A DNA stretch of 64,000 bases from Botryllus schlosseri (Eukaryota), in contig CM119371.1 in the NCBI GenBank assembly GCA_051294905.1, positions 21,268,001 to 21,332,000 on the forward strand, read 5' to 3'. Within the stretch, counting starts at the first letter, position 1. Each line of letters opens with the position of its first letter. Positions 1 through 64,000 of this stretch are shown piece by piece. The translations under genes and the position numbers were made by a program. The notes beneath the pieces are model-generated. The model saw nothing but the letters and a program-made list of their open reading frames with translations, had not been told where the DNA came from and made no database searches.

Positions 1-963
1 TGAAAGAAATACACTATTGGCAGATTGTGTTATTTTTGGCATATGCCAAAAATTAGTTATTTTTGGCATTTTCAAATTTTTATTTTTGGCAGTTTTGGCA
101 TCTGGCTCCCGAAATGCCAAAAATAACACGGCCTGTGTATAAGCCATCTTTCCTTCAACTTACAGCGCCGCAACGTCCTACAAGTTTCCCGATGTAAATA
201 TACGGGATCTGGAAGTACGGTAGAAACAGTATATTGCTTGGAGTTCCAATTGATCGAATTTCCTTATATCCAAATTATAATACGACACAACAGTAGCACG
301 AATAAGATATTGTCCCAATAAGATCGGTATAGATACAGTGGGGGAACGTCCGGTGGGCCAATTACTATTGATACAAACAGTATCTTAATCACAGCTATAT
401 CCAGAATCTTCCCTTAGACCAGACCAGGATGTTTCATAAAGCATACGTCATCTAGCGAATACAAGTATATGGCTCCTAAATTATTAAATCCCCTAAGATT
501 AACATGAAATGCCCACAGTAGCACGCCATTCATTCAGCAAAAATGGCTATTGTACATATGGTATGGAGATATCTTCAGTGGTGATCAAAGCAGTCCAGAT
601 AGCTACTCATGGAGAAGTAGAAGTAGCCACGCAAAAACCTACTCACATACGGGAAGAAGTAGTACTTTGAAAATTAACCCAAAACTACTTGAAATAGAAG
701 TAGAACTTACGAAATTTAAATCGACTCAAGTAGGTCAGTAAGTAGTGGTTGAAACAGTCGTACTTCGTTCGCTTAGTTAGACCATTATTTCCCTAACTTT
801 TTACATAACGCCCATCTGGACAGAAAATGAGGGAGAAATGCCCCATAAACCCCCTCATACTCCCGACAATTTTTGTTCATAGCATATTGCACAGTCACTA
901 CACTATCGAGTACACTTTTTGTGTTGATATAATTTATTGGCATCCCGATATACATATGTACGC

Positions 964-1908
964 CAGGGGTGTCAAACATATGGCCCGCCGACCGTATCCG
1001 GTCCGCGAAGCCATTCTGACTATAAAATGCTTATCAAATACAGCACATTTGTAACAAATGTTGAGATGTTTGAAAGATATAATTGTATTAAATATTCCCC
1101 AAGACAGAAAATGTCGAATATGTTCGCAGGCCAAAACATAATCACCTGACTGCGGCGTTTTGGTTTTACTCTGGTAACCACTTGGAACAAGTCTGAGACA
1201 TTGACATGAAATTCCGAGAGAGATAAAAGTGCACGTTGAGTTTTGTGGTAACATGGAAGAAAAAGTAGTTATTCGCAGAAGTGAAAACGCTAAAGTTGGA
1301 CCTTTATCTGTATAGGCTACATGAAGAATATATTAGTTAGACAAATATAATTCATGTATCTATGGTCGCACTGCTGTGTCGATTCCGATTTAAAAGGTCC
1401 CCGGAATCTAGTGATACACGAATCGTGATTGAATATGTGAGCCAAATTCTAACGTCCTCGTTTACCGATGACTCTCTTGTATTCCTCGTAACTGACACAG
1501 AGGGTTAACGCCAGATTACGACTATTATTGAAGGAGCATAGAAGTAGGCTATGCCGAATGAAATCGTCGTTACCTCCATTGAGAAAGCGGATGATAACTG
1601 TATTCAATTGGCTCGTTATTGTATATTTATCAAATCCATTGTTTGCGTATAAAGTTGTCGCTACTGGCTAGAATAATATCCATGTCAACTGCGATGCAGC
1701 AACATACTATTTTAATAGCATTGAGCCACGGTTCATAATTATAATTACGGTTTATAATTAAAATTATCTATATGTGCCTAATAATATAGTATTCAGATAA
1801 AAATAAAAGGCACAAAGTAACATTTTGAAATCCGTTCACTGGTGTGGCCCGCGGGCAATTTGGAAATTTTAATCCGGCACACGATGTAATTTAAGTTTGA
1901 CACCCCTG
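964..1908. mobile_element. Non-autonomous hAT (Charlie/Buster-like) element
   Basis: TIRs CAGGGGTGTCAAAC...GTTTGACACCCCTG; TSD ATGTACGC/GTGTACGC. Confidence 0.9.
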
Positions 1909-2029
1909 GTGTACGCTATCTCAGGTTCACGTTTTTGCATGGATTCTATATATGTATCGACTTTCACTTAAAGAAAAAGGGCAAATAATAACATGAAACT
2001 AAAGAACATCAAGATAATCAGTTTGGGGT

Positions 2030-4400
2030 CCTTTTTAAGCGCCTCCAGCGTGGGCGTCTTCGAGCGATAGCCCGCGTTGCGCTAGCTCGGCCTCTATTGT
2101 TGAGCGTCATTTGGTTCTATTCCAGCCACCTCTGCGCCATGGCTCCGTCGGAATGTGGTTGATGACGGCTGCGGCTGGTTAATCGTATGATGCCGCACTA
2201 GATGACCGACAAGGCGGAAGCGTCGTTCAGCAGCCAGCAGACGGCATCTGGCGGTTTTGTGAGTTTGCGTAATGCTCTGAGTGGTGGATGTCGAGTGCGT
2301 AGCGGAGGAGAGCATCGCAGTTAGCGTTGAGCGTCTTAGCCAGCTTTTCTGCCAGCGTTAGTGCCTCTATTCCTCAGAGAAGAACCTGCTCGATAGTGGC
2401 ACGGAAAATGCAGCTCTTGAGCTGGGGTGAGGCATTTGAGTGGAAGAAACAATGTAGCCGTCTCGCCGCGCCCCAGGCATTTGCTCGCCTCGCCTTAAGT
2501 GCTTTTCCAGAGTCCGCGACGTCAATACCGAGTTGTACAAAATTCTTTACATTCTTGAGCCTGATTTCTCCCAGTTGAATTGGTGTCGCGTTCTCCGGTA
2601 GAACTGGTATGGCCAGGACCTCAGTCTTCTTGGCATTGATCTGGAGGCCAATAAGAGCGGCGGTGGCCTCTAGTTGGTTGATGAGGGGCTGTGCTGATGT
2701 GGTATTCGGGGCAAGCAAGGGGAGGTCGTCTGCGTAGGCAAGAATACCTACCTGGATAGCCTCGCAAGTCGTACACGTATGCGTTTCTTGCCGTGGCCGC
2801 CATTCAAATAAGTCCGAGTTGTCCGGAAGGCCGTTCGTAGCACGAAGTCAAGGATGATCACGAACAATAATGGTGTCCAGGTGTCATTTTGAAGCACGCC
2901 AACCGAAGTGGTAAAATCTCCGCTTGGACCGTCATCTGTTCGGACTCGCGCTCGTGTGTCAATGTAGAGGGCCATACTGGCGTACGTTGTCACCTCGGGA
3001 ATTCCGTAGAATCTGAGGATCTTCGCCATGGTTGATCGCGAGACCGAGTCGAAGGCTTTCGCAAAGTCGACAAAGACAGCCACAGCATTCTTTTTGTGTG
3101 AGTGGCAGGTGTCAATATTGTGCGCAGTGCCAGGATATGCTCTGTTGCACCGCGGGATGGTCAAAATCCATTCTGGACATTCAGGAGCCTGGTAGATACT
3201 TGATCGCGTATGTGAAAGAGCAGTAATCGGTCGAACAGCTTGGTCGCGGTCTGCATGAGGGAGATGCCTCTGTAGATCGCTGGGTCACTCGCAGCGCCTT
3301 TCATGTATATAGGCACGGTTTCGCTCTCGAGCCACTCGGACGGCACTGGGCCGCCTTCGAGGACACCGTTCATGACGCCGAGGAGAAAACGTGCCGTGGC
3401 TTGCTATGTGCCTCACCTGAGCACTTCACGGGCTGATTCCTTGACTGCTGCCACAAGTGGCGCAAAGGCGGTCGGTATAGTATTTTGGATCTCGCGGGCG
3501 TGAAGTGTGTGCATGGTAAAGTCTTCATCTTATTTGCGTCCTTGAGACCAAGCCAATGTGGCAGGGGCTCTTTTGGTGTACGCTTCGGGAAGAACGGGAG
3601 GCGTTCACGAAGCGTGGCCAACACCATGCGAGGGTCACTCTTCATCGCTAGCATGCGCAACAATCAGCAATTCGTGAAGTGGTGCCATGCGGGAGTTCTG
3701 CACCAGATATAATCCAGACGTGTGTTGCGTTGGCGCATACCGTCAAATGTCGTCCTGCGTTTCGGCTTCATAGAGAAGTTGGCGTTGAGAGGAATGAGGT
3801 CGCAGCGGTCGAGTAGATTGGTGAAATCCTCAGAGTTGCTGTTTTCGCTGCCAACTGGGAAGCGAACTCGCTGTGAGCGTTCGGCCAACGTGACATTCAT
3901 GTCCCCAACCAGCATGGTTATGTCGCGTTGCGGGTAGGCAGAGATAATACCTTCTAGTTGGTCGTAGAAGGCAGTGGTGTTCGGAGATGTAGGTCCATAC
4001 GCACACACATGGAGCAGTTTGCGGCGACGGAATTGAATGCTAGCTGTGATAATTCCGCGGGTTATAACGCAAATCTTTGCCCCAGCGTGGAAACGCCGGG
4101 ACATGATTACACCGACGCCTCCAACACCACCTTGGTTGGCAGGTGACTGGATCATGATAATGCCTGCGCATTGCCAACACATCAAGCTTGAGGTCAGTCA
4201 CAAGTGCGGCAACTTCTTCCTGGCGCCACGCAGAGTTCAGAGTTCTTGTGTTTAGAGTTCCAAGTGTAAATGTTGCTTTTAGGCTAATCCTCAGTAAACT
4301 TGGTTGAGGCTTCGGGTCGCCCGGCAGAGCCCAGTCTTTATGCTAATATTGTACGCCTCGGCGAGTACACAGTTAGTTAAGGCGACTGACTAACACGATT
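2030..4400 (-). mobile_element. Degenerate RTE-like LINE (AP endonuclease + reverse transcriptase), frameshifted; boundaries approximate
   Basis: Minus-strand fragments: APE motifs CAYGPT, LVGDMN, TRLDYI; RT motifs YRGISL, QNGF, FVDFAKAFDSV, GVLQNDT, LAYADD (~2725-2742). Confidence 0.9.
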
Positions 4401-4584
4401 TATTGGATTCTAGGACAGACTTCATCAGTGAAATCAAGCGTACAAGGCAACTTCCTCTTCCAAATCATCGTTCCTCATTTTCGCGTCATATACGCTTCAA
4501 ACCTCATAGTCCTCTTTCTACAATGTAAATTACAATCGTTTGGTGTCACTGATAAAAGTAGTAAGTTATTGTTTGATTGATCGT

Positions 4585-5805
4585 CCAGTTCCCAAACTTC
4601 CAAACTTTTTCGACCCATCGCCCCCTTTTCAAGCTCCACACCGATCATCGACCTCCACCCCCCCCCACAAATGTTGGGAATCAAAAATGGGCATACAAAC
4701 TGGAATCACCGGCGAGTTAACTAAAAAAAGTCAACTTTTCGGCTCGACCTCGCAATTACACTTTTCCCACTAAATTTTTGTGAGTTGACCAAAAAAAGGT
4801 CATTTTCCCGACTCGACTCTGAAAGGACCGTAACAGTACTTCCTCAGCTCTCCCAAAAAACTTTGGTCTTGCCCCCCCCCCATAGGGTGATAAATCATAT
4901 TTCTGGGGGGATTTGCCCCTCAGACCCCCTATCAGATACCTCTTTAGTTAGTCGCGTGAAGCGCGAACAATGTCGATCGTTCAATATGATCGGAAATTTC
5001 ATATATATATTGCTGTCATTTTTAAATGTAGGACCCGTAAATAATAATTAAACACATTCGGGCGGACCCGTGGAAATAATGACTTCGGTACGTGATAGTA
5101 TTTCGTGGCCTGCCTGCTATGTCAAAAGATATTGAAATGGCCAATACGTACTAAACTAAAAGACGCACGTGATTTCAAATCGGTATTTCTGCACTGGCAA
5201 ATAATTTTTCTCCGCGGGATGGCATTTGTCTTGTGTGGTTCTGATTGCCAGGACATGAGCATTTGGCGCCAGCCATTTATGCGCCTATGGACAATTAAAC
5301 ATATATGTATATCGTATATACATATCGAAGTCGGTCAGCATAAAGGCAGTCCCTTTCCACCAAAGTTTTTTCGTTCTAGAACACTTCTCGGAGTCACATG
5401 TTACATGGCCCGAAATTTCATATGTCTTGATGCGTCATGGCGTGGGTATGGCTGACGCCGAGATGGCCATCTCTATAACTCCTGCGTATTTTTTCTTCGG
5501 GGAAGAGTATCCGAAGAGAAAGAAATTTGAGACCATAAATTTCTAAAATAATACATTACAATTTATCTTAATTCACTAAAAAATTTTGGGCCACCATCGA
5601 GCTCGCCCCCCCCCCCTAATCCCAATTGGGGGTTTGGGGTGCGGCAGTTACGGTCCCGTACTCCAATATAGCCGTTTTGCCGCGCTATCACCCCATATCG
5701 TCCCCTTCGTCCGTTTTCGCCCCTATCGCCCCTTTGCTATTTTCACCCCCACCCGAACCGCCAAATTGCCCCTAGGGGTGATATTGCCCACGTTGGGAAC
5801 CACTG
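4585..5805. mobile_element. Non-autonomous hAT element, related to the 27438 copy; left end degraded
   Basis: Right TIR GTTGGGAACCACTG; internal similarity to 27438-28711. Confidence 0.75.
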
Positions 5806-6362
5806 GTCTAGTTAGTTAGAATGCTGCATAATCATGAGAGCGGTATTGACAATTTTCGATTGAATGCACCTTGTACGACCACGAATGACTTGACCAAATA
5901 TCCATAAATCTGACTGTGGGGCGCAGACAGAGCTATTAATTTACGGATGTTGCCAAATAGTTTACCATATTCCGTTTCGATTTCGTTCTATATTCGTTTT
6001 TCCTTGCCGATTTATGGCTATGTCAACTCTATTTCCATTCTTTCGAAACTTCCCTCTCATAAGACGAGGTCGGCAATGACGAATCCAGATGATAAAGCTC
6101 CTACGCGTAAAAGATTGATAGAATCCTGGTTTGATGCATTGGTGTCCATTGGTGTTGCGACACTGTGTGCGACCCACAACGCCACTCGCCTTGCCATTTA
6201 ACATATATTGTATAAGACAATTCATCATTGCATTTAAAAACCTCATGTATACATATTCAATACTTTACTTGAAAATCGTCGCATACACGTTTACTATTTT
6301 TAAAATAGCCATTGAACAATGATATCTAGTGGTCTATTGATTATTGTTTATTTATATCGCAG

Positions 6363-6569
6363 AGCATTTGTGGTGAATCCTTAGGGACAATCGTGACGTC
6401 GTACGAGAAACTATCGGCCGAGATTCTTCATAATTTTGACGAAGGAGTATCGCAATGGAAGGAGGCCAGTGAAGAAGGAAAACAACATGAAGAGAAATAC
6501 AGAAATAAGCTTGTGCTACATATGCAATATGCTATATCAGGGAAGGTTGAGGAATGGAAAATCCAGGAA
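6363..6569 (+). CDS. Long repeat exon A1 (69 aa: SICGESLGTIVTSYEKLSAEILHNF...ISGKVEEWKIQE)
   Basis: tatcgcag| ... GAA|gtatgg; matches A consensus G4,S6,L17,L22,F25,KVxEW. Confidence 0.85.
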
Positions 6570-9500
6570 GTATGGTTACGCTATCTTTTTACACCCATTA
6601 AAATTTCCTTCCGCTTATTTTCAACTGTTATTTTTTTTTTAATTGATATTAGTGCTTACATGTCGTGCGTGTTGCGTTTCAAGCCTGTGCGTATCTATTG
6701 AATTCGGAATTTTTTTTTGTTAAAATGATTTAACACCTAGTAGTGTTTTCTTGGGGTTTTAAGATTGCTGATTAGTAATATCACGTTGGTTTTGCCAGAT
6801 TGACTTTGGTTTAGAAAACACATATAGGCCTACCCTAAATACCATAAAATTGTACTTATGTGCAAATGAATTTTGTGCCAATTGGTTTTTCTCCCACGAT
6901 GAAAAAGTTGTATGGCGTTATTCGAATTCGTCCCTGAAAAGCTTATCTACGATACTTATACAATGCTCATCACTGTTGACTTTTAAATGGTTATTTTTTG
7001 CAAGGCTAAGAAAGTGGGCATACGAAGTATCTCTGATTTCTATGTTTTCTTTACAGCAGGGCAAGAATCCAACTATCGTGATGCACACTGATTCAAAGTT
7101 ATACTGTTTCATTTGTTACGTCATTCTCTGCCTTAATGGTTTTGCTTTTGAACCTAATAACTCTGTTAGTGTGTCAATAACTCTTGAAAAGGATGCATCC
7201 GGAAAATCTTCCAGTTTGCTAAATGTTTTACTACAATTGATGTTTGAAGATAACCTCCTCTTATCATCAAATTATGGTTAACGAAGCAGTTTGTAAAGGC
7301 ACATAACATAGTAGTTCATTTGCAGATAATTTCTGGAACTCTCTTTCGTGGACCACGGATTTGAATGCGTATAACATGTTATAATTCAATATAAATAGAA
7401 TAGCTTAATGCAGGGGTCACCAACCCGGTACCCGCGGGCCCCAGGTAGCCCGCGAGGACCAGATGAGTAGCCCGCGAGCGCGTTCTAAAAATAGGTGGAA
7501 TAGCAGCATTTACCAATATTCGTCAGATTATTACCAGGGAGCTTTTAAATATATAGATTGATTGATTTAGCTATTCTTGTTAAAAACACACTAACATGTA
7601 ACTAGCATATATAAACACTTGAAAATATCTTCAATTACTAATGGCGGGGGGTTCCGTTATGATAGCTCGACGTCCAGGACAATGCCAAAGTAGTAAACAA
7701 TATTACTATTCGGAGTCAGAGTGCCGTGAAGTACTGGCAGATTTTCAATATCTGTTTAAGTGTATTGTATACGAATTACGTATCGCATCTTTTGACACAA
7801 CTTGTTTCTGTTGCACTCAAGACTCAACGCAGTTTAGTATACCATGTTTCGAACTTTCTGTAATCGTTGCTGCTGTCCGGTATAATGAAATCTTGTCATT
7901 TGTGAATGCTGAACAGTTGGAGATTGAAATTGTAACACTGCAAAATGACCCCACCTCAGTCTGCAGCAAACGTTTGGTGCATTGTTGATACGGTAAATTA
8001 CAGTAGTGTATGCGCAGCAGCTATGAAGGTTTGCAAGCGTCTATGGTTCAACTTAGCGTTGTGAATCAGCCTTTTCGGACATGAACTTCATCAAAAACAG
8101 ACACGAAACACGCTTAATTAATGCAAATCTACAACACTCACTCACAATTGCAGTGTCAAGTTACATAGTACACTACAGCGCACAGTGCACTAGTTGATAT
8201 CATACAATGCCAGACTTCCCACTGACTGCATAGAAACAGATAACATGATGTCCAGTCCTGCCCAGTGTTATGAATATCAAAGCGAAAATTCAGTGTGGTA
8301 AGGGTAGACGGCGGGAGTAAATAGTAGCCCGCCGCTTCAATCATTACGCAAAAGTAGCCCTCGGTTGCTAAAAGGTTGGTGACCCTTGGCTTAATGCGTG
8401 TATTTAATAAAGCAAGTAATAAAAATACCTTTATGGAAAATCCCCAAGTGCCCAACTACAAAGAGTTGGTTCACAATTGTAATCTACACATGAAAAACAT
8501 GAACATTAAAGTTCACTACGTGTTCAGTCACATTGATACATTTCCTGATCATCTTGGTCATTAGAGTGAAGATCAAGCGGAAGCGTCCACCAATGCATCA
8601 AAACAACAATAGATGGGTGTCAGGGGAGATGAGATGAACATATAGTCAGGGCATGGTATGGTATCCAATATAAATGGAAATTTCCATAATCCTTACCCAC
8701 CTTAATCGTTCCATACCATACTGACAATTTTCCATACCATAGCAGCATTCTTCCATACCATATTTGGTACTTTTTCCATACTTTGGGAGGTACCCAACCT
8801 CTTAGATAATGTTATATATTTGCAATTTTGAAATTTTATATTTCACTTATTTGTGATTCAACGAAACACCTGTGATACCCCAGTGATATCCCCAATTTTT
8901 TCGTGTCATCTCACTCATATGTCGTCAACGATGTAGATTGCTTAACAATTGATGACGGAACGTAAATTATATCCACATAGGATTATTCATGAATCACATC
9001 ACAAGCTCATGACATGTAAATCTAGTGAGGAAACGAACTGCTAGCAGTATAGTATCATCTACGGAATTACATGAAAGAATGGTATTGTCCCATTAGAATA
9101 TATATTGGAAATTAATTTTACTCACAGTCATTAGTTTTTTTTAGTGACAACGGATCAAATGTCCAATTCCCTGCCAATCTGTGATTCATAAGCATCATGA
9201 GCCAACATCAGGGTGTCCATTATCCACTGTTATTTCTTTTGTCAGTGATAACCAGATTTCATGATGTTACATTGCGTGTTGCAGGCCGCATGGAGTAAGG
9301 TATCTCCGAGAAAAACTACATCTTTTTAAAATTATAATGCTGCTTGACTAAAATGGATATTACGAAGTTCAACAAATTAGTATAAAAAATTATGTACCCG
9401 CAACAGAGTCTACGACTTTGAAACTCCCCCTCGTAGTTTACGGAGTGGTAGTCGCGATAAGCGAAATGCAAGTTGTAACGCGACAGCGATCGAATAAGAT

Positions 9501-12500
9501 TCGTTTTTATATACAAATTGGAATATTTATCAATAATATTATTTTCCTTCATATGCGCGTTGCACAACTTTGCTGTCATCAAATAGATTTCGACCTGGGT
9601 GCGCGAGTCATGAATCGCATTTTGAGATGATGACATATACACTATACAGTGAACGATTTTCTTAGGTATGTAAGTAATTTGAAAATATACAATTAAATAG
9701 TATATTCATATTGAAATGAACCCTAATATAATATGAAATGAAACCGAATATATTTAATTGTATATTGAAGTTCTGTACCTCAAAGAAGATCTTCAAGTAA
9801 TTTGAAAACAACAAAGTAGGATGATTGTCATGTTTCTGGCAAAACTTTTAAAGTATGGAAGAGCATGGAACAAAAATTTCTACGTCATACCATACCATAC
9901 TATGTCCAGCATACGAGGGCCGACTATTGCTAGAACCTTTCGATGGATGCCTCAATAATTACCCACAAGCTAAAATGGTTAAAGAAACAATTTTATTTCA
10001 AGATAAAATATTATTATTGTGTTCCAAATGTTTATGTTGAATTAATAATAGGTGCTTTATATGACATAAAACTGATTCAATTAATGCATCGTTATTTAAA
10101 TATTTTATATACGAACTTATTTATATGATAGGGGTTTTTGTACATAATATCCCCGAGTCTTGAACTAGATAAATGTTGCTGTAGTATGTTTTAAAAGTTA
10201 TCTCCAGTGTGTCCAAATAACAATTAGATTTAATTATAATTGGATGGGTGCTTTATGTGTAGCCATACAGCGGGAATATTAGATTTTAGTCAAAACAACC
10301 CCATGGGTTATTTCCAAACCAGAGAAAATATGATGAAATGCCAAAGCCGTATTCGGAATCAGTGTGATTCAGACCCCAAAAGCACTCTCACTTTGTCTGC
10401 CTAAAATAGGTGATGACCAGTATTATCATAATGCAGTAAACTTTTTCATTCATGTGAGTGCTAATCGCCACGATTCAATTACAGTAAGGTTTTGTTGATA
10501 TTTTTTCAGATAATATTCTGACCTTATTTCAATAATATTGTTGACAGGCATGCTTGACTACTAATTTATTATTACTTTTTCACTAGGAAAACAGACAGTT
10601 AAAATTGAGATTGAAATCTGAAGAGCTATCTGATCAGTACGTTAAAAGTGTGAAAGTAAGTATTGCTTCCCGTCATCATCATTTTGAAGATATATGTCCG
10701 GGTATATGAAAATTACAAAATCGAAATATCGAAACAACATTGCAAAGTTGTTGTTATCATCCTTTCTTAAACCCCGACTTATGTCTCGTTGTTCCATGGA
10801 TATCGCACCATTCTGGCAAAATATAAACTATCGTTGTACGAAAAATTGCTTTGGTCACCTAATTGTTTACTACAATACCAATATGTAACATGGTTTAGTC
10901 ATCTACTACGTTGGACCCCAATTCATGCACTGTGGAACTATGGCTACCTATCACATTGGTAGTAATTGTGACTCGGGAACTTGTGACTTGGTTACAACCC
11001 TGTCACGAACTCCTTGCACGAAACTTTGTAAATCACGTACCAATTATCACTGAACTTGGCGTCGGATACAAGCAATGAACATTCAACGAGAATGTCCCAC
11101 CTTGGCACGCACAACGTTGGTATGATCTAGATCCGGTTATATAATGCTTCTAATTGTTATACGGCCTTATTCCATTTTAACTGCCATAATCGTTACAATA
11201 GGATACAATTCTCTATTTCAGCTGGTAAGATTGCGCAGAGCAGAGGTGTCAAACATACGACCCGCCATACGATTTCATGCCACCATAATTATCCCTCAAG
11301 ACGTCAAATGTTGAGTATGTTCATAGAGCGCATTATAGCCATCTGACATTGGTCTTGCGGTTTCACTCTAGTCACCAGTCGGGAAAGGGGCCAGAAAGTA
11401 GGCTAGCTCTTCACAAAAGAGATAACGTCAGTAGTATAGTATCTCGGCCGTGATTCGCCATTGTGGCTTATGGTACGGCAACATGTCGTATGGAAAACAC
11501 GCGGTGGCAAGTCGTACTTTCAGACCCCCCTCTCGGTGGCATGTCGTAATGTGTTCTTATGGATGTGGTGACGAGTCCTACTTTCAGGTATAGGCTGCGG
11601 CGGCATATCGTATTGTAAACTCGCAGCGGCAAGTCGTACTTTCAGGTAGGCTATAAGTTGCGGTGACATGTCGTACTTCGTGTGGTGTTGAATATCAAGT
11701 ATATTGATCACGTGATTGATCCTTAGGTAATGTGTATATTCAAAATTATTATATATGACCGATTCGAGTAAATCCCAACGTTTACGGAGACATCAATATA
11801 TCCTTATTCTTATGGATGCGGCAGCATGACGTACTCTCAGGTATAGGATGCGGTGACATGTCGTACTTTCAGCAAAAAGGTGTGAATTAATTTGCAAAAT
11901 CTAGGAATCAGTCGCATGTTAATGTTTTTGTAATTAGTTTGCCAAAGAGCCGGCGTAAACGGGGATTCGGATATCAACAATAACCACGCTCACAAACTAA
12001 CACTTCAAATAGGTGTGAAATATATTACAAACCCCGCGATCGCTGACAAGATAATGGCTCGGACATAGCCATCTTTCGTGATTTGGTGTTACAGACATAT
12101 CGATCACTCTCAAGGTAATATTCTGGTAATCAGTTTGTCGCAGATCTGGATTTCCGTCGGTAAGATGTAATAAGTAACGAATAACAGAACCGCCACCGGC
12201 GTGACTTGAATACCAACAAATTGTCACCTAATTCCGTCCTAACCCGAATCCTTTTCAGGTTACCACATATTCAAATAGGTGTGAAATAATTGAAAATCCT
12301 ACGATCGCTCACAAGATAACACCTCAGTCATAACGGTCTCTCATGACTTGCTGTTGCATACCAATCACTCACAAGGTAATATTTTGGTAATTAGTTTGGC
12401 ACAGCGCCGTAGCCGACGGTGTTTCGAGAACCAACAATTTGACTTTTTCTGACGATTGCTATTTGTTTTCACACCTCTGGAACAGAGGTTGACTTTAGTT

Positions 12501-15500
12501 GTGTGATAAGAATCATGAGAATACTCGATCAATGTGCTAATTCGCCAACTCGAAATCCGAATATGTTATTTGACCACCTTGACATCAAGATAATATTATT
12601 TCAGATCCATCAAATAGAGTTACTTGTCTGTTGATTATTCACATATTGATTTGAAACACGCAAACTCATGAATTCCTACAAATTCAATAACTAGTAAGTT
12701 ATTTTCGTCGTATCTGGAAATATAATCGTTAGTACATCTTACCATACTCAAAAGAATTATTCACAACAACAGCAACAAGTGTTAAAAATATAGTTTTCAC
12801 TTACTTAATTATATCACTACAACTTGCAAACGTGGAATTAATTCATCCTGATTGTATTCATATGACCGGTAATTTTTATTCAACTGTAAAAGTCGTTTTT
12901 ATTCTATAACACAAAGTAATTATTACTCGGTGCATACGACGAGATTTGAATACTCAGCCAATGATAGCAATTCCCGCAAGTGAATCCGCATGTTATAATG
13001 TAAGACATCGAGATGTGAGAAACTCTTCACGGTCGTAGTTATTGCCAAATTGATTTACAACCTCAGGGGTCACCAACGCGGTGGCTGCGGGCCCCAGGTA
13101 GCCCGCGAGGTCCAGGTGAGTAGCCAGCGAGCCCGTTCACAAAATAGATGGAATAGCAGCATTTACCAATATTCTTCAGATTATTACCACTGAGCTTTTA
13201 AATATATTGATTGATTGATTCAGCTATTCTAAACACACTAACATGAAACTTACAAATGCAAAAAATATATCTATATATAAACACTTAAAAATATCTTCAT
13301 TTACAATGGTAAAATATAGATCTATGTGATAGAATCACCAGAAATTGAAGATACGGCGCACTGCCGGAATACATGTCGGTTCATGCTAAGACCATGTCAC
13401 GGTCAAATATGTCTGTTTGTCTGTCTCCAAGTCATCTATACCCACATCATTGAATGTACGAAGTCGGTGCATGACGAGACTTGAGAACATGAATTTGTTG
13501 TCCATGATGTTTGTAATGCCAGACACGATGCCATCCATGATGTATGTACTGTCGTACACCTCGATTACGTAATTACTTGCGTGGGCAAACAATCGCGAAG
13601 TAGATTTGATATGTGCGTTGTCTTGTTATTTTCATGGAAACACGGGTTGCGGCATGTTTATCTGAATATAGTTTATCGATTCAAAGTTGATATCCGGATC
13701 CGGTTGATACTTTCTGAGGGTTTCCGATATCAAACTCAATTGTGCGTATTGTATTGATCAATAAAGAGCGTCACAAAATAGTAAACATGTGTGAGGAAAA
13801 TCACAAGTAACCCGGAGTTGTTAGCACGATGGGAACATAAATTCATCGATTTCCGACCACCGTTATCCGTGTGCCAAACATTTACCGAAGTCGAGGTGGT
13901 GTTTTATTGAGACAATTTGACTGTGGAAAATCTAAAGCATGAACCTGGATATCACAGACTTATCGAAATCTAATGTCCAATTTTCAAAACATACATTTCG
14001 ATGTACAGAGCATATTGTTATTTCATGTGGGTAACCAATGATATTGATGCGATACCACCGACCCAGGTAAACTTTGAAACCGGTTGTCCGTGTATATTTT
14101 CGTCCCTTTTCGTTGTAATAAATTTCTTACTGTCGTCAACACACCAAATAACAAATTGTCGGGTGTGGTTGTCAGATTTCCAAACGAAAATGGTATTCTT
14201 AATCTAGGAAAAAATATATTTAGAAGTGAAAATGGTTTGTTACTCTAGGTCAGTGTCTCCCAAACTTTTTTGAGCTACCGCCTCTCTTGACAATGAATAA
14301 AGTGCCACCGCCCCCCTACATCCCCTCTCACCACGCCTAATCATAAAACGAAACTTGTTCCGCATTTAAAACACTCAAAAATGAGACGGATGAAGCTGAT
14401 GTAGCAATATCATCATTCTCGCCATATTTGGTTGAAATTTTGATAGAAACATTATCAGTCTAAATATCCAGTGTTCACTTCATGTAGGCCTACTGGCAAG
14501 TCGGTTTCTGCTGTGTGTCAGAAACTTGGACATGTCGCTGAGAACACGTTTTATCAACTATGAGCGGGGAAGGGTAACGACGAAAAAGCCAACCCGACTC
14601 CAGTGAGAGTATATATTTTTATTCAATTGTGTACCCAGAACGAGATATTGAACTTTTTGTTGAACTCAAAATTTTTCTACTCTGCAATTGGGGTTACCAT
14701 ATTTTGGGAATATCAAAAGATGACGCTTTTTCAAAATTTTTAGACTTACAATGGAGTAAAATCTGGAAAATGATAAATTTTTAACGAGTTTGTGGCTAGT
14801 TAGCTTAAAAAGGACGTTTTCTGGCCCAGGTTACGAAAAAACCGCCAGCCCGTTACCCGAGCGCTGGTTTCCTATATCTAGTCCAATTTCCACGTACATT
14901 TAAAGGGGGTAAATGAATTCTCAAGAAAGAGGGCGTTTAGGCGTTATCCGAAGACACTTTCGAAAAAGTCAAAAAAGAGGAAAATCCTCTTAAGAGGACG
15001 TATGGTAACCCTGACTACAATGTAATCAGCTGCTCAAACATTCCATCCCGGGAAACTTCACAGAATGGATTGATTATCCGTGAGGAATATCCTGGAACCA
15101 AATCCCTATAAATCCTCGTGTAATTTTACGAGATGATTGATTCATGTTTTCCATTAAAATCGAGTATTAGAGCTGGAGTAGTAGATCAAAGCAAGCTTGA
15201 TAATTGGAACGGTTGACATGTCGCAAAATTCTTATCACTTATCCCACTGAGTTGTCAGCGAATGCGGACGGAGCTATATTCACGTTTATCAGGTTTCATC
15301 AATACTATGAACGGATATATTTTACCCTTAAATTTTGAGAAATACGACCATCAAGTAGGAGTGATGTTATTTATCGCAACCAGAACGCCGTGTCGAAGGC
15401 CACGTTAACACCGCTTTGGAAAATCCTTCATCGTTTGAAACATATAATAAAATCACGCAAGACAGTTTTTCATAAAAAGCCACCACATCTTGCAGTGAGC

Positions 15501-18500
15501 AATAACTGCTCAAGTTCACTTCGTAGTTCTCACAGCAGCACACAATGAACCACGTACGTACGACCCTAAATTGCCCTGATTGAATCTATTATGCATTTTA
15601 CTGCAAATCTAGCCTCTTTGTTGATCAATCGTTACAACAATATACGCAGAAGTTGACTTCTCAGCCTACACCGCCCGCATTTGCTCTCAGCGCCGCCCTA
15701 CCGCCCAATTTTCTAGCCAGCGCCCCCTCAATCGCCCATTTCATGGCCAGCGCCCTCTTGACGCTCGCGAACGCCCGAGGGGACGATGGTGTCCACTTTG
15801 GGTACCACTGCTCTAGGTAAAAATATAGTTCCAAAAGAAAAGGGTTTGTTACTCTAGGTCAGGGGTGTCAAACTCAAATTGCGTCACGGGCCGGATTGAA
15901 AACTTGAAATCACTCGCGGGCCGGACGAGTCAACTGATTCCAAAATGTTACTTAATGCTCTAGCCTTTCGCTTGACATCTTTGTTATCAAGCATATATTT
16001 ATATATCGATAAAAGTGTGGATCACGGATCACACCGGTATTTTTCTACCTATAGTAGCAACACCTTTATTCGCGAACAATGGAATTGGTGCAAGTACGGT
16101 GATTGAGCAGTTGAATACAGTTATGAACCGCTAAAACAGTCTACTAACGACAATATAAGTTGACACATTTCTATTCTCCCTCTGCTTCACACGTAATATG
16201 GCCTCATCCCTGTGTCTGCAGTGGGATGCATACACGAGATTTAACTGCAAACGCGGACATTGATATATTCGAGGCAGTGACCACAGGGGAATTGATAAAT
16301 TAACTTCGCGATTTCCGCATATCTTTTATGTCCAGGATACCGAATCTTTGAGCAGTGATTTGTTAGACGCACAACGTGGCCCCATTGGGGCCCTGGCTAT
16401 GATACTATCTGAAGTCACCAATTCAGTCAGCTCTGCTAGTCAATGTTATCACGTGTGCACTGAAAGAGGATGAAAATTTAATAACACTGTGATCAATTAC
16501 CAATGTTAAAGACAACATTCCCTCATGAATATGAATATGATTTTTTTTGTGGCATGCGCGATTCTTTTCAACACGTAACCCCTATAACAGTAAAAAGTTT
16601 CTTATTGGTTACGGAAGGCCCGCCGACAATCTGGGGCGGGAGGCGATGCCCCCAGAAGTTTGGTTTATTATCCTATGGCGATGGGGGAAACCATTGGGGG
16701 GACGGGTGCTGACGAAGTACTGTTTCGTCCCTGAACTAGAGCGAAACCACAATACCGCAGTAGGCTGGTTTTAATGTGGCCTATGAATATGCTCCACATT
16801 TTCTATATTGAGGGATTATTTAATGACGGTTAATCTCATCATATGTTACAAATGTGCTGGATAAAATAAGCATTTTCAATCTACTAATCCGTGACACCCC
16901 TGTGATATAGATAACACAATAATTTTTCAATTTATTCAGAGTGGCCCCGCGGGCCGTATGTTTGACACCCCTGTGGTAGTGAGTACGAATAATTTATCAA
17001 AGCTTTGAGATATAGACGCCATGCGAGAGGACAAACGCATCATGTTATCATAAAAGCTGCCACGTTTCAATTTGCACCTATAACGGACATTTGATGAACC
17101 TAGATTAATCTGATATTGCCGTTTTTGAGCAGTGTAGCGTAATCCCGGTTTCGGATACGTTCCTGACAAGTGCGCTATTGATGATGTTGTTGTCTAGTCG
17201 AATTTAACAGCGTTAGATTAACCTTCGAACAGTATATAATATAACACAAAGCCGTGACCGCGGTGGTGCGTACCACAGAGCTACTACTAACATGGATGAA
17301 GAGACATAAGATGTGACCAATTATAATATCCATCAAGGGGAAAACAGGACGTCAATGTTTACCATAACGACCTTCTTGGATAGCTAAAGACGCTACTCAA
17401 CCTACACCTGCTTGGTCGTATTCCTAGTGATATATGCCAAGTTTGGTACGTGCGTTGTTCTAACCAAGTCAAGACGTTCCGAGTCACACGTCCTTCCATC
17501 ATTTTAACGTTTGACCCATTCGACTCGAGTCATTTTCAATTTATCACTGAGTCATTCCGGGTAATTCTATGAATGGTAGCGCCCACGTCCTAGTCTGAAT
17601 GTTCAGTCAAGAATCATATACGTCTCATGTAGCCTATTGCCATGATTAATAGGCGAACAGAAGTAACAGCAGATCTTCCAACACATAGTAGAGTTTTAAA
17701 GTGATATGATAGTGAGGTTGATGTGTAGTTTAGGACTTCAAACGCAATTTTCGAGAGGATTTTAAGCTGTTAAATCGTCCACTGGTCTAGCAATATGTTA
17801 CTAACGGAATCAATGAATTTAATTAGCAGATTGAATATGTTTGCAATATTTCCAGAACTGCCCTACCGTGGACAAACTTGAATTAAAAACCAAGACCTTC
17901 ATTTCAAATATAATAAAAGAAAAATCTGAAACGAAATACGACAGGAAACATTTTGAGAAACTCATAGACACTAAATGTGCAGAAATGAAGCAACGTATCG
18001 AGGAAAGAGAAGAAGAAGAAAGAAAAGCAAAGGTGAAAAATATTTATTGTTACTTCTACGAAATGCAAATATTCACTCGTGTCAAGTCAAGCATATTCAA
18101 TATTTTAATATATGTCAGGTCACAGAACTTTATAAATTGACTCCAGTGACGTTGAGTACCGTCTAATTTTCCGGTGTCAATGAATATTAGGAATTCATAT
18201 ATTTTCTGACCACTCTGTTCAGGTTAATGTGAGGATGTAGGTAGATGCATATTGGTTAGCCTAGGCTATTTATAGGCAGTCGCAGTGACATAAAAAGCCC
18301 AATCACAGTGAACCGCGCTATAACTCGACAGCAGAAGAAACGATCTGGATATACCCCACCTGGACGTACTCGCCGCTGGAACAGGCGGATGACCCCTGAG
18401 GACTCGTCAACTCCTACCACACATGAACACCGAAGAGGAGATATTTCTCAACATGGCGCCTATGTAACACCGAACTGTGGCTCACAAAACAGCTTTGCTG

Positions 18501-21500
18501 CAACAGAAAAATAGAAGGGATAAATGGAGAGTAAAGATGAGTATAAAGAAATATTGAGATGTTCCCTTGGCTGTAAGGATCACCTGCTTCTTGACAAAAA
18601 CATTCCCGAAGGCACACTAGCCTCGGCATGTGGCATCGATTGACTACAGAAAAGCTTCTGATTCAGTCCATACCACATGGAGACTGAAAACAATGCGAAT
18701 GTACAAAACGAATGCGATCATCATCAGATTTATTGAGAACTCAATGAATAATTAGCATATAAAACTGTTGATAAAACATGACCATGGTAAAACAGAAACC
18801 TATAAAATTCAGATCCGCAATGGTATCTTTCAATGCGACTCATTCTTAATACTTTTACTCTGCCTCAGCTTAGCTCCACTCAGTGAGTTGCTAAGTAAAA
18901 ATGAACCAAAATAGGAAAGCAACAAACACTGAATTTCAAACAATTCATCACGTGTTGTTCATGAAGGATCTGAAAGTGTATGCGAAATCCGATGAAGACC
19001 TGAATATCCGAATGGCAATTTGTTCATGAGTTTTCGGAAGATATTGAAAACGAAATCTGGCTTGGATAAATGCTCAAAACTTACCATACGACGTGGAAGA
19101 GCCACTAGCGCTGACGACATGAATTTAAGCCATGAATTTCAAAATAGATGAAGCCATAACAGAATTGAATGCTGAAGATCACTATAAATATCCAGGGGTT
19201 TGTGAAAGAGACAACTATAAACATGCTGAAATGAAATAAAGTCTAAAAAGGGATAGGCCTACATTAGCAGGATCAAGTCATTCCTCAAAACAGAAGTAAA
19301 TTCCAAAAATAAAATCAATGCCATAAACAGTCTTGCAGTGCCTGTCTTGAGATACAGCTTTGGTGTGGTGAACTGGCGCAAAGATGAAGTCAAGAAATTG
19401 GACAAAATCTGATTAGCAAAGGCTGTACAACATCCCCCCTCCCTTCTCGAAAAGGTGGTCGAGGCCTACAAGAAATTGGAACAGAAATCATAGGGTTGTC
19501 ACAGTACATCCACAACAGCGATAACATTTAATGCAAACTAATTGCACAGGAAGACAAACAGCGCAAAACTAAATCTCTGAGCTATCGACACGACAAGTAC
19601 GCCAGAGAAGTAAACATGGAAACAACTAACCTGCACACTAATGAAAACACTGTTGTCAAACCCAAACAATAGCAAAAGCAGCACGACTACAATACAAAAG
19701 CGTAACACTCAAAATGAGAGAAACGATATGGGAGTCGATGCCTCTTCATGGACAGCACAAGAAGTTAACTTCACAGCCCCATGTAGACGAGCTTTCATGG
19801 ACCTGGCTATCAAACTCTAGCCTGAAACCGGCAAGCGAAGGATTCATTTTTGCAACACAAGACCAATCGCTTCCCACAAAATGCTATCGCAAAAGAATTC
19901 TGAAGCAAAACACGGGCGCCAAATGCAGAATGTGCCACAACAAAAATGAAACTGTAGTAGGCCTACACCTCATGTCCGGCTATATTGTGCCCTTGCATCC
20001 AGCGGATACACACCGATACACAATAGGATCGGACATTACATTCATCTTGAATTATGCAAACATTTTAACATCGTCACTTAGGCAAGAAAATCGTATGATA
20101 ACAGCACCAGTGACAGAAAACGAACGAGTCAGAATTCTGTGGGATGAACCAGTTATAACTAACCTCGAAATCAGGAACAACCGCCCGGGTATGATTATCA
20201 ATATAAAAAATAAAAAACAATGCTTATTCATTGAACTGGCCGTCCCAGCTGACCGAAACATACTACAAAAAGAACCAGAAAAACAATCGAAACACGCAGA
20301 GCTAATAATGGAATCTGAGAAAATGTAGCTATGCAAAATAAACATTGTACCGATCGTCATTGGCGCTACAGGGATCATAAGCAAAAGAGTCATGAGACAT
20401 ATCCAACAGATTCAGGTTAACGTTCGATTCGATATGATCCAGAAGATCACGTTATTGTGCACTTTGCATATTTTACGGAAGGCCTGGATTACACCACTGG
20501 ACTAGAATTACAGCATAATTTCTGTAATTTCGATTCTTCATTTTCAATCGTCTCCACCTCTGCTCTGCAGCCCTTGCCGATTCGTCATCTACTGCAATTC
20601 TATAATCTGACCTCTTTATACATTGCATAGGAATAGCAATTTGACTGTGTTACTGAAATTTTAAAAATTTACTTCAATCTCGCCATTTTCCTTTGGGGGC
20701 AGGTTGCTTCCCGGATTATGTGTGTATTAACCAATTTTACTGTGAATAAAGAAAATAATAATAAATATGATCAATGTTCATATCTTCGGAAAGCCTTGAA
20801 TGCACTACTCGACTAAAATTATACTTGCGAATCACAACATAATATCTGTCACTTCAATTCTTTATTTTCAATCATTTCTACCTCTGCCCTGTAACACTTG
20901 TCACTTCGTCATCTACTGCAATTTTTTAATCTGTCATCTTCATGTATTGCATAGGAACGAAATTTACCTATATTACTAACATTTTAGAAATTTACTCTAT
21001 TCTCGCCATTTTCCTTTGGCGGCAGGTTGCTTACCGTATTATTTGTGTATACAGTTTTACTGTGAAAAAAGAAAGTAATAACGTGTTGGCTACGTTACGG
21101 AGAATGTCGTTCAGGCTAGAAGTACAGGATGGGAGTATGATTCTGTGTAGGCGACGTTCATTGAATGAGAAGCCGAATGAAGGTCTATAAAGGCAGCGTC
21201 GTCACCATACGTGTAGGCGGCCGACTTATTCAATTTGTTTTTAAAAGGTATTAAGACAAGAAATGTACGAATATGAAGTTACCAAGTTACACGACCAATT
21301 CAAGATGAAGATTCGGGTGAGTAGGAATGTAAATTATGTTCATGTTTACGTTAGGGTCCATCAGTCCCCGGTATGGAAGACATGACCTAGGCGAGTGGCT
21401 CTCGATAGTGCTGCCCTGGGATGCCACGCGAAAATGAGGGAATGAGGTATTGAAGTAACCGTCGACATATTACTAAAGATAGGGATATCAACACTATAAG

Positions 21501-24500
21501 AAGTATTTAATAAGGAGATGTATCAAAATTCGTCACCACGACGAATAACTTGAAGTAATCAACTAAGAAACATATCGACCATTACATATCTATCATGATC
21601 GAATATTCGAAATAATTTTGCAAATAAGACCTATAATCGCAATGAATGTTATATTTAGTGAGTGTTAGGGATGACCAGGGTTTTGTTTTATCGTAACACC
21701 AAAGAGAGCGCATACACAAAGACATGGTTTCGAAGTTTTCCGTCCAGTTTTCCGAAATGAAAATTTGGTCAATCGAGGTATTCCACCCCTCTTAAAGAGC
21801 TTTCAAATCATAAAGTCAGAATCCCTTACGGCGAATTAAAAAACACCCAACTGGCCACCACTGACTAAAGTTAATGAACTGTTGTCAATGGTTAGCCTAT
21901 CAAATCTTGAAGGCTACACAGGATACTCGAAATGCTTGGGGCCGCGAATTTACCTTTTAGAAATTTAGATGGTGACGCGCGGTCAGAAATTTTCAGAACC
22001 ACTCATCTAGGCCGGAAAATATCATGTTTTAGGGGTCTCGATTTTTATATATTTATCGACCAGTAGCACCCTATTTCGGGAGACAAATTTCAAAGCAACG
22101 TTTTATTCATTTTTAAAGTTGAATAGAATATTCATATTGAAATGAACCTGAATACTTTCCGCTGCAACTCGTCAGGGGTAATTGTCACCAAGAGAATGGG
22201 AGAGAACATTCTATACCAAAAGTTGTATCTTAAAATATGACGTCACCGGCATGAAATATCGAATAAATGAGCGTTGAATATTCATTTCTGCATCAATAAT
22301 GAATGATCTCTTATTCGAAAGTTCATTCTGGTGTCTTCCTATTCTTTGAGTGTTCTCTCTAATGCGCTACTGGTTGCTGACGGTTACTCGTGATTAGAGT
22401 CAACCGAAAGTATTCGGGCTCATTTCAACATCAATATACTTATCAATTGTATATTGGATTTCTGTACCTTCCAGAAGCTCTTTAAATTTTTAAAGTTTCA
22501 TCTATTTTTTTCATGGTAGCAGTAGAAGAATACTGTTTATTGCAATTCATTGCCTTTTTCCTGGTAGCAGAAGAAGAATACTGAATTCATTGCCGAAATT
22601 ATTTTCCCGCCTTTCAACTTGCAACCCGGAATGGAAAGATTGTTGTGCGGTTCATGTTTTGAAATTAATGTATGCTATAAAAGAACAATTATTACCTATG
22701 TGTAGGGCTGGGCAAAATCGAGTACCCGGGTGATTCGATTCTGAATCACGTATTATTCCTCGAGTCGAGTCGAGTATTCGAGTATCAATGATTATGACGT
22801 CACAACAGAATGCACTATGTCAAAGTTCAAATATGTACCTATACCACCACAAAGAACATAATGCCTGTTATCCGTTACATTAAAAATACTTCGGTATTTT
22901 TTTCGACAATGCCGATTTCATTGCACTTCTTGACAATATTGAAGGATGATCATGATTTCGGAAATGTGTTATTGCCAGTGACGTTCAAAGCTTTGTACTA
23001 TGTCTGGTATCCTACGACACGACTAATCAAGTTTTCGAGGCAGTGGGTAATAGTATCAAAACTATAATTCACGTTAGTAAATTAATTCTCAGTTGTGAGC
23101 AGCGTATAATTTCAATACTTGACAAAATCGTCTTTTACTACCCGACTCGAATCATTATAATTAATACACGATTCAGATTAGAGTACTCGAATCGTTGTGC
23201 CCAGCCCTACCTATGAGTACAACATTTATAGATGGTCAAAGGCACGACGAAAGAAATGATCAAGGCATCATCTAAGAAACTATCGGTCGAAATGCTGAAT
23301 AATTTCAAGGAAACGGTATTCAAGTGGGACGAAAAAAAAGGCTGTGGAGAGGATATGACAAAGCACTACATTATTCTTGAGCAAAAGATGAAAGCCACAA
23401 TTAAAGCGAAGGTTGCGGAATGGGTAAAGCGAAAGGTGAAAATATGATAGCAATTCACACAATGTCAAATGTCGTTGTCCTTGTTTGTTTGTTTGTCTTA
23501 TTAACACAACTGGCGCTTATCAACACTTGTGTCAACTGCGCCCACACAATATTTTCATAAGTTCGTGTCTTTTGAGGTATTTTCCACTTTCTTCCGTACT
23601 TATCCGGTTTTTGATATCATCTTTCTTGAGTTCGGCTCTCCCTTCTTTCTGGGCTTTTTGAAAACGCTGCATTTACAGTAGAATGCACGATGGGGAGTCC
23701 AGGTAAACCTCCAACACATATATACATGGCATATTGTTGTTTTATTACCTCATTTGCTTACTCACAAAGCTGTCTCGACTACAATGCTCATTGCTCACTT
23801 ACAACTGTGGATTGGTGGATTTCGGCAATGTGTAAAATCATCATTGCAACCGAAAAACAAGAAACCGCTATTCCTCAACCTTGTTGCCGGTCTTCCGGGA
23901 TTAATATTTACAAACTTTTCAATGAATCGCTTTAACACAGACATCAAGCTTTTTAAGCCGCTTCATCACCGCTTATCAGGACACAATGAAGATTTACAAA
24001 CCATATTGTCTCTCTGGCCAATCAATTTATTGCAAGATTTTCATGCGTGCGAAGTCGGTTACGGTGAATACGCGAGTGATATTATTTGCCAACGCGGTAT
24101 TCACTCGACTTTTGAAATCATATATATACTACTTACCGAACTCGACGCATACGATTTCTTTCGATGTAGACCAATAAAATATTTGAAGATCATGTATTGG
24201 CCCGATTGCAGAGTAAACAGGGGTGTTCATTTGGGTCGGTACCGCACCAGAGCAATCTTCATGTATGTATCTGATATTGAAAAAGTTTCTTGGGATAACA
24301 AAACGTCAATATACAGTTGAATATTATGTTAATATTAAAATGAACTCGAATATTTTCGGCTGACACTCTTCCGCTGCATTGAGAGTATAATAATGCAATT
24401 TAACGCAAGAAAGTCAACAAAGCCTACCGAACGAACAACCAATGATCCTTATATCCACCTACCATGGATTAGTCCTAATACCACCCACTTTAAAACAGTT

Positions 24501-27500
24501 TAATTCTGCGTTCAGTAAGTGTTACGATTACAACGCAATGAAGACCAACGTGATTTTTCCTACAACCCAGCTTCTCCAAGCCACACTTGAAGACATAGCC
24601 TACTTCTTATTACACTTCGACAAAGTAATGTAGTTTTGAATATCAATGCCACTATGCTTGTGGTTAAGTTTAAAAACGATGCGACGTTTGCAGAACAGCA
24701 TGAAACAAGTCCCTAGAAACTCTCGCGTTGAGCCATCCCTGGAAGCTTGACTAAGAACAGACAAAGACCATAAATTCTGTCATTGGTAGGCTTACCATAC
24801 GTCCTCTTTTAGGAGGATTTGTGCTCTTTTTTGACTTTTTTGAAAGTGTCCTCGGAGGACGCCCTTTTGTCCTCTTTTTTGAGATTTTGTCCTCTTTTTT
24901 GAAAATTGGGGCATATTTATAGCAAATTGCGAGTGATATGCCGCATATTAGCACAGAAGTGAAGCTCCGGCGGGTATTTCGGAGTGAAAAACGGTGATTT
25001 CAGCTCTGAGCAGAAGTGAAGACCTTTTTTTTTTTTTTTTTTTTTTTAGTCATCAACCTGGCAATGTGGAGTAAAAAACGTAAAACGTTATTTTGAGCTC
25101 TGAGCAGAAGTGATGACCTTTTTTTTTTTTTTTTTTTTTTGAGAATTTCACTCCGGTTTTGCATGTTGCAAATTTCTGAAAAAGTGTCCCCTTTTTTGAT
25201 TTCCAAAATATGGTAAGCCTAGTCATTGGGAAACACTTGTAGGATTTTCCTACAAAATTATTATGTTCTTGGGTGATCCTGACATATCACAGATCGTACT
25301 ACCTCAGCCGCTACGTCAGTTGTTTTCAGCCATTTGCGTCGAGCGCCCCCTTTCAGACCTTTTTGTGAAATTTTGAAGGTTACACTAGAAGGCAAGTCGA
25401 AGATATCGCTACCGATGATCCCTCAGCTATTGACGATCTTATAACCGTATGCAGCATTTTCTGGATCAAATCCAAGAATTTGTTGGCAAGTGTCTGGATC
25501 GAGTTGAAACCCATCAGGCACGATCCCATTATATAGCCTACATTACATCGCCCGATTCCACATTCGTCATTGGTAATATACGGTGAAATTGTTTTGTATT
25601 TGCTTTATTGCTTTGTGTGACTTGTAAATGAAATGAAAATGTGGTATGGATATTGAATCTGGTTCAGTAAAATAGAGGGATTAGCCTACTGCACCCAGTT
25701 GTTCAATTTAACACACATGTACTTCAATCAAAATGACCAATTTTCTTTGCGGTATGATAATATGACGAAGAAATATTCTGACAATGACAATTTCATTTTG
25801 CAACTTACGACTACATTACCATTCATTACCAAGGAATCTAACTCTCGTAAGTGGTAGAGGAACACTTTTAATGATTTTGGTACGCCTTATTCAGCTAGTG
25901 CAAAGATACAAAGGACAAAGCTAGTACAAGCTAGTTCGACACAAAATGTGGAGGAAACCACCCGTTAGTGTGATTAAACAATGTGAAGGGAAACATTGAG
26001 CTATAAAAGTACGAAAGAATGATATAAGTCACATTTCACCTGGATTATGTTATTCACCTCATTTGTGGAAACATATCGCTGACGTCGGCGATATATTTCG
26101 AGTAAGCGCGACGACAAAGATTTGATCAATTTAAAAAAAGTGACTATGCCAAGACGAATCCCATTTGCTACATACTCCTACAGTTTGTCTCCCGTAGTGA
26201 TTCCGCCCCCTTCAAAATCAAAATCGCCCCCTGGGATCGCTGGTGCTCTTGCTAAATGATATTAAGTGATGGAAATTTACGTTACAAAATTTTACGTCCT
26301 GAATTGAACGACACAAGATGCCACCATTCAGTTGCCCATTGCAACCAGACACGGTATTCTGTCGACAGAATAACTAGCAGTTATCGTCGTAGTAGTTACA
26401 AAACATGAGATGCACATGGAACCCTATGTTCTTTCTGAATTATTTAGTACTCTCATTTCGACAGGAAGAAGATGCGACCTTCCAGGAGATACTAGACAAA
26501 GTATTTAACGAGTTTGAACAGCAGATCAAGGTGCGTATTGCTGCATAATCGATTGTAAAATGAATTGAAATGTATGGCTTCGACTGAGAATTTATTCGCA
26601 GAGTAGTCTTCAATGTTTTAAATGTCTTATGTTGCTGACATCACAAAAATGCTTGATGTGAATACGAGCATTAACACGAACGTTGTTCAACATCTCTAGT
26701 TTTTGGAGGATATTTGAACCGCCATACTAGCTCGTTCAAAATCGGGTATATTGAAATAGAACGGCAAAACTGCGGGTCGCACATAGACTTTATGACAGTT
26801 GCAAGGTACACCTAGATATGGTAGGTGATGTTCAGATGTCAATAAACTTATTCGATATCGTACAACACAGAGCATCACTAATGTCTGGTTATACCCAACT
26901 AAACACGAAAAAAATTCCAAGTTCTCAAATAAGTATAAGAAATGTCTACATCACGCACATTCAATATGTTTGTTTTTTACATAACAAAATTACGTAATGA
27001 CATAATGAAAAACGTGAGAAGATAATATTTATTTGAACTAATGTGGAATTATTATTCGACGCCATCAATGGTCCACACTTGGACTCCTCCTTGCCATTTG
27101 ATCAGCGTAAGCAGCGTCTTACAAAAAGTCTGGAAAGGGAAGTGGATGTAAGCAGTCCAGGAATCAAAATTGGAAATGCAGGACTGGTTTCGGTGACCAA
27201 GGCAGTCGAAACACCATAAACACCAAAACAACAGCCTATAGTTGGTGATTCGCCAGCGATTTATATAACTGTGGGAAAAGCTTTGTCCGCTTGATTACAG
27301 ATGATCGTAAATAAATGCGAACAAATAGAATGTGCAATCACTTACTAACAGAGTGTTTAAGCACAAATAAGGTAGCCTATACCATTTGACATCAGTATAA
27401 ATAATCTGACGGTGTCCCGCAACTAAGCCCTCTAGCGCAGTGGTCCCCAACCTTCTTCGACTCATCGCTCCAAACCGATCATCGCCCCCCAAATAAGGGG

Positions 27501-30500
27501 GACCGACAAATGGGTATACAAACTGGGATCACCAGCGAGTTGACTAATAAAAAAAGGTGAACTTTTCGTCTCGACCTCGAAATTACACTTTTACAGCTAA
27601 ACTTTCGTGAGTTGACTAAAAAAGTCGTTTCTCCAACTTGACTCAAATCAGGACCGTAACAGCACTTCGCCAAACCCCGGTTGGTGATCTTGGGCCCCAT
27701 AGGATGATAAACCAACCCCCAGAACCCCCTCAGCCAGTGAGCTTATTGTCGCTACATATCAGCTATACCCTATTCCATGTACTGTTTGGTGAGTCACGGT
27801 ATTTCGCCAAACACGCGAAGCGCGACGAATTTATAAAATTCATGTTTGAATCGGTCAATATGGTCGGGAAGTGCATATATATTGCTATCACTTTTTATCC
27901 TACCTCTGCCCGCGTAATCAGATTTACCGGTAGACCTTAGTGTGGTGTGTTGGAACAGGTAGGACCCCTAAATAATAATCATGCATGTTCAGTCAGACCC
28001 GATATTACATTCACTTCGTTGCAAGATGCTTTTTCGCGACCTATATCTGCTATGGCAAAATATATGGAAATTATTTCAAATTGGATTTCTTTGCTGGCAA
28101 ATAATTTTTCTCTGCTGGTCGGCATTTTATCCTGTAGAGTTCAGGTCGCCGGGACAGGAACATTCGACGCCAGCCATTGAGGTGCCTATGGACAATTAAA
28201 CATTTATATTTTTATATATCGAAGTTTTCGGTCAGCACGAGGGCATTCCTTCCCGGCCAAGGTCTTCTCGCTGCTGATCGTTCTGGCATATACTTCTCGG
28301 AGTCGTATGTTACATGGCCTATGACTTCATATGCCTTAGTATGTCGTGACGCAGTAATGGCTAACGCCGAAGTCTCCATTTCCCAAAATCATGCGTATTT
28401 TTGTTGGGGATGGGTACCCCAAAATCAAGATACATGACAAAAATATTTCGCGAAAAATTTTTGAAAACGTTGCATGAATTTTAAAAAAATACTTTATAAT
28501 ATATGTTAATTCACGAAATAATTTTGGACTCCCTTCGTGTTCGCAGTTACGGTCCTGACTCCATGTAGCCGTTTTAACGCGCCATCGCCCCCCTTCGTTG
28601 TTTTCGCCCCCTTCGTCCGTTTTCGCCCCCTATCGCCCCCTCGGGTATTTTTGCCCCCTTTGACCGCAAAATTGCCCCTGGGGGCGATATCGCCCACGTT
28701 GGAAACCACTGCTCTAGCGTGAATAGAAATGAGAGTAAAATAAATCACAGAACTTGTTTTTGGAAAATCTATGAACCCTTTATGCGAACTGCGGTGAATT
28801 TATGGCTACGGCCCGCGTTGTAATATCAATCTCAAATTGTATTGTTTTATCTCCGTAGCAAAGTGATCGAATCAAACGTATACTCACACATATGAAATCT
28901 CATTGTTCATATATATCGTTTTTTTTTCTTCTTTCAGACACATAGTCGATTCACATCATTGTATATTCACATATCCCATTTTACTTACAATCAATATGTA
29001 CTTTAGAGCATCGATGGTCCTTCCTTGGACGAGTTGCATGGATCCTGTCAGCGACTAGCAGAAAAAATGCTGGATAGGTACTGTAATAAGGCAAGAATGG
29101 ATGGAGTGAGTCAGGATGGACTGGCCCAGCTAATAGCATACAAGGAGAAACTGAGAGAAAAGATGGAAAGTGCAATATCACAGAAGATCTCCGAATGGTC
29201 CGGGAAAGAACAGGTTTAAAACGCTTTATATTTTACCTGCCTTTCACTCATATTTATAGCAAATAGAAGGCTTCAATTATATACGATTGTACTTGGGTAC
29301 ATGTGGATCAAAAGTCCGTATTTAATATGAAGATGAAGTAAAACCGAAATTCATATTCTAGGAAATCATGTAGGTATCGTGACAGTTTTGTTATTTGGAA
29401 GTCAAACATCATTACGTACCGCACCGAGTCCACAGTTCTTATGTTATACCATCTTGCAATTAGGCAAAACACTTATTGGTGGAATAAATATATCTTCATG
29501 ATGTAGAAATGACCTCCGCTGCACTGTGGATAATTCACATAAATTATGGTTAACTCATTTACTTTATCCTACACGTGTATTTGCATAATATCATCGATGC
29601 TAAAAAGAATTTTTGTTTTTTCCCCGGAGTCGAGAAAATATTTAGTGACAGATCGTAGTCATTGTGGCACTATCTTTTTTCCAGACATCACAATAAATTG
29701 GGATTATATGGCGTAAATGAAATCTTTGTGTGAAATTTTTCTCCTTGTCATTCGTAACTTTATATATCGGTATTGCTTCCTTTCTTGTCGAGTCCTGCCA
29801 CGATCGTGACATCCCATTCACGACTTATAACATCTTGGTCCAGCTTGATCTCTTAATCCCTGTGGCCGAATTTTGTGTTATCATCTCCTTTAAATTTTGA
29901 TTCGTTTAGCTGAAGTTGAATTATTTTTCATAGTAACTTATACCAGAAGGTAATTACAGACTTTGGCGAACCAAACCCTTACGGGAGAAAAGCACCACTA
30001 ATGCTTTTTACAATAGCTGACTACTGCTAATAATAATATAGGAATTGCCACAGCGTATCACCAAACAGCATTTCGATTTACCTCATCCAAATTCAGGCCG
30101 AATACCCTTACTGCCGCAACCCTAGCAAATCTCCTTGGCATAAGAACGGTCCTAGAATATATTGTACTGGTTTGTTTCCGGATGAAAACTTCTGAGGCTA
30201 TTCCACCACATCGCCGTAGATTGCATTGTGCTGATGTAATCACTGGCATGTGTGGGGTTTCGCAGGCATCCGTGTCCACCAGGCCTTTATAGACAATATT
30301 CAGCACGCAGGAACTTTTACCAATAATACCCACAAAATACATAATATTGTTTTACATTTTTAGAAAACACGGTTTGAAATAAAAGCTTGAAAATTTGATA
30401 TTTATCGACAGTTCAAAAGCTTTTTCCGGTCACTAGCAAGCGACTAAAATCGAGTGGTAGCCCATAGCAGTGTTCAGATCAAAAATGGAGCGATTTGAAT

Positions 30501-33500
30501 ATTTTTCTTCTCTCATTTTCAATTATCTGTCTTATGTTTCCGCTTTAAAGGTAAAACATGAACGAAGACGTGTCGAAAATATATTCGATGAGGCATACGA
30601 CGAATTCACCGGAGAACTAATGGTGAGTGGTTATAGTGTGTAAATTAGGCACAGTACATCCATTGACTAGAGTGTTATAGCGCAGTGGTTTCCGAACTTT
30701 TCAATAAAATTCACGAAACGGTCCCTTGGAAACATTGTTAAATGACCGACCCTTACCAAATCAACAAAAAACAACACGCCTAAAATTATCGTGTCAATGT
30801 AATGCGTATACAGCTTTTGCGACCAGCTTGGCTATGTATCACATTCAAACCCTGTGGACGCTTGTCTTGGCCTTCATTCGGTGATCAACCTAACATCTGT
30901 GCCATGCAGCCTTCAGGCCCTTCTTACGGCTACGGCTATTTTCATCACTTACCCTCCATACATCCGAGACGAACAAGAAGATCGAGTCGAAATGGCTACA
31001 AACCATTGGTTTAATATCAGTGTGCAGTTATTTTGTAGTCGCGCTGAGTTCGAAATTCTTAGAGTATATCATGCAATTTGTCAATAAACTTGGTCTTCAA
31101 TTACGTATTGATCATCTCTGGTGCGCTTGATCAGACTTACCGGTTAATCATATTGATGTGTTTATGTCTGACAATTAGGACGTCACAAGATTTTTGCTGT
31201 GTTTAATTCAGTCAGCTCGTATAATTACTTTGATGAAGCATATTGATATTCCATTGTATGGTAATTATTGTTGCTACTCGGAAGATTTTGCAATCGCCTA
31301 CATTTACAAGATATACAGACAAAATCCTTTTCAACTTGCATTTTACCACGGGGAGCAGTATTGTCCTCCAAGGGTTGTATTTGTACCGCGCGGGGACATA
31401 TTGCAATGACTTGACTATATCCAGGGCCGTTTATGTCGGTGCTTTGACATATCCATATCGACTGCTTGACAAACATGCAGTGATCATCTTGGGCCTGAAT
31501 TTTGTCATCACTGTTTTTCTTATCTGGCAGTGACTTCGTGGGGTAGCATGTTTAGCCAAACATTCATATGTATTGGCGTGTCCTGGTTCGGGAATGGTCT
31601 GCGCTGAAATACCGATAATGCACGCGCAGGTTGCACTTCTACACGAAACTATCACAATGGCCTCAAGCAATGTTCCCTCTAATTTTTGACGAGTCTGCGC
31701 ACTAGGGCTCTTCAAAAATGACTTTTTTTCTCAAATCCTACTGGCTTCTTGTTAAAATTGTTAGGTTACCTAATTTAAGCCTACACACAAAATGTGGTTC
31801 AATTCCAGTCAGTAATCGCTTTGCTACAGGAGAAGAAAGTTTATATTTATTATATAAAAATAAACAATAACAAATTTGAAAATTTTCTGTTCACTCCATG
31901 AAAGTGTTAGGCTGTCTATAGAAACGATGCTCACCAAATTTGGTTCAATTCCAACCAGTGGAAGCGGAGATATTACCGTCGAAAAATTTGGATTTGAATA
32001 AAATAGTATTTACGGTGACCGATTCTTTGTTTATTTATTATAGTTGTGCTCACCGTAAATACTATTTTACTCGAATCCAAATTTTTCGACGGCAATAACT
32101 CCGCATCCACTGGTTGGAATTGAACCAAATTTGGTGAGGATCGTTTCTATAGACAGCCTAACACTTTCATGGGACGAACAGAAAATTTTTAAATTTTTTA
32201 TTATTTATTTTTATATAATAATTGGAAACTTTCTTCTCCTGTAGCAAAGCGGTTACTTGCTAGAATTGAACCAAATTTTGTGTGTAGGCTTAAATTAGGT
32301 AACCTGACAATTTCATCAAGTAGCCAGTACGATTTGAGTAAAAAAGTCATTTTTGAAGAGCCCTACTGCACACGCTCACCAACTCACTGCGCAGACCCTT
32401 GGAAAACAGTGCGTAACGACCAAAAAAAGGTCACAACTTCGGATTCTTTGTGCGCAACTTAGATTTTCTGTGCGCAGAGACCGTGAATGCACTGCGCATT
32501 TGCGCACGTGCGCAGGTTAGAGGGAACATTGGCCTCAAGCGATACTCCAGTAATTGTGGATCTATTGTGACATATTTCTGTGTATGTGTGTGTGAGCGCA
32601 AATAAAATAAAGAAATTTAGCGATACAAAATCAAACGAAGCGCGACTATATTATTTCAATTTTTTATCGTTGGTAATGGCCTGACCCATATTTGATATAC
32701 TGAGCGATTCGAGAGTAGGATATTTAGTCATGTGTTGATCCTGGCAGACGGGCACAATCAGGAGAATCTTTTGTTGAAAGCGCAAACCCATTATAACAAA
32801 TTTTGTCGGATATAGCTCGGCACTATTTCCGTCTGTCTATTGCCAACGTTTATGACATATAGATTCTCCTGTCCTAATTACAGTGTACATGAACATGTAT
32901 TGCAGACCGTTGAAGGTGAGACCGAAGAAGTGGTGCTGGAATTGTGCAAGAACTTGAGAGAAAAAACTCTTCAAAGGGTTGCGGCCAATGTGTCGAAGGA
33001 AGAAATTGAAGAAAATAAAACACTTCTGTCTCTTCAAAAAAAACTACTGGTGATTAGCATAGACGATGACACTAGAAAGAAGATTACGGAATGGAGGAGA
33101 GTACGGGCAGAAATGGTAAAATACATTGCGCTCATATTGAAATCATGACGCTTTTACAAACATACATAGAATTGTCGATAAATATCTCGACGGCAAAAAA
33201 GGGATGAGATCTACACAAGGCATTTAGAAAAATGTATTTTTACGTCAATGCAAACCAGGAGTCTCAAACATACGGCCCGTGGGAGGCATCTAAGCCATTT
33301 GACTAGTGGTTCCCAAAATTGTTCGTCTCGTGGACACATTGGCCAATATTTGAGCTAAAATTCCCCCCTAGGAAAAAGTTGCCTAGCTGCGACTAAAAAA
33401 AGGTGCTTTTTAACGCACAACCTTTTGTTGACTGAGCAAGATATGGCCAAACATATTCAGATATTTCCGGACTATGTCGAATGCGAACCGCCCTGCACTT

Positions 33501-36500
33501 TGGTAAAGTACATCTAAGTTTACCGGTCAGGTAGCCGCCGACGAAAAATAAATCACCAAGTCGGCTTGATATGACCTTGAGATGAATCGATGAATTCGGT
33601 ATGTTTTACACGTTAGCTCATATGTTGACTTGAAAAGGAAAACATTTTCCTCTGCGGCTTTGTGCTGAATTCGGCTTTGTTTGGTTTTGTAGTATTCATA
33701 TGGTGTTTGTCGACTACTATGATCATTTAAACCAGGTCGATATTCTTCATTATTTTCCGTAACTGCCGACCTATAGCACGGTCCACCTCTAGGCGTTTTG
33801 TAAGACACCTCTTACGCGGATGAGGTGGCGAGGAGGAGCCTAGATAAACCTCCAACACTTAGGTATCGGAATTCTGAAGTCGACCTCGGTTTGACTTTCC
33901 TGTTTAGCAGCAATTTGGTCAAGAGGCTGTCACGATCCAACGAAATCGTCTCGCGAGCCTAACTTTATCAGGTGGTGTAATTTCTACGGAAGGCATTTAA
34001 AAAATACACTTAGCTTAGAATCCACCACAAAAATTGCAATTGTAAAGAACTAGTTTCATACTTAACAGTTCTACAATAAGAGTCTAAAAACCTTGCCAAC
34101 CCAGTGTATCTTCCGATACAACCCTAAAGCCAGATTCCCCCTAACAAATTCAAAATTCCCCTGAAGTGGGGAATTCCTCTGGTTGGTAACCAATGCGCTA
34201 GACGACGTTTTGGTTCTGCAAAATAATTGCAAGGAAATTTTAAAAATGCCAGTGTTACCCTATACATTTATATAAAATGTTGAAATTTAATAAGCCATAC
34301 TCCACGAAAATAATCCCCCATGACAGAAATGCTCAATATCTTCATTCTTCATGTACCACATCATAAACATTCCAGCAGTGATGAGCGGATTTTGATTTCT
34401 GAGAATCCAAACCCATCTGACAGCTCCAGTCTCTGGGGAACTAGCCTTCCTAATCCGCACAATCTTATCAAAATATCAATGCAAATCCCAAAAATCCGAA
34501 TATAATAACTTTCCCGAAGAATCCCAATTTTTCAGCTCAGCTGAGATACATTTAGGGTGTAGCCTTTACCCCGTTACAAAGGCTAAGCCTAGAATTGGCT
34601 GATTTATATATGCCTGGGCATTTGACAGACCACATTTAGAATACTACAAATCTGTCACAGGGGGTACCTAGGGTTATGAATAGAAAATATTCCAAATTTT
34701 GTGTGTCCTGTAGTCACAAACGATAAACTTTCGTGTCCTGATTACAAAATTAACAAACGTTTAGACTGGTTAAACAAAAAAAAAACGCACAAAATTTTTC
34801 CAGTTTTCACTGTTTGAAGGATAGGCATTTTTGTAGATACAGACTATATCAGTGCTTTTCAACCTTTTTGAGCTCCATTCGCACTTTATTTTGAAAAATA
34901 ATTTCATTCCCACCAGTCATCCGAAATTTAGTACACCAAAAGAAAATGAAGACACTTCTCACTTTTGTATTCGAAGAGCTTCTTGGAGATACAGAGCTTA
35001 TTTTGCATTCAGCCCATCGTATTATTGATTAATCATAATCAAGCACTAAAATCACCGCAGTAGAAAAGTCACAGATATCGCACTCCCGTTGTTCTCAAGA
35101 AGTTCGTTGCATTTTCCGGGGGTATCGTGCAGTTTAAAGGGCGAACCCAAGAGCAATATTCAATCGCTACAATATCACTTTGCCACTCAATCCACATGTT
35201 ACGTCATCGCGATGTGAATATGTTCGCATTTAGAACGCACAAAATAGTGAAACTGCATTTGAATCGTAGCATCAATGTTGCGACTAGCACCTTTGGTTCA
35301 TTTTTCTGACAACATTCGAAAAGATGCTTCGCGTACTAAGGTATGCTAGCCGATTGTATTGTACGGTGGGCGTTAAAATCAGGAATGCATTGCTATACAA
35401 ACCCACATAATCCGAGTAATTGATGACTGATGTTTATGGATAAGCTTAGGCTTCATTCACTTCTTATCTATGCAGTACACAAATCAGCATATCTTTCAAT
35501 AACAACGTTCGGCATCCTTCTGTTGTCAAAGCCAACACTTTCACCTTCTTGAATAATTATTACTCACTTAAGATTTATGATTAACACACAGTTATATCGG
35601 GCCGGGTAGCCAACTGCGGGATGACTCTTAGGTCAATCGTACAATATTGGAAAACTGACTGAAATAATGCCAAATTATCTTTACTATCCCACATATCCTT
35701 ATACATAAAGAGTAATAAGGTTCAACAGTCTAATTAAGCTTAAATTAGGCTGCATAAGGAATATCGTAAGACATATACGGCTTGTTGGATTTGATTTTGC
35801 TCTGCAGAGGGTGCTCACTGCTCACTGCTCATCTGCTCAAGCTAAATCGGTAGAGTTCGGAGTATTACAAAGTTTGTAGCACAATGGCGGTACGAACACG
35901 AACTCGGCAAACTTTTCCGTATGGATCGTCAAGCTTAGTGGAATCGCCAATATGTTATATATTGGCCTATGCCTTTACGATCTAGACTTGGCCTGAGATC
36001 ATCAGTCCAAGAACAGGAAAGCTTACCTTAAGCCTGAATTGTGGAGTTCGCATAACAAACAGGCCATTGCACTGGTCAGTATATAAACTGCCCAGTGACT
36101 TACTAATTCGATGTGATGCAAGATAAGTATTCATTGGACGTAGGACCCTAATGTGCTTACACTAATTTTATTTTTAACAGCCTCTAATCCTTGGTTAGGT
36201 ACACGAGTAAACAACACTTGTTATAGATCTAATGTGTTAATTGTTATAGTTGAAGAAACGCTAAATCCTGCTGTTAACCAAAATGAATGCGTGCCAAAAT
36301 TCAAATATTTTGCATTAAAATATGCCAAATGTCAACACTGGCATCAGCTACTATTACCTATATTCATACAAGGTCCGTATACAATATCCATTATCCATAC
36401 TAGAGCCCGACCTATTATCGGTTCGCCGATAATATCGAGTCGATATCGCACTTTGAAAGAGTTATCGGTATCGGCCATTGGAGGTGAAAATATATCGGCA

Positions 36501-39500
36501 ATTTTCGTGACGTCACATGGTGGTAGGAAGTCAGAAAACTATAATCCTTGACCGCTAGACTGGGAATATTGCTGTATTTTATATAGCTTACACTTTCAAT
36601 ATGTTCAGATACAGCCTTTCTAGTTTATTTCATATTGAAGTATGTCAATGACTGTAGAGCTGTTGAAAATGCGCCTTTTGAGGTAGATTCCACCTTATTT
36701 GAATTTCGGCTGAATATATCGGTGTTATCGGTGAAAGTGTTAGATATCGGTTTTATCGGTATCGGCGCAAAAATCCAATATCGGTCGGGCTCTAATCCAT
36801 ACACGTTGGATGTTTCCGAGCAAGTGAGCAACTGATACCGATTCTACTCCTTATTTCCATGCAGTGACGTAATTCTCTCGCGCGGAAATATTATTTCAGA
36901 CTTTGCAATATACAGTACACGCATAGGGAGCGTTCGTCACTCGTGAACTAGAAAAGCCTAGCTACCAACAAGTTTTTAGAATTGCTTCGAAGTTTAAGGG
37001 CTCACTGTACTTAATATCGTGTTAAGTTTATTTGAATTTCACGTCGGAAAAAATGAGAAGCATGGCAAATTTCATTCGCACTCATCCGGATTTTTCATTC
37101 GCACCATTCGCACCACGCTCGTCATTCGCACTGAAATTTTTTTCATTCGCACTAGTGCGAACCGTCACACAGGTTGAAAAGCACTGGACTATATAATACA
37201 TATGCCGACTGATTGGAACTGACACAATTCCTATTGCAAAAACTTGAAATAGTATTTTGGTAAATTACACTGGTCAACACATATTTTTAGGCAGACAAAG
37301 TAAGAGTGGTTTTGGGGGTTCTGAAGGCACTGATTCCGAATATGACCTTAGTTTTTTTCAAATTGGCTCTTGTTGTGGGGATAACCCATGGCGCTATTTT
37401 GAACAAAATCCCTCATTTACACGGTAGTGACTAGATATAAAATCAGCTCAGTCGTACTATAAAGTTTAGAAAATCAATCTACTTGTTATTTTTACACGCA
37501 GAAGACTCTTTTAAATCAAAATACAGCAACAGCACTATATTTAAGGGTAATAGATATATCATAGTTACAGATTTTCACGGATATCATGTACATAAATATA
37601 CTCCAGTCATGTACATAAGTATTTACCTAGATACTCAACTAACGTGGCATTGATTCAATCAGTTTTACGTCAACCACCTAATGTAAATTTGAAATAATCA
37701 GTTGGAATATAATATTATTGGTATATTTTAAATCAAATTTTTTTTTTTTTGTAAGATTTTCGCCGGTAAGCTATTTAATGCAGTTTCTTGAAAGGTTCCG
37801 GCAATGGTCTGACATATTATGTTCGATTGTTCATCTCATCTGCTCTTATATCTCTCTTTTGTTGTTCTGATGTCTTGGTAGAGCCTCTCCCATTGATAAT
37901 CAACAAGATGATCAGGAAATATATCAAGAGTTCTGAACAGGAAGAGAACTTTTATGCTCATATTTGTGCTCAAGTGTTCGATATGCAGATACGAATTTTC
38001 GGACCAGTTGTTTGTGGTTGGGTGCATTATGATCATCTAAAAAGTTTTATTTACTACATCTCAAGAGAAATTACAGGCAGTGAACTACTTGCTAATGTGA
38101 AACTAGAATCTTCCATCGGTATTCGAATATACCAGATACCAGATTTAAGCTTCTCGTTTGATAGGGCTACTAGGTATATCCATTTTGTTGACTCAGTGGA
38201 AAATTATCCATTTACCAATAATAAAAGGAAGTTGACAGTTTGACAAACATGCAGTGATCATCTTGGGCCTGAAATTAAGCCTTCCAAGGAAAAATTTTAT
38301 AGTTTTATACTTCTCTTTAATCTAGGTAGAATGACCGTTTGGTACAGGAGCATATGAATTTCCGTTGTGCAAAAGTACAATTTTCATGCTTGACAAACTG
38401 CTTTTTGACAAACAAATATTTCACATCATGTCATGTTAATACTGATAGAATGACTGAGAATGACATGAGGGCTCTTCATAGTCAATTAGTTATTTATTGG
38501 CAGTATAAAATTTGCAAAAATACGATTTACTTTCTACCAAATGAAATATTTAAGGGTAAATACATTAATTTTGGGCTTTTTAGGGGTATAAATATCTTCT
38601 GACAAAGAGCCAATCTGACAAAACTAATGTGATATTCGTAATCAGCAACCTTAAAAACCCTAAGAACGGCTCTCAGATGTCCTGCCAATTTTTTTTTTCA
38701 TTTTGTTGACCAGTGTTATGATTGCACAGATTGAATTAATCCGATCGTTTTTTTGCTTACAGTCAAAATTAAATAATTAATAAATGATTAATAATTTCAA
38801 TTTACATGTAGATTGTATATATATCGTATAATTTCAATTTGTCTGACACTAATCGAACTGGTTGTTCGAAAAGGCGAAAGTATAACAACTCAACATATTT
38901 TCAGCGGTCTAAAAAACCGAGTAGAGGAATTAGAGGAAAATTTGAAAATGTCATATCATATGTGACTCAGCATCTGTTGATACTGGGCGGCGGAATGGTG
39001 TTGTTGTGAAACTGCGAATTGTAATGATGAGCAATAGTTTTAACAAACCACCAATACATTGATTTCCAATATAATTTTATCGATTATTAAAGCATATATC
39101 AGAGTTATTCAATCCAACAGCCTCAACAAATTCAACTCTCAGCTACAAACTTGGAGTTGATATGGCAAAACACTACGAAAACAATTATCCACATCAATCA
39201 TGCTTATTCATCGCAAATGCGTATCAGTAAGCCTGGTATTCTAACCAGACGTCTAAAGATGGAATATACTAGAACCCGGCCGATTATCGGTTCGCCGATA
39301 ATATCGGGACGATATCAATCTTAGAAAGAATTATCCGTATCGGCCAGTGAAGCTGAAAAATTATCGGCAATTTTCGTGGCGTCAGACATAGCGGTATAGG
39401 AAGTCAGAAAACTATAAGCTCTGACTGCTAGACTGAAAATATTGATAAATGACATATAGCTTACAATTAACAGGTGTCCAGACGTAGCTTTTCTAGTTTA

Positions 39501-42500
39501 TTTCATGTTGCACTATAACAATGGCTATAAAGACGTTCAAATAAATGCTATGAAGCTTTGAAAATGTGCTTTAATGTATATCCAATTCCAAGTTCCTTTC
39601 AATATCGGCTGAATGTATTGGGGTTCTCGTCCAAGGCGTTAGATATCGGTTTTATCGGTATCTACCAAAAATCCAATATCGGTCGAGCTGTAGAGTATGC
39701 CAAGAATTATTTGCTGCTATCTTTGCGCTCGAATGTACTGCAGCGATGAAGTGCCTTAGAATCCCATTAAAAGTCGGATATGTCCGTCGTAGATGTCCCT
39801 GGCACTAACATAATAACAGAAAGGAAAGTCAAATTGATTGATGAAATTTACCAGAAGTGCAAAAGGACCAGTGTCGAAAATTGAAGTTAGTTTGTGCGGG
39901 ACATTTTTTTTCGATTTGAACAAAATTATTATAATTTTAATAATTTATACCCACATATTCATTAATTCCTGCTACAGGCAATTTTTTTTCAAGTCATAAC
40001 CCTATGGGTACACTGTCCGTTTTTGTTGTCGAGATGACGATGTACTCTTTTGACTTGAAATTAAAAGTCACGTCTAGTCAACGTTATCCAAAAATATCCG
40101 AATCAAAAACTTTAATCGAATCAGAAAAATCCGATCCGAATCATTTCCGAATCCGCCAATGCTCGTCACTGCATTTCATGACCCTCTTGTGCTTTCATCC
40201 TGTTCTCTACAATGTTAGTAACAAGTAGGCGACATGGGCACTAGACAGCGAATTCCGGTAATGCAATAATGTTCACACTTAGTTCACAGTTCAAAAGAAA
40301 ATGGCCATAAAGATAATTATCTTTTAACAGGGTGGGAACCCCGATGCGAAACCGCATTGTGCAAGTTGCATATAGAATATAGTAGTTACATGGAAAATAT
40401 TATACAACTGATCTCAATGTTGCATAACTTTTAATTCGAAAAGGTCCCAGCCTCGGTAGGAACCAGAATATTGAATAAACAATATTGAACCATGTCACAG
40501 TTACCAATTTAAAATATTTTATCTTTCCCGCAGCGCATACGCTGGGCCGACGTCACATCATGACTAAAATAAAGGGAGCATAACAATATACCAACTTACA
40601 TCATTGTAATCCGCAAGATACAGCCACTGTTTTCACGGTTTATAATCATATCAAGTCGGTCTCTTCTTGTAATTTTGCCACTTTTTCCGATTACTGGTGT
40701 TGCCAATATTAGGCGTTTTGCATTGTCTTGATAATGCAGCATACCAGTGAAAAGAAACGCATTGAGTAGGATGTACCATTTCGGAATCATTTACCTTGTA
40801 CGGCCCACAAGCGATCAAATGTGTGAATGTGGCATGCGATCCTTATTGAATTTGTCACCCATGATATAGACCAGAGGTCTCAAACACGGGGCCCACGGGC
40901 TGCATGCGGCCTGCGAGGACATTTTGTGCGGCCTGCGAGGGCATTTTGGATTTTCAAGTATCAGACAACGTCTTCAACTGTCACATATCCTTTTCGATTT
41001 GAGAACGTAAAGCTTACTCCAAAACTAGTCCAAAAGCTTGGAATCTCACTAAACTCTGCTATTATACATCATTTTCCAAAGGTACCCTGCGGTGGAAGAT
41101 CAGCTAATATGTCACATTTGTAGTTCATGATGATAAAACATGACGCGTTGATGATGTCTTAATCAGAATTGTGATTTCGACTTTGGTGCGACCTTTCGTA
41201 AAATGACACGAATTCGGACCGACTGGTTGATGAAATACAAATGACTAGAATTGAGACGGGTCAAACGTAAAAATCATAAAAGGACCGAGACTCGGAACAC
41301 CGTGACTTGGTACACTGACGCGACTAATTATCATACTATCATGGGAATAATGACATACAAAAAGGCCGTAGCTCGCGTTGCGTAGCGTATATAACTATTT
41401 AATCATCTCAATATGAAAATCTTTGGCATTCTATTGTCACCGTATGTATCGGCAATCACATCCTAGGTGTTCTTTGGTCTCTTTATTCATGTTATTATCG
41501 CCGGTGGCGAGTAATGTAGTGGTCCGCTCCACATACCTGTAGCATCAATGAATTCTTTGACTATTAGACATTTCTATTTCAGGGGTTCTTAACCAGGAGC
41601 CCGTGAACCCGTTTGGGGCACGAGAAATCTTTAGTTAATTATAAAAGATTCAACATGTAACCTAATTGTGGTACGAAAAATATCCGCGAGCGGCGATATA
41701 ATAACGCGACAGCTTTTACGATATCATAATGCATTTGTCCTCTCACGTGGTGTCTATATCTCATTAGTTAAAGAAATATCCAGAATAGAAACAATATTAC
41801 TCAAATATTTCAAAATGTGATTTTTTTTCGCGCCAAGCGTGAATAGTACAGTATTAAATTACATTCTTACGATGTTTTTGGAATGCGTGTCTGCAAAGTC
41901 TCGTCACATATGGTCTACTTGGAAATGATATACATTGAATGCCCCTATTATTGATTCTGCGGCCCACGGCGTCATTTGAAACCAGGAGCACGGCCCGCGA
42001 TGCACACTTAAGTTTGAGACTCCTGATGTACACTCTAGAGTTCATTGTGTGGTGAGATAAATAATCTGCATTGATCGTTCCAACGCTCACAGTCCATTTC
42101 GTAAAATTTCCATGTCGATAGTGTTTTATCGGTGTTCTCTGTAATAATCAAACTAGAGCTGGCTGACTACTATCCGTTAGATATATATTTCCGTGTTAGA
42201 CTAAATATCGGTATCGAACATGACGTTATGCTTTCTAAGGGATTCATAATTCCACAATCTATAGTTCACGAAGTAAGACAACCTTCAGTATTGTGGACTT
42301 GATTTTTGACGACCCACGTAGTTTTATTAGTGGTGGAAATTTAGGAAAGCTGTGACAACCGGTATTACAATTTATATACTTATTGGACTAGGCGCACTAT
42401 ACTTTCTAGCGCAGTTCAAGTGTTACCGTGAGTAAATTACGATGATACTGGATTAGGGCCTATGTTCTAAATTTCTGCCACCAATTAGATGTTAGGGTTA

Positions 42501-45500
42501 AAATATCAGATTTTGTATCGGTCAAAATGTGAAAAGCTATAACCTCTGTCATTGGTAAACATCCGTCAGATAATCCCCCTTTTGCAACAAATTATCGAGA
42601 CGACAGATTTCGCGTCATCGGATGTGGCTGCTCACACTTTCATCTGTGTGCCTCGGAGTCGACCTTCATCAAAATACATCAGCCCAAGCTTTCTCTACAG
42701 AAGGAGTCCTTAAAATAGGGCATTGAACGTTCTCTAATTTGAGATTTCATTCCATGCTGGTGACGTCATACTACTAGTTGGGGACGATTACCCCTGACGA
42801 GTTCGAGCCAAAAATCCTTGGTTTAATTTCAATATGAATATACTATTCAATTGTATATTTAAATGTGCTATGTCGGAATCACTTTCAAATAATCAAATCG
42901 GTTTGGCACCACCTCAGAATATACTGTCGATGTTCAACAAGTTTACATTCCGTTCCGTAAAGAATCCTTCTAATCCAGCTATAAAATCATCCGATACATT
43001 TTAGCGCGATTCCTGACTAGTGATTGGTTCGGATTTAAAGCGTAACTCAATTGGTAAAGATAAAACCGAAAATTTCCTAAAACCATTCCTAAATTATGGT
43101 TCATTACAAGCATATCACCTGTTCAAGGATGGACCAGATATCATATAGCATATAGCATCAGTTTTTGGTAAAATTCCCAGGGGATTTATTCTAACTAACA
43201 CAACGAAACTGTGGCAAAGATGAGAAACAAGTAACTTACGCCTTTAATTTTGCGCAATATTTATTTATAGGAAATGGCAATTATCAGGGACGAAATGGAG
43301 GATGCACAAGACGATTTTATCGACGAAATCGAGGTTCGTAATCAATGGTAATGGGCAGTCATGCATATAGGTAAAATATATTATATGGAATGTTCTCCGA
43401 GCGCAGATTTGTGTCAGACAACTAACGCTGTAATAGCGGTTCCCTAATTGGTCGCCACGAGAAAGACAAATAAAAGTGATTTGTGTTTCATGGTTCTCCT
43501 GTTCTTAGAGATTAATCGAGATTATCCTATTCTACTGATGATTCCACCTCGCATTTCTGTGAAGTGGTAATTCATTAGGGTTACCATTATGTCCTCCTTC
43601 ATGAGGATTTGACCTCCGTTTTCAGGAAATCGAAAATGTCCTACGTGAACGCCTAAATGTCCTCCTTCTTTTGGAATTCATATTTCTTTATAGCTCTGAA
43701 AGCCAGAATAATGAACTGTCATAACCAAATACCGCAACAAACAACGTGAAATCTACAATCCGGTTGTCGGACTGTAATATCGGTAGCAAGTATAGAAACC
43801 CTTTTTCCACTCTGCTCCAGTATAAACTTCGCAATACTCACATGCCGAATACGTTATCCGGCCTGGCCTGGACCATCATGGCGATAACTTATATTCCCTT
43901 GCAAGTCATAGTCGAAATGTTTGGCAAATTAAGAGAATTAAGATATTGATTTTATGGGATTATTGGTTTGCCCCATCTGTCGACTTTTGACTTTTGTAGT
44001 TCAGCATTGTGACATTATCTGGCCCGAGTAGTCGCTAGGTATCGTGTACGGTAATATAGGCTGTAACTTCACTAAAATTTAGGGTTGGAATTAGCAATAT
44101 GACCTCACGGGACGTCACGAGGTGCACGTTCGCGTTCACACATAACCTTTCAAAAAGGCTCGCGTTAACACGAACCTGAACCTTTCACAGGTTCACACCA
44201 TACCTAATAACCATATAATAATGTACTTGTACACGATGCCTAGCGGTGACTCAGGCCACATTATGTTGATCAACAAGTTGCCTTTTTAATCGTCCTCAAC
44301 AATATCCCCTCTGATTTTTTTACGTGTCCCAAAAAACTCACCATTACACTGCGCAGTAACATGATTATGAGTGCGGAACATGTAGGGTGGCCAGGGATGG
44401 AGTTCCGAATTACCAGCATATTGCGGTAATGTGTGGTGTTGACTAAAAATATGTCATCACTTTGACTCGACTCCCGATTTACTCGATTTTCGCTGCAACG
44501 GAAACGCGTTTCTATTGCATTTTGATGTTGTTGCTTCGTCTGATTGCAAATTAGTGATGAGCATTTGAAATGGTCCTCAATTTGGTCGGATGATCATCAG
44601 TGCCTTCTTCGCGGATCCCATTGGTCTGTGCGCGCAGACTTTGTCAACAATTTAACGGTCTAGGCGAGTGGACCGGACAACGTTATTGGCGTCTGACTAT
44701 TGATCTATGGATAATGATCAGAATGTATAACGTATTTTTATACTAACCACTGATATTAGTCGATAAAAAAATTATACAGCAGTCATCAGAACAATCGCAC
44801 GGATTTGGTTTTTATTAGGGATGGTGTGAACCTCTGAAAGGTTCAGGTTCGTGTGAACTCGAACCTTTTTGAAAGGTTCTGTGTGAACACGAACGTGAAC
44901 CTTATGACGTCACGTGACGTCATATTGCTAATTTTAATCCTATCTTTCAATGAAGTGATAGCCTATATTATTGTGACGCAGTGTGTACTGTACACTGTAC
45001 ACGATATACCTAGCGACGACTCGGGTCACAGAATGCCACAATGCTGAAGTACATATTGGCGTTAACGTATCTAAATGTATCAACTGAGGCAATCAAAGAA
45101 TATAATAATCCGATAAAATCAATATCTTCCGTCGCTTAGCCAACAATTTCGACGAGGACTTACCAGGAAATATAAGCTTACGCCTTAACGGTCTAGGCAA
45201 GACCGGACAATGTATTCAGCGTCTGAGTATTGCTACATTGATATTGAGCAGTGTGTAAAACGCGTTTCTACACTTGCTGCCGATATTACCCCATTAACAA
45301 GTTATACAGCAGTAACCAACACCTCAATCGCACGGATTTGGTTGTAATGATAAAGTAAAAATATGAAGTCAAGATTGACCCCGTACGCCCGCTAGAAAAC
45401 GATATCAATCTCATTGATTTGGTTGAATAAGCATCATTCGCTGACTACACATTTCGCTCGTGATGTTGTGTGATTGCGGGTCAAGCCAGGGATATCTAGA

Positions 45501-48500
45501 TATCTAGATATCCCTGGTCAAGCTCACAGCAGAGAGTCACTGAATATTCACAAACGGAAAGCTGGATATTTCGAGGAAACTTTTGTAACAGAGCAATAAA
45601 ACTTTTGAGATTGTCAAGGTGCATGCTTGTTTAGTGTTGATTTTTTATACTGTCAGCGCCATGCATAGAGTGGCTCGCAGTTGAAATGCAATAAATCTGA
45701 ACGAAAGATGTTATAATGAAGTGAAAATTGTAATATATGACAAAGGTTCACAGTGCAGAACCTAGTAAGGTTCTGTTGTGAACGCGAACCTCCAAATTTC
45801 CGAGGTTCACACACAGAACGCGAACGTGAACCTCACGTTCACACCATCCCTAGTTTTTATGATACAATACACATATCAAATCAAGATGGATCCCGTACTC
45901 TTGCTTGATTTTTCACATAAGACAGCGATGTATTCCTTGTATCAATTTCATCAGCTGGTTGAATAAGCATCATTCGCTGACTACCTACTTTTAGTGTACT
46001 CCGTTCTTGACGTTGTTTGATTGCCGTTCAATCTCACAGCAGAGAGTCACTAAATATTCACAAACAAAAAGCTGAATATTTCGAGCATATTTTTGTAGCG
46101 AATCAAGTAATTTTTTTGATATTGAGAAGGTGAATGTTTGTTTAGTACTGATATTTTCATGTTGCCAGTGCCATGCCTTGACTGATCCGAAGATGAAATG
46201 TGAGGAATTTCAATCAAAGATGTTACAAATTGTGATATATGAAAAAAAAAGTCTACAGGGCAGAGCCTACCAAATTTCGTTTGTGTACGCGAACCTCTAA
46301 ATATATGAGGCTCATTCAATGAAGGCAAGCATTCGATTTGTATTGCTGGAATTTTGGTGCTATCAGTTCTATGTGTTGTACACCAGAGCGAAAAGTTTGA
46401 TCGGAACAAGTTTAGGCCTCATAATTATTACGTTAGACAGGAGTGCAAATTCTCCAATAGTTGTACGGTGTTCTGAGAGAAATGTAATAGAGTCCGGGTT
46501 TCAGCACCCATTATAATTAAGATACAAATGTATATAATAGGAAACCCTTGGTTACTCCGAAGAGATGATGCGAAGATTGTACTCGGATCTATCGATAAAA
46601 ACGATTAAAAACTTCAAGGATCGTACAGAGTCGGCACTGAGTCTTGAATTGAGTCGCAATCGGCTGGCGAAAAGCATGGAGGAACTGCGAGAAAGTCTGG
46701 ATGTAGTTGCTAAGAATAAAATTTACGAATGGATGAGGGAACAGGTTGTAAATTATATTCAATTTACTGCTAAATCTCTTATTTTTGTGATTCCTAAAAT
46801 ATATTGATCGAAAGATGTGTGAGAGGTAGGGCTGTTCAAAAATAACTTTTTTTTCTGGATTTCAGCCATTCAGTCATTAAATTGTCAGGTTACCCTAATA
46901 AACGCTTCACACCAAATTTGGTTCTATTCTAACAAGTATAGGGCTCCGCAGAGCCAATTAAAATTTTTAATTTAAATAGGAAAATTAAAAAAAGATAAAT
47001 TTCAAACTATAAATATAATCCGACAAATATCAACGAAAAACTCCAATAACTCCGCTTCTACTAGTTGGAATTGAGCCAAATTTGTTCTGCATCGTCTCTG
47101 AAGACAGCTCAACATTTTCATGGGGTTATAATCAGTATATACATTTTGAGCGAGGTTCGAGTTTTCGTTAATTTGTAGATATGGAACTAAGCAGTCCATG
47201 GATGGCTAACCTTTGGCCGTGAAAGAAAAAAAAATAGCGGCCGTCGACACGTTTGTTTTAAGGTCATTTGCGCAACGCAGAGAAATATCAGTAATTATCA
47301 GTGTTTTTTACGTCAGTTACATCTGTGTAAGATTACGGACGGCTTCCGCGTTCTCGCGCTTCCTCCCTCAGTCTCTCCCATTTTCATGCGCCTGTAGCTT
47401 GATGTTTCCTGCCGACTTTATGGATTCGACTCACCATCACATTTTCAAGCACTGCTATGGCCGTGACGTCATCGATTAGGAGCCCGGCAGTGAAACCTCC
47501 GACACATAGAAACTTAGCAGAGTCGAGACTCCAACTAACAACCATTGCTGTCGTTACGATGTCGCTCAGCGCAATGAACCACTTGCTTCCGTCGACGTGT
47601 AATGCAATTATAGTATGTGATGGCGGCCGTCAACGTAAGAATTGAATTTACGAATTGACTCTCGAATTTTTGAGAGATTTTAAATAATCACCACGTCATT
47701 CAATGCTACCTTTTTCTATTTTAAATTAGTAGTGAAATTTGCAATCTGAGTATCATGAATTAACAGCATGTAACAATGTAATTAATATCAATTAGCCCAC
47801 CCGAAGATACATCATCATTATGACTGCATCTGATCACAGCACGCATCAAGTATAAATATGTGATAGTATGGGGAGCTACAGATACTAATGACGCAGGTCA
47901 TTCACGAATTCGATAAAATTTTTGCTAATCGCGCGACTATACAAATCCTAGTATGTATTCATAACAATTCAATGCGTGAAGTAAACCGATGTGAATTATT
48001 AGATGATTCCGCAGTTCATCGAAAAAAGATATGAAAAGTTAACATGAATATTTGGCACCCAGGGTACTATTTACCACTTTGCAGTGATCTGGCTGCCATA
48101 TTATCTAACAAAATCGTCGGCCACCCCTGCAGTAGGGCTGTTCAAAATTAACTTTTTTTTTCTGATTCAAGCCATTCACTGATTAAATTGTCAGGTTACC
48201 CTAAAAAACGCTGCACACCAAATTTGGTTCGATTCTAACAAGTATAGGACTCCGCAGATCCAATTAAAATTTTTAATTTATTATGTAAAATTTTAAAAAA
48301 AAATTTCCAAATTTTTCTGCCAACCCCATGAAATTGTTGAGCTGTCTTCAAAGACGTTGCAAAACAAATTTGAGTCAATTCCGACCAGTAGAAGCGGAAT
48401 TATGTGTGTTTTTCATTTATAAATCACGGATTATCCACCGATCAAGAATAATCCGAGGATTTTCATCGGAATTGACTCAAATTTGTTTTACTACGTCTTT

Positions 48501-51500
48501 GACGACAGCTCAACAATTTCATGGGGTTAGCAGAAAAATTTGGAAATTTTTTTTTTCAATTTTTCATGATAAATTAAAAATTTTAATTGGATCTGCGGAG
48601 AACCTTTACTGGTTGGAATCGAGTGAAATTTGGTGAGCAAGGTTTTCCACTGCAACCTGACGATTTAAGAGGTGACCGGCTTGAATCGAAAAAAAAAGTT
48701 ATTTTTGAACAGCCCTACCCAGCAGTCAATATGATTGTATGCCCAACGTTTCATGAACTTTGAATTAAGCTGTATGCAGGTACTTTGCCTTATCTATATA
48801 ATTTCAACATGCAAAAGGATATGCGGAGACGAATGATTGAAGGGAACTTGGAGAAACGGAATTACCGCCGCTTGAGGAACCAATGGCTCGAATTGATGAA
48901 TGAAAAAGCAAATACCAAAGAGCAGGTATAGACTGTTGCTATTCCGCGTGAGAAGGAATTCATTTTAGATTTGTACATTCGTTTACAGCAGTGGTTCTTA
49001 ACCTTGCCTCCAGCGCCCCCTAAGGGGCGCTGGCGATTTTGAAGGGGGCGCAAACGCTCAGGGGGCGATATGGGGGTGCTGGGCTCAGGGGGCGGTATGG
49101 GGGGGCGCTGGAGAAAAACGGCTTCGCAGTAGATGATGTGGTGGTAGGACATATCCTTAATGAGTATTCAGAGCAAATTAACACCGAAAACTTCGTTATA
49201 TATAGCCTACAAAAGACATATAGGTTTAATTGTCCATGGGCGCCTAAATGACTGGCACCGAATGTTCCTGTCTTGGCAATATGAACCCTAGAAGACGAAT
49301 TCCATCTGGCAGGGAAAAATTATATGCCAGTGAAGAAATACCAATTTGAAATCGGGTACGTCTTTTAGTTTAGTGCGATTGGGCGACAGGGATATCTAAA
49401 CCTAGATAATCCTGTTGGACGATATCCCTGTTGGGCGATTCTATATTTTGTGATATAGCAGACAGGAGGGCACGAAATAACATCATGCAACGAAGTCATA
49501 CCAACGGGTTCGCCCGCCCGAATATATTTAATTATTATTTACGGGCCCTACAGTTTCCAAGACACCTCACAATGTTCAATATAAGTTTTGATGAGTCTGC
49601 GCACACTCAACAACTCACTGCGCTGACCCTTGGACAACAGTGCGTAACGACTAATAAAGGTCATAACTTCGGATTTGTTGTGCGCAACGTAGATTTTCCG
49701 TGCGCATAGACCGTGTCAGCACTGCGCACGTGCGCAGCTTAGAGGGAACATTGCACTTCACTCAGCTCTACCGGTAAATCTGGTAGCGTGAGCAGAGAGG
49801 ACAAGAAATTGATAGCAATATATATGCAATTCCCGATCTTACTGACCGATTTTATCATGAATTATCGAACGTCTTCGCGCTTCGCAATGGCTCGCTAAAC
49901 AGTACAGCTGATTCCGTGGCAAAAGCGAGCAACGTGATGGGGGTGGGGGGGGGGCGGTCGGTTTATCACCATATGGGAGCCCAAGACCAAAGTTTTTTCG
50001 GGGGGCCTGACGAAGTGCCGTTTCGTTCCTGCCAACGGGTATACGCCCGAAGATGTATAATTATTATTGAGGGGTCCTAGCTTTTCACTCACACATCACT
50101 CAGCTCTACCTGTAAATCTGTTTACGTGAGCAGAGAGAGGATAAAAAATGATCTCAATATACATGCAATTCCCGATCATATTGACCAATTTGGTCATTAA
50201 TTAGTGAAATTTTCGCGCTTCGCGTTTCTAGGCGAGAACAGCTGCCTCAGTAAATGGGCACCCAATGGTGATGACTAGTATCAGCAAATAGCGGATAGCC
50301 GAAAGGGGGTCTGGGGGCGAAGCCCCCCGGGGCCCAAGACCAACTTTTTTGTTGGGGGGGGGCTGAAGAAGTGCTGTTACGGCCCTGGTAACGAATTAAG
50401 GGTACCTACGGGCACGGACGAATATGTTTAGTTATTAATTACGTGCCATTTATTTTCCCATTCAACAGCTCACACAGCGCTACTGGTAAATCTGATTACG
50501 TGGGCTCAGAGGATAAAAAGTTTATAGCGACACATATATATAATTACCACCTATTCATTCATGCATTATAGAAAATTTTGGTACCTAGGGCGACCAGGTC
50601 ACACAAACTTTGCTGACCATCGAAATCACGCTACGGGGTTCTTGTGGGCGAAGCCCTTAGAAGTTTGGATTATCACGCTATGGGTGCGCAAGGCAATCGT
50701 TTTGAGGGGGGTTGACGAAGTGCTGTTACGGCCCTCCCTCTTACTCATTGTCTTTGTTACATTACCTACAATATGAGGTTGGGGGGCGCTGGAGCACGAT
50801 AATTTTCGAAATGGGGCGCTGGAGGAAAAAAGGTTAAGAACCACTGGTTTACAGCGACTAAATTTGCTTTCAACATTACTGAAGCAGTTGGTATTTATCA
50901 TTTAGATTTCTTTGGAATTACCATGAGAAATTTCGAGGTTAAAATATCGATAAGAGTTTACTATGATCAGGATTGTTGTGCGTTTAGCAGAAATCTTCTC
51001 TCATTCGGTTGAATGTCTTTGATGTGTGATAGTTGTCGGATTCCAATACCATGGGCGCTCCTATTCTACATTTATGATGGATGAAACAATTTACTCTTAG
51101 CGTTAATTTGATTTAGGTGGTGTCGAATCATGTTCTTATAGACGCAGTACGATTATACAAAGAACTGACCGACGCGTGGCGTCGTCACTCATAAGATTTA
51201 TTGGCCATAATGCATATTTAAATGAAGGCAGTATCGTCCAGAATAACTTCACAACTGCAAAAAATGCATAATTAAAAATTGTCTTGAATGAAAAGGAACG
51301 ATTTTTACATTTTTAAAAGCATCCTAAAATGTACAATAAATATGCATGATTGTAAAACCCACATTTGCCAAATTCAGTGGGACCGTATGAAATATGAGGC
51401 ATCTACATCGTAGGTGTGGTTGCATTTAAAACAAACGGTGTTTTAAAACACTTCATTTGAAAATGTTTTAAACAGTGTTTCAAAAAAGGCCTTAAAAATT

Positions 51501-52857
51501 TTTTTGAGTCGTAAAATAATGTCATAATTGTGAAAACATGTTGTATGAGCCTACGAACGATTACCACCCGATATAGTCGACGTATATCGATATGGGATGG
51601 TTGAAACCCTTAAAGTAGTCGGTTCAACAGCAATAGTACAGATATTCCGTCGAAAGAACGATTTTTACCCTATATTTTCAGTTTTCAATGTCGATCCACT
51701 ATGACTTCACGATTAAATATTCGTGACGTCATGACTTTTCAAAAACCTAAAAAACAATATAAAAACATGTTTTAAATTAGGGCCTTGTTTTAAACATGTC
51801 TGTTTTAAATACAACCCTAATCGTAGGTTACCCTTGATCTTACTAAATTACTAATAATAAATTAGGTTGTTTTGCCACGATCCACTGGTTTTAGAATTGT
51901 CTACTTCAAGACGCGTAGCACTAGTTTTTTTTTTGCACAGGAAAAATGTCATCGAAAATTGGTGTCAACTTGTACTAATGCTAATCGCAGTGTTCTTTTG
52001 GTCAGAATTTCCAGAACAGGGGTTGGCGTACTACGGCCCGTGACATCACTTTGTGCGTCCCGCGAAGGCATCTAGAAATGTAACAAAAATGTTGAGATAT
52101 ATTTTGTTGTTGGCGCAATACTGTCCTCGAGGCCAACGTATTTTGAAACGTATCGGTTACTTGATACCCAAGAATATCGAAAAGGAAATGACTTAGATCG
52201 GATCTCAATTGTGATTTTTAATAAGAACTTAGACTTTCAGTGCTCTACATGAAGAAAAGGTTATTGATTGTATATTTGAGACTCGTTCCCTGTGCGCAGT
52301 TTGGTGTAATTCATTCATTACTTCGGTCTCAACTAATTCATAATGAAATTTCCAAATGACTAATAAGAGCGAAAAGTTTTGAGTACGTGAAAAGTACATG
52401 AAGAGGCAAGTTTGACACAGTACGCCTGTCACTGAAAGGTATTAAAAGGTGATATGCTGCTTATGACGCTGTCAGCATTGTGCATATTGAAGTTGACCAA
52501 ACGCTGAATCTGCATATATCCATAAGCTGATCGCTGCTCTGATAGTCAAATGTCCATCCTTAATAATCGGCACAACCTACTTTCATCCATAATTTTGACT
52601 AATTGATTTATGATAACCAGCTTATAAAATATCGCTAATGTTTCTAACGCATGTCCTATTATCAAATCCATGTTCAATTTTGTTTTTGTTTGTCTATAGC
52701 AGTGCTCTTCAACCCTTTTCGTCATGGTACACCGTTTTATCGTTTGCTCGAAACTCGTACACCCGTGACCACATAACACACTGATTCCTCATAGTAAGTG
52801 TACTCTAGGGGTGTTCAACCTTTATGCTATTCATACAGTTCGTCGGTTACATATATA

Positions 52858-52891
<34 letters not shown>

Positions 52892-55800
52892 CATAGGGCA
52901 GAGGTCTCCAAGTCAAATGTTCGTGCGGGCCAATTTCCTAGTTTTGAATACTCCGCGGGCCGCAGCATCAATAATAGTGATATTCAATGTATAATTCCCA
53001 AGTAGGCCTTATTTGACGGGACCTTGCAAACAGGCATTCCACAAACATCGTGGGAATATAATTCACTATTGTACTATTCACACTTGACACGGAAAAATCA
53101 CAACTTCAAATATTTGAAGAAAATTGTTATGTATCGGGTATAACTTTTACAATTAATGAGTTATAGACATCATGCGAGAGGATACATCATGACATCGTAA
53201 AACTTGCTGGTTGTAATATTGCAGCTAAGGGACCTTTGACGTGCCACAATTTTATGTAGAATATTTGTAAATCTACTGAAGATTGATCTGATATCAATCA
53301 GAGCATTTGGGCAGTGTAGCCTAATTCTGGTTTTTATATGGTCATGATAAGAATCGGCCATTGTTAAAGTCATTGCCAAAGTCAAAATAAATCAGCGTTA
53401 GATTTTGCATTCGATTATTATTGGAACATGTCAATAACAACTTAAATATAATCATTATTGAGCCATGGTGGCTTTTAAAAGTGATGTGATAGTGACGTAC
53501 TTTGAAGTTTCAGTGATTTTTATTGTAGTTTTAGGGTGAACGTTGAGTTCTTATATCTAAAAAAAGACATATGGCACTTGAATATATTGTTGAATACTCG
53601 AAATTCCAAAATGCCGTCGCGGGCCGCATGCGGCCCGCGGGATGCGTGTTTGAGACCTCTGGCATAGGGCTACATGCCGGTGGAGAGTGTCACATACTCC
53701 CGTTAAATTGGCTATTGGGAACTTCGCAGGAAAAGGTAACTGGAGTCCTTTTCCAGTCGCGCAAGGCGCGAGTAAAAATTTCAACTAGAAAATTAATTTA
53801 TTCGATAATATTGGTTGTTTCATCTATCACTGTCAAATATTTACCCATTCTCAGTCGACGTGATTAGATTAACTGGTATATGATGATGATGCGTCATCTG
53901 GTTTTTATCAATCCCTTTGTTGCATGTTGTTATTTTTGACCTCTCACCGGGATTGTGGGCATAGCGGAAATATATATTGGAATCGCCTAAACGTACCAGA
54001 CAAACTTCATTCGTCAGACGCACACGATTCTGACATGAAATTTATTTATCGGAAGCGTATTTTCCTCTGCGGTTCGCATTTGTACGGTGAAGCTCTGATC
54101 ACACTACTACAATAAAAACGAAAAATCCAAGTCTCTACCGCGGGTCCGCTACTCATTTTCAGGGGACTGCAAAATCGCCAAATTTGCAAAATGGTTCAGA
54201 ACCTAATTTGTATTTTTTTTAATTAGAGAAATCGAAAGCCAGTATTTCTTCATAACTGCTAAAATTTCAAGACTCACATAAACATAATGTCCGTCTAACT
54301 AATATGAAGTATTTTACTGCTCGCACTAAATTTTATTTTCAAATTCCTAATAGATTATCGATACAAACATATTTCGGTTTAAAGACGTTTTGTAGCGGCG
54401 CTGGATTATATTTGTTAGAAAAACAAATTATTTGGAGATATGCATAACCGCTATTCCAGAGTAATTCAAGATGGGCAGGCAGATAGAAAAGACAAGACTG
54501 GACGTTAAATGTTCCTTGAAATTATGTTTTTCAATTTGGTGCCATATTTGTTGCGATCATATCCAAAGTTGGAGGGAGCGTTACCCGTTATTATCACACT
54601 CACCACCAACAATCTTCGAGGAAATGTATTTCCGAACTATCAAATTTCAGTTGGATATTTTCAAGACACGTGCGCGCTTTCAAGAAATGCAGCTACATGA
54701 TTCATTTTGAACTAATGAAAGTCTTCCCAATTTCTATAAATAGTATAACGTTTATGGTTGAGGTCACGGTTATAAAGTCATATGCTCAAGTGCCGCATTA
54801 TGTTGAATCGCATTCTCAATAGTCGACAATGACATATTCTATATCACGGCTCTTCAATCGGGTGTTTCGTACACCAGGGGGTGTATCAGACCCGCATTAA
54901 AATGGTACAATGACTAGCTATCACAATAAATAGGCACGTTTATGCCTCAGAACACGATGACCGGGTGTGCAATAGTACAATGTTCATATCAGCTCTACGC
55001 AGCGTGTAAATTACAGTCCTTTTGTGATCTCAGAAGCAAATGCTTCTACAATCCTGATGGGACTTCAAAAATAACAACATGCAACAAAGTGTCTAATAAA
55101 CCTTTAATATGCATATCATTAATTTATACTGCGAATTTTCAAAGACACCACCTCCGTCTGCTCTATCAGTTAATCCGACCACATGGGCTAAGATATGGAT
55201 AAATATTTGACAGTATTATATGAAACAACCAATGGTATAAACGAAATTATTTTTCCAGGTAGAAAAGGAGTCCAGATAAGATTTCCTAGCATTTATACTC
55301 ACAATTTTGGTGCATAGATATAGTAAGTTTCCGGACATTCAAAAACTTTTTTTGCGCAACGTATATCTCAAGGAATCAGTGATGTCAAAGAACCCCATAA
55401 GGGCTATCCGCGGTGTCAAGTTTCCAATAGCCAATCTATCGTGAGTATATGACTTCGAGATGCGCCTTGGCGATTCTACGCCCGAATGCGGTTGTATGTA
55501 TGCTATATTTGCAATCGAAATACGGCCATGAATAGCGAAAAGGTTAGACACCCCTTTCTTAGGCTTACCACGGAATAAGCGTGTTATGCGGTCATGAGTG
55601 TGAGAGTTTCGAGTAAACGTTAAAAGGGTGTACCACGACGACAAAGATTGAAGATCACTGGCTACATGATGCCCACAGCAGATTTCACTTGTAGTAAATA
55701 ATTGATTGCCACTTTACATTTTCTATTTCATGTAATATGCTTATAATAAAACTCTGTGTGTTAAGACGAAATGGAATCCGGTGGGAAGACACAAGGAGTG

Positions 55801-58409
55801 GAGCGTGAGAAAAACCTCATTACAATGACCTGCTATTGTACAATATAACGCTGAGTCTTACCTTTGTCTAGGAAATAAAGTCACTAAGCTTGAATGATCA
55901 GGACATGCAAGCTATTTACGAAGATATCCGGCGTATCGTACTATGCGAGTATTGGTCGAATAATCTGCAGGGCATAGAAAAATTGAGCGTAAAGTATTTG
56001 AACATGAAGTTATTGGATGCATGGGAGCAGATTACAAAGATTACTGGACTTCAGTCGTATCTTCCATTATATCCGTTCCCTGATATAAATGACAATGCGG
56101 ATGAGGTCAGTTTATTTTCTGACTTCGACCATTTACATGTCTAATAGCTTAGTCAACAAATTGCTGGCAGCATATCAAAATAGGCAGTCATGTGAAGCGT
56201 CTTGGCTCTCACCAAAGCAGATTTCAAAAACGATGAATTGTATACCAATAAATTGGCGATGCAATCCTCGCGAACCATGTAAACTATTCAAGTGATCGAT
56301 CCTACCACTGGATTTCGGACTGCAATTTATCGCGATATATTCTAATGCAATTGTGCCATAATTCATTATAGAATGTCTCCTCGAAAGATTTGCGAATACC
56401 TCTTTCCTTTCCATTAGCAATCTCACGTTGCGTAAACGACGCGAGTAGATTTGTGACCCATTAAGTCAGTGGTTCCCAACCTTTTTCGTCTCGTGCCCCC
56501 CTTGGCCGATATTTAAGCTAACCCCCCCCCCCCCTATGAAAAAGTTGCCTGTTACTAAAAAAAATGTGGTTTTTAACGCGCAACTATTTCTTGACTGAGC
56601 AATTAATGGCCAAACATATTCAGATATGTCCGAACTATGGCGATGCGGACCGCACTAAACTTTGATAAAGTACAGTCAATTTTGACCGGTTTTTGACCGG
56701 TCGGGTAGCCACTGACGAAAAATAAATCACCAAGTCCGCTTGCTATGGACTTGAGTTGAATCGATGAATTTGGTACGGTATGTTTTTCACGTTAGCTCAT
56801 AATGTTGGCTTAAAAAGTTAAACAATTTCACTGGCGGCCTTGTGCTGAATTCAGCCTGACGTTATCCTGCTTACTACCAATTTGGTCAAGAGGCTGTTGC
56901 GGACCTAACGAAATCGACTCGTGAACCTCACTTTATCAGGGGGTGTAATAGCTACGGAAGGCATTCAAACATACACCTAGCTTGAAATCCGCCAAAGAAA
57001 CCTACAATTGCAAATAACTAACTTAACAGTTCTATAACATAAAAAGACTGTGAAATTTGCGTATCTTCCGATACAATGCCGAAGCATGATTTCCCCTTAA
57101 TAAATTAAGCCAGATCCCTCCCAAAAATTTCAAAATTCTAGGGAATTCCCCCTCCGGTTTGGAACCACTGCATTAGGTAGATGCGGTGACTTCCTTCAGA
57201 AATGAAAGTTGAATGAAGGTCTTTGTTTGCTAAATAATTACCAATATTTCTTAGTTAAGGATACCAAGATATATTGATCTGGTGAATGAGGTTGTCGAAA
57301 GTTTCCGTAAATGTTTGACTGAAGATCAGGCCAAAGGAAAATTTCAAGCTGGAGAGGTATGTCTCGGAGTTTTTCTCGAAGCATGTATTTTTCTTGGGGT
57401 TACTATCATTGACGTAATATAATACCACATAGAATTCACCTAAATATCACCTAAACGTTTCGGCAGATTGTGGAAACGGGCTGGTCGGATATAAGGCTCC
57501 ATAAACGATATATTAAGACTGGAGATTTCCAACTTTTTATGATCGCGGGAATTGTCACGTATAGCGGTATTTGCGATCAGAGTCACAATTTGTAATCTGA
57601 ATTTGAACCACTTTGTGCACAGTCATCCACAAAGCAATGTAGATAGCTTGAGCCGTATCCAACCTTTGAATCTTTCTGCAGCCGAGATACATTTGACGAC
57701 ACTAGCATGAAATTTCGAATGAGAGGGCATTCAATGCACTATTTGCAGGTGGTACACGAACTAGTTTTGTTTACAGAGTGTGGGTTGGTGTATTTTGCCT
57801 TTTATGATATTTAACGCTCTCTCATTCCAAATTCCATGCTGGTGACGTCATATTTTGTGATACGATTGTTGATATACAATGTTCTTCCCAATTCTCTACT
57901 AGTTGCTGACGATTGCCCCTGACGAGTGTCAGCCGAAAATATACGGGTTTATTTCAATATAAACATACTACTCAATTGTATGTAGAAATAGAAGTATAAG
58001 AAAAAATAGTTATTGATAGTTGCTATGAATTGATACTGTTGCGTCGCCAACAAAGTAGCAAATATTTCACGGTGCGCCGACGACAATCCAAGAGTAAATC
58101 CAGTCGCGATGTTGGTGTGCATTGCAAGTCTTTGATTCCGTCGTATTCTCGTACAATAGAGTGGTCATGTCAGAGTCACTGGGAAAAAAAAGTTGTTCCA
58201 TGATAGACAATGACAAATCGGTTGATGACTTTTCATTATATTTCCAGGAGAGTGAAGAGTTCTGCAGAGATTACGCGGATAAATATTTGACAATGCACTA
58301 TGACTTTCTAAATAAGATATTCCCGGATCTTACCAAAGAATATGATAACCTTGAAAGCTTGCTGCAAAAGTCTGAAAAAAGCATCGTCTTGATGCGTGAA
58401 AAAATTCAG
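6363..58409 (+). CDS. Partial multi-exon gene for a long alpha-helical tandem-repeat protein: join(6363..6569,10587..10655,17856..18032,21248..21316,23232..23435,26465..26530,29007..29213,30551..30622,32906..33115,43271..43333,46541..46744,48818..48925,[51117..51173?],55872..56105,57255..57356,58248..58409); 5' and 3' ends outside the window
   Basis: Each listed exon has AG before and GT after (the bracketed one has GC), a length divisible by 3, no stop and phase 0-0. Translations are charged/amphipathic helical and show mutual repeat homology. Manual prediction, no transcript data. Confidence 0.8.
7411..8388 (+). mobile_element. Internally deleted hAT (Buster/SPIN-like) element with C-terminal dimerisation-domain remnant
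   Basis: TIR CAGGGGTCACCAACC...GGTTGGTGACCCTTG; perfect TSD GCTTAATG; GST*RCESAFSDMNFIKNRHETRL at ~8045-8115; 5' part repeated at 13065-13300. Confidence 0.9.
8647..9904. mobile_element. Unclassified TIR element nested in the Chapaev3-like relic
   Basis: Imperfect inverted ends CAGGGCATGGTATGGTAT / ATACCATACCATACTATG, CCATA-rich subtermini; splits the host transposase motif. Confidence 0.55.
10587..10655 (+). CDS. Short repeat exon B1 (23 aa: ENRQLKLRLKSEELSDQYVKSVK)
   Basis: tttttcactag| ... AAA|gtaagt; aromatic at -6 and aliphatic at -2 as in other B exons. Confidence 0.8.
11440..11875. repeat. Degenerate ~30-bp minisatellite-like array
   Basis: Recurring GCGGTGACATGTCGTACTTTCAGGTATAGG variants. 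Confidence 0.6.
12004..12400. repeat. Diverged direct duplication (~265-bp period)
   Basis: TTCAAATAGGTGTGAAAT...CGATCGCT.ACAAGATAA...ATCACTC.CAAGGTAATATT.TGGTAAT occurs twice. Confidence 0.7.
14251..15810. mobile_element. Non-autonomous hAT element with a nested MITE at ~14689-15013
   Basis: TIR CAGTGTCTCCCAAA...TTTGGGTACCACTG; perfect TSD CTCTAGGT; inner GGGTTACCATA...TATGGTAACCC. Confidence 0.85.
15860..16973. mobile_element. Non-autonomous hAT element with the same TIR type as 964-1908
   Basis: CAGGGGTGTCAAAC...GTTTGACACCCCTG; right TSD not preserved. Confidence 0.8.
17856..18032 (+). CDS. Helical exon, shorter A-like variant (59 aa: NCPTVDKLELKTKTFISNII...EEREEEERKAK)
   Basis: atatttccag| ... 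AAG|gtgaaa; open, phase 0-0, coiled-coil-like composition. Confidence 0.75.
18290..20765 (+). mobile_element. Degenerate, apparently internally deleted R4/Dong-like non-LTR retrotransposon (RT + zinc knuckle + restriction-like endonuclease)
   Basis: RT remnants IDYRKASDSV, GIFQCDS, HVLFMKDLKVYA; CRMC..ET..H knuckle, NRPG(D)MII, FIELAVP..N...KE.EK..K in ORF 19714-20328; TAA-repeat tail ~20755. Confidence 0.85.
20845..21082 (+). mobile_element. Second diverged copy of the R4/Dong-like 3' UTR
   Basis: Aligns with 20520-20765 (TTCGTCATCTACTGCAATT, TCTCGCCATTTTCCTTTGG, TTTTACTGTGAA). Confidence 0.8.
21248..21316 (+). CDS. Short repeat exon B2 (23 aa: VLRQEMYEYEVTKLHDQFKMKIR)
   Basis: ttgtttttaaaag| ... 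CGG|gtgagt; F at -6, I at -2. Confidence 0.8.
22119..22447. mobile_element. MITE with ~45-bp imperfect TIRs; related pieces near 9690, 24315, 42700-42850, 57700-57977, 59670
   Basis: TTGAATAGAATATTCATATTGAAATGAACCTGAATACTTTC versus its inverted copy at 22400-22447. Confidence 0.7.
22703..23209. mobile_element. hAT-type MITE
   Basis: TIR TAGGGCTGGGCA...TGCCCAGCCCTA; TSD CCTATGTG/CCTATGAG; TCGAGT-rich subtermini. Confidence 0.9.
23232..23435 (+). CDS. Long repeat exon A2 (68 aa: MVKGTTKEMIKASSKKLSVEMLNNF...KAKVAEWVKRK)
   Basis: catttatag| ... AAG|gtgaaa; A consensus. An alternative donor TGG|gtaaag 12 nt earlier is possible. Confidence 0.85.
24787..25221. mobile_element. Young hAT (Blackjack-like) MITE
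   Basis: TIR TAGGCTTACCATA...TATGGTAAGCCTA; perfect TSD GTCATTGG; internal duplicated poly-T unit. Confidence 0.9.
26465..26530 (+). CDS. Short repeat exon B3 (22 aa: EEDATFQEILDKVFNEFEQQIK)
   Basis: catttcgacag| ... AAG|gtgcgt; F at -6, I at -2. Confidence 0.85.
27438..28711. mobile_element. Non-autonomous hAT element
   Basis: TIR CAGTGGTCCCCAAC...GTTGGAAACCACTG; perfect TSD CTCTAGCG; CGCCCC subterminal repeats. Confidence 0.9.
29007..29213 (+). CDS. Long repeat exon A3 (69 aa: SIDGPSLDELHGSCQRLAEKMLDRY...ISQKISEWSGKEQ)
   Basis: gtactttag| ... CAG|gtttaa; A consensus. Confidence 0.85.
30551..30622 (+). CDS. Short repeat exon B4 (24 aa: VKHERRRVENIFDEAYDEFTGELM)
   Basis: ccgctttaaag| ... 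ATG|gtgagt; F at -6, L at -2. Confidence 0.85.
31668..32531. mobile_element. ~200-bp MITE (TGCGCA-rich) interrupted by a foldback element; other copies 49570-49753 and 61601-61780
   Basis: TIR CAATGTTCCCTCTAA...TTAGAGGGAACATTG; perfect TSD GCCTCAAG. Confidence 0.9.
31703..32365. mobile_element. Foldback (near whole-length palindromic) hAT-like MITE
   Basis: TAGGGCTCTTCAAAAATGAC...GTCATTTTTGAAGAGCCCTA with arms pairing nearly to the centre (~32030); TSD CTGCGCAC/CTGCACAC. Confidence 0.9.
32906..33115 (+). CDS. Long repeat exon A4 (70 aa: TVEGETEEVVLELCKNLREKTL...RKKITEWRRVRAEM)
   Basis: gtattgcag| ... ATG|gtaaaa; A consensus. Confidence 0.85.
33304..34195. mobile_element. Non-autonomous hAT element, same family as 56467-57170
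   Basis: TAGTGGTTCCCAA...TTGGTAACCAATG; extensive similarity to the 56467 copy. Confidence 0.8.
34850..37186. mobile_element. Non-autonomous hAT element (2.3 kb) with a nested MITE
   Basis: TIR CAGTGCTTTTCAACCT...AGGTTGAAAAGCACTG; perfect TSD GACTATAT; CATTCGCAC subterminal repeats. Confidence 0.9.
36401..36794. mobile_element. hAT (Ac-like) MITE; second copy at 39270-39692
   Basis: TIR TAGAGCCCGACC...GGTCGGGCTCTA; perfect TSD ATCCATAC; TATCGG repeats. Confidence 0.9.
37268..38715 (-). mobile_element. Chapaev3-like (CMC) DNA transposon, internally deleted
   Basis: TIR CACTGGTCAACA...TGTTGACCAGTG, 3-bp TSD TTA; minus-strand remnant NMSIKVLFLFRTLDIFPDHL..QWERLYQDI...KERY. Confidence 0.85.
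38905..39009 (+). CDS. Candidate alternative terminal exon (phase 0: RSKKPSRGIRGKFENVISYVTQHLLILGGGMVLL*)
   Basis: atattttcag| acceptor, open to TGA 39007-39009, ATTAAA at 39086, outside recognised TEs; a second frame is also protein-like. Confidence 0.3.
   Translation, partial: RSKKPSRGIRGKFENVISYVTQHLLILGGGMVLL
40872..42025. mobile_element. Non-autonomous/composite hAT element
   Basis: CAGAGGTCTCAAAC...GTTTGAGACTCCTG; TSD ATATAGAC/ATGTACAC. Confidence 0.8.
43271..43333 (+). CDS. Short repeat exon B5 (21 aa: EMAIIRDEMEDAQDDFIDEIE)
   Basis: ttatttatag| ... GAG|gttcgt; F at -6, I at -2. Confidence 0.85.
44816..45852. mobile_element. hAT (Ac-like) non-autonomous element; inverted partial copy at ~43720-44206
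   Basis: TIR TAGGGATGGTGTGAAC...GTTCACACCATCCCTA; perfect TSD GTTTTTAT. Confidence 0.9.
46541..46744 (+). CDS. Long repeat exon A5 (68 aa: ETLGYSEEMMRRLYSDLSIKTIKNF...KNKIYEWMREQ)
   Basis: tatataatag| ... CAG|gttgta; A consensus. Confidence 0.85.
46827..47126. mobile_element. Truncated copy of the 48133 foldback family
   Basis: TAGGGCTGTTCAAAAATAAC start; similarity to 48133-48717 breaks off near 47126. Confidence 0.75.
48133..48717. mobile_element. Foldback hAT-like MITE
   Basis: TAGGGCTGTTCAAAA...TTTTGAACAGCCCTA with long arms; TSD CCCTGCAG/CCCAGCAG. Confidence 0.9.
48818..48925 (+). CDS. Helical linker exon (36 aa: DMRRRMIEGNLEKRNYRRLRNQWLELMNEKANTKEQ)
   Basis: catgcaaaag| ... CAG|gtatag; open, phase 0-0. 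Confidence 0.7.
48989..50846. mobile_element. Non-autonomous hAT element with internal triplicated ~340-370-bp unit and nested inserts
   Basis: TIR CAGTGGTTCTTAACC...GGTTAAGAACCACTG; perfect TSD GTTTACAG; CAGCTCTACC.GTAAATCTG unit at ~49760, 50100, 50475. Confidence 0.9.
51117..51194 (+). CDS. Candidate B-like exon VVSNHVLIDAVRLYKELTD; either GC donor after 51173 or read-through (AWRRHS*) to TAA 51192-51194
   Basis: ttgatttag| acceptor; Y at -6 places the expected donor at GAC|gcgtgg; AATAAA at 51335. Confidence 0.45.
   Translation: MVSNHVLIDAVRLYKELTDAWRRHS
52849..52890. repeat. (TA)n microsatellite
   Basis: Direct observation. Confidence 0.9.
52899..53661. mobile_element. Non-autonomous hAT element
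   Basis: CAGAGGTCTC...GAGACCTCTG; perfect TSD GCATAGGG. Confidence 0.9.
55872..56105 (+). CDS. A-like variant exon (78 aa: EIKSLSLNDQDMQAIYEDIRRIVLCEYW...FPDINDNADE)
   Basis: cctttgtctag| ... GAG|gtcagt; YEDIRRIVLCEY aligns with YEKLSAEILHNF of A1. Confidence 0.8.
56467..57170. mobile_element. Non-autonomous hAT element
   Basis: CAGTGGTTCCCAACC...GGTTTGGAACCACTG; TSD CATTAAGT/CATTAGGT. Confidence 0.9.
57255..57356 (+). CDS. Exon (34 aa: LRIPRYIDLVNEVVESFRKCLTEDQAKGKFQAGE)
   Basis: atttcttag| ... GAG|gtatgt; open, phase 0-0, begins with a B-like helix. Confidence 0.75.
58248..58409 (+). CDS. Exon (54 aa: ESEEFCRDYADKYLTMHYDFLNKIF...SIVLMREKIQ)
   Basis: ttatatttccag| ... CAG|gtatat; open, phase 0-0. 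Confidence 0.8.
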
Positions 58410-59807
58410 GTATATATGTTGGCGAGTGGGGTGAGCGATAAGTCTGGACCTAGTTTATGTAGTACATTTATGTAACATCCGCCAATAAATATTGGGATGG
58501 GAATGTAGAAGTTCAGTATCTTTTCAAATGTTCGAAATAATACGAATATATTGCGACCCTCTCCAAACACAACACAAACTCCATCTTTATTCGACGTCCG
58601 ATAAAACCACATACACAGCTAAACGTGCACTGAGAAATTATTATTATACACAACAGTGGTGCTTTTAGTCTGTTTAAGGCTTTGTGCTGCAAGACAGCAC
58701 AATTTTTTGTACAGTACAATTAATGCATTTATTTGTGTCTTTAAGTTTCTTGCACTCTCTCTCGCACTCTCTGTAACGCGCGCTTCATCATCGTTTCTTT
58801 TGGTGCTGACTTATAGCTCGGCTCACCGTGATTGGTCCTTTTAAGTCACTGCGATTGCGGTGAGGTCGGCGATAAGGAGCCTTTATAACCTCCGACACGT
58901 AGAAGTTAGTCCGAACCAAACCGTGATTCCAACCACTGCCTTTGGTGTCGTGACGGAGTATTTTGATTTGATATAGTTGTCATTGGCTATGTGTTATTAA
59001 CTGAAAAGTTGGTTATTATTTCGCGTTCCATAATGCTGTTCGTATATTTATACTCGGCTGCGCGGAAGTCGATGAATCATAGTATCAGAAAAGATCTCTC
59101 GTTCTCTCCCTGTTAATACAATTTTTTTTTTTTTGGTGAGATTGAACAATAAAATTCGGGATGTATTACTGGTATATCAAAAAATTACATACTTGGACGA
59201 ATCTTTATCCATGAACATGAAAGCCTTTTCCAAACAGCCACTCTACTTGGGGCTGGTACACAACAAGGTATTGAAGCACAATTTATAGTCCTATATATCT
59301 GTATTGCTACATCTCATTTTAATGTTCTTATCTCCGTGTGTGCCCAATATTCAATTAAGCTGCCGAACCAACAAACCAATATTAACCAATGAAATTTATT
59401 ACCTATTCACGCTGCGGTTGAGACTGCTAATACTGTTATACCGCAATGGAATTATTGTTTCCATACCATGACATACTTGTACATTTCCATATTACATACC
59501 GAAACACTGTTCTATACCATGCCACAGGACAATAGTTGACAACTAATTATTCATAAAGCGACCCCAATTAATTGCAAGATTAAATCGGCATTCACCTGCG
59601 ACCATATTTGATTACCCGAAATTGGGAAAATAAGTCAAGTGATATTTGAACTAAAATGAGAGTTAGCAAATTTGAATAGTATATTCATATTTATTCCCAA
59701 AGCTTTTCGCCTGACCCTCGTCAAGGGATATCGTCAGCAATAAATATATCGCCAAGTTCGCTTGCGATGACTTTTACTTGAATCATAGAATGTCGTATGT
59801 TTTAAAC

Positions 59808-60504
59808 CAGGGCTGGCCAATCCGTGGCCAGCGGGAACGTTTTTGAGTACCCGCGAGTTAATTTCTGAAATTAGTAATATTATCAAAAATGGACTGCACA
59901 TATTGTGACGGTCAACCAAAAAATTGATTTGTCTGGTCGCAACACTTGAGACGTAACGAATAAAATATCAGTTCCGCCGCATTGGCAAATCCATCAGCCA
60001 GTCACATTTTGGTAGATCTTCGTATACTACAATAACGCAGAATAATTTGCGATACATTTATCGGAAGTAAAAATTTTCTACACGCTTCGCGCAACATGTT
60101 GTCAATCGATTTCTTGCTTTTGATAATTACACTACTTTGTAAAAATGAAGGAACGCCTAATGTATCAGATTGAGTCGAACTATATTAGCGATTACGAGAC
60201 AAAGTGTCGTTCAACATATGCGATCTTGCGTTTGCGTCCGCAGAATGACCATCGACTATGAATCCTTGGTACAAAATGATTGATGTATGTTGGCCGAAGC
60301 TTTCGATATCGACATGTCCAGGAGCCGAATAGTCCAGTCCTTGCAAACTGATCCCATCGATATACAGCAGGCCCGCGATTTAGTCATGTGACAATATTAT
60401 TGACCTATGAACTTCGAAAAATTTTCGCGCTTGGCGCGGCTACTGGCCCGCATAATAGTTCGTCAATCGAATGTGGCCTATTTACTGAAAACGTTGGTCC
60501 CCTG
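59808..60504. mobile_element. Old non-autonomous hAT element
   Basis: CAGGGCTGGCCAA...TTGGTCCCCTG; TSD TTTTAAAC/TTCTAGAC. Confidence 0.7.
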
Positions 60505-60523
60505 TTCTAGACGCTGGCTTAGA

Positions 60524-63500
60524 TCAGTTGTTCACAGCCTTTTTGAGCTCGCGGCACCCTTTGGAAATAAAATATAGTTCGTGGCACATCATCACAGTGG
60601 TTCTGAACTTTTCTGGCTTACGTCTCCTGCAAACTACCAGAATACTTAGTGACACCCAGTGGTAACGCTGACTAATGTGACCACCTATGCAGTCAAACCA
60701 AAATGTTTCTGTGCTTCCATTCTTCTGAAATAAACTTCTCCATTTCACTATTTCTAAAAGTCGCCGTTTTCTTCGGGCCAGAATGTCATTCATTCGTGAT
60801 TACAACAAACAGGGCGCATTCAGACGAAAGTAAAGGGGGTAATATTGATATATGACTTTACAGAAACTTCACGCTGCCCTTAGATACCATTTCATAAGAT
60901 TTGTTTGACGATACATCTGCCCAATGGCGCATTGGGTGGAGAGGTCAAGCACGATCGCCGCTAATGAATTAGTGCGGAGCGCGGATCGAAAAATTCTCAT
61001 CTCCGACTCCGATTCGGTTTTTTAATTTTCGTATCAGGACAAAGTACTGGTCCGGCTCCGGCCAAAAATGATAATGTCCGGCCGAAAATCTGGCCCTACA
61101 CGGTACGGTGGTTGCGTGAATTTATAAATATGGGTTATTTATTTTCTTGCACTGGTTTCACGGTTACTGTCGTGTGGTTGGTTGCAATGATGAGCATCGA
61201 AGCGTAGTCGGAGTGTATTCGTACAGTATTTTGTCGGTTTTGTGACACTCGGAGCGGAGTCGGAAATTATTACAGATATTTGTTCGTTGTTCGTTCGTTA
61301 GATTTTTGGAGTGTTGTAACTTTTCCTCGGATACATTTGGATAGCTCTGACCTGAAGTGACTATTGCATACAAACCAAAACACAGATAGTTAAATGACGG
61401 GTAACATGCATAAATGTTTGCTATGGATCCAAGTGAATAAAAATCGGCCATCTGCACTGCAATTGGGGACTTGAAAGTAGACAATACTCTAAGGCCAACC
61501 ATATTATCACATTTATTTAGTAAAACACATTATTAAGTGTACCATGCTTGCCACTCTAATGATATGGCCATGAGCAAATTTAACCTGGTTATCTAGCAAG
61601 CAATGTTCTCTCTAAGCTGCGCACGTGCGCAAATGCCCAGTGCTGAAACGGTCTCTGCGCACAGAAAATCTACGCTGCGCACAAAAAATCACAAATGCAG
61701 TTTTTTTTATAATTGTTGCGCACTGTTGTCCAATGGACCACCCTGGCGCGCAGATTCGTGAAAATTAAGATGGAACATTGTCAGGGCCAAATAGTGTTAT
61801 CACTGAAGTCTGAAATCGAGGTACAGGTGTGGTCCACAAAAGTAACTATCGCGCTACGTGAAGAAATAGGAATTCACAATCACGTGCGCCACACGGAAGA
61901 TATTTTTTTTAGTATGGCCGCGTGAGCGATACTGATATCATTTCAATAGCGCATTATTTTCTGGGAATGGTGAAATAATATGGTTTAACAAAGTTATAAA
62001 TAATAATAATGGGCTAGCTCGAAGTTGGTCCCCAAGAAACTTACGAATAGTCTACTCCGCTTGGCATGAACATTGCGTAAGATTTACGCAGGACCGTAAC
62101 TTTCGCACCCCAACCCCCCAACTGAAGGGGCCGAGCTTGAAGGGGGTCCAAAATTATTTTGAGAATTAACAGAAATCAATGTGTATTTGTTTGGAATTTT
62201 TCAGGAATTTTTTCCGCGCCACACGCGTTTTATTATTGTCAGATATCTGATTATTGGGTACCTTTTGCCAACAAAAATTACGCATGATTTATAGAAATGG
62301 GCAGTTGAGCGTCGGCCATTACCGCACCATGACGCCCCAAGATATATGAAGTTAAAGGCTAAGTAACATGCGACTCCAAGAAGTGCGCCAGAACGATCAG
62401 CAGCGTGAAAACCTTGGGCGAAAAAGACTGCTCCGGTGCTGACCGAAAACGTCGATTTATACAAATATATGTGTAATTGTCCATGTCCATAGGCGCCTAA
62501 ATGGCTGGCGCCGAATGTTCCTGTCCAGGCGATCCGAGTCCCACAACAAGACAAATGCCATATCGAGGGAACATTATTTTCCAGTTAAGAAATACCAATT
62601 TGCAGTGGCGGCTCGTGACAATATCATGTGGTGGGGCAAGGGGTGTACGCGATTTTAATTATCTAAATGACGTCACAATAGTGTATTGCGACGTGAAAAT
62701 GTGACTTCGTGATGGTCACACACAATTTGTATGCGGTATAGACATTAGGCATGGCATGGCATGGCCATGGGCATGGTTAACAAAGATTACGCATTTCAAA
62801 TTATTCGAGACAAATATGAAGTACAGTAGTTCATACCTGCACAGTGCACATTTTAACGTTTGTATCAGTAGGCCTATTGCGCGCGGCGTGATTTCATAGT
62901 TGAAAAATGTTCAACGACGAGTTCATTGAAATCTGGAATACCCAGAATGAGAGCGTAAGAATCGTGAGCACATCTAACGCATCGAGCCTAATCACTGCAG
63001 CAAAGTTGATAAAAAGCGATTTTTCATAGGAATTTTACAAGTTCACTAGTGGATACTGCTACGGAAAAAGGTGTATTGGAATATAAACCAGTCAAATCGA
63101 GTTGAGCAATGTTGACCATCGGGTAATATCGAGACACCGTTTGCAGTAGCCCGCATGGTTCAGATCACGTCATCCAATTTCGGTCGCACTAGAGCAGGGG
63201 TTCTCAACCTGGGGGGCGCGCCCCCCTTGGGGGGCGCGGGAGGCTGTCAGGAGGGCGCGAGAAATTGACGAAGTCAGTATAGGGGGGGCGCGAGAAATTG
63301 ACAAAGTCAGTATAAATTATACGTGTCTGAACATGTGTTTCACATCCATTATGAGAAGACGATTAATGAAGATGAAATTTATTCCATATTCAAGAAAGCT
63401 TGCAAAATACAAACTCTAGCAACAGCGCTCAACTGAGTATAGTCTGATTTCAACTTCATTTGAGCAAATTTTTGAAATTCTTTGGAGATATAGAGAGCAA

Positions 63501-64000
63501 TTCCCACGTGTAAGTCATTCATTGCTTCATAGCTTTGACAGTAGCCTAAAGCTTGTCGCGCTGGGCAGCTCTTGTTAGTAGCTTGCGAACTGCACTGCCT
63601 AAGACAGACTTAGATGCAACATAGGTGGCCCGGTTTCGCCCTCAATTAGGCTATAAATCAACACAATTATTTCATTTCGAAAACTGATCAAATTTAGCCT
63701 GGCAGGACAGAACGACGCCTTGCTCTCTGTACTCACTACCAGCATCAGGATTAGTCTCAGGGTGACCTACATTGAAATTAATTAATGGATGTCTTGTTTT
63801 TTGTTATTTTCAAACAAATTTGAAGAAATTTGTCAGCAATGTAAAAGACTCAACAACTGGAATGCAGATTCAAAATTGGCGTAAGATATACCTTATGTAT
63901 ACTATTAGATCAGGGGTCGGCAGCCTGCAGCCGTAGAAGGGAATTTGAGCGGCCGTCCACGCCTAATTCAATTAGTATGTGTTGGCGGCCGTAGACATGC
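60524..64000. mobile_element. Cluster of nested hAT/MITE ends and fragments (starts near 60524, 60594, 62602, 63195, 63911; shared module 62090-62600)
   Basis: Several CAGTG/CAGGGG-type termini without partners in the window; possible hAT transposase remnant EQIFEILWRYREQFP at ~63460-63510. Confidence 0.55.

Follow-up and report, generated by a model that had tools for sequence, protein, structure and literature searches.

Exon series and gene model

The stretch of DNA analysed here (the window, 64,000 nucleotides; G000:C1:21268001-21332000) belongs to a 495.5-Mb assembly of Botryllus schlosseri and consists of AT-rich animal DNA. From position 6363 to position 58409 it carries 15 predicted exons on the forward strand, every one of them stop-free, divisible by three in length, flanked by AG and GT and in phase 0-0 (Table 1). 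The exon at 6363, used as query in tblastn and phmmer searches, led to the other long exons, and splice-site and profile scans led to the short ones. The sequence features listed in an initial annotation of this DNA were all recovered: long exons B1, B3, B4, B5 and B6 share G4, S/T6, L17, L/I22 and a C-terminal K[VI]xEW, and the five short exons A1-A5 share F/Y at -6 and V/I/L at -2. A further 23-codon candidate in phase 0-0, at window positions 47882-47950 between B6 and C1, has a poor acceptor and was left out of the model; it bears a faint likeness to an extra short exon of a distant paralog. A conserved-looking stretch at window positions 143-214 was rejected as an exon, having no open frame with splice sites.

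The introns do contain repeats, with 41% of intron bases matching elsewhere within the 264 kb compared. The intron between A0 and B1 contains a broken LINE-type element (window 2374-4197, minus strand), where three frames match reverse transcriptase and endonuclease (E = 7e-6, 8e-6 and 1e-3, below the Pfam cut-offs); it lies in the most GC-rich stretch of the window. The intron between B2 and A2 holds a 2.2-kb interspersed repeat (window about 18560-20770), nearly all of which is covered by 22 of the 68 genome matches listed, at 82-84% identity. Its 227-residue frame has no Pfam match, and the match to the near paralog ends where this repeat begins.

The gene extends beyond the window on both sides. 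Comparison of the upstream DNA with a paralog lying 190 kb downstream revealed six GTPase exons and one more short exon, A0, and two exons were placed downstream of the window. The resulting 24 exons join through canonical splice sites and without internal stop into a model of at least 1182 residues, a lower bound, as no convincing candidate for the start exon was found in the 14 kb upstream. The proposal of one large gene is supported, with the flanks of the window supplying the GTPase exons and the C terminus. The protein is laid out as a GTPase domain followed by six units of one short and one long exon and then by about 320 further residues, with an amphipathic helix at the C terminus. Phase 0 is found in 22 of the 23 introns of the model, the GTPase introns included.

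Table 1. Exons of the 24-exon gene model, with positions given either within the window or on the contig (C1)
Feature	Position	Strand	Codons	Remarks
G1 exon	C1:21237117-21237317	+		GTPase; upstream of window
G2 exon	C1:21242115-21242255	+		GTPase; upstream
G3 exon	C1:21246137-21246292	+		GTPase; upstream
GTPase exon	C1:21251356-21251406	+		Upstream
RD-motif exon	C1:21251472-21251685	+		Upstream; followed by the sole phase-1 intron of the gene
End-of-GTPase-domain exon	C1:21253129-21253328	+		Upstream
Short exon A0, unit 1	C1:21264128-21264196	+	23	Upstream; directly before B1
Long exon B1, unit 1	window 6363-6569	+	69	Putative helices 2 and 3 of unit 1
Short exon A1, unit 2	window 10587-10655	+	23
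Long exon B2, unit 2	window 17856-18032	+	59
Short exon A2, unit 3	window 21248-21316	+	23
Long exon B3, unit 3	window 23232-23435	+	68
Short exon A3, unit 4	window 26465-26530	+	22
Long exon B4, unit 4	window 29007-29213	+	69
Short exon A4, unit 5	window 30551-30622	+	24
Long exon B5, unit 5	window 32906-33115	+	70
Short exon A5, unit 6	window 43271-43333	+	21
Long exon B6, unit 6	window 46541-46744	+	68
C-terminal region exon C1	window 48818-48925	+	36
C-terminal region exon C2	window 55872-56105	+	78	Found in 5 of 5 cluster genes
C-terminal region exon C3	window 57255-57356	+	34
C-terminal region exon C4	window 58248-58409	+	54
Exon C5	C1:21341512-21341583	+		Downstream of window
Last exon	C1:21342901-21343191	+		Downstream; amphipathic helix and stop

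An atlastin-type GTPase domain

A scan of the genome with the Pfam profile PF02263 gave 42 matches among 50 scored candidates, on eight contigs. One of them, at C1:21246131, is on the forward strand and precedes the window by 22 kb; four neighbouring paralogs likewise have one match upstream each. Clusters of matching exons occur on C1, C4, C6 and C10, and further matches on C2, C7, C11 and C13. Exon by exon, G3 reaches 31.2 bits (cut-off 21.1), G1 falls just under the cut-off at 20.5, and a third GTPase exon gives no match. When the P-loop exon was compared with PDB chains, the best 14 of the 21 matches were atlastin-1 (E = 7e-5), atlastin-3, LOC432253 (which we take to be RNF112) and the atlastin entry 3x1d, the other seven being ABC transporters; no GBP or Sey1 chain was among the 21. 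A word-based protein search with the same exon found no match, which is weak evidence of absence. A profile of exon G3 built from three sequences retrieved 217 proteins out of 826 candidates; PF02263 is present in all of the 120 listed, most of the named ones being atlastins.

The GTPase motifs are all intact and align with those of the genome's own atlastin: GPARQGKS (G1, with its arginine), VTTGI (G2), DTQG (G3) and LLRD (G4, presumably of the RD type). Over the GTPase part, 85 of 286 residues are identical to the canonical atlastin on contig C11 (one 19-codon atlastin exon lies outside the alignment). The role of the G1 arginine is known from relatives, according to the available text of one report (PMC12012479). 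No transmembrane segment was detected in the model: hydropathy over 19 residues peaks at 1.12, compared with 2.22 in the atlastin anchor exon. The hydrophobic moment is largest at residue 1168 of 1182, which marks the amphipathic helix at the C terminus.

The initial annotation did not recognise the repeat as a named family. The profile matches, the PDB matches, the G3 profile and the alignment to the genome's atlastin identify the gene as an atlastin-like GTPase. By similarity, the GTPase domain appears nearer to atlastins than to GBPs; the tree contains no GBP. In that tree (31 rows, without a GBP, RNF112 or Sey1 outgroup), the window gene and its paralog sit on a very long branch, flagged for attraction, and were not placed by the tree; the C11 atlastin, which has its anchor, sits on a short branch. 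The window gene is no plain ortholog of a described family, the canonical atlastin being a separate gene on C11. Judged by sequence, it is a diverged atlastin paralog that lacks a membrane anchor, and as such a genuine variant within an already described family. An open frame of more than 400 codons (L026:8782-9999) that follows the canonical atlastin gene looks to us like a sodium:solute symporter.

Repeat units of one short and one long exon

All six short exons, A0 and the five of the window, rank first among 6252 stop-free, GT-ended candidates when each is scored against the other five. In a leave-one-out HMM, five of the six short+long units (units 1 and 3-6) score 33-59 bits, as high as none of 500 shuffles, so that the repeat stands up against shuffled controls in these five. 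Unit 2, which contains B2, scores 0.9 bits, a value reached by 250 of 500 shuffles. Counting B2 as a long exon, as was initially done, is right as to its position in the alternation, but B2 has none of the five long-exon features and its unit is not significant. That B2 is a copy of the other long exons is therefore not demonstrable: unit 2 may be diverged or distinct, and is not shown to be the same repeat. B2 is conserved in paralogs (42% to the distant one).

By these comparisons, the repeat is a short+long unit present six times, as five mutually homologous, recognisable copies and one that appears diverged or distinct. The units measure 82-94 residues and are only about 15-30% identical to each other. 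The suggestion of growth by tandem duplication of a long and short exon pair survives as far as the duplication of an exon pair goes, a paralog having one such long exon against five here. The pair itself is ordered differently, since the unit begins with the short exon: A0 precedes the exon at 6363 and is the first exon to follow those of the GTPase domain.

With the long-exon profile, a word-based protein search found no match, again weak evidence of absence. Among 1.84 billion representatives, this profile obtained 23 matches, and the five examined were unrelated proteins with a repeat of ~22 residues, which we rejected as spurious. Of 11 matches to PDB sequences, none has E < 0.6.

Relationship of the units to the atlastin three-helix bundle

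In the canonical atlastin gene on C11, helix 1 of the three-helix bundle is encoded by a 24-codon exon in phase 0-0, followed by an exon that holds the rest of the bundle and the anchor. A0 (23 codons) and B1 occupy the same place in the window gene. Seven consecutive introns, including those at both ends of the short exon, agree with atlastin in place and phase in an alignment read by eye; atlastin has one extra intron in its GTPase part.

Similarity to the bundle itself is uneven among the units. A bundle HMM built from 33 atlastins gave 11.1 bits for unit 1, a score that none of 500 shuffles reached, and 11.5 bits for unit 4, reached by 1 of 500; units 2, 3, 5 and 6 were not significant. 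A broader HMM, comprising the 33 atlastins, diverged copies from six database proteins and two units of a paralog on contig C10, gave 19.9 bits for unit 1, 16.4 for unit 4 and 7.0 for unit 6 (0, 0 and 2 of 500 shuffles). Units 2, 3 and 5 were significant with neither HMM, their scores being reached by 31-269 of 500 shuffles, and unit 3 reversed outscored unit 3 forward. Pairwise comparison of the units with the genome's own atlastin bundle gave Z values of 0.1-1.7, none significant; profile-profile comparison with the bundle reached a probability of only 17-33%, and hhalign against the single atlastin exon 0.9%, which is not significant. In the other direction, the module HMM finds its best match inside the bundle in 74 of 83 atlastins; this position is partly a matter of composition, because 2 of 30 shuffled or reversed profiles reach the same share. 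The GBP_C profile (PF02841) matches neither the window exons nor anything else in the whole genome, and the exon-wise test is insensitive, since the profile misses the canonical atlastin too. Modelled alone with AlphaFold, exon B4 forms two helices (residues 7-31 and 36-67), the second reaching the end of the exon. Foldseek found no PDB match for this model; Atlas leads for B4 were Sey1_3HB (0.93) and GBP_C (0.83), at low recognition, with nothing for B1. We also scored the six exons of the C-terminal region in pairs, as three further candidate bundles: C1+C2 obtained 9.3 bits (0 of 500 shuffles) and its paralog only 0.3 bits, and the other two C-terminal pairs of the window gene had no bundle score.

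The paralog on C10 (C10:10487501-10497500), a compact atlastin-like gene, has a clear atlastin bundle (Z 10.2, 32 bits), whose long exon ends in a phase-0 intron. A second short+long unit follows (14.3 bits), with a second long exon that appears to meet a stop and in which no anchor was seen. As predicted from its sequence, this gene shows an intermediate state, the step that would create a duplicable cassette. Given where the units stand, the introns held in common with atlastin, the significant scores of two to three units and the homology among five, we judge it very likely that the repeat units are atlastin three-helix bundles. It is the homology shared by units 1 and 3-6 that extends the assignment to all five.

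Paralogs and selection

Five tandem genes at C1:20.56-21.52 Mb are recognisable by their GTPase exons and their C2 exon, which keep the same order in each. The 42 PF02263 exon matches on eight contigs, with their clusters, suggest that the atlastin-like family of this genome is large; GBP_C finds nothing. A long-exon HMM run on 9000 stop-free segments from 264 kb recovered the five training exons and one exon of the distant paralog (E = 2e-14), and nothing else with E < 0.7. Within 100 kb, the distant paralog has one tryptophan-type long exon, and its order is A0, B1, A1, B2, one more short exon and then C1-C6; exon C3 resembles its counterpart only weakly (6 of 34 residues identical) at equal length and phase. 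The near paralog keeps B1, B3, B4, B5 and B6 in order and free of stops, at 93, 87, 90, 86 and 85% identity, respectively, and also has DNA like the B2 region. The two remaining genes of the cluster have at least one weak long-exon match each.

The earlier claim of selection is borne out, and the selection is purifying: dN/dS against the distant paralog is 0.44 over 580 codons in 12 exons, which do not include A2-B6, and 0.51 after the GTPase domain. Exon order and phases have been kept at a dS of about 1. Between B1 and its counterpart in the near paralog there are five synonymous and five replacement changes, a ratio of 0.24.

Domains of other kinds occur nearby. Inside the 35-kb intron that separates the C1-like exon of the distant paralog from its C2-like exon, and on the same strand, lie a Death-domain exon (L020:1744-1980, at C1:21481744; E = 6e-11) and an LRR-looking block, possibly a nested immune-type gene. 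On the other side, 53 kb upstream of the window, a Bcl-2-like exon (L004:6402-6680; E = 0.002, below cut-off) adjoins a block with LRR-looking segments in the following 8 kb, similar to a block at C1:21.486-21.494 Mb.

Proposed origin, working and role

Taken as a whole, the exons are in our judgement likely to encode the stalk of a diverged atlastin paralog that would tether or coat membranes, most likely in defence. The ancestor would have been a canonical atlastin with helix 1 of its bundle on a 24-codon exon in phase 0-0. The bundle would have been cut off from the membrane anchor by an intron in phase 0 at its end, giving a two-exon cassette, and tandem duplication of the cassette would have produced five recognisable copies and one diverged or distinct unit. 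In the protein, the heads would dimerise on binding GTP, as they do in atlastin, RNF112 and Sey1; for relatives, the available parts of two reports establish that the heads dimerise in a GTP-dependent manner and that the first bundle moves (PMC4576867, PMC12012479). The units would stack into a rod of at least five or six bundles, and the junction from a long to the next short exon would fall within one helix, which would explain why the initial annotation saw a long+short unit. The amphipathic tail would bind the membrane from the cytosol in place of the lost anchor, allowing membranes to be tethered or coated over a distance set by the number of bundles. The most likely setting would be cell-autonomous defence like that of GBPs and BmAtlastin-n. 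This role, argued by analogy, is plausible rather than probable; we favour it over housekeeping because of the tandem cluster, the very long branches, the relaxed evolution of the stalk and the precedent of BmAtlastin-n.

The identity of the gene and of its stalk can be read in other ways. The exons might be relics of a pseudogene, or might belong to two genes, one for a GTPase and one for a helical repeat, and the missing start exon and the lack of any database protein matching the long exons would fit either version. Against them, 24 exons are free of stops and have canonical splice sites, their order and phases are held in a paralog at dS about 1 with dN/dS 0.44, and the cluster shows the GTPase exon accompanied by C2, in unchanged order, five times over; we therefore regard both versions as very improbable. 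If the gene is accepted as atlastin-like, its middle domain may still have been replaced by an unrelated helical repeat or coiled coil. Direct similarity to the bundle is weak or absent in half of the units, the K[VI]xEW end is absent from the atlastin bundle alignment, and neither Pfam nor Foldseek gave a match. However, the repeat stands right after the GTPase linker with the exon length and intron phases of atlastin, units 1 and 4 score significantly, the C10 gene offers an intermediate, and some database atlastins have clear bundle repeats, all of which makes a replacement unlikely.

Other readings concern what the stalk does. The same gene and stalk could serve housekeeping or developmental membrane shaping, as a peripheral tether or fusogen at the ER or at endosomes comparable to Sey1/RHD3 or RNF112, in which case the length of the stalk would determine how far it reaches; this differs from the explanation preferred here in function only. 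In its favour, the protein retains its catalytic motifs and ends in an amphipathic helix, and, in the available texts, Sey1p fusion depends on stalk length (PMC4576867) and RNF112, when anchored, can remodel the ER (PMC12012479). But the protein has no transmembrane hairpin, the genome retains a canonical atlastin, and a five-gene tandem cluster, very long branches and a stalk dN/dS near 0.5 look more like a fast-evolving defence family, so that we hold such a role to be possible though somewhat doubtful. The initial annotation, for its part, suggested that the modules are symmetric to permit in-frame skipping, yielding isoforms of differing length. The module exons are indeed all in phase 0-0, and skipping one short exon with its long partner would leave the reading frame, and probably the fold as well, undisturbed. 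Yet the symmetry needs no explanation by splicing, because phase 0 is gene-wide, in 22 of 23 introns and in the GTPase part too, and the intron between short and long exon is already found in canonical atlastin. Moreover, units that are about 15-30% identical, with each long exon kept separately in the near paralog, look like fixed, specialised units. Phase 0, as far as these gene structures tell, is largely inherited and no argument for length tuning, and skipping as the purpose of the modules seems improbable to us.

If the stalk is what we propose, the locus bears on several questions. According to the available text of a review, whether atlastins took over GBP-like defence in invertebrates is an open question (PMC9005921), and a cluster of five genes that differ in stalk copy number offers a direct test of this idea, and of the way in which dynamin-like GTPases are tuned by the length of their stalk. 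It also illustrates neatly how a domain can grow when a pair of exons is duplicated, the ancestral and the intermediate gene structure being present in one genome. Neither Pfam nor the protein searches carried out detected the stalk, and genes of this sort are therefore easy to overlook. One could go further and imagine that invertebrates have repeatedly made soluble, GBP-like defence GTPases from the ER fusogen atlastin, by means of a freed two-exon bundle cassette of varied copy number, and that paralogs with one or five tryptophan-type units, perhaps along with splice isoforms, serve as molecular rulers, coating or bridging the membranes of pathogens over distances that differ from one to the next. 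We offer this as a speculation that is rather unlikely to hold in full.

Comparison with known systems

Atlastins that are long and have no transmembrane segment (BmAtlastin-n) and stalks of stacked bundles (Sey1, GBP1) are already known. A literature search that reached few subscription papers, judged by titles and abstract openings and by passages of four texts (PMC9005921, PMC12012479, PMC4576867, bioRxiv 2021.05.13.443009), brought up no paper about tandem arrays of bundles in atlastin-like proteins or about the exon cassette described here. With canonical atlastins (human ATL1-3, the Drosophila protein and the C11 copy), the window protein shares the GTPase motifs, seven introns and a short+long unit after the GTPase domain. 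Canonical atlastins have one bundle, two transmembrane segments and a short tail, as the accessible part of one source describes them (PMC4926086), whereas the window protein has six units and about 320 residues besides, lacks a transmembrane segment and is only about 30% identical in the GTPase domain.

The closest studied case is BmAtlastin-n of Bombyx mori, described in the available text as a cytoplasmic, antiviral protein of 770 residues without a transmembrane segment (PMC4926086). Like the window protein, it has an atlastin-type head and a long helical middle, and that text reports no transmembrane segment (PMC4926086). The two differ in length, 770 versus at least 1182 residues, and cytoplasmic location and anti-pathogen activity are shown for BmAtlastin-n only, in the same portion of the source (PMC4926086). 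Several bundle-like copies were found in 4 of the 120 proteins listed (P0099, P0139, P0140 and P0141), and Pfam marks GBP_C in one of the four. The moth-type proteins P0139 and P0141 have 4-5 detectable bundle copies and, unlike the window protein, keep a hydrophobic stretch (2.05-2.2). Going by its length and taxon, P0139 may be the ortholog of BmAtlastin-n. In the GTPase tree the moth forms sit among insect atlastins, apart from the window gene, with at least two label changes forced and long branches flagged, and their likeness to the window gene is probably parallel. P0140, a database entry of 966 residues named 'atlastin-2' from Phallusia mammillata and known here only as such, resembles the window protein in its atlastin head, its four or more bundle-like copies and its lack of a transmembrane segment. 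It differs in having no K[VI]xEW-type similarity and in standing outside the 25 best module-HMM matches, and long branches in the tree obscure its kinship to the window gene.

RNF112 (neurolastin) has an atlastin-like head, a three-helix middle domain and a C-terminal amphipathic helix, as would the window protein; unlike the latter, it has a RING domain, one bundle and a predicted transmembrane segment in the available text (PMC12012479), neither RING domain nor transmembrane segment being seen in the window gene, from whose model the first exon is missing. Sey1/RHD3, with four stacked bundles (PMC4576867), and GBP1, with two bundles that share a helix (PMC9005921), are in the accessible parts of their descriptions likewise dynamin-like GTPase heads on a stalk of stacked bundles. 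In the Sey1p stalk, the last helix of each of the four bundles runs into the first of the next, and shortening the stalk blocks fusion (PMC4576867). The model of P0139, an analogue and a different protein from that of the window, alternates long and short helices with a period of about 83 residues and thereby resembles what is accessible of this description (PMC4576867). The window protein differs from Sey1 and GBP1 in that its head is atlastin-type by sequence and its units are recognisable tandem duplicates of an exon pair, and from Sey1 also in that Sey1 has transmembrane segments.
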